Source: Chrysemys picta bellii | Taxonomy: Eukaryota | Direction of reading: 5' to 3' | DNA: 64,000 nucleotides | NCBI RefSeq assembly: GCF_011386835.1 | Contig: NC_088797.1 | Span: 34,410,001 to 34,474,000 of the forward strand | Part shown: piece after piece, positions 1-64,000 of the stretch | Layout of the letters: every line of letters begins with the position of its first letter | How positions within the stretch are numbered: position 1 is the first letter of the stretch | The notes under the pieces: generated by a model | Told to the model about the DNA's origin: nothing | Database searches by the model: none | What the model saw: only the letters and a program-made list of their open reading frames with translations | Translations under genes and position numbers: made by a program

Positions 1-380
1 ATCCACAACAAGGAGGAAGTGGAATTGGGAGGGGTGCAAATACAAACCAGAATTAGAAGACAGGTAGAGACTTCAGTCTAAGGAAAGTTGGAAGAGACTG
101 GGGCTGTTTAGTTCAGATAAGGGACATCGGAGAGTTACACAAAATAGTAACTGGCATAGAGAAGGCAGACTGGGGACTCCATTTACCCCCAAAGTTGATG
201 CAGGAACAAAGAGACATTGAGTGAAATTAAAGAGGCAATACATTTAACACCAAAGAAAGGAAACAAGCACTGAATTAGTCTGTGGAACTCACTTCCACAA
301 GCTATGACTGGGGACAAGAGCCTAGCAGGATTCACAAAAGGGCTGGACACATCTGTGGATAATGGGAACATGTCCAGGTA
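1..380 (+). mobile_element. CR1-type LINE 3' fragment (degenerate)
   Basis: The purine-rich segment 'tgtggaactcacttccacaag...ggattcacaaaagggctggacacatctgtggataatgggaac' resembles the ORF2 end/3' UTR of reptile CR1 LINEs. Recognised from memory, not by database search. Confidence 0.6.
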
Positions 381-1307
381 TGTCAGACAGGAGAAGAGGC
401 TATAAGGGATGCAGACTCTTCAGCCTCAGGGCACAACCCAGCCCCTAAGGGAGCAGGGGGTTCCTCATGGGCAGAACATAGTCCTCCACACTGGAGTTTC
501 TTGTGCCTTCCCTTAAACCATCTGAGCCACTCCCAGAGGCAGGGCATAGGGCTGGAGAGGCACAGCTTGGGTCTGGGCTGGCAGCCCACAGGGCTGTTCC
601 ACAGACTGAAAGTTGTTGCATTTGGGGAGCTTTCCTGGCTTGCTTGCTGCAAAAAGAATTTTTTTCTCCAACTGGGGCACACACTATCCCAGGGCAGAGT
701 CCTGGGGATGCCAGCCTGCTCAAAGCCCTTGAGCCCTCCAGCTCCCCCACTTGTATCCTGTGCCCCCAGAACTCCCCTGGACCCTAACCCTGCAACCAAC
801 CTCCCCATGGTCACAGCAACCATTGCCCCTTCCCTTCCAGCATACCCCTTTGCCCCCTCACTCATGCCTCAGCCTACATATCACACCCCCAGTCCTGCAC
901 CATCACACCTCCAATTACACCATAGTTACACCAACCATAGCTTCCCCCCTTACTCCTACTCCAGCTCCCATGTTCCTCCCCGACACCCCACTCCTAACCC
1001 AGAGCCATCCCCATCCCCTTAGCTTTCCATATCCCAGTACCCCACACACCCTGCCTGTGCCCCCATCCCATACACTTAGCTCAAGTTCCCCTACTTGTAC
1101 CCCAGCTACCCATGCTCCTCTCTCTTGGCCCCCTGTACTCTTCCCTCCCCCATAATCAGCCCCTCCCGCTGAGTCACAGAGTTTAAGGCCAGATCATGTA
1201 ATCTCCTGTATATCACAGGCCACCAGCACCACCCCACCCCGCATACTAAACCCAACAATCCCTTCCCTGGCCCATGCATTCCCGCCGCCCCCCCCGCCAA
1301 CTCTCAC

Positions 1308-1496
1308 CTGTCGCTGTCCCCCTGGGACAGCCCCCGCCGGGTCCCCGATGCCCAGGGCGCTCTCCACGGTTCCCTTCTGCATTTCTCTCAGCAGTCCCAG
1401 CTCCAGGATCCCGGCCAGGCTGGCCTGAAGCCGCTCCCCGATCCGCACTCGGTCGCTCCCGGACCAGAGGGAGGGCGGCACAGCTCTGCGGGCCAT
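1308..1496 (-). CDS. DACT4: First coding exon of a DACT/Dapper-family gene, probably DACT4 (partial; further exons lie left of the window)
   Basis: The ATG at 1496 (minus) encodes MARRAVPPSLWSGSDRVRIGERLQASLAGILELGLLREMQKGTVESALGIGDPAGAVPGGQRQ (63 codons). It ends at a CAG|GTGAGA donor (GT at 1307-1306), phase 0. The core RIGERLQASLAGILELGLLREMQKGTVESAL matches the DACT N-terminal motif (human DACT1 [31 protein letters not shown]). The exon is CpG-rich. Family assignment is strong; DACT4 identity is inferred from synteny. Confidence 0.75.
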
Positions 1497-1977
1497 GAGG
1501 ACCGCCGGGGCAAGCGACACCGATCAGCGGGGTGGGGGTGGGGGCTTGCACCGGGGAAGGGACTGGGGGCGCAGCTCCTGGGGAGGTACATACACCGGGA
1601 ATAGGAAAAAAATAGAACTGGGGGCAGTGTATGCACCAGGGGCAGGATCGACTAGGCGAGGAAGGAGGTGCAGCAACCAGGACTCACCGGGTACAGCAGC
1701 TGCAGAGGGAAGTGTGCACCGCAAGCAGGAGCAGGATGCCGGGAGGGGGGTAAATTGCATGCACGGGGCAGGATGGGTGGGAGAGTAAATTACATCCACC
1801 AGCAGCAGGGGTGCTGGTAAGTCGCATGCACCGGGAGTAGGCTGGGGGATGATAAGTTGGATGCACCATGGGGGAGCTGGACGCACAGAGGCAACCCCCA
1901 GAAGCCGCCACCGGCTCCTCTTGCCAGGGACTTTCAGCACACACAGCAGCTCAAACAAAGGGGCTGGTTTTGAAAGA

Positions 1978-2019
1978 GTCACGTGGGGGCGGGGCCAAAG
2001 GCCCCGGGCTCCTGATTGG
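1978..2019. promoter_or_regulatory. Promoter module (E-box/CLEAR-like, GC box, CCAAT) between the divergent DACT-like and LC3C-like genes
   Basis: GTCACGTGGG at 1978-1987, an overlapping GGGGCGGGGC at about 1986-1995, and ATTGG (CCAAT on minus) at about 2015-2019, in a CpG-containing segment. Confidence 0.5.
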
Positions 2020-2644
2020 GTCCGACCCGGGCAAAACATTTCGTAGAACGAAGTGAGGATCAAAGGGGAGTAGACGGTAAATCCTGTATCCCCTCCCCCC
2101 CCCCCGTGCACCAGGGGGCCAAAAACCCATTAGACCCTCCCTCAAATGCACTATGGGGCAAATACCCGCAAACACACCCCGAGGGGTAAAATAACCCCAC
2201 TGCACCCCCCAGAATACAGCATAGGGGGCACAGGCCCCCATTACCCCATGGGAGGGTGAAATGCCATCCAAATCCTGCGAGGGGCCAATGTCCCCAAATC
2301 CTTCCCCCAGTGAGGGGCAGATTCTCCCCCAAATATAGCCCCAGCTCCCTTGGGGACAGGTCACTTCCCCATGCCCCGGACCAGCGACACCTCCCATAGC
2401 AGCCCCGGGCCCGACCCCACCTTGGCCGGCGGGGGGAGTGGGCCTTGGGAGTGACTGTGAGTCCGTGCCTGGGCTTGTTCGTCCATTCTCTCTCCCCCTC
2501 TTCCACCCCGGGGCCCAGCCATGTGGGCTCCTGCTTGCGGCTCTTTACGGAGCCAGGCAAAGGGATTCAATAACCATGCGGCCGAATTCCCCTCTAGCCG
2601 CTGGACGTGCATGGGGTGTCGGAGGTGGGGGCACCGCAGGGGGC

Positions 2645-2930
2645 AGGGGCAACTAATACACCTCCCTCTTTATCGCACATCCATGGGTGGCGGGGACAAT
2701 TAACAGATCCCCCTCTATCCCCATCATAGGGGGCAATTAACTGACCCCTCTACCATAGAGAGCAGGGGTAATTAACAGACTCCTCTCTACCCCCCATCCA
2801 TGTGGGGCATGGGCAATTAACAAGACCCCTCGGCCCCTCTGTTCCCCCATCTTAGAGGACAGGGGCAATTAACAGATAACCGCTTCCATCCCCATCATGG
2901 GGGGGGGGTACAGTTAACAGACTCCCTCTT
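2645..2930. repeat. Degenerate minisatellite (35-52 bp units) with core GGGGCAATTAACAGA
   Basis: (C/T)AATTAAC at 2697, 2734, 2769, 2814 and 2866, with variants at about 2650 and 2911. Most copies are followed by a CCCCTCT..CCCCATC tract. Confidence 0.8.
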
Positions 2931-3139
2931 CTCTGAGCAGAAGCAAAATCAGCCCATAGAGAAGAAAAACCCTCCCCCCGCTTCAGTGCCCTGCTCCCCA
3001 CCAGGAGCCCCCAGTCCCGTCAGGGCCCTTGCGCTCCCCAGTAGCAGCAGGGACCTGGCCTTAGGGATTCCCCCGCGGGCGGGGCGAGTTGCAGGGGGAT
3101 CCTGCTGCAGCTGGAGCAGCGCTGCGGCGCAAGCGGCGC

Positions 3140-3147
3140 TATTTAAA
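3140..3147 (+). promoter_or_regulatory. TATA-like box of the LC3C-like gene
   Basis: TATTTAAA 50 nt upstream of the ATG at 3190, in GC-rich context. Confidence 0.55.
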
Positions 3148-3189
3148 GGGCTCCGGGGGGTAGGCGAGCCCCGCTCAGCACCCTGCAAG

Positions 3190-4681
3190 ATGCTGCCAGT
3201 TACCAGCAACCGGGAGCCCCGCGCTCCCTTCAAGCAGCGGAAATGCTTCGGTGAGAGAGGAGCCCCTGGGCGGGTCCCTGCAGGGAGAGACTGGTTAATT
3301 CGAGGGTAGGGCGTCCCCTGTGGGGAAGCCCCTGGGCGGACCTCGGGGTGCCCTGCCCTCTTCCCCTCTGTGGGCTCGGAGCGGAGAGCCCCCCCGCCCC
3401 AGGAGCTAAACAAGGGGGCTGGACTGGAGCTCCCCCTGCATCTGGGGTGCGGGGAGACCTGCTCCGGGCTGGCTGCCTGTCCCTGCCCCACCCCCGGCGG
3501 GGGGCCGGCCCGGCCCGGATGGTCCGTCTGAGTATCCAGATCTCAAAGGGTGCTGCCCGCGCGGGGTCTCTCACGATTTTCAGGGGTCTCTGCTGGGGGA
3601 AGCCTTGGCTCGGCCCCCGTGACTGTGACCCTCCTTCCCGGGTCCGCTTCTCATTCCAGCTACTAGGAAACGCGAAGTAGCCGCGGTCCGCTCCAAGTTC
3701 CCCAGCAAACTCCCGGTGAGTGGGCAGGGCGACCGCTTGGCGGGAGGAGGTAGGGCGTGGGGGGCGCTTAGCGTGTAGCCTGGGGCCAAGGACACCAGCC
3801 ACTGCGTGGGAAATAGTCCCTCACCTCTTCTCTTCCCCCCCCCCACTCCGCAGGTGCAGGGAAAGGGTTGGGGGGGGGTGCCCATCTCAGCAGCGTGGCC
3901 TCAGGGAGGGGTGCTGCCTCCCTCCCTTTCCCACGTGTCTGTTTTCCAGGTGATCCTGGAGCGGTACCCCAAGGAAAAGGTGCTGCCAGCATTGGATAGA
4001 ACCAAGTTCCTGGTCCCTCAGGAGCTGACCATGGGGCAGTTTGTGACCATTATCCGGTAAGAGAAGAGAGGAGGTGTGTGATTGGAGGTGGGGGTCTGGC
4101 TTGGTATTGCACCCTTGGTGTCTGTGCCCCAGGTGCTGCTTCTGTCTCTGACCTGAGACACCATAGGGGGGGTGCTGTGACCTGGGCAGTCATTAGCCCC
4201 CTTAGGATGCCCCTGGCTGTGTTTCAGGGGTGCCATACAGCTTTGGGAGAGGTGCTACCAAAGGCTAATGCAGAGACTGCAGCTCTCTGAACAGCCCTTT
4301 CTTGTTCCAGGATGCCCTGGGTAGGGGACCCCTGTTCTCCTTGGCTGCTGTTGTGGGTTAAGTGCAGGGGTGGCTGTGAGCAAGTACAGGCAATGCCCAG
4401 GTAGTGCAGTTCCCCCCTGGGCAAGGCAGGCAGTGGGTGCTCTCAGGGGAGACCAGTCAGTGCTTTCCCTTCTTACCTTCAGATGGGACTCAGCTCTCCT
4501 GCCTTCTTGCTTCTCCAGGAACAGGATGGCCCTCAGCTCTACCCAGTCGTTCTACTTGCTGGTGGATGGTAGCCGGAGCCTGGTCAGCATGTCACTCACC
4601 ATGACTGAGGTGTACACACTAAACCGAGATGAGGACGGGTTCCTCTACATGACCTACGCCTCCCAGGAGATGTTTGGCTAA
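3190..4681 (+). CDS. MAP1LC3C-like: MAP1LC3C-like ATG8-family protein, 4 exons, 128 aa
   Basis: Exons 3190-3250, 3660-3715, 3950-4056 and 4519-4681, all GT-AG and phase-consistent (387 nt). Protein: [128 protein letters not shown]. The motifs [16 protein letters not shown] and SLVSMS are LC3C-type. Confidence 0.93.
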
Positions 4682-6078
4682 GGCCACTGGTTGCCTCGGA
4701 CTCCTGGTCTTCTGAGAGGAGCCATTCTTGCCCATTCTAATGTTGCTGCTTGGTAAATGGTGTCATCCCACCCCCTCCGGTCAGAGTAGGAATGATATTC
4801 CTACCTGGCCAGTGGGGCATCTACCCTGGTGTGCTGAGATGCCAAGGAACCTGCCCATTTCCTTCCTTCCCCAGGTGGGTGCCTGGGTAGACTTGCTTCA
4901 AAGGGAAAGATCTGACTCCAGAGTGAGGGCCCCTTTAGCTCAGAGCAAGTGCTTTCACCCTGTGTCATGCGGTGCCCATGGGATGGTCCTTTCTGTGTTG
5001 TGGGGATAGTCACACCCACCAGTCTCTTGCACTGGTGCCAGTGTGATTCTCTCACCCCCCCCCCCGTGAGACCAATAGGACCCCATTGCTTAAGGGGTGG
5101 TGTTGTAGGACACTGCTCAGTGCTGGCTCCGAGTTCCTGCTGCACCACCTGGGGCTGCTAAAGCCCAGCCTGTTCCCTCTGACCTTGGGATAGAACTCTC
5201 ATGGTAGTAGCTTTTGGAATAAGAGGAAGTAAACTTATCTTCCAGCAACTTTCCTAGCCCCAATGCTGACCCACTGGAGACCCTTCACCTCCCTGAACAG
5301 GGGTGAACCTCCTCCTCGAGGGCAGCCCTAGCTGTGGGGTAGACTGGTTCTCTTGTAAGGGAGGTTGAGTGGTGCAGGAGGGAAGGTAATCCTGCACATG
5401 GAATAAGCGTGGTCTGTCCTTTAGACTGCACATGTGTTCTCTTTAGAAGCATACCCTGTAACCACTAGTTAACCGTTAAACATGTTTCTGTAAATGCTTG
5501 TCTGTGTGAAATGGGACTGGCAATCCAATCCAGCATGGCTAAGCCACTGCAGTTGCTGAGAGTAATGACTGCACTGAGAGCTCCCCTGCCAGGTGCAAGC
5601 AGCTCATGCCACCAGTCAGTAGAGAGGCCTGAGGGGAGTGCACTAGTTACAGCTGTATTTAGAGCACATGGTCCCTTGGGCCTGTTATCTTGGTGCAAAT
5701 AACCTGTCCTGGATGGGAGGTTCTGTGCTGTGGTAACCCTGTCCTGGACCCACAACTGCTTAGCAGGCCCCAGTCTGAGCATTGTTTAGCTGGTGTGGTG
5801 TACTTTCCTCTCCAGTGCTGCGTAAAAGCTCTTGGATGCCGTGCTGGAAGCCTGTCTTCATTTCAGACAGATTACAGGCTGCTTTCTGCTGGCGGCTGTC
5901 ACTGATTCGGCAGTGGGCAAAGGAAAGCTGGGTTAAAAAGGCCTGTGTTATCTAAGCACCCAAAGCTTCTAAAGGTGTAGAGCAGGAGGGGGCTGAGATA
6001 GCAGCTAGTGTCTTTCCTGCTCCCTACAACGTGTGCATATACCAGGACCTCTCCTTCCATTGCTGCTGGGAAGACTGA

Positions 6079-6084
6079 TTTATT
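6079..6084 (-). terminator. Candidate polyadenylation signal for ZBTB3
   Basis: TTTATT on plus (AATAAA on minus), about 2.3 kb downstream of the ZBTB3 stop. Confidence 0.35.
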
Positions 6085-8382
6085 GCAGGGAGGGGAAGCA
6101 TCTGTTCTCATGTTCTGGGAACATGCTCGAGGAGGCTGGAGCATCCACTAAATAGGCAGTTCCTGTTCTGTACCCTGCTCTGGAGTCCCAGTCTGTTGAT
6201 TGCAGAGACTCCTGCACCAGACAGATGTAAAGAGGGACTTGGAACTGTGTGTGAGAATTTTTCCTCTTCAGAGTTGAGGGGAGTAGAAAAATTTCTTCCT
6301 GATTCTCACTTTCCTACAAATTAATTCTCATCTGGGTGGGAGTTCTGCCCCTAGTACAAAGCACCTTGGAGGCCCCCTTTCCATGGCACAAGAGTGATCT
6401 TCTTGTGCTGCTTCTGGAGTCTGGCTAAGGCAGGTAGGTGCACAGCAGTTTGAAGCTGGAAATCCCATCAGAAGGGGGGGCTTTAAGGGTCTCCCCTCTG
6501 GAGTTGGCCAGAAGCCTGGGTTTGTCCCCCTCCGCTCACCTCATTCTTCTCATGCTATTCTTAGCAGGGTTGAGTAAACTATGGAATCTCTCCTCAACCA
6601 GCCCTTGTGAGTGGGGCTTGGTGCTGTTCATCTCTAAGGCCCTGCTCCAGACCAACAGTGGCTAAATGACCATATCACCCCACCAAGGGGGTTGCCTCAG
6701 GCCAACTGCCTGTGTAATAAGGTAGGAGCCACAAAGACTGAACTCCCTCCTCCACTGTAGGAGTGAATCATGCAGGTTGCGCTGCCGCAGCCTGTCCTGC
6801 AGATAAAGGGACTTCTTTGTCGGCCTGAGCCAGAGAGGCCAGAGCTGCAGTGGAGCTGACCCCTCTAATGACACCAAAACGTGCTGGAGAGAAGACCACA
6901 GCACAGACAGCAGAAGCACTTGGTGCTAGTTTTACTATTGAACTTTTGTCCTGGGCAGTGACCCCAACTCCCGGCTTTGTACAGAAATGAGTCCTAGAAG
7001 CACTTTCACTCTGGGCTTTATATTTAGAGGATCAAATGATGAGTCAGATAAAAGATGGCTGCTCTGGGCTGTTGGGTTTGGTAGGTGGAGAAGGGCTGAT
7101 ATGAGGACAGTTTAGCAGCACAGCAGCTTCTGGAGTCTGTCCCTCCTGCTGCATTCACTGCTGGGGCAGTGTGGGGGAACAAAGATGTATTGACTGGGAG
7201 GGGCAACTTGAGCTTAAAGAGCTAGGGCCATGGGGTGGTCTTGAGCAGTCAGGGGCCCAAATACTGCCATAACACTAAAAACAATAGGAATCAAACTCTT
7301 AGCCTGGAACCTTAGGAGGGTTTTCACAAGCAGGTTTCTTGGCTGTAGGCGTTGTCTACCAATCTGCCCTTGCGCCCAAAAGCTCAACAGTTAGCAGCAC
7401 AGACAAAACTGGTACAAACCATTCCATGCAAATAACCCACCTTTCACCTTTTTGTCCCTTCCTGGGTGGTTTGCAGAAGGGCTAGTTGGCCCTAACGTCT
7501 CATAGCTGCTGGGAACTTAGCCTCTGGGATGTTGGGCTACTCCCTGCTCATTCCTGGGGGGCTGGAAGGGCCACAACCATTGGTGGGAAACCATTTTTTT
7601 TTAAAACTCACTTTATATCCTCTTGAAAAGAGAACCATGATTTACTTAAAAATACAACCCTAAAAGCAGAGCCTCTGTCTAAGGGGGATTAAGATGAATG
7701 AGAGTAACCTTCAAGGAGAGTGTGTCTGTCTGGGCATAAGTATTTATGCCAAGTTAAAAATAACCAAGAGAAGGGGTAGCGCTGGGAGTGGATGGTGGGG
7801 GAAGTGAAGGTTGTGTGTCTGCTCAAACTCACTCTGAAGCAATCACTCTAAACCCCTCTCTGTGAAGAGCTCCTGCCCAGGGTGGTAATAACCCTGACAG
7901 TCAGATACTGTCCTGGGTCTGACCTCCCACCTGCTGTGACCCACTCTGAGCATAAATATATGTGGAAGTGTTTCCTGGTTAGAATTTAAATTATTCTGAT
8001 CAATGCAGCTATTTCCAAACTATTTACAAAGCTGGCAGCAGTCCAAGGGGGGAAAGGCCAGTGTAGTGTGCCCAGCACAGGTCTACCCTGTATAAGAAAT
8101 GACAGTGACTCCTTCCGGCAGGCAGGGAGGTGGTACATGTGGCTTGGGCAGGAAGACAACTGATCAAGGGCATGAACCAGAGCAGCTGCTGGTTTGGAGT
8201 GAGGCCCCTGTTTCTATGGTCGCTGTGGCTCCTGATTAGAGTTCAAAATTCCCTGCTAGCATCTGGGGGGGCCTCACCACACCTCCAACCCATTTCTACA
8301 GGAGAGAATCCAAAGGCTTCCCCTGTACTGCTGAGGAGCGTCCGGCTTGTCCTAGATCCCTGGGTGGGGTAGATGTGGTTCA

Positions 8383-9780
8383 CTACGAGGGGTTCTCCAC
8401 GTCCTGTTTACAGCGCTTGGCTGCCAGGTCTTCATTGTGGGCCTTGCGGATGTGCCTGTACAGGTCCCCAGACTGGGTGTAGCTCCGCATGCAGTAGCGG
8501 CACTCATAGGGGCGCTCGCGCGTGTGCACAGTGGCATGGCGCCGCAGTGTGTAGGAGCAGGAGAAGGTCTTGCCGCACGTCTTGCAGGTGGGGACGTCCT
8601 CAGTGAAGATACCGAAGTTGGGGTGTGCCTCGTACTCTGGCAGGTACATCTGCTCATGCAGCGGTGGTGTCACCATGTTGGAGTAGCCCTGTCCACCCGG
8701 CACTGGGATCATGTGGTAGGGGAGATGCTCCTGTGGAAGGAAGCCGCCCTCTGAGGACACCTCCTCTATGCCACCAGGCTCCTCAAAGCCATCGGGGTGG
8801 CGACTGCAGCCCCCAGCTGGCCCCACCTCCACTGTGGGCCTCTGGAAGATGCTCTCCATCCTCATTTCCATGCTCCGCCTCTCCAGCTGCTCCACTGTGT
8901 CCGGCTCCTCGTCAGAGATCACAATGGCTTCCACCTTCACTTTGATGGGACCCCTGTCCAGCTCCTTGGGGTAGAAGCCATCTAAGTTGCCCACCCGTGG
9001 CTCCACGGCTAAGCTCTCAGGGATGGTTTCCAGGCCGGATGGTGCCTCTGCCACATTGCCTGGGGGAAAGTAGCTGTGGGAGATGGTTTCGGTGGAGCTG
9101 CTGGGGCTGGACAGGGAAACGTCTGCAGTGACTGGGGGGAGAGGCCTACCCAAGACAGGGCCACGGGGGGAGTCGCCCTCCATGCCTGGCTGGGTAGTAT
9201 CTGCCATGTCTGCAGTTGGTGCTGGAGGCTGCTGGGGGCCTGCTTTCTCCAAGGGGTTATTCTTCCACTCCTCCTTCTTGTTCTTTCCTGCCTCACACAG
9301 ATGCAGAGGTGGTGGCAGGACCTCAGGGCTCTGCAGCTGGCACTTGGAGGTGCTGGGCAGGAACTCAGAGCTGGCTGGGGAGTCCTCCTCCTTCTTAGTG
9401 CTGTCAGCCTCTGCCAGTGCCCGTGCCTGCAGCTTCTTCTTGCAGACCTTGACAATGTCATTCATGTGCAGGTAGCTTGCAGCAGCCAGCACATCCTCCA
9501 CTGGAGTGTCATTGAAGGCCAGCATGCCCTGGTACATGAACTCCAGCAGCAGCCCGAAGGCTGGTGCTGTGACAATCTCATTGTTGATGCAGACCAGATC
9601 CCGCTTGTCCAGCCGCTCCTTGTAGAACATGTGGAAGAAGGTGCTGCAGGAGGCCAGCACGGCCCGGTGTGCTAGGAACTGGGTGTTGCCCACCATGATG
9701 GTGCAGTCGCAGAGGAAGCCCTGGTGTCGCTGCTCTCGCAGGCTCTGCAGCAAGTGCTTACTGTGGTCAGGGAACTCCAT
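8383..9780 (-). CDS. ZBTB3: Zinc finger and BTB domain-containing protein 3, single coding exon, 465 aa
   Basis: N-terminal BTB domain [26 protein letters not shown]...[14 protein letters not shown] closely matches human ZBTB3. Two C-terminal C2H2 fingers ([21 protein letters not shown]; [22 protein letters not shown]). A splice acceptor (cttcag|cATG) lies immediately upstream. Confidence 0.96.
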
Positions 9781-10799
9781 GCTGAAGGGAGGTCAGGAGG
9801 ATGGAGCAGCAGTTGGCATAACCCTGAGCCCCCTGGGAGTGGGGGGGGAGAGAGAGAATCAGAGTTACCTTGCAGATGAAGGGGGTAAGGAAACATCCCT
9901 TCCCCACTAGACTGCCCCATAAGGGGCCCATCCCTCATGCTTCATATCTGTCCCCTTGCTGCCTCAGTCTGAGCTCCGTTCCTTCTTGGGCTCTACTGGG
10001 GCCTCACTTGCCCTGCACCTTTCATTATCTGTCCCTTACCCGCCCCCATCCCTTTCCCCTTCAGCCTGTTCCATTGTGGGCCCTCACACCTCATGTTGAG
10101 CCTCTCTATTCCCCTCCCGCTGCAAAGTGCCCTATCCAGAATCTCCTCTTCCTGTGGGCTACAGTAGCCAGAAGCCCCTACTCCCATCATCCCCCTAGGC
10201 AGGGCCCCCGCCCCAGGGTCAGGCTAGAAGCTGGTGCCCCCCAATATTCCCCAGCATTGGCTGTTGGCTAGAGCAGGCATCCCCCATTCTAGCATGGGTG
10301 GCGTGTGTTAACATGGCCCTGTCTCACCTTCCCCTAGTGACCCTGAGATGGGAGAGGAGCCTGCAGGGGTGTTAACCTGGGAGGGGAGAGGGCTGGCGTG
10401 GGGGTCTCTGCTCTAGGGATGGGGCCTGGGTGGGGAAGCCTGGGCAGGGAGGAGGTGGTTGCCCCCCACATTACAGCAGAAACTAGGCGAGGGGCACTTG
10501 GGGGTCCCAGGGGAGGGAGGTCAGGCCAGGGCTGCTCGGAGGGGGGGCAGGCAGAGGGCTGATTGGGGGGTGGGAGGAGCCGGGCTCAGGGGGATCCTGG
10601 TTTAGGGGGCTAGGGCCAGAGAGCGCCTGTCTCAGTTGGGGGGAGCTGGGCCGGGGGGTCCCGGTGGGGGGGGGGAGGGGCCGGTTCTGGTCCCGCGTGA
10701 GGGGAGCGGGGAGGGGCACGTTCTGGTCCCGCATGAGGGGAGCGGGGCCGGGGGGATCCCGGTGCGGGGGGAGGCGAGGGCGACTAGTCCCGGCTCAGG

Positions 10800-12400
10800 G
10801 GGTTCTTTGCCCCCTAGTCCCCACATCCCCACTCACCACAAAGCCGCGGCCTGAAAGGATCCGCCTACTCCCGCCCCCTGCTGCCTGCCTGTGCCACTTC
10901 TCCAACCTCTGCTGCTTGATTGGCTCGGAATCACTGTCAGTCTCCGGTTTCCCCCGAAGATTGGATACCGGCCGCTGTCATTCAATCTCCATTCCTGTCG
11001 ATTAGTTTGAAGCGCCCGTCCATCAACTCGACTCATCAGTTGATTGGTTTCCCATAAAATGTCACGCTCACGCTCTGCCCGCTGACTGGCCGCAGAAAGA
11101 TATTCCTCAGCCCTTCAGCCATCTCAACAGGCACTGGTCAGACCCGGGTCCTCCTAATGATTGGTCAACGCCCTGGTGTCACTCCACCAGCCCCGTCTGG
11201 TGATTGGTGGGATAACTTAGCCCTCCATTTCGTGTGGGGGCGGGACGTCGGTCTCCATAGTAGCCGATGAGGGGTGTGCGTGAGGGAGAGGCGGGGTGAG
11301 CGCCGCGGGAGCTATACTGTGTTCTCTCGGGGTTGGGCGGCAGAGCAGAAAGTTTGTTTTCTTGTTATTTGTTCGCTGCGATCCCTCAGCCGTGTTCCCC
11401 TCCCCGCCCTGCGCTCCTCACCCTGGCGGGGCGGGGTGGGGTCTCCTCCCCCCTCGGGGTGTCCGTGAAAGTCCCCTCGGGCACCAGGCAGCGGGAGGCA
11501 GCCGATACCCGACGGAGTGTCCCGGCCCCTCCGTAGGGGTTCTTGCTCCCCTCCCCCGGGCTGCGGCAGCCGAGGGGCGCCTCCCGCTATGGCCCGGCTC
11601 GGGCTCGTGGCGCCTGTCCCCGGAGGGCAGGGAGTCGGCCGCCAGGGGGAGCCGCGCCGCGGGCACGGGCCGGCGCGTTGCCAGCTGTCATTTCAAACCA
11701 GCCCCGGGGTTTGAATGTCAACGGGCGCGGGAGCCGGGCCCGCCTCTTCCTTCCCCGCCACTCGCCCGCCCGGCATGAGGAGACGGGGGTCGCTGCGCGC
11801 GGGGACTCCCGTGAGGCGCTCCACGCGCCTGGCGCAGAGTAGCGCGGAGGAGACGGTGAGAGCAGGGGGCGCCCCCGCGGGGGGCTTCGAGGGGGCGGGG
11901 AGCCCCGCGGGTCGGGCTGGGCGGCCCCGGCTCTGAGCGCGGCCGTTGCCGCCCAGGCCCTCAGCGGCTTTTAGGGGCTGGGGGGCAGGCTCCGGCCGGC
12001 GCGGCGCCCCCCGACCCAGCCAGCACCACGGCCCCGCGGGGCGCCTCCCCAACCCGGCCGGCGCGTTCGGCTGAGAACTCTGCCCCCCGAGCAACCTGGC
12101 ACTCGGAGCTCGGCCTGCGGGGCCAGCAATGCCGGGGCTCCTCCCCCCCCAGCTGGTGCCGCTCGGTGGGTGACGCGCGCGGTCCGAGGGTTTGTCATCG
12201 CGCCAGGACCCCCGAGCGCTGGGCAAGGGCAGAACAGGAAGAGGGGCCCGGGCAAGAAAGAGGCAAGTTGTGGAAAAGCTGCGCTGCTCTAGGCTGTGCC
12301 TGCCCGACAGCACCGCGGCACCGGTGCATGCAGCTCCCCTGCTGTGAGTGACATCCCCGCTTGCTTCAGCGCTGCGTGGGGTTCCACCGAATGGCTGGGT
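10800..12400. promoter_or_regulatory. CpG island with bidirectional promoter for ZBTB3 (-) and the PLD3-like gene (+)
   Basis: Very high CpG density. ATTGG (CCAAT) at 10919, 10960, 11043, 11160 and 11203, and a GC box GGGGGCGGGAC at about 11236-11246. Outward-facing splice donors at 10836 (-), 11296 (+) and 11856 (+). Confidence 0.75.
10837..10900 (-). other. ZBTB3: Probable non-coding first exon of ZBTB3 (5' boundary approximate)
   Basis: Minus-strand donor TGTG|GTGAGT (plus-strand 'actcaccaca' at 10831-10840) at the edge of the CpG island. It pairs with the acceptor at 9783-9782. Confidence 0.55.
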
Positions 12401-15400
12401 CTGTCGCTGTAATAAATCCTCCCTTCCAGCAGCCTAGTGAGGTCTGTCCCAAGGCTTAGGTCAGCTTAACTGTCTCCTGCGTGTGACTTTTTCACAACCC
12501 GGAGGCAGGCAGCTAGATCAAGCCCCAAGTTTTAAGTGTAGACCAGGCCTTAGTCTCATGCTAGTAGGCGGTTTATTGTTTAATCCAAAAGAAAATTGAG
12601 GTGACTTGATGACAATCTGTAACTGCTGCACAGGGAGGAGAGTTCTAACGGCAGCTGTCAAAGGCAGAATGCAATCCAATGGTTGGGAGCTGAAGACTCT
12701 GACTAGAAGAAAGGCACTTTTAACAGGGGGTGTAATTAACCATTAGAACAATTTACCCAGCCTCATGGTGGATTGCTCATCATCTGCAGTCTTTACATTA
12801 TGACTGGATGATTTTTCTAGTTCTGCTTTCGCTCAACCAGACGTTATGGGGTACAGTTGAGTGGGAAGTGATTTTGAGAATTTAAGAGTAAAAACCCTCT
12901 TGCACATCAGGCCAAAGTCATGAATTAAATTTTTTTTTGCTTTATGTTAATCAAATTACTTCCTTCTGAGAATTTTGACTTTTCTTCCTCCACCTTTTTT
13001 TCAGTTTCAGAGTAGCAGCCGTGTTAGTCTGTATCCGCAAAAAGAACAGGAGTACTTGTGGCACCTTAGAGACTAACAAATTTATTAGAGCATAAGCTTT
13101 CGTGGACTACAGCCCACTTCTTTGGCGGGCTGTAGTCCACGAAAGTTTATGCTCTAATAAATTTGTTAATCTCTAAGGTGCCACAAGTACTCCTGTTCTT
13201 TTTTTCAGTGTAAATGAAGTTACTTTTCAAAACAAAAAACAGAACTTTGTTTTGAGAGTGGGATACTTCAGCAACTTCCCAATTTGTTTTTCCTGCTTGA
13301 ATTTTTTTTCCCATCAGGGCATGAAATTCATTAAACCCAAAACCTTTTCTGGAACAGTTGGAGTTCTGATATTTTTTGGCCAAAGTGTTTTGTTAATAAA
13401 TCTCCAGCCAGCACTAGTTCCGGACTTGAGGCAGGAACTGCTGTACAAGGTTCTCTGGCCTGTGCTATGCAGGAGGTCAGTTTACATGATCAGAATGGTC
13501 CCTTCTGGCTCTAACATCTGTGACACTGTATTGCCTGGACTCCAGCCAATATCAGGACTCTGCAGAGACAGGTGCTTTGTCAACACACAGCAAGAGCCAC
13601 TCCCTGCCCTGGAGAGCTCACCCTGTACTCTACTCGACAAAGGCTGGGCGGGGAAACAGAGAGATTTGCCCAAGGTCATGTTTTTGGAAGATCCAGGACT
13701 AGACCCTAATCCAGTGACCTAGCCACTAAAACACGCTGCCTCCCTATGCCTTGGAGCTCCCCTTGCCATAGTGTTGGAGTGAAAAAAATGTCAGCAATTC
13801 ACTGAAGGTTTTAAACAGCCTGAATAAAAAACCCTCTCTCTGCTCAGAGAGTCAGGTTTCACTTCCTTGTCACTTGTGGTGTCACAAACCCACCAACTCT
13901 TCTGTTGCCTGTAGAGCCACTGCAGGTGGGCGAGGACTGAAGTTTTAAGATAAAAAAAAAAAAAAAAAAAAGGCAAGGAAAAGTGACCAAAGTTCATTTT
14001 ACAAAGAAAACATCCCTCTGTGCCAAGAACAAGCTTTCAGCCCCAAGGGGCAATTTCTTACCTGGGATTTGGAGTTACCTTGGGGGAAGTCTCTCACCCA
14101 GCACCATTATGGGACTATACTGGAGAGAGGTTTGGGTACCTGGTGTCCTCTCCCTCCTGATGGTTTATTACCCTGAGGCACAGGTCTCGCTGTTCTAAAT
14201 CCAGTATTGCCAACCCCAAAACCACTAACCAATCAAGAGGCAGGCCAGGTAGCAGGGTTACACAGTCTGGCTTCAGGCCCTGCCACTGTCTCAGTTTTTC
14301 TTCCATCTCACATCAAACCACCCACCACAGCTGGTGTTTTCACAGTATTGCTCTTCTGGGGGTGGTTTAGTACTATCAAACCTCCCCCTTTCAGTTTATC
14401 TGGGCTTTCGCTTGCTTATAGCAGTTCAGCCCTCCTAATAAGCTTCTATTCCCTGCAACTTAGACTTATTCCTCAACAAATACATATGCCCTACCCAGCC
14501 ACTCTGTGGCTGCCCCTTATGTTCCCTAGCAGGCCTGGTTTCTAGTTACATGCCATTGTCAGGGTCCCCTGGTGTCATTCCCTTCACCTGGGGAAGTGGG
14601 CTAAGTTTAGCACAAGTGAGGCTGAGCCCCTCCTCCCCCTTAAAGGACCAGTTCACCTCTGACCAACCCCAAGAAATAATGAAATTTAAAAACAAGAATA
14701 AATGTATGTTCCTTTTCATTTGAGCTCTTAGGGTCATGCCCAGGACACACCTAGGGACTGTTAGGAGCATACCTGGGTCATGTTTTCAAGCTTTTCTCTG
14801 CAATCACGAGGGCTAGAAACTTATTCTTTTTTAAGGGCAAGCTGCAATTCTTACAGGAGCTGAGGCTTTAGGTAAAGTGCCAAATGTAATGAGGATTAAC
14901 AGCGCTGTAAACTACAATCCCTTGTTAATTTGTAATCTCTGATGAAATTGAGCCTGCAGATGTGGGCAGCTCCCAGCGTCAGTGTCCAGCTCCTATTCTA
15001 CCTGGGAGAGGAATATTAACCAGGGCTCCACACTCCTCTACAGGTCCTGAGCGAGGTGCCTAGTGCTGAGGGAGGGAGCTTTCCCCTCGTTCTGCAGCCC
15101 CGGGCCAGCATCAAGGCCCACAAACTGCATCTTACTCCGGCCCGGGATCCATCGCCCACTCCAGCCAGTGATCCTACCCCCGTGCCAGCCATGGAGCCCT
15201 CGGCTGGGTCAGCCCTGGAGCCCTTGCCAATATTAACCAGGGAGCCTCCACTGCCCCAGCTCAAGGATGAACCCACCAGGACTGCGATGAAGAGAGGCCT
15301 TTCCCGGAAGCCAGCAGCAAGGCTGGAGGCTTCCAGGAGCAATAGATGGGTGGCACTGGACCAAGATGCCCACTTGGTGAGTTGCTCTGTCTTGTCTGTG

Positions 15401-18400
15401 CTGGTTTGCATGTCTGGGTCTGGAGTGATCCCTTCCCCCATTCTCCCTCACCCCTAGCTGTTACTGGTGGGTTAGCTCCTCCCAGTGCTCCACAGGGATA
15501 GGACGTTTGGTGCTGTACAGACTATGCAGATGGGCCGCTGTCTCCATTAGCCCCATGTAGCGTCTCTCAGGGACTGTGCAGCCTCTGGCAGAGCTGATAT
15601 CTGGCTATTTTTGTTTCCCTTCCAGTCACCCTATGTGAGGCTGAAGAGGCTGCAGATCTCAGAGGAGGATGAAGAAAAGGAGGAGCTTTTCCCCACCCGA
15701 AGTGAGAGCTCAGGGGAGAAAGAGGTAATGTGGTCCCTCCCTTCTCTAGCCCCTATGCCTCAGCCATCCTGGATTTCCCCCTAGAGGTGAGAGGGGTGTT
15801 CTGTGTCCACAGTCCCTTCTGCTGAGGCTGCCCACAATGGGACCAGTCAGGAACAGTTGTGCTGGGGACATCTGCCTGATGGACTGGGGTCAGCAAACAG
15901 CTATCAGATTAGAATGGGTTTCAGTCACTACTGATCTGGGGCTGGATCGGAGCCAGCACCCCCTAGAGAGAAAAGGCCCCGTGTCCCATTCCCCAGCCTC
16001 CTGAGCCAACCAGTCCTCCCTGATGCTGAGGCTGGATCGGAGCTGATGCCTTCTAGCAGCAAAAGGCCCCATCTCCCACACCCGACCTGACTGAGCCAGC
16101 CAATCCCTATGCACTGGGACTGGATCAGAGCTGGGGCGCTTTATCAGTGAAAGCCCCATATCCCATTCCCTGCCCCCCCGAGCCCTGTAGCTCCATGGAC
16201 AGTCTGGCCCTCCCATGAGTAATAGGGGTCTTGGGTTGTGGCTCTTGCTGATGCTACCCAGCCCACTCTAGGTGGGGCTTGGAGCAGCCTCACTGTGGCT
16301 GGCTAGCAGACCCTCACATTAGGCACAGGTAGTGGCTGATCCCAGGTCTCAGGCTCTGCAGCCCCCTCTGCCCCAACTTGTACCCCTCTATTGCTCAGTG
16401 CTGTTTTAGGCCATTCTTATCCTTGCACCAGAGGGACAATGCTTGGGGACTGGGGGCTGCCTCTCTCTCAACCAGGCTAAGGACCACCCTTTGGCTTGGC
16501 TGTCTCCCACTGCAGAAGCTGAACCTGGACTGGCAAGAGTTCAGAGATGAGAGAGCCCAACTGCAGGTGCTGGAGACTGCACTGCTTGGCTCAGAGACAG
16601 CCACTGTCACGGAGATCATGGCCCCCAGGCTGCAGGGCAAAGCGGCCAGCAACACCCCCAGGCTGCAGGGCACAGCTGTCTGGCTGCAAGGTGGGGCAGC
16701 CAGCAGTCTCCCTAGGCTACAGGGTGGGGCCCGCAGGTTGCAGGACAGGGCGCAGATCAGCACCCCCAGGTGGCAGAGTGCAGCTCCCAGACTGCGGAGT
16801 GTGGCATCTGGGACTCCAGTTCTGACAGAGACAGATACTCCCAGGGTGCGGCACGTTGCCCATGGAACACCGAGCTTGGCGATGTGGACAGAAACTGCAG
16901 CACTCAGGTCACCAGCTCCCAGACCCAAGAACCCAGGGAAGCCGAGCAAGGTAAAGGAGAGATCCACACCTCTGCACTGGAGTGTCCAGGTAGTCTATGT
17001 GCTGAGCTCCCTGCTCCATGTCTAGTTGTAGCACCAGGCTCCCTTCCTTGCCCCTCCACACTGGGTGCCTAACATAGTCTCCCTTTAAACAGCTGACCCA
17101 TTTCCTGACAGCCATGGCAGCTCCCCTCAGAGCCATACCCTAATGCCACAGGCAGGGAAGTAAGAGCACAGAGTTGCTTTCTCACACTGGCTGGGGGGCA
17201 GTCTCGGCTTGTGGGAGGGCATCATTGGCTCAACCGCTGTGAATGGAACATTCCCTGCCATGGAGAGCACTGTGCTCAGCAACCTTTCTCTGCACTGCAG
17301 CATTGGGTTCTGAACACTACTACTTGGAAGAGAGCAGAGCTGGTCCAACCAGCCCCCGTCCTGTCCCTGGAAGGGTTGGATGGACACAGATATGGGTCCT
17401 TGTCCATGGGGCTCCTGGAGAAGTGTCCCTTTGTTATGTTGGTTCCTGCCCAGGCAGGGCTCCCCACTAAGCGCTATTCTCTCTCTTGTTAGCATTTCCT
17501 TTTCTCGTCCACCTGCTGCATCCTTCTTCCCTTCCTGCTCATCTTGGGCTTCTCTGGTTGGTTCCTGTGGGAGCACAGCAGCCCTGTCTCTGTCCTGGGG
17601 TTGATGGAGCAGTGGCAGCTGGGCTGGAGCCATGTTGCCAGCTTGTGGAGAGAGCCAGAGGAGGAGTGCAGCCCACAGTGCAGGTAAGGGATCCTGCAGG
17701 GGGCAGGCTGTTACACGGAGGTGGTGGGCAGTAGCACATAGTGACAGCACAGACTCTGCAGGCGGTAGCAGATGGCTGTGCTTGGTCTCGGACTCAGCAG
17801 ATGCTTGGAGTGGAAGGGAGCTGGATTTTGCTCTGGTCTCTGCTTGTCCTGGCAAGTACTGATGCCCTCACTACCCCTGTTGAGGTGTCCATCTCCTAAC
17901 CCTGCCCATCTCTCCTCTCTCTCTGTGGCTGCTGCAGTTTGGTGCTGGTGGAAAGCATCCCTGTGGGCCTGGATTACAAACACTTCAACTCCCGCCACCT
18001 CCCCATTTTCCAGGCCTGGATGGACCTGTTGGATGCTGCCAACCGCTCTGTGGACATCGCAGCTTTCTACTTCACTCTCCGGGACTCAGACATGCAGGAG
18101 GAAGAACCCTCATCCTGGCAGGTGGGCTCAGCACAGGTGGAGGAAGCCCTTATCAGTTCCTGTTCTGGGGTGAGAGGGAAGGAAGGGGTTGCTAAGCCAT
18201 AACACTCATGCTGCTCCCTGCAGGGCAGGCAGGTGTTGGAGAAGCTGCGGGACCTGCCTTCTCGGGGGGTGAAGCTCAACATTGCTGTGAATAGCCCCCA
18301 GAAGTCTGACCGGGACACCGAGGAGCTGGCCAGCAAAGGTAACATAGGGGTCGGGACAGCCCCCGAGCCTGGGTGGGGATAGGGGCATGAGGGGAAGTGT

Positions 18401-21400
18401 CAGCCCTAGGAAAGGGGCAGACAAGACCCCACCCAGCTGTGCTGGGATAGCCAGGCTGAGAGAAGCGGGAAAGGATGTCTCTGTGTGATAGCCACTGTTC
18501 TGCTGGTGCCCCCTGCAGGTGCAGATGTAAAGTATGTGGAGTTGGAGCGCCTGACTGGAGGAATTGTGCACACCAAGTTCTGGGTGGTGGATGGCAAGCA
18601 CGTTTACATTGGCAGCGCCAACATGGACTGGCGCTCGCTGACACAGGTACCACAGCGGGTAGAGGGCAGACAGAGGGGAGGTTACTCACAGGGACTGGCA
18701 CTCGAGAGGGTGTGGAAAGAGGGGAGGTGTGCTCACAGGGACTGGCGCTCACTGACACAGGTACTGCAGGGGGCACGCAGGGGGACTGAGTGCTCACAGG
18801 GACTGGAGCTCACTCTCCTGGGTCCCTGTGGGGCAGGGTTAGGACTGGAGCTGGGGCTCATGTTGGAGTTGGGCATTGGGCAGTGTGGCTGGCTGCCCAC
18901 TGGGGCTGCACTCACTCTCCTGGGGTTTAGAGTTCAGCCTGGGGCTCCTGTTGGAGCTGGGGCAAGGTCATGTTTGCTGCGTGGCTGTTCCCAAACACCT
19001 CTTCCTTGCAGGTAAAGGAGCTGGGTGCTGTGCTCTACAACTGCAGCTGTGTGGCTGGTGACTTGCACCGGATCTTCGCCATGTACCGTGCATTGGGAGG
19101 GCAGGGGGCCTCACTCCCGACGGTGTGGCCGGCTTATGTCTCCGCGAAGTCCAGCCTCAGCCGCCCCCTGAAGCTGCAGCTCAATGGCAGCAGTGCAGAA
19201 CTGTACCTCTCCGTAAGTGTCCAAGTAGGCTCTGTCGGGTCAGGCAGCAAATCGTGGCTGCTTCCTGGACTCTGGGGCTGGCCTGGATGGCTCTCCAGTG
19301 CATGGGGGGCAGCCACCTAGAACTCTCTGCCAGGGGCCTCTCCCTGTCTCAGGAGGCCCTGTTACTCGCTCCCCAGAGTCTGTGCTGTGGCACACACTGA
19401 CCCTGAGGGGTTCTGAGCCCCAGAAGGCCCCGTCATTCGCTCCTGGATTCTGTGCTGACACACGTCCTGCCTGTTTCTGTATCTGTGTTCGTTTGTATTG
19501 CAGAGCTCCCCTCCCGCCCTCTGCTCCACTGGCCGTACCCCAGACCTCACAGCCATTGTCAGCACCATCCAGGATGCCCAGGCCTTTGTCTACATCTCGG
19601 TGATGGACTATGTGCCCCAGTGCACCTTCTGCCAGCCTAAGAGGTGGGGGCCACAGGATGTGCAGGCTGAAAGTGGGGTACAGGCAGTCAGCTCCCCTGA
19701 CATTGTCTCTTCTAGACACAGCTGGGAGTCCTGTGCTATCCTCCCCCATGAGGCTGGCAGCAGGGACAACCTGGGCTCTGCAGACAGTGAGGATGGGGAG
19801 GAGAGATGGAGGGCCAGACACAGGCTGGCACTAGTGAATGTCAGATAAATGGCTGGGGGTGGGCAAGGTGGGGTGCTGTTATTGGGGAGCTGGGCAGATG
19901 GGGGGTGGGTGGGCTGGACCATGACCTGGGGACTGGGCTGGTTGGGGAGAGGGGAGGGAAGTTGGGTGGCTCTGACCCAGAGGGTGGGCAGTTGGGAGAC
20001 CATGGCCTGAGGGCTGGGACCCGGGGGCTGAGCAGTTGTGAGGCTGTGGCCCAAGGTCTTGGCATTTGGGGGGCTGGGGGGCTGTTGTATGTGAGGTGTC
20101 CTGTCCCCTGACCTGGTCTCCTTGGGCTGCCCTCCAGGTTCTGGCCGGTCATTGATGATGCACTGCGTGCTGCGGCCTGCAACAGGCACGTGAAGGTGAG
20201 GTTGCTCATTAGCTGCTGGCAGCACTCGGACCAGTCCATGTTCCTGTTCCTGGAGTCGCTCAGTGTCCTCAGCCGGGAGCCTCTGGGCTGCCCGATCGAA
20301 GTGGTGAGTCCTGGAGTGGTGCAGGAATAGGGACCTGAAGTGCCTGGGGCTGGGGCTGGCTGGGGGACCGTTCCACTCCATGACTCAGCCCAGGGGCCAG
20401 CTGGTAGGAAGTTCTCTCTATGTCAGTGCCTTGCATTGGCAAGGGGTCACAGATTACCTCTGTAATCTTTTTTCAACCTTTGTGTTGAAAAGTTCCCAAT
20501 TAATATTAAGTTGTTAAAGCTAAATTGCAATAAAACCATCTTAGTTTTCAGTTTTGAGCCTCTAGTCAATTACAGAAAATGTATTTAGTAGAGGACCACT
20601 AGGTGACACTTTGAATGCTACAACCAAACTTTATTAAAAAGAAAAATCCTTAGATAAGCAAACAGGCACGCCATTATCACTTACACAGTACTACAATCTT
20701 AGGCCAGGTCTACACTATAAACTTACATTGGAATAATTACATTGCTTATCCAGGGTTGTGTCCTTGCTAACGCTTATTTTCTCATAAGATGGTATCTCCA
20801 GCTTATCTCTAACTTTCTCACACTAGCAATGTCAGTTTCCCATACTCCTCTACACTTAGGTTTTGGGCCTAAGTTAGCTTAACTTTTACTTATTTCTTAA
20901 CCTAAACCATCCTTTGTAGGTTATACCAGGACATGCTAGACCTATAGGCTCAAAGGTGACTTTGTGTTTGTCTCTTTCAGAAACTCTTTGTTGTCTCCAC
21001 GTCGGTTGAGGAGAAACAGATTCCCTTCTCCCGTGTCAACCACAACAAGTACATGGTGACCGACCGCCTAGCCTACATTGGTGTGTGCCTCCCCAGCTAT
21101 GGGGTGGGGGATCAGCCCAAGGGTCTGGAATCATGGGCTAAGCAGGCCAGAGAAGCCATCACTGGGACCAGTTACAGCATTTCAAAGTCCAGTGATGGGT
21201 GGGAGTTTTGGGAGCCAAGACTCCTGGGTTCTTCCCCAGAACTGGGAGGGGAGTGCGGTTCAGTGGGTTAGAGCAGAGAAGGGGTGTTAGCCACGATTGG
21301 GCCCCTGAATGAGTCAGTGTTGATTCCCTGCAGACTTGATGTTTGCTCCTCTCTTGGCAGGCACCTCAAACTGGTCTGAGGATTACTTCACCAACACTGC

Positions 21401-21554
21401 AGGGGTGGGGCTGATCGTCAACCAGAGTGACGCTGCTCCTGGGGTTACGCAGCTCACCCTGCGGGAGCAGCTAGAAGCTGTGTTCCATCGAGACTGGAGC
21501 TCTCCCTACTCACAGCCACTCAGCCCCAAGCCCAGCTGTGCCACCAAAAACTGA
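11775..21554 (+). CDS. PLD3/PLD4-family phospholipase D / 5'-3' exonuclease-like type II membrane protein (PLD3-like), up to 13 coding exons, about 788 aa (712 aa if started at Met 15191)
   Basis: Exons 11775-11855 (tentative), 15044-15376, 15626-15724, 16516-16950, 17493-17683 (TM: [25 protein letters not shown]), 17938-18121 (LVESIP), 18224-18338, 18519-18646 (HKD1 [20 protein letters not shown]), 19012-19212, 19504-19643, 20138-20303, 20981-21080 (HKD2 HNKYMVTD) and 21361-21554 (GTSNWS). All junctions are GT-AG and phase-consistent with no internal stops. The catalytic exons are secure; the 5' exons are less so. Confidence 0.88.
12660..12850 (+). mobile_element. CR1 LINE 3' fragment in PLD3-like intron 1
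   Basis: 'gtaattaaccattagaacaatttacc...gtggattgctcatcatctgcagtctttac...ctggatgattttctag' resembles the CR1 3' end (from memory). Confidence 0.6.
13005..13203. mobile_element. Penelope-like element terminal-repeat fragment forming a 77-bp inverted repeat
   Basis: 'tttcagagtagcagccgtgttagtctgtatccgcaaaaagaacaggagtacttgtggcaccttagagact...' is the abundant turtle Penelope-like end sequence (from memory). Arms at 13039-13115 and 13127-13203 are reverse complements with 2 mismatches and an 11-nt loop. Confidence 0.75.
15938..16190. repeat. About 90-bp degenerate tandem repeat, 3 copies, intronic
   Basis: Recurring 'gg(g/a)ctggatc(g/a)gagc...aaaggcccc..t.tccca...gagcc' at about 15938, 16030 and 16118. 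Confidence 0.65.
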
Positions 21555-23378
21555 GAGCAGTTCCCCGCCCGAATGCTGGGCCAGGCCCAGGACCTCTCCT
21601 CAGCTGGATGTACATATGCAGCGTCCCTTGGAAATCCAGCGCTATGGCAGCTTGCACCAGACTGCTTCTGCTCCCCCCTGCTCCGGGAGGGATCCCACTA
21701 GCCGAAGAAGTACCAGTGCAGGCAGCAGCAATGAAACACCTGAGGGGGCCCTGGATGCCAGCATGTGACTTGTCAGCACTAGTGCCGTGGTGCTTGCCTC
21801 CTGGCTACACTCTGAAGCTGGAGGTGTGGGGCCCTGGCACGTGGACATTAGCTAAATTTCAGGCATAGGCACCAACTTGGTGGGTGCTCTCGGGCTCAAG
21901 CACCGACAGAAAAAAAAAAAAGGGGGTGCTCAGCACCCACCAGCCACAGCTATTGGCTGGGGCCCGTGGCTGGCCACCGAACAGCTCTTCGGCAACTAAC
22001 GGGAGGCACTTCGGGGAGGGTAAAGAGGACAAGCAGCAGGCAAGGGGGGGGAGGGGTGGATAGGGGGAGAAGCAAGCAGCGAGAAAAACAACTCAGTGCC
22101 TATGGTCTCAGGGTCTAAAACCCTCTCCCAGAAGGGATGGGCACCTTCACAGGGAGAGGAGCTAGCCTTAAATTTTATTTGGGAACTGAAATTCTCCAGT
22201 TTCATGACGGGTATTTTTTTTAGGTGGGTCCCACTTACAGGTGCTGGATTGGAACTTGCTTCCTGCACTCCGGGCTGGGGGAGGAAAATAGGTCTTGGGG
22301 AAGTGGCAGGAAGAATTAGGAACAAAAGTAGTTCATAGGCTGCAAGCCAGTGCAAAGTGGCACTGCCCCAGGGCTGAATGGAGGGGCTGGTTGCAGCAGT
22401 GACCCATGGCTAGATGTGGCTTGCTGTATTGCAGGGGCCTGGGCCCTTGTCCTGTGGCCCTGCCAGCTGTGATGCCATTTTAGCGGTTGAACCGATGCAG
22501 ATTTAGAGAATACAGTTTGGTGTGGGGAGAGTGATACAGCCAGCACCGAGAGCTGGGTGCTACAGCTGTGGCCATAGGGGCTAGAGGAACAAAGACCCAC
22601 AGCCACCTAAAGGCACTTAAATGCAAAATGTTTGGGTTTAATCTGTCCCTTGACCACAGGGTCTTGGTCTCAAAGTGCCAAGGGCTGTAGATCTCCAAAG
22701 GTCTCCCATCTCTTTGTGAGCTGATAGAGTCTCCTCTGGGGCAGGGTGATTATGGCTCAGAGACAGTCTCCCATGGGGTGGGGTAGGGCTCAGAAAGGGT
22801 CTCCTCCTCTTTCCAGGACTGCTGATCCATTTATTGTATTGCTTACCATAGAGGATATTGCACTAGTTTAGAGAAGTGGCTTAGGGGGCTGAGCGTGTGT
22901 GTTTAATGTGGGGCAGGGTCCATACGTGTATGTGTGGATCTGAGCACTTGGTGCTCTCAGACCAAGATGTGAGGTGTGTGCAGAGAATGGGAAGTGGTGG
23001 TGGGGTTCTGTATAGAGTGGGGTGTGCTGGGGGAGGGGTGGGCAATGGAAAGCTGTGCCATACTGTGAGGCGCAGCCCCCTGAACTCGACTCCCAGGAGC
23101 CACGATCAGGGATTTGTTGCAGGGGTATCATGGCCCCCTCGGTGGGTGAATTTCAGGGAGTTTTGAAGGGGGTGGCTCCCTGTGAGTGGGGATTCAGGTG
23201 GGTGAGGTCTTGTGGATCAATCGTGGTTGGAGATAGATTTTGGGGATGGGGAGGTCTCAGACTGGGATTTGGGGGAGGAATTACAGAGCTCCCAGGAGCT
23301 GGGGGGGCGGGGCTGTTGACTCAGGCACGTGGGAGGGGTATGTCGCTTTCCAGAGTTTATTTTTGTACCTGACTGCCC

Positions 23379-23384
23379 AATAAA
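23379..23384 (+). terminator. Candidate polyadenylation signal for the PLD3-like gene
   Basis: First AATAAA found on plus after the PLD3-like stop (21554). Confidence 0.4.
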
Positions 23385-23419
23385 ACGGGATTTGGTATAA
23401 CTCACCTCCTGTCAATGAC

Positions 23420-23721
23420 TGTGCGCCCCGCCCTTCGCGATGTCAATCACTGTTTCCCTCCTACTCTCTCTGACCGGCCAGACCCCGAGCTCCCCCTGGC
23501 GTCCTCTGGCCAGCGCGGCAGCCGCTCGCTCGGCGGCTGCCATGATATTTTAGGCGCCGCTGTGACAGCAAGGAGCGCATGCGCACAGAACCCTACAGGT
23601 TTCTTGGAGGGGCGGGGCTCCCGTGGAGCAGTGAGGGAGGAGCTCGGGGAGAGTGGCGGAAGGAGCGGGGCGGGGATTGTGGCGGGTTCCTGCCGGTCTT
23701 CGCTCCTGACCCGCTTGGAAG
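23420..23721 (+). promoter_or_regulatory. POLR2G CpG-island promoter
   Basis: CpG-rich, with GC boxes (gccccgccc about 23426; ggggcgggg about 23609) and a perfect NRF1-type palindrome GCGCATGCGC at 23575-23584. Confidence 0.7.
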
Positions 23722-27238
<3,517 letters not shown>

Positions 27239-27421
27239 AATACAAATCCATCCCTCTCGCTGCGTGTCTGGGCTCCAGTTGGGAAGCAATTGAGCTGCAT
27301 CCAGGCCAAACCTGCTCCCTGCACCTACTGCTGTATTTATAGTGTACGGATCTACTCCCCTCCACTCAGCAGCTGGGAGTTGGGGGGTGGCTGACGGACC
27401 AGAGCTTCCTCCTTCACCTCC

Positions 27422-27447
27422 AATAAAAGTTCCTTTGTTTTAATAAA
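27422..27447 (+). terminator. POLR2G polyadenylation signals
   Basis: AATAAA at 27422-27427 and again at 27442-27447, followed by a T/GT-rich tract. Confidence 0.75.
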
Positions 27448-29419
27448 GCAGCATTTTGTGTCTCAACCCGCAAAGCAGGGCCAGCTGCCTTGGGTGGGGC
27501 TCATGGCTCCCTTTCCTGAGCACGAAGGGGGCTGCCCTGCTCTTCAGCACTCCAGCTACTTGGCACCTCAGCCTTACATGTGGGTAACAAGGGAGGCACA
27601 ATGGTGCAGCTGTTTAGACTATGCCATGTGACCTGTTGCACAGCTGCCAGTCTGGCTTTCCCAGAGAGCATTACTGTCTGTACTCTGGCTATGCCCCTGG
27701 TGTGCCCGGGGCTCTATGCACACAGCCAGTCCCTGCCCCACCAGAGTTGACACTCTAAAGGGCAAGGTGGACACACAGATACAGGCAGACCACCAAACAG
27801 CACTGGGGAGGGGGGCTGGGCTGGGCTGTTATAAGGCAGGGAAGCAGGGCTTCCCCTGAATCAGTGCAAGGATCCTGGGTTGTGCACCTTGGCTCACCCA
27901 TGAGTCCCACATGCTGCTCACACCAACCTGCCCCAAAGACCACTCGGGTTGCTCTTTGCTGCTTGCTTTGGCTGCAGGGCTTGGGAGTCTGTGTGAAAAG
28001 GACAAAGGGAGATGGACGGGGTGGGGCAAGCTCTGCTCCCGAGCACTGCTGGCCAGGACGTTTGTCACCCATCCAGCAATCCCCTCGCCAGCCCCTGCCA
28101 TCTGGCACCCTGGTCCTAGCCGGGGCTGTGCTGGGGAACTGGTGCAGGAGCTCTGACGTCTGGTTATGCTGTCTGCCCTGGAAGGGAGCAAGCTAGTGTA
28201 GGAGCTGTGTACCATAGACATGCGGGGGCAGCCCTGGTGCTGGGTAAGAGCCCCCATGGTCTAGAGCACAGTGCCAGAGCAAGCGTATCACAGAGCCAGC
28301 AACCTTGGGCCCAACTGGGTCTCCCAGCCCTGCCTCTCACCCTGGGCAGCCAGGTACTGCCAGCTGCCCTGTCTCTCTGGAGCTGGCCACCATGTGGCCC
28401 TTTATCACTAGTGTCGGGTTTATAATGGTGCCATGGAGCCAGGCCCATGCTCAGAAAGGGCCCCGGCCTGCTCTGTGCCCTGAGACCCTGCCAGCCCACT
28501 GGCTCTCCCCGCCCGCCCACCACTTGCTCCTTTCAGCCAGCCACTGGCAGACCAAGGGCTCCTCTCACCCCCAGGCCCCACCTGCTGGCTTCTCTCTGCC
28601 CCCTGGCCCGACCCCAGTGCACCTCCAGCTCTGGGAGGCAGTCTCTGCTTCCCACCACCTGTAGGGCCCCACCTGTCTCCCTGGAGCTGAGCTGCCTGGG
28701 ATTGGTACAGAAGTCTAGCCAGTCTTGGCCAGTTGGGGTGGGGGAAACTTGGCTGGGCCCCTCCAGGCAAGTTGGTCCGGAGGGAGCCTGGCCAGGGCAG
28801 GCCCTGGCCTCGCTGATCTCGCCACTCCAGGGCCAGAGCAATTCCCCATCCCAGGACCAGCCCTGGCTGCACCAGCAACTCAGCTCAGCAGACACAGTCG
28901 CCTCCCAGCAGGGCCGGTGAGTATGGCCGGGAAGCAGGGAGTGGGTCTCTTGGAGGTCTGGGGAGGGAGATCTCTATATGTTGGGACACTAGGGAGTGGG
29001 GGTTCTGTGTGGGGTGCTGGGCAGTTGGGGTGGGGCTGTGGGCAGGAGGGTGCTGGTTAGGGAAAGTGTTGTGCAGGGTGCTGTGCATTTGTGGCAGGGT
29101 CTAGGGGGGCACTGGGCATAGGGAATGGGGGGGGTGTTCCAATGTGTGTGGGGGGCATATGTGGTGCAGCATGGGCCATTGTGCATCTGGCAACTGCCGG
29201 TTTGTAAGTAGTGCCCTCGCCCTGGGCTGGGCGGACCATGTCATGCCTCTGGTAGGCCCCTCCCTCACTCTGGGGACCAACCACCCCCCGCCGTTGCATG
29301 CCCCATTGCCCCCATGGGGGCCCACAAATACGTTTGGTGCCAGGCCCACAAAAGGTTAATCTGAGAATCCAGGGGCAAGTGGGGGGTTATCATCGGGGAG
29401 GGCTTGTGGGGCGCGTTGG

Positions 29420-29720
29420 TTAACTCGGGACGCGAAGCACTCGGAGGGAGAGAGGCTGGGGAGCGCCCACGTGGTTGGAGTTTTAAAGCCATCACTGTTC
29501 CCTCCCATTGCACAGCTCCCTCTGTACGTGACCCAGAAGCGCCTCTCCTGTTGCCTCTCTAAAGCCCCGCCCCCTTGTGACGCCATATAAAGGCGCCGGG
29601 CTATGGTATGTCGTGCTGTGACTGGGTGTGCGGCGTCTCGCTTTGCGGTTCTTTTCTCTTTGCTTTACGGTGGTCCCGCCCCGGGCTCCTCCCTTTTCTC
29701 TGCTAGCTAAGATGGCGGCG
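29420..29720 (+). promoter_or_regulatory. EEF1G promoter / 5' TOP-like start
   Basis: CpG island with E-box CACGTG (29468-29473), GC box (about 29564-29574), TATAAA (29586-29591), pyrimidine tract TTCTTTTCTCTTT (29649-29661) and YY1-type AAGATGGCGGC (29709-29719) overlapping the ATG. Confidence 0.7.
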
Positions 29721-32700
29721 GCCGGGGTGAGTGTGTCGCCTTCGCGGGTCCCCCGCTCCTCTCTGGGCAATCCGTTTCCATCCGCTCCTGGGGGGCTGGT
29801 CGGGGTCTGGGGGAATGGCAGGGCTGGGGCGGAGGTGGGCTGGTCTGCCTGACGGTGGTATTGTGGGGGGCCTGGCCGGGGAGGGGGGTCCCTGCGGGGG
29901 CTGACCCGGGACAGGCCCCAAGGAGGGGGTAGGGGGCTTACCTGGTGCAGGAGAGCTGGGGCTGGCACTAGGGGGCTAGGGTGGGGGAATGGGGAGTGTG
30001 CGGTTAGGGGAGACGGCAGCGGCGGGGTTGTATTTGGAGGCTCCTGCAGGTGGGGGGCAATTTGGAGGGGGTGTTGACTTCGTGTCTGCCTTTGGTGGGA
30101 GGTACTGGAGGGAGGGGTCTCTGCCTTAGAAGCCCCTATCTCTTGAGGAGGAGGTGGCTGCCGTAGGATTAAGGTATTGGTGGAGAGGGGGAGTGTGGTA
30201 CTGATGGGGGGGGGGGGTAGGGGAGAGGAGTCTTTCTGGGTGTACAGCGGTACCTGGAGGAGACTTCTGCACTGGATTCTACTGTCCTTGTATGTCCCTT
30301 TGATGGAGAGGTGCAATGACCAAGAGGAGGGGTGTTGGCTTAGGTGTCTAGTCAGTGGGGTGGAGGCAATAGATGGGGGTTGTCCCAGGGTGATGAGTTT
30401 GTATAGAGAGACAGGGCTTTCTGGTGCATGGCAAAGCTGGCAGTGAAGATGAGTGGATGGGGGTGTGGCCCAGAGTGCTTGGGTTTCTGTTGGGGTAGTG
30501 GTCTTTGTGCATGTATGGGGGACCCTGAAGCAAAGGGGGCATTTGATCTGGGGTGCTGAGGATTTCTGTGGGTGAGGGGAAGTCTGGGAGGCGGAAGGAG
30601 GCGAGTACCTGTGTGAGAAGGTGATGTCTCTGAACTGGTGACAGGGCCTTGGGTGGATGAAGGGAACCACTGTCTGGTGAATGGGGGAAGGGGGTACCCG
30701 GGGTGACCATGGGAGATGAAGGGGCAAAGGGGGGGGGCTTTCTGGGTGAATTATAGGGTTGCTAAAATCAGCGTGGTGGGGGTTTGGTTTAAGGAGGAGG
30801 ATCTTCCTGGGGGACAGAGGAGACTGAGGAGGGTGGACCAGAAGACAGATCTTGGTGATGTGCTCCTGCATTTTTTGGTACTTTGTTCATTTTCTGTGTT
30901 CTTCAGACTCTCTACACCTACCCTGAGAACTGGCGGGCATTTAAAGCCCTCATTGCTGCCCAGTACAGTGGGGCTAAGATCAAGGTCCTCTCCACCCCAC
31001 CCCAGTTCCACTTTGGGCAAACCAACAAGACACCTGAGTTCCTGAAGAAATTCCCCGTTGGGAAGGTAACAGTGCTGCATGTGCCTCCTTATACTGAGCG
31101 AGGAGCATTGCTAGGGGTAGTGCCAGGTTTCCAGTAATGAGTCATTCAGATTAGAGAAACAGGTGTCCTCTGGGGTCACTCTGTCCCTCCCTCTAGTCTC
31201 CATGTGCTGGGTATATGATGGTTGGGGAGGCCTGGTCTGGCAGAGGGCAGACCAGCTGCAAACAGTGCTGCATTGCATCTCCTGGTAGAGAAGGAAATGT
31301 TGGTAGCTAGAGTGTGGTGGAGCTGCTTATGTCACTTTACCCCTTGGGCGTCCCACAGGTGACAGCTGTGCACTGACTGCTCATGGTACTTGGGAAATGA
31401 GCTGTGGAGGGACAAGCCCTGAGTAGCCCTCTTCTCCACTTTCTTTCCCCCCCCCCCCCCACATGCTTTCCCTGCTGCAAGCCACTCCATCCCCCAGGGA
31501 TGGGTGTCTAATGGGGAAGGAAACAGCAGAGGGGCTTCCTTGGTGCCTGCTGGAGGGCATGAATGCCTCCCTCCTTGCCACCCTGTGTGGGGTGCTGGGT
31601 GTCAGCAGGGCCGAGATGCCCTTGAGATGACTAGTATGTCGGCCCTTGGGGGAGGGGGAACTGGCTGTGCTCTGAGGGCTGGTGGAGTTAGCTAGTGTAG
31701 CTGAGGGGGCGGGGTGCTGCACAGGCAGGTAAAAGCCTTGGTTGCTCACTAAGGGGTGCAATGGTGCTTGCTTTCTAGGTTCCTGCGTTTGAAGGGGCTG
31801 ATGGATTCTGCGTGTTTGAGAGTAACGCCATCTCACACTACGGTAATAGCCAGGGGGCTGCCCCCAGCACCTGGGGGGAAACTTCATGGAAAGGGCATAC
31901 CCTGTGCAGCTTGTACCAGGCAGTAAAGTTAGGGTGTCCTTGACGCCATCCAGCTGCTCCTGCCTCTGCTGCTGTCCGTGCTGGGCTCAGTGGAGTAAGC
32001 AGTGTGTTGGCCAACTCCTTACAGAGTCCAGCGCACCCACGGTTGGGTCAGTGCCTGTGGACTTGCTAGACCTGTGGTGCCTGAGGCTGGCTGGGCTTGG
32101 CTCTTCCCACAGCTGGCTCTGCCAGGGCAGTTCTGCTTCCCTTCCCCTAATGATAGCCCCACTCCCGGGGCAGGTAGTTCTGCTGCTGGGGGGGGGGGGG
32201 AGGTGGAAAAGATGGGATGTGTGTGTTGATTTGGGGGGTGTATGTCTTGGGTGGACATGGCTGGGTGGGGTTGGTGTCTCTCTCCATCCCAGTGACCAGC
32301 TGGCTCTGGTTCCAGTCAGTAATGACGAGCTGCGGGGATCCACCAAGGAGATAGCTGCCCAGATCATCCAGTGGGTGAGCTTTGCTGACAGTGACATCGT
32401 CCCTCCCGCCAGCACCTGGGTCTTCCCTACGCTGGGCATCATGCACTACAACAAGCAGGTCAGTGGGGGGTGGGGCAGGTAGCTCCTGCTCTCCTCCAGT
32501 ATTCACAGTCCCAGGACCTGGCCAACTCCTTGCTGCCCCTGTGTACATGTAGGAGAACTGGGAGTCCTGGAAGTTTCCACTCCTGATACTGCTGTTCACT
32601 AACATCCCCTCCTGGAGTGTCAACAGCTTAGATCTTGGCTGTGAGGCAGGGTCAGGATTTTAGGGGTGCGCACCACTGGCTGCATTACGGTAGCACTCAG

Positions 32701-35700
32701 TGACCTGTCTCACTAGGGGTGAGACAGATGCATGGGGCCATTGTCGGTGTCTGCCATCCCAGCATCTCTCCAAGGGCCTGGCAGTGAGACCTTGGCCTGA
32801 AATCTCTGAGGAGAGGCTGCAACTGTTGAAGTGTCCTTGCCCCCTGCCATTCACAGCTAACGGAGAATGGACACTCCTTCCAGCTTGTTGGAGGCCCAGA
32901 ACCTCTGAGTCTGGGCTGCCATGGTGCAGTAGGGGTACAGTGAAGCTCCTGGCACGGCCTCCCTGATTCATGCAGATGGGCCCATGCCAAGGAGGATCTC
33001 TCTGGGCAGCCTCTCCTCTGACAAGTGTCACTGGTGCCTCTACAGCTGGGAAGGCAAATAGCCTGCGCCAAGGCTGCGGTCTGTGAGGAACTGCTGGCCC
33101 CTTACCCTGAGGGTCAAAAGGCTGCTGTGAATACAGGACTCCTGTGGTAATCCAGTGAGACCAGCTTCTCTCTTCCCTGTTCCTGCAGGGACTGAGATGG
33201 ATGAGGGGTGGGAAGGGCCACACCGAGCTGATGGGCCTCCAGCTCCCCTCCCTGCTGGGGTTCTGATCAGGAAACAGCCACACGGCCAGGCTAGGTCTGA
33301 GACTGCATGTCTGGGACTTTCTCCTGCTTTGGGGCCCATTCCTGTCTTGTTGCCAAGCTTGGAAAGAAGCTGCAGCATCTCCTGCCAGCTGGGGGTGGGG
33401 GAAGGAGGGCGATGCCAGTCGTTGATAGCTTGTGCATCTCCTGCACCTCGGTTTGGGAGTTAGCAGGCCCCATGGGATGTGGGGGGAGAGGGGGAATTTG
33501 CCTCATAGATAGGAAAGGACTTTTCCTGAAGTCAGTGGTTGAACTGGGGTTAGAAACCAGGAGACCTGGTTCCTCTGCTCTAACCACTAGAGTGCACCTG
33601 GTCTGGTTTGGTTTCCTGGGAATGATGAGGAGGGGAGGGTGTTTAGGTGGCGGTGAAGCGGTTTCCTGTATTCAGTGGCACAATGTATGGCGCCTGAGCA
33701 TCTTTCTGTCCCCCTGCCTCAGTGGGGCTCACCTGGTCTTTTTGATCTCCAGGCCACAGAGTATGCCAAGGAGGAGGTGAAGCGGGTCCTAGGCATCCTG
33801 GACTCTCACCTGAAGACCCAGACCTTCCTGGTGGGGGAGCGCATCACACTGGCTGACATCACTGTTGTGTGCACCCTCCTCTGGCTCTACAAGCAGGTGC
33901 GGGGAGGCTCAGTGCTCTGTCTGAGGCTCCATGGTAGGGGCAGGAGGGTCTGGTTCTGGGCTATAGCTTAGCTAAGAGTTCCTGCTGTCTTGGGGGCTGT
34001 AGCTGGAGTCCGGTGTGCAGGGTGGGACTTTGAGGGGGCAAGGCTGGTTATGGATTCCAGTGTGGCTGCAAAGACTTGGGGAGTGGCTGCTTGTCCCTGG
34101 GGTAGGGGTAGATGCTCAGGAAACCCCTCTTCTGATCTCAGTGTCCTGAGCCATGGCTGGCTCCAGTTGTACTGATCTCTGACCTTTTCTCCAGGTGCTG
34201 GAGCCATCCTTCCGCCAGCCCTACAGCAACACCAACCGCTGGTTTGTGACCTGCATCAATCAGCCGCAGTTCAAGGCCGTGCTGGGTGAGGTGAAGCTGT
34301 GTGAAAAGATGGCTCAGTTTGATGGTGAGTAGCTCCCTAGGCAGGGGTCTGGCCCTCTGCCTCCCCTCTGAGGGGTGTGTGGCTGTCCTGGGTCCCCTGG
34401 TAAAAGCAGGCTTTGTTGCTGCAGTGAGTCTAGAGAACATCTTGGAGGGGGAGAAGGGTAGGGGGATCCTGCTTGCTAACTCTCTGGGTTGATTCTGCTG
34501 GGATCTGTGTACCCTGATCTACTGCCCTCCCCCCCCCCCCCCCCCTTGTGGGGCTTCACTCCACCCCTGATGTGGTTCTGAGGCTACTCCACCCTGGGTG
34601 AGGGGAGGACGCAACCACAGAAGCTTTAGCAGGGAGCTGTGGCTGCTGTGATCAGGGTCTCCCTGGTTCGGGGCTAACAACGGCTGGGTCAGGGTATCAG
34701 TGGCTGGATTTCTGCTGTTGCTAAGTCTCAAGATGGTCTGCCAGGCCTCTCCCATAGGGAGTGGGAGAGACCTGGCTGCCCCACCCATGGGCTCCTTCCT
34801 CCCCTTGATGCAGCCAAGAAGTTTGCTGAGAACCAGCCAAAGAGAGATCTCCCCAAGAAGGAGAAGCCCGCCAAGGAGGAGAAGAAGCAGGAGAAGAAAG
34901 AGGAGAGGAAATCGGAGCCTGAGGAGGAGCTGGATGAGTGTGATCAGGCCCTGGCTGCTGAGCCAAAGTCCAAGGACCCCTTTGCTCACCTGCCCAAGAG
35001 GTGCTCACCTGCTGGGCCAGCCCTGGCTGGTCGGGCTCCTGCAGGGAAAGTGTGGAGAGGGGGCTGGATCCTGGCAGTTGCATGGCACTAATCTCTCCTC
35101 CCCCCCCCCCTCTCTCCCCCCCCCCCCCCCCCCAACAGCTGCCCTGAACTAATTGGGCTCCTCTCTGCTGCTGGTGGGCTGGGCCCTGGGAAGGGCCGGT
35201 TCCCATGCTCTGCTCCCCTTCTCCTCTGGCCTCTTCTGGGCAAGCTGCCACTAGCTCTTGTTTGCGCCAGACAGTGGGGACACAGCCAGCCCCCTCCTGC
35301 TGCTCCATGGGCCTCTGGATGGGAAAGGGCAGAGTGGCCTTTCCAGAGCAAACAGAGGAGTTGGCTTTGGGAGCCCAGTCCTGCCCCTCCCTGCCTCTAC
35401 CCCTTGGCCCTTAGCAGAGGGAGCAGCCTCTCTTGGGAATCAGATTTCAGGCTAGGGTCCCCTTGCTCATGGCTTCTCTGCTGCCTCCCCTGGCCACCAG
35501 GGGGCAGTGACTGCATGCTGACAGGCAGAGCCTCAGCACTGCTGAGTTGGAGTCATCCCAGTCCCACGCCCTGCTGCATGCCTGGGATAGCTTCATGCGC
35601 TGCACTGTCTGGGCCCATAATCCCTGCTGGGATGTGGAACACATGGCCAGAGGCGTGGAAGATGGCGGGGTGTCCTAGCCTAGGACCACTGGGTAGGCTG

Positions 35701-36903
35701 GGGCAGATGCTGCTCACCCTCCTCAGTGCCCTTCGTTACTCTTAACCATGGGCTCTCACTCACTGACCTGGGAGGTGAGCTATGCAGGGTCCTGGCCCCA
35801 CAGCCCAAACACCTGGGCAGGAAGAGGGGCCTTGGAGTCACTACTAGGCAGGAGCTGGGACAGAGCCAGCCCATCTGGGAGGTGGCTGAGGTGAGGGCAG
35901 CTGGCTCCTGCCTGTCTCTGATGGAGCCACTCTGCCCCCAGCCCCTTCATCATGGATGAGTTCAAGCGGAAGTACTCCAACGAGGACACGCTGATGGTGG
36001 CACTACCCTACTTCTGGGAGCACTTTGACAAGGACGGCTGGTCCATTTGGTACTCGCAGTACCGCTTCCCTGAGGAGCTGAGCCAGACCTTCATGAGCTG
36101 CAACCTCATCACAGGTCAGAGCCCAGCTCCCCAAACAGTACCTGGGGCTGGTCTGGGTCACAGAGTTCCTGCTTGGAGTGGGGCATGGCAGTGACGGCTC
36201 TCCCACCTCTTCCCATTAGGCATGTTCCAGCGCCTGGACAAACTGCGGAAGAACGCTTTTTCCAGTGTCATCCTCTTCGGTACCAACAACGACAGCACCA
36301 TCTCCGGCATCTGGGTCTTCCGCGGCCAGGAGCTGGCCTTCCCGGTGAGCCTCTGCGCAGCCTGCGGGTGTGCAGGGAATCTGGGCATACCTACTAGGAG
36401 CGGGTACCAGTAGCTCTGTACTGCCAGGCTACAGGGTTGCTGTATCTCTGGAGCCTGCTGGCTACCTAGCCTGGGAACAAGTAAATGTTCCTGGTGCGAT
36501 GCAGCTTGGGGCAGCCAGCTAATGTTCTGGGGCAAAGGGGGGCAGCCTGCTCCTCTGGGCAGTCTGGCCATGCCCTACTGTGAAGCTGCCTAGTGACAAG
36601 AGCAGAGGGTTGTTCACGACTCCATCTGCAGTGCAGGGAAAAGGGAGGGACTATGCTCAGCTTGCCCTCTGGTGGCTGGGCCTGTTGGTGCAGTGCCTGG
36701 GATGTGGGGGAGGCCCCCTGCTGATCCCTCCCCTCTGTTCCCAGCTGAGCCCTGACTGGCAGGTGGATTACGAGTCCTATACCTGGAGGAAGCTGGATGC
36801 AGACAGTGAGGAGTGCAAGACGCTGGTCAAGGAGTATTTCACGTGGGAGGGCGAATTCAAACACGTCGGCAAAGCCTTCAACCAGGGAAAGATCTTCAAG
36901 TGA
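29712..36903 (+). CDS. EEF1G: Eukaryotic translation elongation factor 1 gamma, 10 exons, 432 aa
   Basis: Exons 29712-29726, 30907-31065, 31779-31842, 32316-32458, 33753-33896, 34195-34324, 34814-35000, 35942-36114, 36220-36344 and 36745-36903 (1299 nt, phase-consistent). GST-like N-terminus ([22 protein letters not shown]) and C-terminus ...AFNQGKIFK*. Confidence 0.98.
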
Positions 36904-37047
36904 GGGTGCTGCCTTCCTGCCAGCTGGGACAGCACAGACTGGCCAGTGAGGGACAGCAGCCTCTGGGCAGCAGCCAGTGGGAGCATGGGCTGCTGGGAAC
37001 TGTTCACCAGGGGCCAAACATCAGAAGCCTGGATCAGTGACATGAAA

Positions 37048-37053
37048 AATAAA
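37048..37053 (+). terminator. EEF1G polyadenylation signal
   Basis: AATAAA 145 nt after the stop codon. Confidence 0.75.
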
Positions 37054-38489
37054 AACCCCACATGCTGGTATCCTGGGGTCTGTCATTCCTGGGCAGGGGC
37101 TTGTGGGGCTGGCTGGGGGTGCAGGGACAGACACTATGGGTTTCCTGCTGGGGAGGACAGGAAATCTGTGCTGTCCCTAGCAAGGGTGCAGCTGCTGTGG
37201 GGCAGATCTGGACTCTTGCTGTGGGCTCGATGGGTGTCTTGGCTGGGGTATAGGGTGGAGGGGGAGAGCTGCTGTTGCTGGGTAGGGATGGGTGCCTCTG
37301 GCAGGGAGGCTGGTGTTTTGGCTTTGTCTCCATCTGGGCTGTCTGTAACAGGAAGATGCTTCTGTTGGTGGGGTGCTGTGGTACAGTCACCCCTGCCTGG
37401 AAAACTGGGAAGCATCAGTACTGGGGAGCTGTACCAGGTGGCTTGGTCCTCAAGGCGCTGCACAGGCTGCTTCTGCCCTGGCAGAGCTCTTTGTTCCAGA
37501 GGGACAGGGCATTGCACTTGCATGGAGCTGGCCGTGTGGGTCTCTGCTAGGGCTGCAATGGGAACCCAGGGCTGGCTGGCTCTGGCCTCTGCCTTTAACA
37601 GTGCCCAGCAAGCTGCTGTGCTTGGGGCCCATTCAACCTCCCCCTTGCCAGCAGCTGGGAAGGGCAAACAGGCGAGAGCTGTCCGCACAGCACAAAAGGA
37701 GTGCGGGGAGGTGGCCCTGGCTGCTGGGGCAGTGCCCACTGGAAGAATCATCTCTCTAATTGTTTAGAGAGGCTGAGTTGCCAGGCCCCAAATCAATATT
37801 TAAGCTGGGAGGCAGGGCGTAGGTCACTGCAAGCCTCTGCCCTAGCCTTGCCCTCACAGCCTACTGGTGATAAGCTTATCAGTGCCAGCGGGCAGGGCTG
37901 GGCCCTGCAGCCAGGTAGGTTACGGGCTTGGGTGTACCACAGGAAACAGGTCACAGCCGTCCTCATGAGTAGCTTGTTGGTAGGGTGTGGGGGGGAGCCT
38001 CACCCTGGAACCCATCAAACAACTTGCTAGGCTGTTCCCACCCCCTCTGAGTGGGCTGTTTTAGGCCTATGCCTAGCTCCCAGGCTGGTGTCTGCCTGAC
38101 CAACCAGCCTGCTCGCCACACCCCCTTTCTAGCCTGGGATTGTGCAACACTGGCTCAGCTAGTGCCCCACCCCTGGAAATACTACAGGGTGAGGAGCAAA
38201 TTCTGCTCCTTAACCTTCATGCGGCTGGCGTGGGTAGGGCTCCTAGGGGCTGTCAGCTCTCTTGTCTGTGTTGGTCAGTCACAACAGCTAGGCCCTGGGT
38301 GTCTTTCCCCTGCAGCTGCTCTCTGCAAGGGCCCTCCCCTCACCAGTGTGGCAGGGGCTGCCAGCTGGCTCCTAGGAGCCTTCCCTAGGGTTTTGCTCTA
38401 ACCAGCCCTGTTCCCTGTAGCTAAGCAGCCAGTATCCCCGTGCCTGGGCCTGCTCCTTCTGGGCCTCCCCGAGCTGGGAATCTCTAGCA

Positions 38490-38820
38490 GAGGGGTAGGC
38501 AACCTATTGCACGCATGCCAAAGGCAGCACGCAAGCTGATTTTCAGTGGCACTCAACACTGCCTGGGTCCTGGCTAGTGGTCTGGGGGGCTCTGCATTTT
38601 AATTTTAAATGAAGCTTCTTAAACATTTTTAAAAACCTTATTTACTTTACATACAACAATAGTTTAGACTTTATATAGTTATAACTATATAATATAGTTA
38701 TATTAGACTTTTAGAAAGAGACGTTCTAAAAACAAAATGTATTACTGGCACGCAAAACCTTAAATTAGAGTGAATAAATGAAGACTCGGCCCACCACTTC
38801 TGAAAGCTTTGCAACCCCTA
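38490..38820. mobile_element. hAT-type non-autonomous DNA transposon (MITE)
   Basis: Terminal inverted repeats AGGGGTAGGCAAC...TTGCAACCCCT with an AT-rich core. Flanking 8-bp target-site duplication CTCTAGCA / CCCTAGCA (7/8 match). Confidence 0.75.
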
Positions 38821-41800
38821 CCCTAGCAGTTGAGCCCCCCAGTGCAGGGCTCTGTTCCTAGGGAGCAGCCTGGAGTGCATGACTCATGCCCGGGTGCTCT
38901 GCCGGCTGCAGAGAAATGGCTTCTTCACCCCCCTGATACGAGCTTGTCCTGGCTGGCAATCAGTGTGACTGGGGATCCCTGGGCATGGAGGGAGGCAGGA
39001 GCTGGTCCTGCGTCACCCAGGACACACTGAACAGTGTCTGAACTAGGTGCACTTTGGAGTTTGAGCTTGGGCTGGGACCCCCAGGCATGTGCCTGCTCTC
39101 ATCATGACTGGGTGAAGCTCCAAGTTAGGTGGGGAAGAGTTCAAACTGCTGAAGGGCTGGTGAATAGCAGGGAGAGGGGGTGTCTGCTGTCTCACCATCT
39201 GCCCATTGAACTGAGGGTGGGGTCCCCCCATCTCTTCTCATGGTGTCCTGGTGTGTGGGCAGGAGCCCTCTGGGCTGGGTGTAGAGGGGCTGGTCTTGAG
39301 GGCTGGGACCCTGACTGCAGCTGCTAGCTAAGCTGCCCCACTTTCCCCCTGCTCTGCCTTGTTGACAGCTCTGGCACTGCACTACGTGCTGGTTGGAGCT
39401 GGCCGCGCTGTCTTCATGGACCGGCTGCTTCTCCGTCTCTTTTCGAGCTGCAGTTGTGGTGGGAGGCAGCACTGGGTTAATCGCATCCATCTGGCTCTTC
39501 GGGGGCCCTCAGGAAGCATGAGTCACTCTTGTATCCTGCTGCCCGGCTGCCGCGTTCCGTGCGGGTGTGGTTTGGCCACGCGAGGCTGTAGCTGTCCTGC
39601 CATCTGACAGCATGATGAGGGCTGGGCAGCAAGCTGCTGGTGCCAGCTGGGCTAGAAGTGGGAGCAGTGTGTGAGCCTCTTGTAGTGTCTGGGGCTGAAC
39701 TGCTGGGGGGGCTGTGATCTCACTGCTGGCTGCTAATGTAGCTTCCCCATTGGCTGCTGCAGGATCCCTTAGGAAAAGTCCCTGCCCTTCAGTGTTTGCC
39801 ATGGGGGGTGCCAGTGCCCGACCAGTGAGGCTGGAAGCTTGGGATGTGGGAGCAGGCCCCCGGGTAGAAGGGGAGTGGATGCTAAGGTACATGGTTGTGT
39901 TTAAATGGGGCGGGGTCACTGGCTCATGGCCCATTCAGTGGCTCAAGGCCATGGGGCAGGCACTGTGTCTGGTGTAAAGGGCCATCTGCCCTGTAGGTGC
40001 TGTCTGAATAACAGGCCTCTGCCCTCCTCCAGTGCTTCTGGATGAGCTGGCCTGGCCCTGCCCTGCCCCACCCTCTTTGTAAATTCCTCAGATCCTGCTG
40101 CAATCCTGCCTTCTTCCCTTTGTGCTTGTCTGAGACAAGAAAGGGCCCCTGCCCCAGCTCCCCTCCTCCCCTGACAAGTGTGTGAGAGGGGGAGAATGGA
40201 GGGACTTTCACACCAGCGAGCTGAGCGCTCAACCACTCAGCTCTGCAGCTGCTGCATAATGTGCATTGTCGCAGAGCATTGCTGGCTGGGCCCTTAGGGC
40301 AGCGTTCTATCACCATTCTGCCACTCTCCCCACCAAATGATCCAGGCAGCAGGGAGACCTGGGTTCTGCCCTGGCTCTGGGAGGGGAGTGGGATATGATG
40401 GGTTAGAGCAGGGTGGGGGGCTGGGGAGTCAGGATTGCTGGGATCTGTTCCCCTTTCTGAGCCTCAGTTTCCCCATCTGCAAAAAGAGCCCACAGAGCCT
40501 CCTTTGCAAAGCAGCGTGAGGTCTAGCGAGGGAGATGCCAAGAGCTTTTGTTGTACTGGAGCCAGAGACAAACAGTTCTAGAAGGTTTGGTGAAACTATT
40601 GGGTGGGGGGGAGAATCTGAGCACAAAATGAGAGGGATTTTTACTAGCCTTTTGTGCTTGGATAACGTAAAACAAAAAGTGTGTGTGTGTTGGGGGGAGG
40701 ATTTTTAAAGCTGCCTGCACCAGCTGTTACCCTGGGGCAGGCTGTTTTGTTTAAAAGCATGTTTCTAAAGAACCTTTGAAAAGTGTCTCCTGTGTGGTGG
40801 TGGCACATAAGTGTCTGCTAACTGTTTATCAGCACCATGCACGTATGGAGCATGTGTAGGGGAGCACACGTACCCAGACCACCACCAATGCTGCCCCAGC
40901 CCCCAGGGTGCCTGGAGGTGTCTCCCTCCCTCTGGGCAAGTGCAGGAGCAGAGCAGGGACCCACACAGCGCACTGCTCAGGGCATCCGGCTTTGCCTACT
41001 GTGCTGGGGATCAGAGGTCATTAAAGGCTTATGGGTGTAAATCCCCAGAGCGGCTTGCTACAACCAGACCTGCCAGCACCCTAGAGCCAAATAAATCTGC
41101 TATGGGGCTACCCCAGGGTGAAGTTCCAACCTCCTCCTGAGCTGGGGGCTGCTGTGACCTGCCAGACTTCATCAGAAAGGGGGTGGGGGGGTTTCTAGGC
41201 TAGTGTCCTGACTCCAGAGGGGAGAGGCCATGGGGCACGTTTCCTCACAAGCCCCAGTAGTTAGCCATTGGCTTGTGCTTGGAGCTTGTATGTGTGTTTA
41301 TTGCCTGTCTCTTCCCCCCCCCCCCCCCCTGTATTGTGTACATAATGTTCTTCACTAAAATACCAACGTTTGTCAGTGTCTTCCACCCGTTTCCTGAAAC
41401 CATCTCCTGGGCTCTAGCTGTCTCTGCCCTGGGGTTTTCCCTACTGGTGCAACTGCAATCCCCTCTCGCAGGCACTCTGCATTAACGCAATGCCTGATGT
41501 ATGCAGCATATAGCATGGTTGCCCCACTGCAGCTAGCAGCCCCATGGCTAAGCCCCCCGTGTAGACACGTTCTTCCGGCTGCTCTCTCAGCTCTCCCCAG
41601 ACACTACTGCCAGCAAATGCTGGCTTGCCACCAGCTGCTGTGGGGTGCCTATCTGGGCCATAGACAGTTATACAAAATGCCGTCTGCGTGCCAGAGGGCG
41701 GGAGCAGTGACGTGTGCCTTGCCACTCCTTGCGCTTGGCTGTGCGAAGCTGTGGCCCTGGCTGCTCAGTGTGTGAGTAGTTCCCTGCCTGCTGGGAATCA

Positions 41801-42660
41801 GCTTGTCAAACTTCACTGCACATCCTATAGCAAACAAGCTGCTTGTGTTTCTATAGGGTGTGGTGAGGGAAGGGTTAATGCCCTGTGCTGCCCCTTAGCA
41901 GTGTCTCCCCTGATCCTCTCCTCCTCCCCCCCCCCCTTGGGGGCACATTTCCTCCCAAACAAACTCCAATGCCTCAAGATGGCCACCAGATGTGGGGGAG
42001 CAGCTGCAGCCAAGGCTGGCGCCACTCCAAATTGCCCGTTCGCACATCTGGCTTGAGTTTTGTTCTTGCTAAATCCGCCCCACCCAAGCTCTCTGGGGTG
42101 GCTCTGTGTACTGACTCACGGCTCCCCTCTGCTTGCAGTCAGCTTCCAGCCCTCGAGAGGAAGCAAGCTGCAGCCGGGCAGCCCCAGCCCATTTCCATTT
42201 TAGCTTCTTACTGCCGCTTGCACAGGAAAGCATGATCGCTGCACCGCACAGCCAGGGCTACCCTGGCAGGAGGCCCCAAGTTGGAGGCAACCCCTACATC
42301 ACTGCTGCAGCTTGCAGAGGCCCCATGGGCTGGCCCTGCCAGTGAGCTCCCAGGGACTGACCCAGAGCTCTGGGGTAGGGGCGGCCAAAGTCTGGCCTGT
42401 GTTTTGAAGCTCAGGAATAGTCTGAGTGGAGGAAAAGCTTCCCCCATTCTTTGCTGTCCCCCTGCTCTTCCCCCACTTCTGCTGCCTCCACTCCCCCGAA
42501 GTCCACCTGCCCATTCACCCCAATGTACTGGAGTGGGGAAAGATATAATGGGAACAACCAATGTAGGGTGGGGAGTTATGTCCAGATGCAGAATGTATCA
42601 GATTTAATGTGGGGGACAGTTTATTGGGGGGGGGACAGATAAAATGGGGATACACTGTAT

Positions 42661-42879
42661 CAGTGGTTTTCAAACTTTTGTACTGGTGAACTCTTTCACA
42701 TAGCAAGCCTCTGAGTGTGACCCCCCTTATCAATTAAAAACACTTTTTAATATATTTAACACCCTTATAAATGCTAGAGGCCAAGCAGGGTTTGGGGTGG
42801 AGGCTGACAGCTCACGACCCCGCCGTGTAATAACCTCACAATCCCCTGAGGGGTCCTGACCCCAGTTTGAGAGCCCCTG
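42661..42879. mobile_element. hAT-type MITE
   Basis: TIRs CAGTGGTTTTCAAACT...AGTTTGAGAGCCCCTG. 8-bp TSD CACTGTAT / CACTATAT (7/8 match). Confidence 0.75.
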
Positions 42880-43000
42880 CACTATATTGAGGAGAAATAT
42901 AATGGGGAAACAGTATATCAGGCTGGGGACAGATATAATGGGAACACACCTGTGTGGGGCTGGGGGAGAGATTTAAGGGGGTACACAGTGTATGGCAGGG

Positions 43001-43167
43001 AGAACATAAGAATGGCCATACTGGGTCAGACCAAAGGTCCATCTAGCCCAGTATTCTGTCTTCTGACAGTGGCCAGTGCCAGGTGCCCCAAAGGGAATGA
43101 ATAGAACAGGTAATCATCAAGTGATCATCCCCTGCTGCCCATTCCCAGCTTCTGGCATGTTTTGGAG
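43001..43167 (-). mobile_element. CR1 LINE 3' end fragment
   Basis: 'agaacataagaatggccatactgggtcagaccaaaggtccatctagcccagtattctgtc' is the typical antisense CR1 terminus in turtles (from memory). Confidence 0.7.
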
Positions 43168-44389
43168 AGTGTGTTTTAATGGTGGCACATCATTGTGTTG
43201 GGATGTGGGAGCAGTATTATGGGGACACATCCCCTGGGGCCTGGCTAACTTGCTTGTTCAGTGTGCATTGTGTGTGCCACACTAATGGCAGGACCAAACC
43301 TGAGAGCAACAACCTACTATTGCCACCTGCTAATGGAGCGTCCCCCTTTAGCTGATGTACAGGCCCATGCTTTCAGCAATGAGGGTCCTGAGTTAAAGCC
43401 CTGCTGTGGATCAGGGAGGGGGGTACCTGTGCACTCGCTATGTTCCCTGTGGCAGGGGGAGGGATGACTGTTTGGGCCCGTGGGCAGTTCCTTGGAGTAA
43501 GGTTTCTCTCTTGGGAGTCAGGCAGGTTGGAACAGAGCAGCGCTGACGGGGGAGCTATCTAACACAGTGTCCCACAATGTGCAGAAGAAGGTGCAGGATA
43601 CCTATAGACCCAGGCTACCTGCTGTGGGATACCACACCCTGGGGATGTGGCTGCCCAACATCCATTAGTTAGGGGGCATCGGCATGTGCCCCAGTGGAAG
43701 CCCTTTATGGACGCTCCTATCTCAGTTTGGATTAGCACACCCAACCCACCGAAGTAAAGCTGATTTAAACTGAGATGAGAGCGTCCATGTGGCCTTTCCC
43801 ACCGCTTTAATGACAGGGGTTTAAATTCACACATGACATGTGGTTAAAGCAGCCTCCCAGGCAGGAGGGCCCAGATCCTGTGCTAGTCTAACTTTGGAGG
43901 AGGTGCTGGTGGGAGGAGGGCAGGGACAGTCCCACGGTGACTCCGGCTCCCTGCGCCTGGTTCCCACATGAGATTTTGGGTTGCTGTGCTGCATGCGGAA
44001 ACGCCAGGGCTGGGCCTGGAATGTGGACCTGGAATGTTATCTTGGTGAGCTGTTTTCCTTTTGCTCGGAGCTTGGGAGGAGCTAGCAGGCGATCCCAGAG
44101 CTGTCATCTTCCCTTCCCCCCCCCCCCCCCCCCGCCATTGATCTCTGGTCTGGAGCTACACAGGGCTGCCAGGCGAGGGCTTAGCAGAACGCTGCTCCTA
44201 GTAAACAAGGCTGTGCAGATTCTTGTGGGTGCTCCAGAGAACAGGCTGGACATGCACAATCCCAGGCCGACCCAGGGCTCGGAATGTGTGGGGTGCAGCA
44301 TGTGGGCCTAGGGAGGGGGCATTTGCAGGGGCCAGAGGCTTAGAAACAAGGTGTTTGTGCTGTTAGCTGGAGGAGTGTAGCAGCAGGGG

Positions 44390-44525
44390 TGTGGGTGTGT
44401 GCGCTGTAACTACAGCCCTGCCATGGCATTGGTGTGTGTGTGTGTGTGTGTAACTACAGCCCTGCCAATGCACTAGTGTGTGTGTGTGTATAACTACAGC
44501 CATGGCGTTGGGGTGTGTGTGTGAG
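44390..44525. repeat. Three copies of TAACTACAGCC(CTGCC)... separated by (TG)n microsatellite
   Basis: Directly visible tandem units at about 44408, 44451 and 44490. Confidence 0.75.
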
Positions 44526-46795
44526 CTCTTTGTAAGAATCCCTACTCTTCTGGTGCCTCTTTCATCTCAGGTCTCCCTGCACATCGGCTTCCTGAGACAG
44601 GCGGGGCAATGGTGGCAAGTGGAAGGAAGGGGCTTTGCCCAGGCCAGTGGGTGAGAGCGCAGAGCCAGCCCCTTTCCCTGTCTGCCTTCTATCCAGTGAC
44701 CTGCCTGATCCCCAGGTTGCCTGGGGAGCGGGATGCAGTCTGGCCCCTCACAGTGTGGAGCAGGTGTGATGGACCCTATGCGGGGCAGAGGTGTTTTCTG
44801 ACCAGTCTCTCTGCCCTGCATCCAGCCCAGCGTGGGAGGCAGGGCGAGAGCCAGGAGAGGCGGGAGAGTAACCCATGGTCCTAGGCCAAATTCCTGTTTG
44901 TTTACTGGCAGTGGGAAGAATGCAGGGAGGTTGATCAGCCCAGCCCAGCCAGAGCCCAGGGAGGGGAGAGGGAGGAACTGAAACAAAGTGTAAAATTACC
45001 AGCTACCAGCTTGGTTTGGCTGAGGTACCTGGGTGTGGAGGCCTCTCTGAGCTGACGGCTAAGGGGATGGTCTTGTGAGCTGGGCCCCAGCTCTTGTGTC
45101 AGGATCAGTCCCCAGCCGGGGGATGGGGACCATCTTGGCAGCTCAGCCCCGCCCTTCTCACTCACAAGCCAGGCTCTGAATAAGGCATTCCTCAGTGCAA
45201 AGATATTTCCCCTCTTGAGCTGGGACTCAGTATGGGTGGGGCAGGCTCCAGCTCACCTGGGAGGGACAGGGGGCATGGTGCACTCCGACCCCTCCTCTAG
45301 GGACAGGGGTGGCCTGGCCTGCAGGCTCCAGAATACAGGTCACAAAACACAGCCGCTGCCAGCTGCAGATCCTCATGGTGCCCCCCCCCCCACGCACCTG
45401 TCCTGGCCCATTCACTCTCTATCCTTGTTTTGGGGTGGCTGGAGACCCCTGCTCTGGGCTTTCGGCCCTGGCTGGCATGGGGCAGCCGGCAGCAGACGTG
45501 CTCTGCGCAGCGTGGCCAGGGGTGACTCACTACTATTGATTTCCATGGCACTCAGGGTCAGGGTGCCATTGTGCAGACATGGTACCAGGAGCTAAAGCCA
45601 GGTGCTACATGTGAGTGTAAGAGGGTGCAGGAGGGTAACATAGGGTTACAGAGACTAGCCATGTGCACCCCCTGCCTGGCCAGAGTCACCTGTCACCTTC
45701 TTGGGGGCATCGCTGAAGAATCACAGCTGGAGGAGCGATTCCAAGTGTATTAATATAACCTGTTGTAACAGGCATCCTGGGAGGACCTGGCTGGAGTGGT
45801 GCATTCTGCATCTGGGGTCTCCCCTCCAGCATGGTTGGTACGTCCTCCGTAGGATCCCCCTCCCAGTTGGGCCCTACATCCCTGGCTTGATGTCTCCTGC
45901 CTCCCTGGGTTCTGGGTTCCTTGCAGCTGGGCTGGGTCAGTCCCTGGCTTGGGAAGACCCACAACAGAGCTGGTACATCCCTGGCTTGTGGTCCGTCCCC
46001 GCCCCTGTCCAGTGCAGGATCCTGCTATCTCCCTGGCTTTGGCATTCCCCAGCTGGGCTGGTACTACCCGCATATGGCATCCCCCCCCTCACACACACAC
46101 ACAGGTAGGATCCTGCCTCCCCAGTGTTGTTCCCCCTGCACCAGTTTAATCAGGGACACCCCACCCCCATTTCCTGCCTGGAAGCCAGTGGGGGCTGCAG
46201 GGCTGGTAACCCAGACATGGCTCAGCGCGCTGGGGCCGGCTCATGGCCAAGCTGCTGGGTGGCAGATTGTCCTAGTGGTATCCCAGTGCCAGGGAGAAAC
46301 TCTGAACCTCATTGTCTGGGAGGAAATTGCGAAGCTCTCAGGAGCCATCTTGATCCTGCAGCCAGGGAGGCTGCTGCCAGGGGCAAGGCATCCCCAGCTC
46401 TGCCTAGAGCTCAGAGCTCTAGCAGGGAGCTGCCCCTTGTGACTCACCCCTGCCAAGTTGAAGGAAGAGCCTGTGCTCTGGCAGCAGAATGTGCCCTGAA
46501 CTCCCTCCCCTGCCTACCCAAGGTGGCTGCAAGCGAGAGGCAGGATTTGGTGGCCTGTATAGGGACACTCCCAATCCCCCCAGGGCAGAGCTAACATGGG
46601 GAGAGAATCCCACTCCCTGCCATGTCTGCTTCAGCACTGCCGGGGCTATGGGTGGGACTCTGGTGGAGTGTGGAACCCTGGGTACTTCCCACTGGGGTGA
46701 GTGTGGCGTGGCCACTGTGTGTCAGGGGGTGGGGAAGCAGTGCTGGTCTGTGGTGCCCTGGCTGCTTCCCGAGGGACCCCCAGCTAGGGCATGTG

Positions 46796-47051
46796 CAGGG
46801 CCGGCTCCAGGCACCATCAAAGGAAGCAGGTGCTTGTCGCGGCCAATGGAAAGGGGCGGCACTTCCGGGTGTTCGGCGACAATTCGGCGGCGGGTCCATT
46901 ACTCCCTTTTGGAACGAAGGACCCGCCGCCGAATTGCTGCAGAAGAATGAAGTGGTGCGGTAGAGCTGCCGCCGAAGTGCCGCCGATAGCGGCTTTATCT
47001 TTTTTTTTGGCTTCACTGCTTGGGGCGGCAAAAAAGCTGAAGCCGGCCCTA
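46796..47051. mobile_element. GC/CpG-rich hAT-type MITE
   Basis: TIRs CAGGGCCGGCT...AGCCGGCCCTA. 8-bp TSD GGCATGTG / GGGATGTG (7/8 match). Internal inverted segments aattcggcggcgggtcc / ggacccgccgccgaatt. Confidence 0.78.
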
Positions 47052-47454
47052 GGGATGTGATAGGCCCGTGGCCAGTGCCCTCCCCTGAGTTCTGGGCAAA
47101 GCCAGTGGCAGAGGCAGCAGAGAACAGAGCAGAGCTCACACCACCTCCCTGCTGCTCTCACCTGGCTGGGGAAGGTGCCTGATGGGGGCAGGTGCTGGCA
47201 GCACGTGGGACTGCAGGGCACAGCGCGTTCCCCAGAGCTGAGCTCTCCTCGCCCCTAGCGCTGCAGGGGGAAGCCAGGCAGGGAAACCTGACACTTCCAA
47301 GGCTGGGCTGGGCCACCCCGCTTGGGTTTTGCACACGGTCCCATTGGTGTCTGGCCCAGCTTTGATGTAGGTCACATTACATGTAAACAGGGGGCTTGGA
47401 TCCAGGCGGTGTGCCCAGGCCCATGGAGAAGGACCTGAGAACAAGAGGGAGTGA

Positions 47455-47725
47455 CTTGCAAGGCAGAGCTGCTGGGGGTTCTACACTGAATAGAGACCAG
47501 GGAGCTTCAGGGCAGAGCTGTCATGGGGGGGGGGGGGGGGCGGGAAGCAGGGGCGGGGGGAGAGCTGTATACTGAATAGAGACTGGGGAGCTCCAAGGCA
47601 GAGTTGGGGGGGGGATGAGGACTCTATTACTGAATATAGATGCGGGAGTGGGGAGGCTGCAGGGCAGAACTGTTGTGGGAGGGGCTCTATACTGCACAGA
47701 GACCAGGGCGGAGTTGTGGGAGGTG
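47455..47725. repeat. Degenerate G-rich minisatellite, about 55-70 bp units, 4-5 copies
   Basis: Recurring 'gcagag(c/t)tg..gggg...cta(c/t)actgaata(g/t)aga..gggag' units. Confidence 0.65.
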
Positions 47726-49619
47726 CTGCGGTGGGCTATAATAGATCATCTGGGGGTGGGGTTTGCACAGCAGTGGCATATTGTCCCAGAAGGGTATGGG
47801 GTGCATGGCCCCCCCCCTCTGCTTCAGTGACCCTAACAACAGATGGTAAGTAAATGTCCTTTGTCTGTTAACCATGTGGACGGGCCCAGTACGGGGATGC
47901 TGGAACAATTTATGCAGGGTGGGTGCTGAGAGCCATTGAACCAAACTGTAAATCCCGTATATAATGGAAACCACTTCAAGTCAGGGGGTGCTGCATCACC
48001 CCCTGCACCCCCAGTTCCAGCACCTATGGCCCAGTACCAGCAGAGCAGGTGTCACACCTTTTCAGATGTTGCTTTGAATCTTGAGTTCAACTCAGGGGCC
48101 ACCCTTGATTCCAGTGCTCCAGTCACAGCCACTGCCGTGAGGAGCCTGCTTACATGGGTCTCTTGAGAGAGCCGCCATCTTGCCAAGGGAGAGTCTGACC
48201 TCTACCAACAGCGCATTACACCAAACCCAGCACTAAGCCCCTAGGCTTGGACCCTCCCCACATTGCCCACATCCTCAAATTTCCTCTGGGCTGCAGTGCT
48301 AAGGGGACTCTGGCCAGCTGCCTGCAGGGACCTCTGCACAGGGACAGTCATGAACTGTGGGGGGATTGTGGCTGCAGAAGTCTGGCCCAGCACTTTAGGA
48401 ATATGCCGGTGTTGGCTCCTCACCCCTAAACCCGCCAAAAAAACCCTCATTGGATGCCTCAGAGAGCCAGTTAAGGCTTTGAGGGAAGGAATGGGCTGGC
48501 CCCATATGAGCCACCTATTGTTGGTAGGTCCCCCATTGGCTCACAGTGTCGTCCTCCCTCAACCACTGCGCCTCTAATATCTGCACCTCCCAATGGTGAC
48601 CTCTTTGCTGTCTTTCTGGTGTCATCCCATTGTTTTCTTGAGCTCTCACCATCTGCCTCCTGGCTATAGCTCTTTCCTTGTTCTTATATGTGGAACGACT
48701 TGAGGCACAAGGACAATTTTTTCCTCATGGCAAAATTTTCTGTGGGAATTTTTGAGGTTTCACCCTCACCCCTAATTTTTCTTCTTTTGGCTCAAAGGTT
48801 TTGGATTTAAAAATGAAACATTCTCAACATACTTTCTGCCAAAACCCAAATGAGCCAAACCCCAGTTTTCCGTCGTAACCAAGCTGCGATAGGAAATGTT
48901 GCCCTGGTTTGTGTAGTGCCCCCCGAAGCTTGTAGGAAGTTTTGTACGAAGATACAAAGATCCCTAGGAATCTGCAGGTATTTTTGTCACACACACGTTT
49001 GGCCTAAAGAAAATGAAGGCACAAGATGGAAACAAGATTGTCTTCTAAACTAAACAATGAAAAGGGGAGCAAAATTAGAGGGGTGAAAGGAGGAGGATTG
49101 GGACAATGTATGAGGCCTTGGAGGCAAAAGAAGAGTGGATGGTCCTTAGAAGAGTGGATGGAGTGAAACAGACCCTGCCACAATACAAATAGCAATGCTA
49201 ACTCCAAGCACCTCTGTCTCTCTCCCTCCCCAGCCTCCTATCACAAGGGCCGGTGGGCTGCCATGAAGGGCCAATTTCCCTTCCCCTGGGTGTGGAGTCT
49301 GTCCCTTGCCCCTGGCTGCTCTCAGCCCTGCTCCACCCTCTTTGGGGATATTAATGGCAAGGAGGCTCCTTGGACCTGGGGTGGCTGCAGGAGAACACCT
49401 GAGCTGCAAGCCAGAACCCACAGGGCAGGCCTGGCACTTTCCAATCCAGTTAAAGAAACAAGCTGGCCACACACAGGAGCCTGGTGTGCAGGGGGCCTGG
49501 CTCCTATCAGCAGTAGCAGGAGGGCTCTCTGCCAATTGAAGTCACCAAGACACAGGATTTGGGGACTTCATCAGCAGAGTCAAGGGAAGGGTAGGGACGG
49601 TTTTGTGGCCTGCAGCATG

Positions 49620-49680
49620 CAGGGGGTCAGACCAGATGATCATAATGGTCCCTTCTGACCTTGAAGTCTATGAGTCTATG
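49620..49680 (+). mobile_element. CR1 3' terminus with terminal 8-mer repeats
   Basis: 'gggtcagaccagatgatcataatggtcccttctgaccttgaagtctatgagtctatga' ends in a duplicated GTCTATGA, typical of CR1 tails. Confidence 0.7.
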
Positions 49681-52255
49681 AGCAGTGCCTTAGATTGGAG
49701 GTGAAGGCCCCTGCTCGGTGAGAGCAGCGAGCAAGGCCGTACTGAGCTTGGGAGTGGAGTTGGCGGAAGTGACACCACTCTCACTCCTGATTAAGTGCGT
49801 GAAAGAGGAATTGGCTTCCCCATTGAACCCACCCGTGCTGGGGGACTGGATCTTGAGGTCTCCAGGGCTTTCCCACACCTTTGGGATGAGGGGATTGGGG
49901 ATCCTGGTCTCCATGGCTCCCCACTCCGTGCCAATCCTTGCAGCAATCACCCTCTCCTAGGGCCAAGGGGAGTTGTAGATTCAAGTGCATGGAGTAGCTG
50001 AGAGGCTCCCAGAACCACAGAGGCCACCTGGCTGTACCTGGGGGTTACTGGGGGCCCACTGTGGTCTGCGCAGCTCCTGACCACAGGTATACCTGCAATG
50101 TACTAGGGGACAGGGTTTGTCTGGAAGGCGTCATGCAGAATAGCCTGCTGCTCCCTCCTGGTGCTCATGCTGTGCCCATTTCCACCATAATGAGGCCCCA
50201 GTGGGATGGGTCTGGAAGTGCTCAGGACTGAGGCGCAGTTGAGCGCCAGGTCTCTGTAGAGACAGGACTGCTCAGACAGTCCTGGGCATGCAGGAGATGG
50301 GGCAGCAGCCTACTGGGTTGTAGCTTTTAAGACTCTTAGAGGGAAGGAATCCAGCTGGGAGAGGAGGGTTTGTGTCAGCGCCAAGTCTGCAGGAGGCGTC
50401 GCTCTGCCTTTACCCCTAATTACTGAGCCAAACACGCCCTGTCTCTGGGTAGAAAGCTCTGGGCTCTGGGTAGAAAGACACACATTCTCCCCCACCCCCT
50501 GGAGTTTCCTCGCTCAGGTCAGACACGCCCTGGGTTGTGGGCTCTTGTCTCAGCAGCTGGTGCTTCCCAAGCACCAGGGAGGACATGGGAATCCCTCCCC
50601 AGCGAGAGCCAACCCCAGCCAGGCTGTGCTTGCGCTTTCAGGGCCCACCCTGTCTATAGCCCGAGCTCTTTGTTTTACCAACAATCTCTATGGTTAAGAA
50701 GCACCTTTTCCAGGGAGTTATGACCCAACAGAGCTGCCTGTTGTGAATCCGTCCCTGCCCCACCCTCTCTCTCTGTTTGCCCCGGCCTGCTGGCATCAGA
50801 CCACAGGGTGCGATTGCCTGTGAAATGCCCTTGTTCTTTCCAGAGAAAGGAAGTGCTGCCAGCCTGCCAGGAGGAGGGAAGCGTCATTTTCGGTAGTCTC
50901 TCTCCGGTTTGTTGCCAAGGTGTGAAAGCTTCCAATTAAACCAAGTGGCCTTGGCAGGGAGCTCCCTGGCAGACAGAGCCCTCTGGAGAGACAGGGAGAG
51001 ATGAGACACTCTTTGTGTCAGGGGCTGTCCTTTTGCTCTGTGTTTGTACAGCACCTAGCACTATGGGCTCCTGATCTGACTGGGGCACTACTGTTAATAC
51101 ATATAACAACAGAGGGCCCCTGGGGAAGCCCTTGGGAAGCAGGTTCTATGGGACAGTGCATGAGCCAGCCCTGGAGGTGCAAGAGGCATCACTGCAGTGG
51201 GTGCGGCCTGTAGCCCAGGCCTGCATGCCGCCATCTGAGCCAGACTTCCAGGGTCTGTCTCAAGTGGCTCAAATGCCTCCCCATGTCACAGGACAAACAA
51301 TGCAGGCGCAGCAGCTCACAGCAGCATCAGACATGAGAGGGGCCAGGAGCAGGCGTCTCTGTGACAGCTCTGGTAACGCCTGCTGGAGAGGGGGAATGTT
51401 CTGTAGGTTTCTCTTGACTAGGAGAAAAGGCGTGTTGTTAGCGGACATGTCCTGCAGCTTAAGTGCAGCAGATAAGGCCACATGCTAGTTGGCTGAGTTG
51501 AAGCCAAGGAGGTTGGGTCTCCCTCCCCCTCTATGGTGTGGATTCCCCCCCCCCGCCTTGTTGGGATGGCGCAGGCAGGGCTGTCTGGTTTTTCATAGAG
51601 AGGGGTGAGGAAGGGCCCAGCTCACGCAGGGCTCTGCAGTGTTCCAGCCCCTGAGAGGGGAGGTGCAGGCCCAGCTGTTTTTCCCTATTGCACCATCCTG
51701 CACTGCTAGGGAGAAGCTTTATCTCCCTAATCCTGCCCTGGGTTGCTCAACACGCACAAGGGTTGCACGTTGCTCCCCTCCACCCCCGCCAAGTCCCAGC
51801 CCCTTTCATTACATGCTGGGGGGTGCTCCTGCCAGCTCTGCTTGTGGCTCTGAACCTGGGGTGCCATCTGGGCTTGCATGCCTTACACCCCAAAGTTCTC
51901 CCTGACCTTCTCTGTGGATCGGGTGTCTTTGAGGCTGGGACAGGGGCTTGGGGAAGAGGTACTGCACCTGCTTTGGTTATCAGCCCTACCCATGACACTG
52001 TCCCAATTCCCTGCACCCCCACCCTGCATCATCTCAGATACAGTCCCCCACAGACCTAGTCCCCCAAGCAAGATGGCCATCTGGGTAACAAAAAAGTGGC
52101 ACTGGCGAACTCTGGGTAAGCGGAAATGAGGTGCTGGGTCTGGGCAGAGCCCAGAGGGATTCATGCTGGGGCCCCGGAGGAGGCCTGCTGGGGCCAAGCA
52201 AGACCTATTGGGATTCTGGGTAGCAGGGAATGAGGCACTGGGGCTGAGTGGGCCA

Positions 52256-52380
52256 TAGGGTGACCAGATAGCAAGTATGAAAAAATCAGGACAGAGTGTG
52301 GAGGGTAATAGGCACCTATATAAGAAAAATCCCCAAATATCGGGACTGTCTCTATAAAATCGGGACATCTGGTCATCCTA
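52256..52380. mobile_element. Short MITE with 14-bp terminal inverted repeats
   Basis: TAGGGTGACCAGAT...ATCTGGTCATCCTA (1 mismatch). No clear TSD. Confidence 0.65.
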
Positions 52381-52494
52381 CTCACCCAGTACATCTGGGT
52401 GTGTGGTTGACACTGATTGTCTCACACACACTGGGGATGGGGAGTTCAGCAACCATAAGACAGACCAAAGAAAACACATTTGGCCCCCAAAATC

Positions 52495-52495
52495 T

Positions 52496-52526
<31 letters not shown>

Positions 52527-52530
52527 TTAA
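52495..52530. repeat. (TTTA)n microsatellite
   Basis: About 7-8 tandem TTTA units. Confidence 0.9.
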
Positions 52531-54328
52531 ATTCTTATGATATTTTGGGGTCTCACTCCTGACTTTAGTTTTTTTGCGGTTGGCGATACTGAACAGGGAA
52601 GGTGGTGGGCTGGGTAGGATCCTGGGGGATTATGGGTAACTGGGAGTGGCAGTGGCGTGGTGAGGGCGGGCAGGACCCCAGGGGGTTCTGGGTAACAGGG
52701 AATGGGGCTGGACAGGACATCAGCAGATTTTGGTTAACAGGGAGTGTTTACTGAGGGCACTGGGCTTTTGGTGCTGAGTTTGCTTTGCCTTACACCTCCC
52801 CAGGCCTATCCCCAAGAGAATTCTGTGACTGGCAGGGATGCCCATTTCCTGGGTTTCAGCTGGAGAGGAGGGGTCTGTAAACCAGAGCGTGTGAGGCTTT
52901 GGCTACTGTACCCACCAGTCCTCTGCACTCTGAGAGCTCCCCCTGTCCGTGCTGGGACAGCAAGGGGGGACAGAGGCCTGTCCCAGTGTAGGACCCCTGT
53001 GCTGCTCCTCTGCCCCACATTAGCTTGTACTTGCTGCTTGGCTTGGGGAGCTTGTGCTTGGCTGGTTAGCCCTTTACCCCTCCGCTCATGAGTGCTCTGC
53101 AGGGACAGCTCTGTAGCTTCTGCAGGGGATGGAGGCATTTCTGGTGAGCCCAGATACCCAGATGGATGGGCTCCCAGGCTACACCAGCTCAGCACAGGCA
53201 GGATATAGCCCAGAGTCCCCACCCCAGTATAGTCCCTCCCCCATTCGGCTCACCGGGCGTCAGGAATCTCAGGCAGAGCCATGCGGGAGCAGTGCAGGTG
53301 TGCGTTGGTGCATTGGGTAACGAGGGCACTGGACAGGCTGTGGGAGGCAGCACCAAACATCAAGCAGCTCCTATGGGATTCTGGCTCCCTGGAAAGTTGG
53401 ACTGGGGGCTGTTCCCCCACACGCGGTGCAGGTATGACCTCCCTGCTCACCTTAATGACAGACTGGAATAAGTCTCTCCACCCACACAGAGGCCCCACCA
53501 AGTCTCATTCCACATGAGCTCACCCCACAGGTTCTTGATGGTGTTTATCAAGGATGCAGATGCAGCAGCAAAGAGACGCCAGGCACCTGCCAGAGGACAA
53601 GGCTTTGGGTGGTTGCAGCAAACTGTCAGCGCTGAGTCGTGCTAGGGTGTTAGTTGTAAGGGGAGAGCCAGATGGCTCCATAGATGGGTATAGAGAGCCC
53701 TGGTCTGGGTGCCATGGAGCCTTCTCTCAGTGCTTCAACAGCTGGAGGGGAACTTGGCTTCTGAGGGTGGGGGCTGTTTCCTCTTTCTGGCATAAAGCTG
53801 GAGTCTGCAGTAGGATCCCCCCACCCCCAGTGTGTCTTAGGGTGAGCTTGTCCTTGTCCTCTTGCTGCTGTTTTTTGTGGGGACAATTCATGGAGGCTCA
53901 GCTGTCTGTGAGCAGTCACCTGCCTGTGAAAGCCCAGTGTCAGCTGACCTGCCTGCTCCCCTGCTTTGTAGCTTGCAGATCAGATGGAGCGTTTTCCATG
54001 TCAACAGCTCAGTGGTAGTGGATGACTCATCTTGGGGTGTCCGGAGCTGCTTTTATTTAGACACAGCGATTACTGGCTCTGTAAAAAGGGATGTTCTGTG
54101 AGTGGGAGGTGCCCGGCCGGAAATCCAAGGGGCCTGAACCTGCAGTCAGTAATGCCAGCAAGGAGCGGTTCCTCTAAAGTCAGTGGAGTCACATCCACGT
54201 GAGCGAGGGGAGAATCGGACTAGCTGAGCCATGCCTGCGGCTAGAGACGCACAATGAATCCTCTTCCTCAGTCCCTAATGTTCAAAACTCATAAAACAGG
54301 CTCCCAAAACCATGAGATTAAATTTTGA

Positions 54329-54415
54329 TTTAGTTGGGGATTGGTCCTGCTTTGAGCAGGGGGTTGGACTAGATGACCTTCTGAGGTCCCTTCCAACCCT
54401 GTTATTCTAATTCTA
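54329..54415 (+). mobile_element. CR1 3' end inserted within an older DNA-transposon remnant
   Basis: Classic CR1 tail 'ggactagatgaccttctgaggtcccttccaaccctgttattctaattcta'. The flanking sequence shares 'catgttttcaagctt.tctctgca' with 14780-14805. Confidence 0.7.
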
Positions 54416-56419
54416 AATAATTGTGTTGGTTCTTTTCATTTGCTTCCTGGTTTCGGAGCATTTGAGTAGCGCCCAGATCATGTTTTCAAGCTTCTCTCTG
54501 CAGCGAGATGGGCTAGAGACCAATTTTAATAAAAATTCAGATTTGCCCAGAATCCCATGACTCTGAGAGTGGGGGCTTTGAGAAAATAGCTGGAGACTCA
54601 TGATAAAATCACAAGAGTTGGCAGCACCTTCTTCCCCGGGAGCTACTTGGCCTTTGAGTCACAGGTGGGAAATAACAGCTTCCTGCCAGTCTGGGGACAA
54701 TCTCGCCAACGAAAGGGGTGTGAGATAGAATGGTGGCATGGGGAAATGGCCCCTCTTCCCAGGGGGGAGGGGGGATTGACCTCTGTCACCATGAGCAGCT
54801 CAGGAGAGGTCTAATCATCCAGATGAGGTGTGTATCTAGCCTCCAAGCACATCACATTCTCTAATGTATTTATCCTCCCAGTCCTTTGGGACCATACTAT
54901 TGTCCCCTGTTGAGCCACAGAAAGACTAAGTACCCAAGGTCACCCAGAGGGTGTGGGATAGAGCAGGGAACTGAACGCAAGTCTCCTGAATCTGAGCTCG
55001 CACTCCTGGAGCATCCTTCCATTTCCAGTTCATTGCAGTGCAGAAGCCCTGTCACTGGGACCTTTACAACTGGACTGGACAGAACATTCCTGCGTTGACC
55101 TCCAAGGAACATAGCTACTAGGACATGGAGCAGGGTAGGCAGGTGGTGTCTGGCTGCCAGTGGAAGTATTAGAAGTGCAGATGGTTACAGAAAGGACAGC
55201 ACGGAGAGGGGAAATGACTTGCCCAGGGTCCCAGGGTGTATCAGTGGCGGAGCCGGAAATAGAATCGCTAGGCTTGATTCTCCTCTCACTGACTCTGGTG
55301 CAGGAGTCAGACAGGAGTAACTCCATTGGAATCTGTGGTCCCCCTGGTATGGGGGAAGAACCTTACCACAGGATCTCATGCCCCTGCTCCAATCACTAGA
55401 TACACCCCTTTTCCCCCTCCCCCCGCCATGCTGTCTGTGACTCACTGGAGGTGATGGATTCTCCTTCCTGACTCGCCAGCTCATTTAAAAGTAATTTTTC
55501 AATGAAAAGGCAGCAAACAGCTGTTGCATTGTCAGAGTTGGTGACATGCTCCCAGGGGTGTCACGAGGTGTTTCCTCTGCTGGGAAAAGGGGGCAGCTGG
55601 CTGTGCCTAAACGGGGGAGAGGCTGGGTGCCTCTGGGACAGACGGGGGAAGGTAATTGGGCCTCCACTGGGGTGGGATGGGTGCCCTTGGGTCTGGGAGA
55701 AGTAGGCTGTGCCAACACTAGGGAATGGGGCAGCAGTGGGTGCTGGTACTTTGTCTGTCTTTTAAATGCTGCATGGAAGCCTGGTCTCTGAACACCTCTC
55801 TGTCTCTGTGCTGAGAAGAGGGTTGAGTCTTGCCTCTGGGGTGGTGTGGAGATGTCCAGCCCCCTTGCTGGGGCATGGCTGCAGCCCTGCGGCCTGCTCT
55901 GAAGCCCCAACAATGGGTAATTTTGCAGCCATTGCCTGGGGTAAGTGGGTGGCTCTGCCAGCTCAGGCATCCACTCACACGGACACATCACTGCTGCTGT
56001 TTGAATTCTTCATGCCCTGTTGCTGCAGCAGAGAAAGCCTATAGGAAGGATGTAAGGGAAGGGACACAGCTGCCTTGGGTTTCCATGGGAACCAGCAGCT
56101 TTACTCACATTTCTCCTGGGGTTTTCCTAATCTTTAAATCCCTTGCTGCCATGCCAACCAAGGGTGGGTTCTCTGCAGCCTCTGGACCTGCATCTGATGG
56201 GGGGATTGACTTGGGGCTCCAACATTCTGGCCCGAGCGATCCATTCAGGAGTCGAGCCCACCCCATTATGACTGGGGTAGGGGCATCTTCCCAGGGGGAC
56301 AGTGACGGGGCATGAAGGGATAAAAACCCTGTTGGGATGATGGAGGGTTCTGATAAGAGGGATTTGGCACCAGCACCTCAGCATCTGAGAGGTGAGGGGA
56401 AGGGTGCTTGCTGAGGGGA

Positions 56420-56650
56420 AGGGTGGATGGTGTAATGATAAGGCACTAGCCTGGGACTTGGAAGGCCTGGGCTCAATTCCCAGTTCCACCACAAATTCCA
56501 TGGGTGACCTTGGGCAAGTCACTTAACCTCTCTGTGCCTCAGTTTGCCCCAGCTGTATTGCCCTGCCAGTCACAGGGGGTTGTGAAGACAAATATGTTAA
56601 ATGATTACAAGGTGCTCAGATACTACAGTGACAGGGTTGCATAAATACAT
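56420..56650 (+). mobile_element. MIR/CORE-type SINE
   Basis: 'ggtgaccttgggcaagtcacttaacctctctgtgcctcagtttgccc' is the MIR core. Antisense MIR-like pieces also occur at about 54920-54990 and 55200-55270. Confidence 0.8.
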
Positions 56651-58282
56651 ACAAAAAGCTGTGGTGTCTAGTGGTCTGAGCATGGGATTGGGAGCCAAGA
56701 GCCTTTAACCCCAGTTCTGCCCCCTTGTGTGCTCTTCAGCTGATCAGCTCTCTCCGTCTTAGTTCCTCTGCCCTTCCGGGGGTGGGGGGTGTACTATGAG
56801 GATTAATGTATATGATGTTGGATTCTGATTAGTATTGCTGTTAGCTAGTTCAGCCTGAAGTAGATATTAGATGTATAGAAGATTGTTTCACCCAGTGCTG
56901 AGATGCAGCCACCTCTGGAGGGGGGCGTGGCAGCTGTTATAAAGGGATCCCTCGCCTGGTGCAGAAATGCAGCTCTTCTGGGGTGAGATGTGGTGGCTGT
57001 ACATACGTGGATCCCTTGCTGTTCACTGGAATGCAGCTGTTCCGAGGTTGGGATGTGGCAGCTGTTTAACAATGCACAACAATACTGCACAACGGTTTAG
57101 GACAGGAAGCAGAGAAAGATCCTGTATTCAGTGAAAGTTGCAAGGGGAATTGAAGGGCTCAGGAAGCAATGACGAAGGCTTCCGAGTTCATTGCTGCTGG
57201 TGCGCTTATGTCTTTTAACGCCTGTGAGATGCAGAGATTCTGGGCTGTATGTTTGGGTTTATGTAACAGGGAGGCTGCCTTGGGCGGTCTGCAGACTAGA
57301 GCCTGACTTCTGACTCCAAAGCCAGCAATGATTCTCCAGGGCTTTTTGGCAATGCTGAGCTTTCCTGACTAACTTCAGCTCCTCTCTCCCTCCCATGGAG
57401 GAGGCTTCCCCCGTGCCAGGAACTGAAACCTGGCACCGTGCTTGGCGTGTAGCTCAGGAAAGGCCATGGCTGAACACCAGCTCGGAATCTGAAAAATCTC
57501 ACTGTGTAGTTTTACTGCAGATTCTGTGCTGGGGCCATTAGTCTGTCTCCCTCCCTGTGTCTATCTCTCTGTCTCACCTATTCCCAGTCACTGCCTGCTG
57601 CCGTTTGCAAGGTGCTTGCCCTGCATCTTGGGCAGTCCCCCTTAGTTTTGCTGGTTGAAGCTGCTGCCCCTGGCTGGAGTGCTGCACAAATGCTACTGGC
57701 TGGGAGATTGAAGGATCAGATCCAAATGCATATGGGCACATGCTCTGCTCCCCTCCTGGGAAGAAGTGGAGGATGTGCCTACAGAAAGCTGAAGCCCTAA
57801 GTTCTGCCTCCATTGCCCCCCTTTCATACCACAGGGGCCCCCTTATCATCTTCTCTCGCTGCTTCCCGACCAGCTGCTGAGCCTCTTCCACGTGGTCCCA
57901 GGAAGCTGTGGGGTGCTGCTGCTGCCTTGCCACAGGCCATCCTGCCAACTGCACAGAAACAATGAATGTGCCGTTTCCCTTTTGTGCTTTTGTTGTACAT
58001 AGTGGGTGAGGGGAGACCATCCGTGACGTGAAAAACTGACCAACAGAGGGATTTCCGGCCCTTTATGCTTTCTGTGAGCGCAGCCACATCTGGAGTACAT
58101 ACAGCTGTTGCCAGAGCAACAAAACCTCTCCAACATTCCAGTGTCCCTGTCCTGATCTGCCCGTAGCTCACCCAGTGGCAGCTCTGTAGTGGGCTGCTCT
58201 GACTGCCCCAGAACAAAAGCATCATTGTTTCAGTGAGGACAGCCTCACAAGTGCTCTTCTCTTACAGCTGGGACTTGTCACA

Positions 58283-58456
58283 GTGAGCTTCCCCACAGCC
58301 GTGCCTTGTCTGCCAGCCCTGACCCCAGTGCTGTGAGCTTCCCCACAGCCGTGCCTTGTCTGCCAGCCCTGACCCCAGTGCTGTGAGCTTCCCCACAGCC
58401 GTGCCTTGTCTGCCAGCCCTGACCCCAGTGCTGTGAGCTTTCCCACAGCAGTGCCC
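58283..58456. repeat. 50-bp tandem repeat: 3 identical copies plus a partial fourth
   Basis: GTGAGCTTCCCCACAGCCGTGCCTTGTCTGCCAGCCCTGACCCCAGTGCT starts at 58283, 58333 and 58383. A diverged partial copy starts at 58433. Confidence 0.95.
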
Positions 58457-58662
58457 GTCAGTTACAGCAGGGACTCTGGCAATCTGAACTCCCTCCCTGC
58501 AGCATAATGGGAGCTAGGGCTCTGGCAAATAGGATGGGGTTGCATTTCTTTTGGATGCTGTTTTGGGTTCCCTGACATGTCTGTCTCTGGTTTGTCAATA
58601 ACAGGGTGCCCTGTTTAACCTACTGGGAATGCAGGCGCCATCCCTGCCACTGCAGGGCCCAA

Positions 58663-58752
58663 GAGAGACAAGGCGGGTGAAGTTATCTTTTATTGGACCA
58701 ACTTCTGTTAGTGAGATGAGCTTTTGAGCTCACACAGAGCTCTTCTTCAGGC
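58663..58752 (-). mobile_element. Penelope-like element terminal fragment (second family)
   Basis: 'gagagacaagg.gggtga.gt.atcttttattggaccaacttctgtt...gagcttttgagctcacacagagctcttcttcagg' resembles a common turtle PLE end (from memory). Confidence 0.6.
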
Positions 58753-61700
58753 CAAACCCAGCGGCATCTTCTCCAAGGGTGAGGAAGAATCAGGTGGCAG
58801 CACAGCCAGGAAGCCATGTGTTGTTAAGAGCAATGAAGGGATTCCCAAGGGAACGCATGTCCTGAGATGGGAGCTGTGTGTGTGAAAGGTCTCTGCGCCC
58901 ACTCCTGTGGACCATGCACATACTTGCTGCATCTGAGACCTCCTACCAAAAAGACGCTGCCGGGGTATGGAAAGGGTTAAATGCCCAGGGCCCAGCCTGC
59001 CCAAGGGAGGGAAACAGGGCTGGGTGACTGCTGAATGAATGACAGCAGGAAGCCCTGAGCAGCATGTGCACAGGGCTCTGTAGCGATGCAGGAGCAGGGC
59101 TCTGGTCGGGGAGGGAATAAGGACTGGGTTGCCTGAGGCAGGGAGTGTGAGAGTCCCAAGTACCAGCTGCCTGTCCTGGGCCCTGCAAGGGTGTGTGTGG
59201 AATGGAGCCGCGCAGCCCTTTTCAATAGGCCAAGAGGCTGGGGCTCAGCTGCCAGAGACTGACCGACCGATCTATCTGTCTGCCTTTCTAGCCTTGTCCA
59301 TGTGCGCCTCCCTCATGGTGGTCTCTGACTCCAGCCTTGGCACTGATCATGGCCGCCTGTCCCACCATTTCCAAATCTCACCTGCCTCTGCCCCCGCCGC
59401 CGCAGTCACAAAGTTGCCTGCATGGAGAGCTGCATTTTATAACTGGGCAGTCTTGTTTACGAAGAGCAGGGGGACTATTTCTGGGGGCTGGCTGTGAGTG
59501 AATGTCCTTCTTTGTTGGAATGTGCCCGGAGTGGTGTGCAGCTGTCATGTGAGGGAGCATCGATTTCCCAACTAGCTCAGCCCTTTTGAAATCCGCTGCC
59601 TTTGCCAGGACCTCGTGGGGTGGCTAAAAACTGCCCAAGGAAGCTGAGCTGGGGCAGGATGAGCTGGCAGCTCGGGCCCTGGGCCCTCCCCACCAGGTCG
59701 CTATGGCAATATGAATTTTCTTTTAAGAATCTCTGCTCAGCTTCTGCATTTCCACTGACTCATGCCGGGCAGACTGGGCCTTTCCTGCCAGGGCCGCTCC
59801 CATTCATGCTGGTGGCTTCTGACTCTGCCTAGTGGCAGCCAGAGCCGCTTTAGAGGAGTCAGCAAGAAACGGTTCCCCGGGAGCCTACGCTGGGGCCAGC
59901 CCCCAGCATCCTCCTCCCCTTTCCCTTCACTTTGCAGCCACCCAGCCTGCGTGGAAAATACGCTTCCCAGAACAAGGCCCTTAAAGAGTCTCCCAGGAGG
60001 CATGGAGCAAGCCTGGAGCCAGGCCAGGGAGTTAGAAAGTCAAACTCTTTACTGTGGGAGCCAGCTAGCAAGATCCTGTGTTAAACGGAGCCCCAGGGGC
60101 CTGGAGAGAGAGGGAGCAAGCTGGACCATGCAGCCTGTCTCAGCACAGCCTCCTTCAGGTCGGTTTACAAATGCTTCGGCCTAGCAATCCCCTCCCTGCT
60201 CCTTGTGCAGCTAATAGAGAGTGGAACCTGCCCAGCTCCCTTCCTGCCAGGGAGTTTTTCTGTCTCAGATGTGACAAATTCTCTTTCCTGTGTTAAGAGC
60301 TCAAAAATGTTTGCACCAGGGCCCGGCACACATTTTGTTCGGAGTGTCCAAAACTTGGTTCCTTTGAGCGTGGGCTCAGAGAGGCGTCGGAAAGCACCAG
60401 GGACAGGCCAGCTTGCCTCTCAGGGCGTTTTTGGATATTGTGTGTATGAGAGGAGAAGAGGCAGAGGAGCGTCCCAGTATCCCCTGCTGGAGTCCCGGGC
60501 ATTGGGTCTGGTGCTAGCGATGCCCCTTTCCCATGCTGGTAACATCTCCAGTGGATTCTCCTGCAGGTGCTGTGGAAGCCAAACGGGAGCCCAACTTAGA
60601 ATGGACTTTCTGTCCCTTTTCATGCCAGGCATCCCTGCACACAGGCACCTGCCCTGCAGCCCTATACCATGTCCTTTGCACGCTCACTTCCTGAGAGCTG
60701 CTGGTAGTGACCCAGGATCAGTTCTTCAAGGCAGGGGAAAATTTCCCCTTCCCTGGCTGATGGCATTGTTGCCGCGAGCGGGCGGCAACGGCACATCACT
60801 CACTCCGCCCCAGAGGTGCTTGTCCAAGTCAGGCTGCTTCCCCCTGCCTCACACAGCTCTTCACTGCTCCCTGCCCTGCCCTCTCCATCAATCATAAACA
60901 TGCCTCACGCTGTTCTCTGGCATCTCCTCGCCAAACCAGTTCTCTGACTCTCAGGCGGGGGAGGGGGAGAGTCCAAGTGCTGTCGGTGTCGGAGAGGCAG
61001 GCACCCTTGCCTATCCCAGCTCTGCAATGTTCCCCCCCTCCCATGCCAGCAGGTCTGATGCAAGAGGGGGAGGAGGCCCGGGGACGACCATGCACTTGAG
61101 GCCAGGTTACTTCTCATGTCCACGGACCAAGTGAGCTCTGTCAGGCAAGGTGGGAGTGTAGCCCATGGCAGTTGTGCCCTGGCACCTGCACCCAGTGGCT
61201 GTGGGGTAGCCTGGCACCTGTGTGTGGTGACTGCTGCACCCAATTACAATTCTGAGCTGTGGCTGAGCTGGGCTTGGTGTAGTCTGGAGGGGTGGTGGAT
61301 AGGGGACTGTGTAAAATTGGGCAGCTCCAACTTCCTTTGAGAGTCAGGGCTGCCTGTGAGCCATGCAGGAGCCCAGCATAGCTGGAACACCATGGGCAGG
61401 ACCCACTGCTGCCCTTCACACATGTGCTAAGAGACTGAAATGCTTCCAAGCAGAGCAGCAGCATTTTAATGCACAGCAGACAGGGAATCAGCCCCAATGT
61501 GCAATGGCCATGCCTCCCCTCCCCCTGAACTGCTCCCTCTTCTCCCCGGCCATGCCCCTACATGGGGGTGGGGTGGGGGAAATATAGGGTGCTAGCCAGA
61601 GGAGAGCCCCCATAGAGCTGGGGGAGGCCAGAGTAGGAGCTGGGAGTGTAACCCCAGCACTGGCGAACTGGGGAGCGGTTCTTCCAGTGCTCAGGGTGGC

Positions 61701-62479
61701 AGTTTGCAGGTGATGCACATGGTGCCCTGGGGCACGGCATGGGGGTGAATCATGTCGCTCTGAGGAGCGATGCCCCTTAGCCGCATGCAGAAAGGGGAAC
61801 TGATACACTCAGGGTTCCTAGCCCGGTGCAGGGCCTTCCGCCCCATGCCCAATCCCCCATCTGCTAGTCTCAGCCCCTCCTGGCGATGCCCCGGAGCATC
61901 ACAGTGCAGCCAGGGCTCCTTCTGCCTGTGGCTGGGGGAGGGGAGGCTTGGAGTGTCTCCTTTCAATGAGCCATGCCTCCGGTATGTGCTGGCTGGCTGT
62001 GCTGCAGTGCTCATTCAGAGGGCGATTCAGTGGGGGTGCTGCAGTGGCTGGAAGTGCTGCTCACCAGGGGCTGGGATTGAACAGAGAGGGCTTGGCACCT
62101 GTCAGGGTCAGACACTGCACCCCATGGCCTGCCCCTTGCTTCACAGGGGCTGTTGGTTATCAGTGGCTCATCTAACCTGGCATCTGGGCTCTGCCAGAGG
62201 AAGCAGATCCCCCCCACATGTAATGCATTGGGTCAGTGTTCAATACTGAAGGGGGTGGGGTCTTCCTAGCACAGGCCAAGGACCCCACTGGAATACACTG
62301 TCACTAGAGGATAGAGTGGCCTCGCAGCTGTTCTGGTTGTAGCTGCACGGGCTAATCAGAGTCATGCGCAGCTCTATCCATTCATCCGTGCTCATTTGAT
62401 TGTGATGGGGCTCTGGGTCTCACTGGTAGCTGCATCACAGAGTTCCACAGCGGAGTACATGTTGTGTAATAAAGGTATT

Positions 62480-62720
62480 TTATAGGAGAGGGAGCCGGGG
62501 TTAGGACTCCTGGGTTCTATCTGTGGCTGTGGGCTGTATCCAGTGGGTTAGAATCAGGGGGTTGGGAGCCAGGTCTCCTGGGTTCCATCCCCAGCTCAAG
62601 GAGGGGAGTGAGGGTCTAGTGACAAGAACTGGGAGTGGGGGGAACAACTTGGATTCTCACGTTCCAGGCCCTACTCTGCTCTGACGTGCTGTGGGACCTT
62701 GGGTGAGTCTCTCCACCTTT
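62480..62720 (+). repeat. tRNA/CORE-SINE-related tandem repeat ('gggagccaggactcctgggttc...gtggttagagcag')
   Basis: The same degenerate unit recurs at about 21200-21290, 33510-33590 and 40350-40480. Confidence 0.55.
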
Positions 62721-64000
62721 GTTTCCCACTTGGTAAAACAGGATTCATGGCCCTGATGTGCTCGCCAGGGAGCTTTGAGCTTGCACCAGTCAGTGCAGAA
62801 GAAGCACTTGGAAATCGTGGTTTGGAAGTCCTGAACTGACATTAAATTCACTGACCTGTATCTTCATAGTGAGATAGCTCCTGCTTGTAACCAGCTGGGG
62901 TAGAAGGGACCATTCATGGTCCATTCATCTGGCCCATGCATACCCCTCGGATAAGATTTTAGAAACACCACAGACAGAGATGCCCCTCTTAAAACCAGTC
63001 CTTCCTTCTTACGCCTCTGTAGCACAACCTTCCCCTCTTCTCTTTCCCACCCCTCAGACTCGTCAGCTCCTTGGGGCTTGCAAGGCTGCACAGTGGCTGG
63101 AGGCAGCCTTTGCCATTCCCAAGAGAGCAATATTCAATAGTAAACCCTGGTCTCCTGCCCCTCCCCCTCTCTGCTTGGTCATGCTGACTCTTCTATGGAG
63201 CATTTGCAGGAGAACAGCCTGAGACCCAGCAAACCTTTGGCTGCCATTCTCTCCCCAGGGTCTCATGCGCCTGCCCATCACTCTGTCAGAGGCTGGGTCT
63301 GTCTCAGTCAGTCACCGCCGGCTCCATGTGCCCGCTCTTTCTGCAGGTACTTGAGCTTCCTGCAGCTGCTGCCGCCGAGGAGTCCTGTCTCACTGAGGAG
63401 GATGCAAAGGCTTGGCCGAGCACCGTCCCTGACCCAGGTGTCTTTGGTAACGTGCTCATGAGGGCCAGTCAGATGATCCTGAAAATAAGGGTTTAAAAGC
63501 AAACATCTGATTCCATTTAGTGGGGTCACATGTAGCCAGAACAGCGAGACATTTTCTCCAGAGATGTCTCTGAGCTGAGACTAGCCAGCACCTTGGTGGG
63601 CTGGGGAGCTGTCCTGGGGAAAATCAGAGCAGTGTTGTGTGTGAGGAGAGATATATATGATGTGTGAGGATGTGGGCACGTGTCGGCTGAGGGAGTGGTG
63701 TATCTATAATGAACATGTGCTGTGTGTGGGGGAGGTGTAGTGTGTGGTGTATGTATATTTTGTGTGTGTGGTGTATCTATAGTGAGTTTGTGTGTTTGTA
63801 TATGTATTAGTGTGTGTTACCAGGCTCAGCTGGCTGAGGGGGCTGGTAGTAGCAATGGAAAAAGCCCTGATAACAAACCAGGCCTCATGAATTCATCACT
63901 GAATGATCATACAACCCACAAATGAGTCATGTGCCCAGACCGCAGGGCTTGGTTTCTCTCTTGTTCTTATCTTGGCTAGGATCATGTGTGCACTTGGCCT

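What the first reader, a model, noticed from the sequence alone, without database searches (positions are those of the whole stretch)
1308..21554. Cluster of three intact-looking genes (DACT4, LC3C-like, PLD3-like) with no known counterpart at the human locus
Seen: a DACT-family exon, a complete LC3C-like gene and a complete PLD3-family gene are interleaved with ZBTB3, POLR2G and EEF1G. Established: human 11q12.3 carries ZBTB3, POLR2G, EEF1G, TTC9C and AHNAK but none of these three genes. The paralogous segments are 1q43-44 (MAP1LC3C, PLD5, ZBTB18), 14q32 (ZBTB42, PLD4, AHNAK2) and 19q13 (TTC9B, PLD3, PRX, with DACT3 further along). Inference: this window preserves the fourth whole-genome-duplication copy of that block, including genes lost in mammals. 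Two of them (an ATG8 protein and a PLD3-type exonuclease) plausibly act in the autophagy/lysosome system.
Basis: partly seen in the sequence, partly recalled or inferred. Interest (0 to 1): 0.82.

Follow-up and report, generated by a model that had tools for sequence, protein, structure and literature searches.

The report
Turtle DACT4, LC3C-like, PLD7 gene cluster
A painted-turtle locus holds three intact, ancient duplicate genes (DACT4, an LC3C-like ATG8 and a fourth PLD3-type enzyme, "PLD7") that humans lack, but all three are already annotated, two are in the literature, and marsupials still carry PLD7 at the same spot.

Summary
The window is Chrysemys picta bellii chromosome DNA. It holds DACT4 exon 1 (1308-1496, minus strand), a complete 4-exon LC3C-like gene (3190-4681), ZBTB3, a complete 12-exon PLD3-family gene (11715-21554), POLR2G and EEF1G.

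- All three genes belong to old, separate paralogue groups with coelacanth and lungfish members; PLD7 and DACT4 also have shark members.
- The same genome has matching blocks: LC3C-PLD5-ZBTB on C3, ZBTB-PLD4 on C4 and PLD3-TTC9B on C17.
- The PLD tree gives ((PLD3,PLD4),(PLD5,PLD7)). This matches the published (Dact1,Dact3),(Dact2,Dact4).

Three points weaken the claim.
- Schubert et al. 2014 already described turtle Dact4, its linkage to Ttc9, Map1lc3c, Zbtb3 and Polr2g, and its origin in the two vertebrate genome duplications (2R).
- map1lc3cl is already listed as having no human orthologue, and pld7 is a database name. RefSeq annotates all three genes.
- "Lost in mammals" is wrong for PLD7. 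A dunnart has it, with both HKD motifs, between ZBTB3 and POLR2G.

PLD7 keeps every PLD3 active-site residue. I found no paper on it. Overall the finding is ordinary, with one under-studied gene.

The parts
1308..1496 (-). DACT4 coding exon 1. The ATG is at 1496 and the GT donor follows 1308. The rest of the gene lies upstream of the window, at window -5627 to -9237.
   Evidence: 100% tblastn match to P0415 residues 1-58. An RNA contig joins 1308 to exon 2 at -5627. Pfam Dapper domain on P0415.
3190..3250 (+). LC3C-like (map1lc3cl-type) exon 1, ATG at 3190
   Evidence: tblastn with Carettochelys P0003, plus a GT donor. The junction to exon 2 was not seen in RNA contigs, which run unspliced through 3024-3714.
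3660..3715 (+). LC3C-like exon 2
   Evidence: The 3715/3950 junction is present in 4 runs.
3950..4056 (+). LC3C-like exon 3
   Evidence: Spliced on both sides in RNA contigs of 4 runs from 3 studies.
4519..4681 (+). LC3C-like exon 4. The stop codon directly follows the C-terminal glycine (...QEMFG*).
8383..9780 (-). ZBTB3 single-exon coding sequence (context gene)
   Evidence: 465-aa ORF. BTB and C2H2 Pfam domains. The closest paralogues lie on C3 and C4.
11715..11855 (+). PLD7 exon 1. It carries the N-terminal RRSTRL motif and lies in the CpG-rich interval shared with ZBTB3.
   Evidence: GC content 0.67
15044..15724 (+). PLD7 exons 2 (15044-15376) and 3 (15626-15724), encoding the cytosolic tail
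16513..16950 (+). Optional PLD7 exon, present in the 808-aa isoform of other turtles and absent from the 663-aa isoform
   Evidence: 90% tblastn match to Gopherus P0305 residues 191-336
17493..17683 (+). PLD7 exon 4, holding the hydrophobic membrane anchor ([19 protein letters not shown])
17938..21554 (+). PLD7 exons 5-12, encoding the luminal catalytic domain: 17938-18121, 18224-18338, 18519-18646 (HKD motif 1), 19012-19212, 19504-19643, 20138-20303, 20981-21080 (HKD motif 2), 21361-21554 (stop)
   Evidence: Exact reconstruction of P0310 with all introns GT-AG. End-to-end alignment to solved PLD3 and PLD4 structures. Pfam PLDc_3, PLDc_2 and PLDc.
23722..26926 (+). POLR2G (context gene)
   Evidence: tblastn with the POLR2G part of the fused model P0335

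Best explanation
The window is the painted-turtle TTC9C-POLR2G locus. It retains three functional genes that date from duplications before the gnathostome radiation, most likely the two vertebrate whole-genome duplications (2R).
- DACT4 is the sister of DACT2.
- The LC3C-like ATG8 gene (zebrafish name map1lc3cl) is the sister of MAP1LC3C.
- PLD7 (fish name pld7, RefSeq 'PLD3-like') is the fourth member of the PLD3/4/5 group and is closest to PLD5.

The pair LC3C-like/PLD7 on C7 mirrors the pair LC3C/PLD5 on C3.

Losses happened gene by gene. Eutherians lack all three. Marsupials lost DACT4 and the LC3C-like gene but kept PLD7. The ostrich keeps DACT4.

Inferred function:
- PLD7 is a type II membrane protein whose luminal domain has a complete PLD3-type active site. 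It probably acts as an acid 5' exonuclease and/or transphosphatidylase in endolysosomes.
- The LC3C-like protein is made already ending in the conjugation glycine, so it should not need ATG4 priming.

None of these activities was tested.
For: Gene models are intact and identical to RefSeq proteins.

RNA:
- Spliced RNA contigs cover LC3C-like introns 2 and 3 in 4 runs from 3 studies, and the DACT4 exon 1-2 junction.
- 14 probable RNA runs hold 0.27-0.39 of the words of PLD7 17400-21600. By my own sum of the exon lengths, about 0.35 of that stretch is exon.

PLD phylogeny:
- The PLD7 clan has SH-aLRT 99.1 and ultrafast bootstrap (UFboot) 99. It includes shark, ray, bichir, gar, teleost pld7, coelacanth ('PLD family member 7'), lungfish, amphibian, reptile and marsupial sequences.
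- The turtle's own PLD3, PLD4 and PLD5 fall in the other three groups.
- The AU test prefers PLD7+PLD5 (p 0.97) over PLD7+PLD3 (p 0.04) and PLD7+PLD4 (p 0.053).

LC3 tree: the LC3C-like clade (lungfish, coelacanth, turtles, squamates) has UFboot 87 inside an LC3C-type clade with UFboot 99.

DACT4: orthologues reach sharks at E 1e-39, while DACT2 hits are only E 1e-4 to 1e-5.

Paralogous blocks in the same genome:
- C3: LC3C at 138.405 Mb, PLD5 at 138.57-138.68 Mb, a ZBTB gene at 139.82 Mb, a DACT gene at 127.27 Mb.
- C4: a ZBTB gene at 137.83 Mb, PLD4 at 137.995-138.005 Mb, a DACT gene at 143.84 Mb, TTC9 at 89.25 Mb.
- C17: PLD3 at 1.12 Mb, a TTC9 paralogue (read as TTC9B) at 1.236 Mb.

Synteny: alligator has the identical order TTC9C-DACT4-ATG8-ZBTB3-PLD7-POLR2G-EEF1G. 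The dunnart has TTC9C-ZBTB3-PLD7-POLR2G.

Active site: the six residues named for human PLD3 (H201, K203, N218, H416, K418, N432; PMC10783504) are all conserved in the alignment.

Published Dact4 synteny and 2R model: PMC4236578.
Against: - The ZBTB tree groups the C3 and C4 copies (UFboot 98) and leaves ZBTB3 outside. This is not the ((14q,19q),(1q,11q)) order seen for PLD and DACT. Its outgroups are very distant.
- Within the PLD7 clan the root falls between tetrapods and all other taxa, not between sharks and bony vertebrates.
- Only two invertebrate outgroups were available.
- The LC3 alignment has 125 columns. The placement of ray-finned fish sequences is unresolved (support 20-59), and no shark LC3C-like sequence was examined.
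- The LC3C-like exon 1-2 junction was not seen. Contigs retain intron 1, which would end the reading frame early.
- No enzyme or lipidation activity was tested.
- Absence from eutherians rests on established gene catalogues and the 2014 paper, not on a search here.
Confidence: 0.85

Rival explanations
1. The duplicates are ancient (pre-gnathostome), but they arose by one or more regional or segmental duplications rather than by the two whole-genome duplications.
For: Gene-tree order is not uniform across families: the ZBTB tree disagrees with the PLD tree. The LC3 family shows only two clear copies in the paralogous blocks, plus an unplaced third copy on C22.
Against: Five families (PLD, DACT, TTC9, ZBTB, LC3) each have members on two to four of the same four chromosomal regions, with local adjacency preserved. 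The PLD and DACT topologies are congruent (PMC4236578).
Confidence: 0.1
2. The three genes are recent, reptile-specific copies of DACT2, MAP1LC3C and PLD3, as their RefSeq '-like' names suggest.
For: RefSeq names them 'dapper homolog 2-like', 'MAP1LC3C-like' and 'PLD3-like'.
Against: Orthologues exist in coelacanth, lungfish and amphibians for all three, and in sharks for PLD7 and DACT4. The luminal domain of PLD7 is only 53% identical to turtle PLD3 but 61-62% identical to coelacanth and shark PLD7. PLD7+PLD3 is rejected by the AU test at p 0.04.
Confidence: 0.02
3. One or more of the three are decaying relics that are transcribed but make no working protein.
For: RNA contigs retain LC3C-like intron 1, which would truncate the frame. 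Marsupial PLD7 sits on a long branch, 0.56 substitutions per site.
Against: All frames are open and all introns are GT-AG. Across turtles the LC3C-like protein is 91% identical (and 80% to an amphisbaenian), the PLD7 luminal domain 87-89%, and DACT4 82-88%. Catalytic motifs are intact in turtle, alligator and three marsupials.
Confidence: 0.03

Closest known systems
DACT4 (Schubert et al. 2014, PMC4236578)
   Same: Same gene. It has four exons, a Dapper domain, linkage to TTC9C, an LC3 gene, ZBTB3 and POLR2G, and no C-terminal PDZ-binding ...TTV end (P0415 ends ...ASGASK). It was already reported in turtles.
   Different: Its spread is wider than published. Orthologues occur in ostrich, emu, kiwi, rhea, caecilians and salamanders, and the ostrich gene lies next to TTC9C. 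The paper said birds and amphibians had lost it.
MAP1LC3C / zebrafish map1lc3cl
   Same: ATG8 fold (PF02991), four coding exons, the conserved KFLVP and IIR docking-site residues, and an LC3C-type clade with UFboot 99.
   Different: It forms a separate clade from LC3C (UFboot 87) and is 70-72% identical to bird and bat LC3C. In turtles and squamates the protein stops at the glycine, whereas LC3C has a 12-25-residue tail that ATG4 must remove. Whether zebrafish map1lc3cl is its orthologue was not tested here.
PLD3 and PLD4 (endolysosomal 5' exonucleases; solved structures 8v05, 8v08, 8q1k)
   Same: The luminal domain aligns end to end (E 2e-138 and 2e-123). Both HxKxxxxD...G(S/T)xN motifs and all six named active-site residues are conserved. 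It has an N-terminal membrane anchor.
   Different: It is about 53% identical to PLD3 and 51% to PLD4, and is phylogenetically nearer to PLD5. Motif 2 is a true HKD (D594), where human PLD3 has HKE. The base-stacking Tyr411 is Phe here. A cytosolic tail of about 190 aa carries conserved RRS(T/S)RL and PRxSI(K/R)xH(K/R) motifs that PLD3 and PLD4 lack.
PLD5 ('inactive phospholipase D5')
   Same: Closest paralogue in the tree, and next to an LC3C-type gene in the same way.
   Different: Turtle PLD5 has lost the catalytic His and Lys (QSSFWIVD), while PLD7 keeps them.

Membership tests
PLD3/4/5 subfamily of the PLD superfamily | PLD-like domains (PLDc_3, PLDc_2, PLDc) above Pfam cut-offs | tested here: met
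   PF13918 134 bits, PF13091 91 bits, PF00614 57 bits on P0310
PLD3/4/5 subfamily of the PLD superfamily | Two HxKxxxxD(x)6G(S/T)xN motifs in one chain, with the PLD3 active-site residues | tested here: met
   HTKFWVVD at residue 372 and HNKYMVTD at residue 587. H, K and N of both motifs align with human H201, K203, N218, H416, K418 and N432 (PMC10783504).
PLD3/4/5 subfamily of the PLD superfamily | Type II topology with a single N-terminal membrane anchor | tested here: inconclusive
   A hydrophobic stretch, [19 protein letters not shown], lies just before the luminal domain. No topology predictor was run.
PLD3/4/5 subfamily of the PLD superfamily | Acid 5' exonuclease or BMP-synthase activity | not testable with these tools
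   Needs a biochemical assay
PLD7 (pld7) orthologue group | One clan with fish pld7 and coelacanth 'PLD family member 7', apart from PLD3, PLD4 and PLD5 | tested here: met
   SH-aLRT 99.1, UFboot 99; source names
PLD7 (pld7) orthologue group | Position between ZBTB3 and POLR2G | tested here: met
   Turtle window, alligator and dunnart
ATG8/LC3 family | ATG8 domain and C-terminal conjugation glycine | tested here: met
   Every listed hit to the exon-4 query carries PF02991. PF02991 scores 125 bits on turtle orthologue P0004, which is 96% identical over exon 4. The window protein ends ...QEMFG*.
ATG8/LC3 family | Correctly spliced mRNA covering the whole coding sequence | tested here: inconclusive
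   Introns 2 and 3 are spliced in 4 runs. Intron 1 is retained in every contig seen. Contigs cannot show absence.
LC3C-like paralogue group (distinct from LC3C) | Clade separate from canonical LC3C, with non-amniote members | tested here: met
   UFboot 87 with lungfish and coelacanth. The turtle's own LC3C (C3) falls with bird, crocodile and lizard LC3C. The alignment is short, so support is moderate.
DACT family / DACT4 | Dapper domain, four exons, linkage to TTC9C, no PDZ-binding C-terminus | tested here: met
   PF15268 152 bits. Exon map. TTC9C at window -16008 to -15436. P0415 ends ...ASGASK.
2R ohnologue block (four-fold paralogous chromosomal regions) | Paralogues of several neighbouring families on the same four regions of one genome | tested here: met
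   PLD on four regions, TTC9, ZBTB and DACT on three each, and LC3C-type on two, across C7, C3, C4 and C17
2R ohnologue block (four-fold paralogous chromosomal regions) | Congruent (A,B),(C,D) gene trees across families | tested here: inconclusive
   PLD agrees with the published DACT tree. ZBTB does not.
2R ohnologue block (four-fold paralogous chromosomal regions) | Each paralogue present in cartilaginous fish | tested here: inconclusive
A shark LC3C-like gene was not examined.

The most novel reading that the evidence does not exclude
PLD7 is a fourth, catalytically active endolysosomal PLD3-type enzyme (a 5' exonuclease and/or BMP synthase). It is targeted or regulated through a long cytosolic tail with an HMGN-like RRS(T/S)RL motif. 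It is kept by most jawed vertebrates and by marsupials but lost in placental mammals. If so, placentals run nucleic-acid clearance and TLR7/9 control with one enzyme fewer. No paper on it was found in the searched library.
Probability: 0.4. Interest if true: 0.55.

Novelty: already known. Interest (0 to 1): 0.33.

Why it matters
The cluster itself adds little. The Dact4 locus and its 2R origin were published in 2014, and all three genes are annotated.

Three smaller points are of use:
- PLD7 has a complete PLD3-type active site and sits closest to the 'inactive' PLD5, yet I found no paper on it. PLD3 and PLD4 are studied for lysosomal nucleic-acid degradation and BMP lipid synthesis (papers found). 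A fourth active paralogue in opossum, reptiles, amphibians and fish is therefore a ready comparative model.
- The pattern of loss is piecemeal. Marsupials keep PLD7 and the ostrich keeps DACT4. This corrects 'lost in mammals' and the 2014 statement that birds and amphibians lost Dact4.
- An ATG8 protein born with its glycine exposed offers a natural test of ATG4-independent lipidation in amniotes.

Tried and rejected
- First PLD tree: it was midpoint-rooted and included an odd 1091-aa protein, so PLD3/4/5 seemed to nest inside PLD7. This was a rooting artefact. I rebuilt the tree with named outgroups and the turtle's own paralogues.
- Exact-sequence look-ups failed for opossum, shark isoform X3, gar and coelacanth PLD7. 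The shark locus returned no neighbours within 10 kb and no DNA, so fine-scale shark synteny is untested.
- Literature searches for pld7 found only plasmids and plant genes.
- A look-up of earlier scan notes by words found nothing.
- One TTC9C search failed because I gave the wrong locus. I repeated it correctly.
PLD7 splicing is therefore supported only by RefSeq identity and word shares.
- I did not fold PLD7, because 53% identity to solved PLD3 makes the fold certain.
- I did not search any eutherian genome.
Full report
**What is there**

The window is G000:C7:34410001-34474000. That contig is 129,391,836 bases long, the same as the record carrying the Chrysemys picta bellii RefSeq proteins P0310 and P0415. 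Both proteins map to this locus at 100% identity. The organism is therefore the painted turtle.

Gene order from the upstream flank into the window:
- TTC9C, plus strand, window -16008 to -15436.
- DACT4, minus strand. Exons 4 to 2 lie at -9237 to -5624, and exon 1 at 1496-1308.
- An LC3C-like gene, plus strand, 3190-4681.
- ZBTB3, minus strand, 8383-9780.
- A PLD3-family gene, plus strand, 11715-21554.
- POLR2G, plus strand, 23722-26926.
- EEF1G, with one exon visible in the ORF at 31886-32482.

**Gene models**

The LC3C-like gene has four GT-AG exons: 3190-3250, 3660-3715, 3950-4056 and 4519-4681. They give a 128-aa ATG8 protein that stops right after the conjugation glycine.

The PLD gene has twelve GT-AG exons. 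Their translation equals P0310 residue for residue (663 aa). An optional exon at 16513-16950 matches the 808-aa isoform of other turtles.

Pfam confirms PLDc_3, PLDc_2 and PLDc on P0310, Dapper on P0415, ATG8 on a turtle LC3C-like orthologue (P0004, 96% identical over exon 4), and BTB plus C2H2 on ZBTB3.

**RNA**

Contigs of four probable RNA runs from three studies carry the junctions 3715/3950 and 4056/4519, both with GT..AG ends. The LC3C-like gene is therefore transcribed and spliced.

The exon 1-2 junction was not seen. Contigs run unspliced through 3024-3714, and that form would end the frame inside intron 1. Contigs cannot show that the spliced form is absent. Exon 1 is conserved in other turtles, so I read this as intron retention.

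One contig joins DACT4 exon 1 at 1308 to exon 2 at window -5627.

For PLD7, fourteen probable RNA runs hold 0.27-0.39 of the words of 17400-21600. By my sum of the exon lengths, about 0.35 of that stretch is exon. No reads were laid on PLD7.

**PLD phylogeny**

A library-wide HMMER search with one exon and a word-indexed search with the gecko orthologue recovered the family. Source names were obtained. I stitched the turtle's own PLD3 (C17), PLD4 (C4) and PLD5 (C3) from their exons.

In a 412-column LG+G4 tree the window protein sits in a clan with SH-aLRT 99.1 and UFboot 99. The clan contains shark, ray, bichir, sturgeon, gar, teleost 'pld7', coelacanth ('Phospholipase D family, member 7'), lungfish, caecilian, salamander, tuatara, squamate, alligator and three marsupial sequences.

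Rooted on the two invertebrate sequences, the tree is ((PLD3,PLD4+hagfish),(PLD5,PLD7)). An AU test gives:
- p 0.97 for PLD7+PLD5;
- p 0.04 for PLD7+PLD3;
- p 0.053 for PLD7+PLD4.

The RefSeq name 'PLD3-like' is therefore not a statement of descent.

**LC3 phylogeny**

The turtle genome has five LC3 loci:
- this one;
- LC3C on C3, about 170 kb from PLD5;
- an LC3A-type and an LC3B-type gene, on C13 and C14;
- an extra LC3C-type gene on C22.

In a 125-column tree the LC3C-type genes form one clade (UFboot 99). It splits into an LC3C-like clade (lungfish, one coelacanth gene, turtles, squamates; UFboot 87) and a weakly held LC3C clade. The ray-finned fish sequences and the C22 copy are not reliably placed.

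**DACT4**

The exon-4 ORF finds orthologues in turtles, tuatara, squamates, four palaeognath birds, caecilians, salamanders, coelacanth, lungfish, sharks and rays. True DACT2 proteins score only E 1e-4 to 1e-5. In the turtle genome the other DACT loci match weakly.

**Paralogous blocks in the same genome**

- C3 holds a DACT gene (127.27 Mb), LC3C (138.405 Mb), PLD5 (138.57-138.68 Mb) and the closest full-length ZBTB3 paralogue (139.82 Mb).
- C4 holds TTC9 (89.25 Mb), the other close ZBTB paralogue (137.83 Mb), PLD4 (137.995-138.005 Mb) and a DACT gene (143.84 Mb).
- C17 holds PLD3 (1.12 Mb) and a TTC9 paralogue (1.236 Mb).

The PLD topology matches the published (Dact1,Dact3),(Dact2,Dact4) (PMC4236578). 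The ZBTB tree does not. It joins the C3 and C4 copies (UFboot 98) and leaves ZBTB3 outside, though its outgroups are very distant. The order of duplications is therefore not uniformly recovered.

**Who has the genes**

- The alligator has the same seven genes in the same order and orientation within 24 kb.
- The dunnart has TTC9C, ZBTB3, a 520-aa PLD gene and POLR2G in order. That PLD falls inside amniote PLD7 together with the opossum and Tasmanian devil proteins. All three marsupial proteins keep both HKD motifs, but they have a short N-terminal tail and a long branch.
- The 4.4 kb between dunnart TTC9C and ZBTB3 holds no recognisable DACT4 or LC3C-like remnant.
- Ostrich DACT4 lies beside TTC9C, but an actinin-like gene lies on its other side.
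- The only bird PLD examined that was named 'PLD3-like' (Alca) is a true PLD3.

Losses were therefore separate events.

**What was already known**

Schubert et al. 2014 reported Dact4 in turtles, lizards, coelacanth, ray-finned fishes and sharks. They also reported its linkage with Ttc9, Map1lc3c, Zbtb3 and Polr2g, conservation of the locus in mammals, and a 2R origin. A 2018 review lists zebrafish map1lc3cl as having no human orthologue. 'pld7' is a gene symbol in fish annotations, but I found no paper on it.

**Likely function (inferred, not shown)**

The PLD7 luminal domain aligns end to end with solved PLD3 and PLD4 (E 2e-138 and 2e-123). It keeps H, K and N of both motifs, which form the PLD3 active site (PMC10783504). 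Differences from PLD3:
- Asp in place of Glu423;
- Phe in place of the base-stacking Tyr411;
- a cytosolic tail of about 190 residues, with RRS(T/S)RL and PRxSI(K/R)xH(K/R) motifs shared by turtle, squamates, a salamander and coelacanth.

I infer an active endolysosomal phosphodiesterase.

The LC3C-like protein keeps the KFLVP and IIR docking-site residues. It ends at the glycine in turtles and squamates, has one extra residue in lungfish and five in coelacanth.

**Verdict**

The evolutionary reading is largely right but mostly already published. The claim of loss in mammals is wrong for the PLD gene. What remains of interest is the uncharacterised PLD7.

Noticed in passing
L003:5500-6443 (window -4500 to -3557), minus strand, inside DACT4 intron 1: An intronless, full-length RPS10 copy with one in-frame stop (RHFY*YLTNEG) and an A-rich tail, so a processed pseudogene. 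RNA contigs of two runs splice the DACT4 exon 1 donor (1308) to a site at window -3540, just upstream of it. That suggests chimeric DACT4-RPS10 pseudogene transcripts.
   Followed up: partly
window 4477-4547, minus strand: RNA contigs in two runs join 4477 (GT donor on the minus strand) to DACT4 exon 2. This is an alternative DACT4 first exon lying antisense across the acceptor of the LC3C-like gene's last exon.
   Followed up: partly
window 3001-3024: A DACT4-linked contig reaches up to 3001 and an LC3C-like contig starts at 3024. The two genes therefore appear to be transcribed divergently from one short promoter region. ZBTB3 and PLD7 likewise face away from each other across the CpG-rich 9780-11715 interval.
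   Followed up: no
window 3251-3659: Intron 1 of the LC3C-like gene is retained in every RNA contig seen (4 runs), while introns 2 and 3 are removed. The retained form cannot encode the full protein.
   Followed up: partly
L008 (G000:C22:496001-504000), minus strand: A third LC3C-type gene with four apparent exons, ending ...QEMFGCCCL. It sits on a long branch and is unplaced in the tree. It could be another old paralogue or a fast-evolving copy.
   Followed up: partly
L021 (ostrich CM081620.1:588730-610658); one search hit list: DACT4 orthologues exist in ostrich, emu, kiwi and rhea, and in caecilians and salamanders. The ostrich gene lies next to TTC9C. The 2014 paper stated that birds and amphibians had lost Dact4.
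   Followed up: partly
window 11715-11855 and 15044-15376: The PLD7 cytosolic tail carries an HMGN-like RRSTRL motif and a PRASIKAHK motif. Both are conserved in squamates, a salamander and coelacanth; alligator has only the second. No match to either pattern was found in the caecilian, shark, bichir, teleost and marsupial proteins checked.
   Followed up: partly
L006-L005 (window -37007 to -24304): Long ORFs with reverse-transcriptase-like and transposase-like sequence lie upstream of TTC9C, suggesting retroelement and DNA-transposon copies. This is by eye only.
   Followed up: no
window 29492-30871, minus strand: A 459-aa proline-rich ORF lies between POLR2G and EEF1G. It is probably a chance open frame in GC-rich DNA and was not examined.
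   Followed up: no

Follow-up and report, generated by a model that had tools for sequence, protein, structure and literature searches.

Exon 1 of the painted turtle DACT4 gene: paralogue identity, splicing and genomic setting of a known but inconsistently named Dapper family member

Four paralogues of the Dapper (DACT) family have been defined in gnathostomes, and their sequence motifs catalogued, by Schubert, Sobreira, Janousek, Alvares and Dietrich (2014, BMC Evol Biol 14:157; PMC4236578). The fourth, Dact4, carries in their compilation a motif 1 of the form SLWSG-T/S-E/D-RVRIGERL-K/Q-A-T/S-LAG-V/I/L-LELEL (Additional file 9 of PMC4236578), and the Dact2 counterpart reads DR-x-RVGERLQAALAGLQEL. 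Motif 1 was assigned by the same authors to a region involved in Alk5 blocking and was predicted to be a nuclear export signal. Dact4 loci were found always to have Ttc9 as a linked gene, in most cases Map1lc3c as well, and in sarcopterygians also Zbtb3; in this last group Map1lc3c is linked with Zbtb3. Teleost Dact4 proteins were reported to have repetitive inserts that are specific to teleosts, and birds and amphibians were stated to have lost the gene. Dact4 was further predicted neither to dimerise through a zipper nor to bind the PDZ domain of Dvl, from which grew an 'anti-Dact' hypothesis in which Dact4 may sequester the partners of other DACT proteins. A Dact4 gene of the painted turtle, Chrysemys picta bellii, was given on scaffold JH584543 (PMC4236578).

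We analysed a stretch of 64,000 nucleotides of painted turtle DNA, hereafter the window. With a probability of about 0.93, the minus-strand segment 1949..1308 is exon 1 of painted turtle DACT4, the fourth gnathostome Dapper/DACT paralogue, and consists of a leader of ~450 nt and 63 codons. The gene is already known, being annotated in RefSeq and published in 2014, and its presence here is not a discovery. All 63 encoded residues (63/63) are identical to the start of the painted turtle protein XP_005289338.3, 'dapper homolog 2-like isoform X3' (UniProt A0A8C3HY88). A preliminary description of this DNA had called the exon hidden. This is correct for a prokaryote-style list of open reading frames, where the exon is part of a 108-aa frame that runs into the intron, and incorrect for the databases and the literature, where it is exon 1 of XP_005289338.3 and A0A8C3HY88 and belongs to the painted turtle Dact4 of PMC4236578. 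We find that the two are the same gene, with nothing essential different. Common to both are motif 1 with its SLWSG prefix, a motif 2a left incomplete where exon 1 closes, a locus linked to Map1lc3c, Zbtb3 and Ttc9, and motif 6, and in neither is there a leucine zipper or an MTTV tail. The case indicates that a eukaryotic first exon can be recognised, and its paralogue correctly named, from sequence alone. New in the present work are RNA evidence that joins exon 1 to exon 2 and a NAGNAG splice variant at this junction.

The closest relative within the family is DACT2 (Dapper2 or Frodo-related), which antagonises Alk5 and Dvl and is the sister paralogue that arose when the vertebrate genome was duplicated for the second time. 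DACT2 and turtle DACT4 both belong to the Pfam Dapper family and share the motif-1 core RxGERLxAxLAGLxEL as well as motifs 2d, 2e, 3c and 4b. Unlike turtle DACT4, DACT2 has a PDZ-binding tail and a sixfold leucine zipper that begins where exon 1 closes (RLEATLTALKEQL). It possesses neither motif 6 nor the SLWSG prefix, and it resides at another locus. DACT1 (Dapper1/Frodo) shares the family, the four-exon plan and an exon-1 motif-1 helix, but has RTRER-x-EATLAGL as its motif 1 and EEK...LEENILLLRKQL as the close of its exon 1, neither of which is present in turtle DACT4 exon 1. Fish proteins that have been named automatically after zebrafish si:ch211-168f7.5 fall in the same tree clade as the turtle protein, are 57-60% identical to it over exon 1, carry the SLWSG motif and are 980-1100 aa long. 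Presumably, si:ch211-168f7.5 is the zebrafish dact4 gene (chr14) of the 2014 paper. The automatic names within the orthologue group include dapper homolog 1-like, 2-like and 3-like, dapper 1-A-like, centrobin, mucin-17, flocculation protein FLO11 and si:ch211-168f7.5. Thus, public databases have no consistent DACT4 name, and the existing ones are misleading.

The coding part of the exon occupies positions 1308..1496 of the minus strand and comprises an ATG (1496-1494) and 62 further codons, the last of which is CAG (1310-1308). The frame ends in phase 0, and an in-frame TGA lies 9 codons 5′ of the ATG. Directly downstream is the GT splice donor of intron 1 (1306..1307, minus), in the context CAG followed by GTGAGA. 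This donor is common to Emys, and the RNA contigs break exactly at 1308/1307, in agreement with the strong phase-0 donor that had been proposed for the exon end. The first 1.3 kb of intron 1 fill positions 1..1305 (minus), and exons 2-4 are past the left edge of the window. A tblastn search of the window with XP_005289338.3 recovered residues 1-58, and nothing else credible was found within the 64 kb.

The preliminary description had read a DACT N-terminal helix at 1308-1496, and both the coordinates and the 63 residues that it gave are exact. The Pfam Dapper family (PF15268) matches this 63-aa peptide over profile positions 1-37 with 28.5 bits (E 1e-6), which is above the gathering cut-off of 27 bits, and a precomputed PF15268 match is also present on full-length XP_005289338.3. 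When the peptide was compared by HMMER with 1.84 billion representative proteins, 37 matches were obtained, the best of them being a 689-aa protein of Pelusios castaneus (E 3e-21), with 83% of positions identical between residues 1-63 of the two. The best matches are all of the Dact4 type, with lengths of ~700 aa in reptiles, 835 in Latimeria and 990-1100 in teleosts. Because these lengths agree with those of the Dact4 group in PMC4236578, they support the Dact4 identity of the exon. The product of the exon is motif 1 with a short tail rich in Gly and Pro, and motif 1 is a conserved N-terminal amphipathic helix. AlphaFold2, run with an alignment of 22 N-termini, models the exon as one helix spanning residues 13-48, with block-mean pLDDT values of 91-98 over residues 21-50 and with the last 15 residues disordered. 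Between Chrysemys and Emys the exon has 5 differences, 2 of them non-synonymous, a comparison that is too shallow for selection to be inferred.

Evidence for the particular paralogue comes from motifs, tree, locus and splicing, which all agree on DACT4 as had been suggested. The Dact4-specific motif 1 (SLWSG...RVRIGERLQASLAGILEL) is present as an exact pattern match from residue 9 through LEL, after which the turtle has LELGL in place of the consensus LELEL. The Dact2 motif-1 pattern gave no match to the exon, and the Dact1 (RTRER-x-EATLAGL) and Dact3 forms of motif 1 are absent from it by inspection. The exon closes with ...GGQRQ, to which exon 2 contributes Q-G. At this junction RQQ is kept and V is replaced by G, so that the fit to the Dact4 form of motif 2a (the short x-QQV) is close rather than exact. 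No RLEATL or LEENILLL segment is found in exon 1, and no zipper leucines come from it, whereas the first zipper leucines stand at the close of exon 1 in DACT1 (LEENILLLRKQL) and DACT2 (RLEATLTALKEQL). Indeed, the absence of an LEENILLL-type leucine-rich segment from the exon end had been pointed out beforehand, and it means that no motif 2a of the DACT1/DACT2 type exists there.

The same picture is obtained from the full-length RefSeq product XP_005289338.3, which we used for all statements on motifs encoded by the off-window exons 2-4. This protein carries motifs 2d, 2e, 3a, 3b, 3c, 4b and 5a, and it has the Dact4-specific motif 6 (pattern R/K-I/S/T-R-R/P-RISTC) as KIRRRISTC at residue 390. 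Motif 2b was sought in it and was not found. Its longest strict run of L-x6 heptads is 1, compared with 6 in four DACT2 proteins. Dact4 had been described beforehand as having an 'altered' leucine zipper; the departure from other DACT proteins is real, but the zipper is absent rather than altered. At the C-terminus, XP_005289338.3 ends ...KASGASK, with no PDZ-binding motif of the MTTV type, whereas turtle DACT2 ends ...KVMTMV.

A tree of 45 full-length proteins of the DACT2 and Dact4 types, unrooted and built without DACT1 and DACT3, is split by a long branch with an SH-aLRT support of 100 into a DACT2 group of 11 rows that extends from chimaera to birds and turtles, and a Dact4 clade of 34 rows. 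The latter contains Latimeria, lungfish, sharks, ray-finned fishes, amphibians, squamates, tuatara, turtles and paleognath birds, arranged broadly as the species are related, and the painted turtle product is placed among the turtles. Pelusios, Narcine and Polyodon each contribute one gene to each of the two clades. Placement with DACT2, one of the outcomes that would have spoken against the original proposal, was not seen. Because the tree has no DACT1 or DACT3 outgroup, the exclusion of these two paralogues is based on the motif patterns, on PMC4236578 and on the exon-1 matches; neither DACT1 nor DACT3 is among the 37 HMMER matches, of which the names were looked up for 20.

The neighbourhood of the exon is likewise that of Dact4. 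An exon of a MAP1LC3C-like gene of the ATG8 family is located at 3949..4055 on the plus strand (PF02991 ATG8, E 1.2e-9; its flanking introns are skipped in RNA), and a ZBTB3-like BTB/zinc-finger gene is located at 8383..9780 on the minus strand as a single 465-aa open reading frame with a BTB domain (E 6.9e-28) and C2H2 fingers. DACT4 exon 1 therefore stands head-to-head with the LC3C-like gene, and the ZBTB3-like gene is next in line, as in the synteny published for Dact4. The orthologous locus of Emys orbicularis is colinear with window positions 1-11433 at 95.4% identity, and its gene order is BTB-ZnF, ATG8, Dapper and a TTC9-like TPR gene. The TTC9 side of the locus is off-window in Chrysemys and was seen in this Emys locus. 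Taken with the splicing data, motif 1, synteny and tree support the assignment of the exon to DACT4.

Contigs of four public runs from four studies (X1, X5, X6 and X15) were compared with window positions 1-5000. These contigs carry no level, tissue or strand. The runs are judged to be RNA because both LC3C introns, 3715-3948 and 4056-4517 (each GT..AG), are removed in them, and the strand of the DACT4 transcript is minus because of the GT donor. One contig per run, of 1540, 465, 2957 and 3068 nt, matches the leader and the exon down to 1308 (1307 in one run). Past the donor, the contigs continue with off-window letters, 27 of them in the 465-nt contig and from over 1,200 to 2,400 in the others. 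When reverse-complemented, these letters encode QGWGSLGAKE, which is residues 64-73 of XP_005289338.3. Thus, junctions leading from 1308 into exon 2, which the preliminary description had marked as the evidence to look for, are present in all four studies. The off-window exon 2 has a NAGNAG acceptor that yields two junctions, one without the first Q (Gln64) in run X1 and one with it in runs X6 and X15. The two forms are one CAG apart and correspond to RefSeq isoforms X3 (XP_005289338.3, 683 aa) and X4 (XP_042705544.2, 682 aa), whose shared name wrongly points to DACT2. DACT4 exon 1 is therefore transcribed and is spliced at its phase-0 donor to give the annotated 683-aa protein or the 682-aa NAGNAG variant.

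Of the published four-exon plan, exon 1 lies in the Chrysemys window and the exon 1-2 junction is seen in the RNA contigs, and the intactness of exons 2-4 consequently rests on the RefSeq protein and on the Emys locus. XP_005289338.3 is an intact predicted product of 683 aa that is 81% identical to the Pelusios protein. The Emys orthologue has four intact exons, the second of which begins ~6.4 kb after the first.

These data also bear on three other ways in which the exon could be read. If the database names were taken at face value, it would be exon 1 of the turtle orthologue of DACT2. RefSeq and UniProt do use 'dapper homolog 2-like' and 'Dapper homolog 2', DACT2 is the nearest paralogue, and the exon is 45-54% identical to DACT2 N-termini. 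However, a true DACT2 of 812-817 aa exists in turtles as a gene of its own, with the zipper motifs 2a and 2b, the sixfold leucine zipper and the KVMTMV tail, and neither the turtle exon nor XP_005289338.3 contains motif 1, 2a or 2b in its Dact2 form. Likewise, the long branch that parts the two clades with a support of 100 and the Dact4-type neighbours at the locus, which are not those of DACT2, are at odds with this reading. The names themselves carry little weight, given that they are inconsistent across the Dact4 clade ('1-like', '2-like', '3-like', 'centrobin', 'mucin-17'). We have rejected a DACT2 orthologue on the grounds of tree, motifs, locus and the separate turtle DACT2, and consider it very improbable.

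It might also be supposed that the exon is the relic of a decaying or silent gene, comparable to the mammalian locus from which Dact4 has been deleted. Dact4 has been lost repeatedly among vertebrates and evolves rapidly, and exons 2-4 are out of view in the window. Spliced transcripts of ~3 kb nevertheless use the 1308 donor in four studies, the intact 683-aa RefSeq product keeps all Dact4 motifs in addition to its conservation with the pleurodire Pelusios, and the four exons of the Emys orthologue are undamaged. Given such spliced transcripts and a product that is both intact and conserved, we reject a pseudogene relic as most unlikely. Least probable, to the point of being negligible, is a chance reading frame with a fortuitous Dapper-like stretch. 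Such an origin could be imagined because the region is GC-rich and has overlapping open reading frames on both strands, and because the Pfam Dapper score is just 1.5 bits over its cut-off. But a chance frame would not be expected to reach an E value of 3e-21 in a search of 1.84 billion proteins, to be 100% identical to an annotated protein or to have its exon boundary borne out by RNA, and the Pfam, HMMER and 63/63 RefSeq matches exclude it.

Several observations concern the distribution of DACT4 among vertebrates. Proteins of the Dact4 clade are found in ostrich, kiwi, emu and rhea (shortened to 448-558 aa), where they form a sister group to the turtle proteins on a long stem, and others are found in salamanders and caecilians. 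The ostrich (Struthio camelus) gene adjoins a TTC9-like TPR gene, an arrangement also seen in Emys. Among the matches listed there is no protein of the Dact4 clade from a neognath or a crocodilian, which is only suggestive of a loss in these two groups. Because paleognath birds, salamanders and caecilians keep Dact4-clade genes, a loss in birds and amphibians, as stated in 2014, seems too broad and would hold at most for neognaths and frogs. The loss in birds given in the preliminary description is too sweeping for the same reason, the paleognaths being the exception. The loss history of Dact4 thus needs to be revised.

No functional experiments on any Dact4 were found in the literature that we searched. 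By analogy with its family, turtle DACT4 might be a modulator of Wnt/TGF-beta signalling. Its sequence suggests a DACT-type scaffold that would not dimerise through a zipper and would have no tail by which to hold the PDZ domain of Dishevelled. It appears to keep the central region that has been linked to the binding of Tcf3 in DACT1 (motif 4b, YPSPLHAVALQSPLF), as well as the exon 1-4 region that is sufficient, in DACT2, to block Alk5. Because the zipper and the PDZ-binding tail are missing while the regions related to Tcf3 and Alk5 would remain, the most likely role of turtle DACT4 may be to compete, as a monomer, for some of the partners of DACT proteins. We adopt this 'anti-Dact' hypothesis of Schubert and co-workers with modest confidence. 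Perhaps motif 1 also doubles as a nuclear export signal; residues L23, L27, L31 and L33 of exon 1 have a hydrophobic spacing of x3-x3-x1 that fits such a signal by inspection.

It is tempting to speculate further that turtle Dact4 acts as a natural dominant-negative protein that titrates the partners of DACT1-3, having lost zipper and tail but kept the N-terminal helix, and that its pattern of retention marks lineages that differ in the buffering of Wnt/TGF-beta adaptors. We regard this extended proposal as doubtful. If it were true, such a difference would set the lineages in which Dact4 is kept (turtles, squamates, tuatara, paleognath birds, salamanders and caecilians) apart from those in which it is lost (mammals, frogs and, apparently, neognaths and crocodilians). 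The expression of DACT4 in turtle supports the use of reptile or fish models for the 'anti-Dact' idea.

Upstream of the coding part, the transcribed 5′ leader of exon 1, as far as the contigs reach, occupies 1497..1949 on the minus strand (~450 nt), with contigs running continuously from 1308 to 1836, 1937 or 1949. This leader contains five upstream ATGs, at 1869, 1827, 1795, 1760 and 1591, and the upstream frame that begins at 1591 overlaps the main DACT4 start codon. These upstream ATGs could keep the translation of DACT4 low, and the ATG-rich leader is a small new point concerning this gene.

Between the two head-to-head genes is an intergenic stretch of moderately CpG-rich DNA (1950..2719, without strand), and the contig on the LC3C side starts at 2720. 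The observed/expected CpG ratio is 0.44-0.51 over positions 1300-3800 compared with 0.08-0.14 in the flanks, and this enriched block covers the 5′ ends of both DACT4 (minus) and the LC3C-like gene (plus). Because the transcribed ends are less than 800 bp apart, the stretch is probably a shared bidirectional promoter. The LC3C-like gene has a long first exon at 2720-3714 (run X6), and the runs in which DACT4 is expressed show it as well.

A 13-mer resembling TGTTAATTGCCCC occurs in six copies, spaced 35-52 bp apart, at 2646-2874 (minus) in the DACT4/LC3C intergenic region. It has 8 matches in the window where 1.5 are expected, a number reached in 0 of 100 shuffles. Tandem Repeats Finder reported no array for positions 1-4000. 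The TAATTG core of this 13-mer, we assume, resembles a homeodomain site. Finally, the N-terminus of a 749-aa isoform X2 from Pelodiscus sinensis resembles the translation of the open reading frame 1524-2111 (minus), in the leader region 5′ of the DACT4 ATG, rather than motif 1. Judging by this resemblance, the Pelodiscus N-terminus is probably an annotation variant that starts from an upstream ATG.

What the first reader, a model, noticed from the sequence alone, without database searches (positions are those of the whole stretch)
4670..4681. LC3C-like protein terminates exactly at the lipidation glycine (no ATG4 priming needed)
The CDS ends ...ASQEMFG-TAA (GGC 4676-4678, TAA 4679-4681). Mammalian ATG8 proteins are made with C-terminal extensions that ATG4 must remove to expose this Gly, and human LC3C has a tail of about 21 aa (established). 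This protein would be synthesised already primed for ATG7/ATG3 conjugation, bypassing a regulatory step (inference). The same state may be shared with fish map1lc3c-like genes.
Basis: partly seen in the sequence, partly recalled or inferred. Interest (0 to 1): 0.7.

Follow-up and report, generated by a model that had tools for sequence, protein, structure and literature searches.

The report
Turtle LC3C paralogue ending at lipidation glycine
The painted turtle has an expressed, conserved sister gene of the autophagy protein LC3C whose protein ends exactly at the glycine that is joined to lipid, so it should need no trimming first; this state is old and also occurs in many other animals, so it is a modest finding.

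Summary
A four-exon ATG8-family gene (3190-4681, + strand) ends ...Met-Phe-Gly (GGC 4676-4678) followed by TAA (4679-4681).

- **Not an error or private allele.** Spliced transcript contigs from four studies run unbroken through the stop into the 3'UTR, and none splices on a tail.
- **Conserved.** Every full-length turtle and squamate orthologue model ends at the same Gly. The stop codon itself differs (TAA, TAG, TGA). dN/dS is 0.04-0.16.
- **A paralogue, not LC3C proper.** It forms a separate clade (support 99/99) with its own gene neighbourhood (Dapper / ATG8 / BTB-zinc-finger / PLD). The clade includes gar, sturgeon, bichir, coelacanth, lungfish, a caecilian and alligator. No bird or mammal member appeared among about 190 relatives. 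Tails in this clade are 0-4 residues, except in alligator, where the stop has become GGA.
- **Turtles also keep LC3C proper**, which has a conserved 17-residue tail.

The "no ATG4 priming needed" reading fits published work on engineered pre-primed LC3s and on natural tail-less ATG8s of plants and apicomplexans. It is untested here. Priming is thought to be constitutive, so "bypassing a regulatory step" is overstated. Tail-less LC3C-type proteins are common (53 of 190 retrieved, including frog LC3C). This is a new member of a known kind.

The parts
3190..3250 (+). Coding exon 1 (ATG 3190; 20 codons plus 1 base), carrying the conserved PFKQRK N-terminal motif
   Evidence: Translation. GT donor at 3251. 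The same exon is found by tblastn in Emydura and Lepidochelys at 80-90% identity and is used in the 128-aa RefSeq-type models of other turtles. No RNA contig joins it to exon 2.
3660..3715 (+). Coding exon 2
   Evidence: Translation. The joint 3714/3949 (cut +1), GT..AG, is seen in contigs of X1 and X3.
3950..4056 (+). Coding exon 3 (ATG8 domain, first half)
   Evidence: Translation. Pfam PF02991, E = 4.4e-09. The joint 4055/4518 (cut +1), GT..AG, is seen in all four runs.
4519..4681 (+). Last coding exon, ending Gly GGC 4676-4678 and stop TAA 4679-4681
   Evidence: Translation. Pfam PF02991, E = 3e-13, to profile end 104/104. Contigs of four runs cross the stop without change.
4676..4681 (+). 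The finding itself: the conjugation glycine codon followed directly by the stop codon
   Evidence: The same position holds a stop in Emydura (TAA), Lepidochelys (TAG), Rhineura and Pituophis (TGA), another turtle's cDNA contig (TAA) and Rhinatrema (TAA).
4682..6059 (+). 3' untranslated region (minimum extent; true end not determined)
   Evidence: Contigs run on from exon 4 to 5450 (X12), 5495 (X2), 5621 (X1) and 6059 (X3) with no joint.
2065..2076 (+). Possible 3' end of an alternative non-coding 5' exon spliced to exon 2 (weak evidence)
   Evidence: Eleven loose letters ahead of exon 2 in one X3 contig match exactly and only here. GT follows at 2077-2078, and there is no in-frame ATG upstream.
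8383..9780 (-). Neighbouring BTB + C2H2 zinc-finger gene (465 aa), a synteny marker for this paralogue
   Evidence: ORF. Pfam BTB, E = 6.9e-28, plus zinc fingers. The same neighbour is present in Emydura, Lepidochelys, Rhineura, Pituophis and alligator.

Best explanation
This is the painted-turtle copy of an old sister gene of MAP1LC3C, listed in databases as 'LC3 gamma-like' or 'LC3C-like'. Placental mammals, and apparently birds, do not have it. It is transcribed, spliced and under strong purifying selection. It encodes a normal ATG8-fold protein whose last residue is the conjugation glycine. Shown here: the stop directly follows the Gly, it is present in transcripts, and its position is kept across turtles, squamates and a caecilian while the stop codon itself turns over. 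Inferred from established ATG8 biochemistry: the protein leaves the ribosome already in 'form I'. ATG7 can adenylate it and ATG3, with ATG12-ATG5-ATG16L1, can transfer it to phosphatidylethanolamine without prior ATG4 cleavage. ATG4 is still expected to act on it for deconjugation from lipid and from proteins. Because it lacks a propeptide, it cannot use any tail-dependent selectivity of the kind reported for human LC3C. The tailed LC3C proper that turtles also carry could do so.
For: Sequence and domain. The closest solved structures are human LC3C (3VVW, 2NCN; E = 1e-47), aligned to the final FG with the FKQRK, TKFLVP, IIRxRM and FYLLV segments kept. Transcripts: GT..AG joints and unbroken reading through the stop in four studies, plus a spliced cDNA contig from another turtle ending GGT TAA. 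Conservation: all full-length turtle and squamate orthologue models end at Gly. Stops are TAA/TAG/TGA at one position, and dN/dS is 0.04-0.16 over 106 codons. Orthology and paralogy: the Dapper(-)/ATG8(+)/BTB-ZnF(-)/PLD(+) order is kept in four reptiles and alligator, and Dapper/ATG8 in gar. The clade has 99/99 support apart from LC3C proper (100/99). Mechanism by precedent: pre-primed LC3B-G120 is lipidated and rescues autophagy in ATG4-deficient cells (PMC6526816). Pre-primed LC3C-G126 conjugates in ATG4B-knockout cells (PMC6709618). LC3C C127Stop is autophagy-active but loses tail-dependent cargo selectivity (PMC8129795). Plant clade II ATG8s and Plasmodium/Toxoplasma ATG8 naturally end at Gly (PMC7615515, PMC4206529).
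Against: No lipidation or ATG4-independence assay exists for this protein, so the mechanism rests on analogy. The exon 1-exon 2 joint is not seen in any contig, and some contigs start in intron 1, so the dominant mRNA may not encode the full N-terminus. The run type 'RNA' is a guess by the tool, inferred here from the spliced joints and the small run sizes. The alligator orthologue has lost the stop (GGA), so the tail-less state is not indispensable. Absence from birds and mammals rests only on their not appearing among about 190 listed relatives.
Confidence: 0.8

Rival explanations
1. The gene is real and functional, but ending at the Gly has no regulatory meaning. ATG4 priming is fast and constitutive, so tail length in this family drifts between 0 and a few residues. 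The turtle state is simply one point of that drift, held by the ordinary selection against read-through that acts on any stop codon.
For: Tails in the paralogue's clade vary: 0 (sturgeon, caecilian, turtles, squamates), 1 (bichir, lungfish), 3 (gar), 4 (coelacanth), and stop lost in alligator. Of the LC3C-type proteins retrieved, 53 of 190 have tail 0 and 26 have tail 1, including hemichordates, starfish, a clam and frog LC3C proper. Priming is described as immediate after synthesis and not induced (PMC4206529).
Against: The stop position is held across the turtle-squamate split (dS above 1) while the stop codon itself changed. The sister gene LC3C keeps a conserved 17-residue tail in turtles, birds and squamates, and the human LC3C tail has a reported function (PMC8129795). 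So tail presence or absence is not obviously neutral in this subfamily.
Confidence: 0.4
2. The stop is an assembly or sequencing error or a private allele, or transcripts add a tail by splicing.
For: Two Ensembl-type models of other turtles (P0008 Terrapene, P0010 Pelusios) carry odd tails.
Against: Four independent runs reproduce the stop with no differing letter and no joint out of exon 4. More than 20 orthologue models in other species end at the same Gly. The Terrapene tail maps to about 4986-5009 and would need an intron without GT..AG ends.
Confidence: 0.02
3. The protein is not conjugated at all: either it is a decaying copy, or it is an ATG8-like adaptor that acts unlipidated.
For: LC3C-type genes are often weakly and tissue-specifically expressed (PMC13020874). 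The gene was lost in mammals and apparently birds, and it looks more diverged in alligator (long branch of 0.45). The 5' end of the mRNA is unsettled.
Against: dN/dS is 0.04-0.16. The C-terminal YASQEMFG is invariant in the turtle sequences and most squamate ones (two geckos read ETFG and EVFG), and the docking-site and ATG4/ATG7-recognition segments are intact relative to human LC3C. That pattern is what is expected if the Gly is used.
Confidence: 0.05

Closest known systems
Human/mammalian MAP1LC3C (LC3C proper)
   Same: About 70% identical over the ATG8 core. The best PDB matches are LC3C structures 3VVW and 2NCN. It has the same C-terminal YASQExFG and the same four-coding-exon layout as the turtle LC3C-like gene.
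   Different: It falls in a different clade (99/99) and a different neighbourhood: Dapper/BTB-ZnF/PLD here, against fumarase/CEP170 for Xenopus LC3C. It has no C-terminal peptide, against 16-27 residues in amniote LC3C. It has one extra residue in the LLVDGSRS loop.
Engineered pre-primed LC3s (LC3B-G120, LC3C-G126, LC3C C127Stop)
   Same: They end at the conjugation Gly. They are shown to be lipidated or conjugated without ATG4 priming (PMC6526816, PMC6709618), and LC3C C127Stop is shown to be autophagy-active (PMC8129795).
   Different: Those are laboratory truncations of tailed genes. This is a natural gene in which the state has been fixed since before the turtle-squamate split.
Natural tail-less ATG8s: Arabidopsis clade II (ATG8h/i), Plasmodium and Toxoplasma ATG8
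   Same: The primary translation product ends at the Gly, and ATG4 is retained in the organism, presumably for deconjugation (PMC7615515, PMC4206529).
   Different: They belong to unrelated lineages and subfamilies and arose independently. The apicomplexan protein serves the apicoplast rather than canonical autophagy.
Anuran LC3C proper (e.g. Xenopus tropicalis, 124 aa)
   Same: It is a vertebrate LC3C-type protein ending at Gly followed by a stop (TGA).
   Different: It is the orthologue of LC3C proper by synteny (fumarase/CEP170) and by tree, so the tail loss is independent of the one in the turtle paralogue.

Membership tests
ATG8/LC3 ubiquitin-like modifier family (Pfam PF02991) | Sequence match to the ATG8 domain over its whole length | tested here: met
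   Exon 3 matches at E = 4.4e-09 (profile 20-52) and exon 4 at E = 3e-13 (profile 55-104 of 104). The near-identical orthologue P0005 matches at E = 1.5e-36 (profile 2-104).
ATG8/LC3 ubiquitin-like modifier family (Pfam PF02991) | Conjugation glycine preceded by an aromatic residue at the C-terminal end of the fold | tested here: met
   The protein ends ...YASQEMFG, aligned to G126 of human LC3C in 3VVW.
ATG8/LC3 ubiquitin-like modifier family (Pfam PF02991) | Covalent attachment to phosphatidylethanolamine through ATG7/ATG3 | not testable with these tools
   This needs biochemistry or cell assays.
Naturally pre-primed (tail-less) ATG8s | Stop codon directly after the conjugation Gly in genome and transcripts | tested here: met
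   GGC TAA at 4676-4681. Contigs of four studies cross it unchanged and unspliced.
Naturally pre-primed (tail-less) ATG8s | The state is fixed in the lineage rather than a private allele | tested here: met
   All full-length turtle and squamate orthologue models and one caecilian orthologue end at Gly. The stop codon varies but its position is kept. Exception: alligator has GGA.
Naturally pre-primed (tail-less) ATG8s | Conjugation proceeds without ATG4 priming | not testable with these tools
   Known only by analogy with LC3B-G120 and LC3C-G126.
MAP1LC3C proper (orthologue of human LC3C) | Groups with LC3C of other vertebrates in a tree | tested here: not met
   It falls in a separate clade of 20 rows (99/99), apart from LC3C of mammals, birds, turtles, squamates, amphibians and ray-finned fishes.
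MAP1LC3C proper (orthologue of human LC3C) | Conserved neighbourhood of LC3C (fumarase/CEP170 side, as in Xenopus) | tested here: not met
   This locus is Dapper / ATG8 / BTB-ZnF / PLD. Xenopus LC3C lies between fumarase and CEP170. Turtle LC3C proper sits elsewhere, on a chromosome of about 209 Mb, with no neighbour within 10 kb.
MAP1LC3C proper (orthologue of human LC3C) | C-terminal propeptide after the Gly | tested here: not met
   The tail is 0 here, against 16-27 residues in amniote LC3C proper.

The most novel reading that the evidence does not exclude
Reptiles, and bony vertebrates ancestrally, carry two LC3C-type modifiers that differ by design. A tailed LC3C has a propeptide that gives tail-dependent cargo or complex selectivity to newly made protein only. 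A tail-less paralogue is conjugation-ready at birth and keeps LC3C-type lipidation going when ATG4 priming is limiting, for example when ATG4 is oxidatively inhibited during anoxia and reoxygenation in turtles. Mammals lost the second arm.
Probability: 0.12. Interest if true: 0.7.

Novelty: new member of a known kind. Interest (0 to 1): 0.4.

Why it matters
A 2023 review states that Atg8 orthologues in all species are made as pro-forms needing ATG4 cleavage (PMC7615515). The exceptions recognised in the papers read here are plants and apicomplexans. This work shows that vertebrates also have natural tail-less LC3-type proteins:

- an ancient LC3C paralogue in fishes, a caecilian, turtles and squamates;
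- independently, LC3C proper of frogs.

I found no paper in the searchable library that describes this paralogue or its ending. The 2026 survey of vertebrate ATG duplications does not treat LC3C duplicates.

Because the same animal carries a tailed LC3C with a conserved 17-residue peptide, turtles and lizards offer a natural contrast for testing what the LC3C propeptide and the ATG4 priming step are for. The biochemical principle itself is not new, and the gene is already predicted in databases.

Tried and rejected
- **Sequencing error, private allele or spliced-on tail.** Rejected by four independent runs and by the orthologues.
- **Ensembl-type tails of Terrapene and Pelusios as real isoforms.** Rejected for this genome. 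The Terrapene tail would need a non-GT..AG intron, and no such joint is seen.
- **The gene as LC3C proper that lost its tail.** Rejected by tree and synteny.
- **Teleost 'LC3C-like' proteins as orthologues sharing the state.** The teleost proteins retrieved group with LC3C proper. Their tails range from 1-3 residues (acanthomorphs) to 11-39 (eel, electric eel, a cyprinid). The Sparus copies lie next to a striatin gene.
- **Pseudogene.** Rejected by dN/dS.
- **Coelacanth synteny.** The look-up found no record. Caecilian and turtle LC3C-proper loci showed no informative neighbours within 10 kb.
- **Earlier scan notes.** A word search returned nothing on this topic.
  - The joined four-exon protein of the window was not assembled or searched. 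Exons were searched by reference, and the database orthologue P0005 stood in for the whole protein.
  - The assembly gap after the alligator Gly codon was left unread.
  - Structure prediction and the large representative search were not run, because sequence identity to solved LC3C structures already settles the fold.

Full report
**1. What is in the sequence.** The + strand around the finding reads ATG TTT GGC TAA at 4670-4681.

The reading frame belongs to a four-exon gene:

| Exon | Coordinates | Note |
|---|---|---|
| E1 | 3190-3250 | ATG at 3190 |
| E2 | 3660-3715 | |
| E3 | 3950-4056 | |
| E4 | 4519-4681 | ends with the stop |

All introns are GT..AG, and the gene has 128 codons. Exons 3 and 4 each match Pfam PF02991 (ATG8), and exon 4 runs to the last profile position. 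A scan note and a 100%-identical UniRef fragment named Chrysemys picta bellii (P0001) indicate that the genome is the painted turtle.

Exons were searched by reference. For whole-protein steps I used the database orthologue P0005 (Pangshura, 128 aa, a few residues different).

**2. Is the stop real, and do transcripts add a tail?** I laid contigs of four runs from four studies on 3000-8400.
- They show the joints 3714/3949 and 4055/4518 (both GT..AG, cut +1, which gives my exon borders). They therefore derive from spliced RNA, although the tool only guesses 'RNA'.
- Each contig that enters exon 4 continues through 4679-4681 with no differing letter, on to 5450, 5495, 5621 or 6059.
- No joint leaves exon 4.

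A 1346-base spliced contig from another turtle (L001) likewise ends GGT TAA and continues into a homologous 3'UTR.

Two Ensembl-type models in other turtles carry odd tails (P0008, P0010). The Terrapene tail maps to about 4986-5009 of this window and would need an intron without GT..AG ends, and nothing supports it.

One weakness remains. No contig joins exon 1 to exon 2. One contig reads unspliced across exon 1 into intron 1, and two start inside intron 1. One X3 contig carries 11 letters ahead of exon 2 that match only 2065-2075, which is followed by G|GT. The 5' end is thus less settled than the 3' end of the CDS. Exon 1 itself is conserved and carries the family's PFKQRK motif.

**3. Conservation.** A search with the last exon (by reference, through the ORF 4370-4678, region 50-103) and a second search with P0005 returned about 190 LC3C-type proteins.

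All full-length models that end at the Gly:
- Turtles: Carettochelys, Pangshura, Lepidochelys and the pleurodire Emydura.
- Squamates: Rhineura, Pituophis, Podarcis, Lerista, Pogona, Varanus, Sphaerodactylus, Euleptes, Hemicordylus, Gekko, Heteronotia and several snakes.

At the DNA level the codon after the Gly is:

| Species | Codon after Gly |
|---|---|
| Chrysemys | TAA |
| Second turtle (L001) | TAA |
| Emydura | TAA |
| Lepidochelys | TAG |
| Rhineura | TGA |
| Pituophis | TGA |
| Rhinatrema (caecilian) | TAA |

. The stop has turned over while its position has stayed fixed.

Nei-Gojobori counts, made exon by exon over 106 codons, give dN/dS of 0.04-0.16 for all pairs with measurable dS. 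The gene is therefore under purifying selection.

**4. Which gene is it?** In Emydura, Lepidochelys, Rhineura and Pituophis the gene sits in the same order as here: Dapper (-), ATG8 (+), BTB-zinc-finger (-), PLD (+). In the window, the BTB-ZnF ORF is at 8383-9780, and earlier scan notes report a DACT exon at 1308-1496 and a PLD3-type gene from about 11260. Alligator keeps ATG8/ZnF/PLD, and gar keeps Dapper/ATG8.

By contrast, Xenopus LC3C lies between fumarase and CEP170. From my own knowledge of the human 1q43 map, not tested here, that is the LC3C side.

A maximum-likelihood tree of 60 cores, with tails removed, places the turtle gene in a clade with 99/99 support. The clade holds lungfish, bichir, coelacanth, sturgeon, gar, caecilian, alligator and squamate proteins. 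It stands apart from LC3C proper of mammals, birds, turtles, squamates, amphibians and ray-finned fishes (100/99 in the smaller tree).

Turtles also have LC3C proper, 143 aa with a 17-residue tail (P0050, P0052, P0054). So the finding concerns an ancient paralogue, not LC3C itself. No bird or mammal member of this clade was among the listed hits. That is suggestive of loss but is not proof.

**5. Tail lengths in context.**

| Group | Tail after the Gly (residues) |
|---|---|
| Paralogue: sturgeon, caecilian, turtles, squamates | 0 |
| Paralogue: bichir, lungfish | 1 |
| Paralogue: gar | 3 |
| Paralogue: coelacanth | 4 |
| Paralogue: alligator | stop lost (codon is GGA) |
| LC3C proper: amniotes | 16-27 |
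| LC3C proper: most frogs | 0 |
| LC3C proper: acanthomorph teleosts | 1-3 |

- In alligator an assembly gap lies 23 bases after the GGA codon. I left it unread.
- The sauropsid LC3C tail is conserved (17 residues, ending ...EC.xKT).
- The Xenopus LC3C stop is TGA.
- Several invertebrate LC3C-type proteins also end at the Gly, including hemichordates, starfish and a clam.
- Overall, 53 of 190 retrieved proteins have no tail and 26 have one residue. This sample is biased towards relatives of the query.

Ending at the Gly is therefore recurrent in this subfamily and not unique to the turtle.

**6. How it most likely works.** The protein aligns to human LC3C structures (3VVW, 2NCN; E = 1e-47) up to the final FG. 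The segments that form the LIR-docking site and the ATG4/ATG7-recognition surface are kept: FKQRK, TKFLVP, IIRxRM and FYLLV. It has one extra residue in the LLVDGSRS loop.

Published precedent:
- LC3B-G120 is lipidated, reaches autophagosomes and rescues SQSTM1 turnover in ATG4-deficient cells (PMC6526816).
- Pre-primed LC3C-G126 forms conjugates in ATG4B-knockout cells, and ATG4 removes them (PMC6709618).
- LC3C C127Stop is still autophagy-active but loses the tail-dependent degradation of midbody rings (PMC8129795).
- Plant clade II ATG8s and Plasmodium/Toxoplasma ATG8 naturally end at Gly while ATG4 is retained for deconjugation (PMC7615515, PMC4206529).

From this I infer the following. 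The turtle protein is made conjugation-ready. It goes directly to ATG7 and ATG3. It still depends on ATG4 for recycling. It lacks any propeptide-based selectivity. None of this was tested on the protein itself.

The phrase 'bypassing a regulatory step' is too strong, because priming is described as immediate and constitutive.

**7. Novelty and verdict.** The gene is already predicted in public databases as 'LC3 gamma-like/LC3C-like', and the principle of tail-less ATG8s is known.
- I found no paper in the searchable library on this vertebrate paralogue, on its ending, or on the tail-less frog LC3C.
- A 2026 study of vertebrate ATG duplications does not cover LC3C duplicates.
- A 2023 review still states that all species make a pro-form.

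I rate this a new member of a known kind and of moderate interest. The useful addition is the natural tailed/tail-less LC3C pair within one animal.

Noticed in passing
window 2065-2078 (+): An X3 transcript contig carries 11 letters ahead of exon 2 that match exactly and only at 2065-2075, followed by G|GT. This may be an alternative non-coding 5' exon that skips coding exon 1. There is no in-frame ATG upstream.
   Followed up: partly
window 3055-3660 (+): No contig joins exon 1 to exon 2. One contig reads 3055-3483 unspliced, and others (including another turtle's cDNA contig, L001) begin inside intron 1. This suggests intron-1 retention or an internal start site.
   Followed up: partly
window 8383-9780 (-): An intact single-exon 465-aa BTB/POZ + C2H2 zinc-finger gene lies tail-to-tail with the LC3C-like gene. 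It occupies the same position in turtles, squamates and alligator. From memory, its N-terminus resembles ZBTB18/ZBTB42; this was not tested.
   Followed up: partly
L009 10556-10580 (Alligator sinensis): The alligator orthologue has GGA instead of a stop after the Gly codon, a long branch in the tree, and an assembly gap 23 bases downstream. Its tail length cannot be read, and the gap was left unfilled.
   Followed up: partly
L008 14086-14244 (Xenopus tropicalis); P0030, P0041, P0072, P0091, P0092, P0104, P0118: LC3C proper of most frogs also ends at the Gly (TGA in Xenopus). This is an independent loss of the propeptide in the true LC3C orthologue, which lies between fumarase and CEP170.
   Followed up: partly
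P0047, P0049, P0050, P0052, P0054, P0032, P0037, P0079, P0099 (LC3C proper): The C-terminal peptide of LC3C proper is 16-17 residues long and ends in a shared ...EC.xKT pattern in turtles, birds and squamates. This sits uneasily with the published statement that the LC3C peptide is conserved only among primates.
   Followed up: no
L004 and L005 (Sparus aurata, same chromosome, about 33 kb apart): Two places encode the identical 158-aa LC3C-type protein, one of them next to a striatin-family gene. This is either a recent tandem duplicate or an assembly duplication.
   Followed up: no
window 5054 and 7593: Single-base insertions relative to the window appear in some transcript contigs: a C after 5054 in two runs and a T after 7593 in one. 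Both lie in homopolymer-like 3'UTR sequence and are probably polymorphisms.
   Followed up: no

What the first reader, a model, noticed from the sequence alone, without database searches (positions are those of the whole stretch)
17938..21554. PLD3-like enzyme with two fully canonical HxKxxxxD motifs: candidate active fourth family member
HKD1 is HTKFWVVD (from 18569) and HKD2 is HNKYMVTD (21041-21064). Human PLD3 and PLD4 have Glu at the last position of the second motif (HNKYMVTE, HSKFMVTE), and PLD5 is catalytically degenerate (established). The flanking [13 protein letters not shown] and GTSNWS motifs and several N-glycosylation sequons are intact. Inference: an active single-stranded nucleic-acid exonuclease, possibly also a BMP synthase, that could tune TLR7/9-type sensing in reptiles independently of PLD3/PLD4.
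Basis: partly seen in the sequence, partly recalled or inferred. Interest (0 to 1): 0.75.

Follow-up and report, generated by a model that had tools for sequence, protein, structure and literature searches.

The report
Turtle PLD7, fourth PLD3-type nuclease paralogue
This is the painted turtle's copy of PLD7, an old, expressed and catalytically intact sister gene of the lysosomal nucleases PLD3 and PLD4 that placental mammals lack; databases already list it as "PLD3-like" or "pld7", but nobody has studied what it does.

Summary
HTKFWVVD lies at 18569-18592 and HNKYMVTD at 21041-21064, with the flanking motifs intact. The stretch 17938-21554 covers only exons 6-13 of a 13-exon gene (11715-21554, + strand, 808 aa). 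The gene also encodes a ~340-aa cytosolic tail and one membrane helix.

Asp at the end of the second HKD motif does not set this gene apart. True PLD3 of turtles, squamates, amphibians, fishes and platypus also has Asp there, and the D/E residue is structural, not catalytic.

The gene is still a separate family member:
- In a careful tree it sits in a clade running from sharks to marsupials, sister to inactive PLD5 and apart from PLD3 and PLD4.
- It lies between a ZBTB3-like gene and POLR2G in turtle and marsupial.
- PLD3 (next to a HIPK4-like kinase) and PLD4 (next to CEP170B) sit at other loci.

The window's protein is 100% identical to RefSeq "5'-3' exonuclease PLD3-like" of Chrysemys picta bellii. 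Fish orthologues are named pld7.

Spliced transcripts occur in four studies. dN/dS is 0.13 in the membrane-plus-luminal part. The catalytic His, Lys and Asn are invariant in 146 of 148 orthologues. The predicted fold matches PLD3 and PLD4 (TM 0.91-0.95). Enzyme activity, location in the cell and any role in immunity are untested.

The parts
11715..11855 (+). Exon 1 with the start codon (ATG 11715; a second in-frame ATG at 11775). It carries the RRSTRL motif at 11814-11831.
   Evidence: tblastn of Gopherus P0164/P0165. The product is 100% identical to Chrysemys picta RefSeq isoforms. GT donor. Not covered by the reads laid.
15044..15376 (+). Exon 2 (cytosolic tail, [10 protein letters not shown] motif)
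   Evidence: The loose ends before 15625 in X3, X9 and X11 are the last bases of this exon joined to exon 3.
15626..15724 (+). Exon 3 (cytosolic tail)
   Evidence: GT..AG joint 15724|16516 in contigs of 4 runs.
16516..16950 (+). Exon 4, 435 nt. It is alternative: absent from the 663-aa RefSeq isoform and present in the 808-aa form.
   Evidence: Present in the spliced contigs of all four runs laid.
17493..17683 (+). Exon 5: single membrane helix (aa 344-362, 17514-17570) and juxtamembrane stalk
   Evidence: Highest Kyte-Doolittle window. Joints 16950|17493 and 17683|17938.
17938..18121 (+). Exon 6, start of the luminal domain (LVLVESIP; Tyr444 = hPLD3 Tyr126)
18224..18338 (+). Exon 7
18519..18646 (+). 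Exon 8 with HKD1 (HTKFWVVD 18569-18592) and GSANMDWRS
   Evidence: One minor X1 contig skips this exon (joint 18336 to 19010).
19012..19212 (+). Exon 9 (KELG; start of the PLDc_3 region)
19504..19643 (+). Exon 10 (Asp644 = hPLD3 Asn328; Phe651 = Phe335)
20138..20303 (+). Exon 11 (Trp683 and His685 = hPLD3 Trp367 and His369)
20981..21080 (+). Exon 12 with HKD2 (HNKYMVTD 21041-21064)
21361..21554 (+). Exon 13 (completes GTSNWS, C-terminus, stop codon 21552-21554)

Best explanation
The stretch is the catalytic-domain half of the painted turtle's PLD7 gene. RefSeq calls this gene '5'-3' exonuclease PLD3-like' and fish databases call it pld7. It has 13 exons at 11715-21554 on the + strand. It is the fourth paralogue of the vertebrate PLD3/PLD4/PLD5 group and the sister of inactive PLD5. 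It is present from sharks to marsupials and absent from annotated placental-mammal proteomes. Shown here: the gene is intact, transcribed, correctly spliced and under purifying selection. It encodes a type II membrane glycoprotein with a long cytosolic N-terminal tail of about 340 aa without a recognisable domain, one membrane helix, and a two-lobed luminal HKD domain that folds like PLD3 and PLD4. Inferred: His517/Lys519/Asn534 and His732/Lys734/Asn748 form one active site. That site would work by the PLD-superfamily ping-pong mechanism through a phosphohistidine intermediate. Tyr444 and Phe727 would form the pocket for the 5'-OH terminal nucleotide. The enzyme would therefore most likely remove nucleotides from the 5' end of single-stranded DNA or RNA in an acidic compartment, as PLD3 and PLD4 do. 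The Asp that closes the second motif is the ancestral state of the whole group and has no special meaning.
For: Gene model: all introns are GT-AG, there are no internal stops, and the product is 808 aa. It is 100% identical to Chrysemys picta bellii isoform X3 over 712 aa and identical to X1 apart from a 13-aa alternative insert. Expression: contigs from 4 runs of 4 studies carry every junction from exon 3 to exon 13 exactly as modelled. Selection: dN/dS against Gopherus is 0.13 for the membrane-plus-luminal part and 0.32 for the tail. Phylogeny: the careful tree gives PLD3 100/99, the PLD7 clade 94/88 (tetrapod part 100/99), PLD5+PLD7 99/93, and the window inside turtle PLD7 99/99. The AU test rejects joining tetrapod PLD7 with PLD3 (p=0.0001) and joining PLD7 with PLD4 (p=0.014). 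Synteny: the order is ATG8-like, BTB/zinc-finger (-), PLD7, POLR2G, EEF1G in Gopherus, and the window is collinear with it. In Sminthopsis the order is a TPR 171-aa gene, BTB/zinc-finger (-), PLD7, POLR2G. Mole PLD4 lies between CEP170B and a giant minus-strand gene. Turtle PLD3 lies next to a 617-aa kinase. Catalytic residues: His, Lys and Asn of both motifs are present in 146 of 148 PLD7-type proteins; the other two have gaps at those columns. Tyr126, Glu229, Phe335, Trp367, His369 and Tyr437 equivalents are kept (residue roles from PMC12749308). Fold: AlphaFold pLDDT 92.7; TM 0.91-0.94 and rmsd 1.3-1.5 A to PLD3, TM 0.92/0.95 to PLD4. Sequence: E=1e-136 to human PLD3 and 9e-124 to PLD4.
Against: No activity, pH optimum, substrate or location in the cell has been measured for any PLD7; I found no functional paper. 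hPLD3 Asn328, which contacts a substrate phosphate, is Asp in 143 of 148 PLD7 proteins. It is acidic as in the less active PLD4 (Glu341) and in inactive PLD5, which may lower or change activity. The long cytosolic tail has no counterpart in PLD3 or PLD4 and could send the protein somewhere other than lysosomes. The PLD4 sample in the tree is only two eutherians. I could not fetch a turtle PLD4, and the AU groups were named after the tree was seen. The runs laid are only guessed to be RNA, although intron-less contigs argue for cDNA. Tissue of origin is unknown.
Confidence: 0.8

Rival explanations
1. It is simply the turtle's PLD3 orthologue, and the Asp/Glu difference is species variation.
For: The best solved-structure match is PLD3, at 51-52% identity. 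RefSeq names contain 'PLD3'.
Against: Turtles have a separate PLD3 in the PLD3 clade (100/99). It lies next to a HIPK4-like kinase in Emydura. In Gopherus and Malaclemys it sits on a different contig from the PLD3-like gene. AU p=0.0001 against uniting them.
Confidence: 0.01
2. It is the non-mammalian orthologue of PLD4, and mammalian PLD4 is a fast-evolving version of the same gene.
For: Some pipelines name members 'PLD4' or 'PLD4-like' (Carettochelys, gar, herring). Position 328 is acidic and position 411 is Phe, as in PLD4. I could not retrieve a reptile PLD4 to show both genes in one genome.
Against: Mole PLD4 lies between CEP170B and a giant gene, whereas turtle and marsupial PLD7 lie between a ZBTB3-like gene and POLR2G. 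The tree places PLD4 outside PLD5+PLD7 (99/93). AU p=0.014. A gene annotated PLD4 is reported as expressed in chicken B cells (10.1101/180158; orthology not checked).
Confidence: 0.04
3. It is a catalytically competent HKD enzyme, but its main job is not nuclease digestion in lysosomes. It could be a lipid transphosphatidylase such as a BMP synthase, or an enzyme held in the ER or nuclear envelope by its long cytosolic tail.
For: PLD3 and PLD4 are also reported to synthesise S,S-BMP with the same active site (PMC12055030, listed; not read here). The ~340-aa tail carries conserved RRS[TS]RL and QPRxSI[KR]AH[RK] motifs that PLD3 and PLD4 lack. Position 328 is Asp.
Against: The residues that bind the terminal nucleotide in PLD3 (Tyr126, Tyr/Phe411, Trp367, His369, Tyr437 equivalents) are conserved across the clade, which is hard to explain without a nucleotide substrate. 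No Pfam domain is found in the tail.
Confidence: 0.13
4. It is an inactive or decaying paralogue, like PLD5.
For: It is the sister group of inactive PLD5. It is absent from annotated eutherian proteomes and no bird orthologue appeared. Marsupial copies sit on a long branch (0.94).
Against: The ORF is intact, the mRNA is spliced, dN/dS is 0.13, and the catalytic residues that PLD5 has replaced are invariant here.
Confidence: 0.02

Closest known systems
PLD3 (5'-3' exonuclease PLD3; human and mouse structures 8V5T, 8Q1K, 8V05, 9VBH)
   Same: Type II membrane glycoprotein layout. Two HKD motifs each with the following Asn. PLDc_3 region. 51-52% identity across the whole luminal domain. Predicted fold TM 0.91-0.94. 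Tyr126, Glu229, Phe335, Trp367, His369, Asn432 and Tyr437 equivalents are kept.
   Different: A different clade and a different locus. The cytosolic tail is ~340 aa, against ~38 aa in human PLD3 by my own recollection of its N-terminus. Asn328 is Asp and Tyr411 is Phe.
PLD4 (5'-3' exonuclease PLD4; 8V08, 9VBJ)
   Same: Same fold (TM 0.92/0.95, 48% identity). Acidic residue at the 328 position and Phe at the base-stacking position.
   Different: The PLD4 locus is flanked by CEP170B. PLD4 sits outside the PLD5+PLD7 clade. His369 is kept here, whereas human PLD4 has Asn382.
PLD5 (inactive phospholipase D5)
   Same: Sister group in the tree (99/93). Asp at the 328 position. By my own knowledge, human PLD5 lies beside MAP1LC3C, and the turtle gene also has an LC3C-like ATG8 gene nearby.
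   Different: PLD5 has lost His201, Lys203, Asn218, His416 and Asn432 (R, S, S, R, D in 10-12 of 12 sequences). This gene keeps them all.
Teleost pld7 ('phospholipase D family, member 7') and RefSeq '5'-3' exonuclease PLD3-like' of reptiles, amphibians, sharks and marsupials
   Same: Same orthogroup by tree and, where checked, by synteny. The window's product is identical to the Chrysemys picta bellii RefSeq models.
   Different: Nothing essential. Teleost proteins have even longer tails (770-950 aa in total), and marsupial ones have a short tail without the conserved motifs.

Membership tests
PLD3/PLD4-type endolysosomal 5'-3' exonucleases | Two HxK(x)4D/E motifs in one chain, with catalytic His and Lys | tested here: met
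   HTKFWVVD at 18569-18592 and HNKYMVTD at 21041-21064. Invariant in 146 of 148 orthologues.
PLD3/PLD4-type endolysosomal 5'-3' exonucleases | Conserved Asn after each motif (hPLD3 Asn218, Asn432), which binds the scissile phosphate | tested here: met
   The Asn of GSAN and of GTSN are present. 146 of 148 in the clade. Roles from PMC12749308.
PLD3/PLD4-type endolysosomal 5'-3' exonucleases | PLDc_3 / PLDc_2 / PLDc domain set and the PLD3-like two-lobed fold | tested here: met
   Pfam hits. AlphaFold pLDDT 92.7. Foldseek TM 0.91-0.95 to PLD3 and PLD4.
PLD3/PLD4-type endolysosomal 5'-3' exonucleases | Nucleotide-pocket residues (hPLD3 Tyr126, Glu229, Asn328, Phe335, Trp367, His369, Tyr411, Tyr437) | tested here: inconclusive
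   Six of eight are identical. Tyr411 is Phe (aromatic, as in PLD4). Asn328 is Asp (acidic, as in PLD4 Glu341).
PLD3/PLD4-type endolysosomal 5'-3' exonucleases | Type II topology: cytosolic N-terminus, single membrane helix, glycosylated luminal domain | tested here: met
   One hydrophobic 19-mer at aa 344-362, and five sequons that are all C-terminal to it. Topology itself is inferred.
PLD3/PLD4-type endolysosomal 5'-3' exonucleases | Acid 5' exonuclease activity on 5'-OH ssDNA/ssRNA, and lysosomal location | not testable with these tools
   Needs recombinant protein and cell biology.
PLD7 orthogroup (pld7 / 'PLD3-like') | Falls in the shark-to-marsupial clade that is sister to PLD5 | tested here: met
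   Careful tree: clade 94/88, tetrapod part 100/99, window in turtle group 99/99.
PLD7 orthogroup (pld7 / 'PLD3-like') | Locus between a ZBTB3-like BTB/zinc-finger gene and POLR2G | tested here: met
   Gopherus. The window is collinear, with a BTB/C2H2 ORF at 8383-9780 on the minus strand. Sminthopsis.
PLD7 orthogroup (pld7 / 'PLD3-like') | Long cytosolic N-terminal extension with RRS[TS]RL and QPRxSI[KR]AH[RK] motifs | tested here: met
   Alignment of N-termini. RRSTRL lies at 11814-11831.
PLD3 orthologue | Membership of the PLD3 clade, and a locus next to a HIPK4-like kinase | tested here: not met
   A separate PLD3 exists in the same turtle genomes.
PLD4 orthologue | Locus between CEP170B and an AHNAK2-like giant gene, and grouping with PLD4 | tested here: not met
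   (mole PLD4 locus). Tree and AU p=0.014. Only two eutherian PLD4 sequences were sampled.
PLD5 (inactive) | Loss of the catalytic His, Lys and Asn | tested here: not met
   All are retained here and replaced in PLD5.

The most novel reading that the evidence does not exclude
PLD7 may not be a redundant third lysosomal exonuclease. It could be an active HKD enzyme placed elsewhere by its long, conserved cytosolic tail. The RRS[TS]RL motif in that tail resembles the nucleosome-binding core of HMGN proteins. The protein might, for example, sit at the ER or nuclear envelope or in a specialised endosome. Its loss in placental mammals (no bird orthologue appeared either) would then have removed a distinct branch of nucleic-acid or lipid handling that non-mammalian models still have.
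Probability: 0.12. Interest if true: 0.65.

Novelty: new member of a known kind. Interest (0 to 1): 0.4.

Why it matters
PLD3 and PLD4 are studied as the lysosomal 5' exonucleases that limit TLR7/TLR9 ligands, and as BMP synthases, almost only in human and mouse. The literature I searched counts the PLD family as PLD1-6 (PMC12837048, abstract).

This locus shows that most jawed-vertebrate groups sampled here, from sharks to marsupials, carry a further catalytically intact paralogue that placental mammals lack (no bird or monotreme copy appeared). Three things follow:
- Knock-out phenotypes and redundancy arguments drawn from mouse may not transfer to fish, amphibian, reptile or marsupial models.
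- PLD7 is the active sister of inactive PLD5, which gives a natural comparison for what PLD5 lost.
- The Glu of the mammalian 'HKE' motif is a derived state, not a hallmark of nuclease-type PLDs.

The gene is already catalogued, so the gain is in classification and in a testable hypothesis, not in discovery of a new kind of system.

Tried and rejected
1. I used the single representative-library search on exon 9 alone, because spliced proteins cannot be passed by reference. It gave many short fragments and only one PLD4.
2. I could not obtain a reptile or other non-mammalian PLD4. The three word-index searches went to PLD7, turtle PLD3 and marsupial PLD7. A PLD4 query would have returned only eutherians.
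3. An exact look-up of Chrysemys isoform X4 found nothing, because only the longest product of a gene is indexed. I used the Gopherus orthologue instead.
4. The paddlefish PLD5 locus was too long (110 kb) to show neighbours. The PLD5-MAP1LC3C link therefore rests on my own knowledge.
5. Pfam on the cytosolic tail gave only low-complexity noise and no HMGN match.
6. The loose contig ends at 21541 and 21574 match nothing else in the window and stay unexplained.
7. Literature searches for PLD7 and for PLD3/4/5 phylogeny found one incidental gene-list mention of pld7 in pompano and no functional or evolutionary study.
8. Rejected readings: PLD3 orthologue, reptile-specific duplicate, pseudogene.
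9. I handled no human sequence. The window has no N runs.
Full report
OBSERVATION. The window contains no N runs. GSANMDWRS lies at 18611-18637 and KELG at 19015-19026. GTSNWS is split by the last intron. Five N-x-S/T sequons are present. Pfam finds PLDc, PLDc_2 and PLDc_3 on the exon translations. Human PLD3 ends its second motif in Glu (chain 8v5t_A; PMC7857491). Fish PLD5-type proteins have replaced the catalytic residues.

GENE MODEL. The stretch 17938-21554 is only exons 6-13. tblastn with full-length relatives, followed by splice-site inspection, gives 13 exons. They are 11715-11855, 15044-15376, 15626-15724, 16516-16950 (alternative), 17493-17683, 17938-18121, 18224-18338, 18519-18646, 19012-19212, 19504-19643, 20138-20303, 20981-21080 and 21361-21554. 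All introns are GT-AG and the reading frame is open for 808 aa.

The product is 100% identical over 712 aa to '5'-3' exonuclease PLD3-like isoform X3 [Chrysemys picta bellii]'. It is identical to isoform X1 apart from a 13-aa alternative insert. The window is therefore painted-turtle DNA, and RefSeq already annotates the gene.

The protein has three parts. A tail of about 340 aa has no Pfam domain. One hydrophobic helix lies at aa 344-362. The luminal HKD domain follows.

EXPRESSION AND CONSTRAINT. Fourteen runs hold 27-40% of the sampled words of 17450-21600, which is about the exonic share. Contigs from four of these runs, from four studies and two organism labels, were laid on 15610-21600. 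They carry every junction from exon 3 to exon 13 at the predicted GT..AG sites and include the alternative exon 4. One minor contig skips exon 8. The runs are only guessed to be RNA, but intron-less contigs are what cDNA gives.

Against the Gopherus orthologue (locus L001), whose CDS I rebuilt and which translates exactly to P0165, dN/dS is 0.20 overall. It is 0.13 for the membrane-plus-luminal part and 0.32 for the tail.

WHICH FAMILY MEMBER. An exon-9 search of the representative library returned long proteins of 630-930 aa that all carry HNKYMVTD or HAKYMVTD. A word-index search with the gecko relative listed orthologues in turtles, squamates, tuatara, alligator, caecilians, salamanders, lungfish, coelacanth, sharks, rays, bichir, gar and teleosts. 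Their names vary between 'PLD3-like', 'PLD3', 'PLD4-like', 'uncharacterized protein pld7' and 'Phospholipase D family, member 7'.

A search with turtle PLD3 returned a separate set named PLD3 from many of the same species, with proteins of about 490 aa. Gopherus and Malaclemys carry PLD3 and PLD3-like on different contigs.

A careful IQ-TREE of 53 proteins gives these supports:
- PLD3: 100/99.
- Two eutherian PLD4: 100/100. They sit with hagfish sequences at weak support.
- PLD5+PLD7: 99/93.
- PLD7: 94/88. The tetrapod part is 100/99 and the amniote part 96/99.
- The window inside turtle PLD7: 99/99.

AU tests reject a clade of tetrapod PLD7 plus PLD3 (p=0.0001). They reject a clade of PLD7 plus PLD4 less strongly (p=0.014). 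The groups were defined after the tree was seen.

Four marsupial 'PLD3-like' proteins (Sminthopsis, Sarcophilus, Dromiciops, Monodelphis) fall inside amniote PLD7 on a long branch. No eutherian, monotreme or bird protein appeared in the PLD7 group among the best 120 hits of either PLD7 query. Eutherian proteins appear only as PLD3 or PLD4, at 50-52% identity.

SYNTENY. In Gopherus the order is an ATG8-family gene, a BTB/zinc-finger gene on the minus strand, PLD7, POLR2G (Rpb7 domains) and EEF1G. The window is collinear with this locus at 87-91% identity and has the BTB/C2H2 ORF at 8383-9780 on the minus strand.

In Sminthopsis the order is a 171-aa TPR gene, a BTB/zinc-finger gene on the minus strand, PLD7 and POLR2G. 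Mole PLD4 lies between CEP170B and a giant minus-strand gene. Emydura PLD3 lies next to a 617-aa kinase.

From my own knowledge, these match four human regions:
- TTC9C-ZBTB3-POLR2G at 11q12.3, with EEF1G and AHNAK nearby and no PLD gene.
- CEP170B-PLD4-AHNAK2 at 14q32.33.
- PLD3-HIPK4 at 19q13.2.
- PLD5-MAP1LC3C-CEP170 at 1q43.

Paired AHNAK/AHNAK2, CEP170/CEP170B and LC3C-like genes fit four paralogous regions from the early vertebrate genome duplications. This last step is inference. I did not inspect human DNA.

THE ASP/GLU ARGUMENT. Among 135 PLD3-type proteins, 72 have Asp and 61 have Glu at the end of the second motif. All turtle PLD3, squamates, amphibians, fishes and platypus have Asp. 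Eutherian and most bird PLD3 have Glu. In PLD7 it is Asp in 146 of 148.

Structural papers state that this Asp/Glu sits away from the catalytic centre and hydrogen-bonds main-chain amides (PMC12749308; PMC7857491). Two 'fully canonical' motifs are therefore the ancestral state. They neither single out this gene nor predict a different activity.

LIKELY MECHANISM. The luminal domain aligns end to end with human PLD3 (E=1e-136) and PLD4 (9e-124). An AlphaFold model (pLDDT 92.7) superposes on PLD3 at TM 0.91-0.94 and rmsd 1.3-1.5 A, and on PLD4 at TM 0.92/0.95.

I mapped the residues that contact ssDNA in human PLD3 (PMC12749308). The following are kept, and nearly all are invariant across the clade: His201, Lys203, Asn218, His416, Lys418, Asn432, Tyr126, Glu229, Phe335, Trp367, His369 and Tyr437. 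Tyr411 is Phe, as in PLD4. Asn328 is Asp, acidic like PLD4 Glu341.

I therefore infer a phosphohistidine ping-pong hydrolase that trims 5'-OH single-stranded nucleic acids. It has a PLD3-like pocket and one PLD4-like feature that might lower activity. Activity, pH optimum, BMP synthesis, location and any effect on TLR signalling are untested.

The long tail carries RRS[TS]RL and QPRxSI[KR]AH[RK] motifs. RRS[TS]RL is shared by salmon, salamanders, lizards and turtles. QPRxSI[KR]AH[RK] runs from bichir and coelacanth to reptiles. The tail is the main structural difference from PLD3 and PLD4 and could change sorting.

NOVELTY AND VERDICT. The gene is catalogued (RefSeq PLD3-like; pld7 in fish), so its existence is not new. 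In the paper library I found only an incidental pld7 entry in a fish gene list. I found no study of its function or evolution, and a 2025 review counts PLD1-6 (abstract).

I rate it a new member of a known kind and of moderate interest. Its diagnostic argument and its restriction to reptiles do not.

Noticed in passing
window 8383-9780 (-): Single-exon 465-aa ORF with a BTB/POZ domain and C-terminal C2H2 zinc fingers. The same gene sits upstream of PLD7 in Gopherus and Sminthopsis. It is probably the ZBTB3 orthologue.
   Followed up: partly
window about 23700-27300 and from about 29650 (+): By collinearity with Gopherus locus L001, POLR2G (Rpb7 N-terminal and S1 domains, 172 aa) and EEF1G follow PLD7. 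A Crotalus adamanteus gene model (P0199) even fuses PLD7 with the POLR2G domains.
   Followed up: partly
window 11814-11831 and exon 2 (15044-15376): The cytosolic tail carries RRSTRL and [14 protein letters not shown][TS]RL recurs in salmon, salamanders, lizards and tuatara-like forms. QPRxSI[KR]AH[RK] recurs from bichir and coelacanth to reptiles. Marsupial copies lack both. No Pfam domain matches.
   Followed up: partly
window 18336 to 19010 (joint in run X1): One low-depth contig skips exon 8 (128 nt, HKD1), which would shift the frame. It is a minor isoform or splicing noise.
   Followed up: no
window 21541 and 21574: Contigs of X1 and X3 leave the window sequence 13 nt before the stop codon and rejoin 20 nt after it. 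The loose letters occur nowhere else in the window. Unexplained; possibly graph artefacts.
   Followed up: partly
L002 (Sminthopsis), proteins P0008, P0229, P0405, P0406: Marsupials keep a syntenic PLD7 with intact HSKFWVVD and HNKFMVTD motifs. It has a short tail and a long branch (0.94 substitutions per site). No monotreme, eutherian or bird orthologue appeared in the hit lists.
   Followed up: partly
proteins P0037 (Manacus), P0057 (Coturnix): Bird 'PLD3-like' proteins with very long branches fall inside bird PLD3, not PLD7. They may be extra bird PLD3 copies or poor gene models.
   Followed up: no
window 29492-30871 (-): A 459-aa ATG ORF with no Pfam match, lying antisense in the region collinear with EEF1G. 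It is probably a chance ORF in GC-rich DNA.
   Followed up: partly
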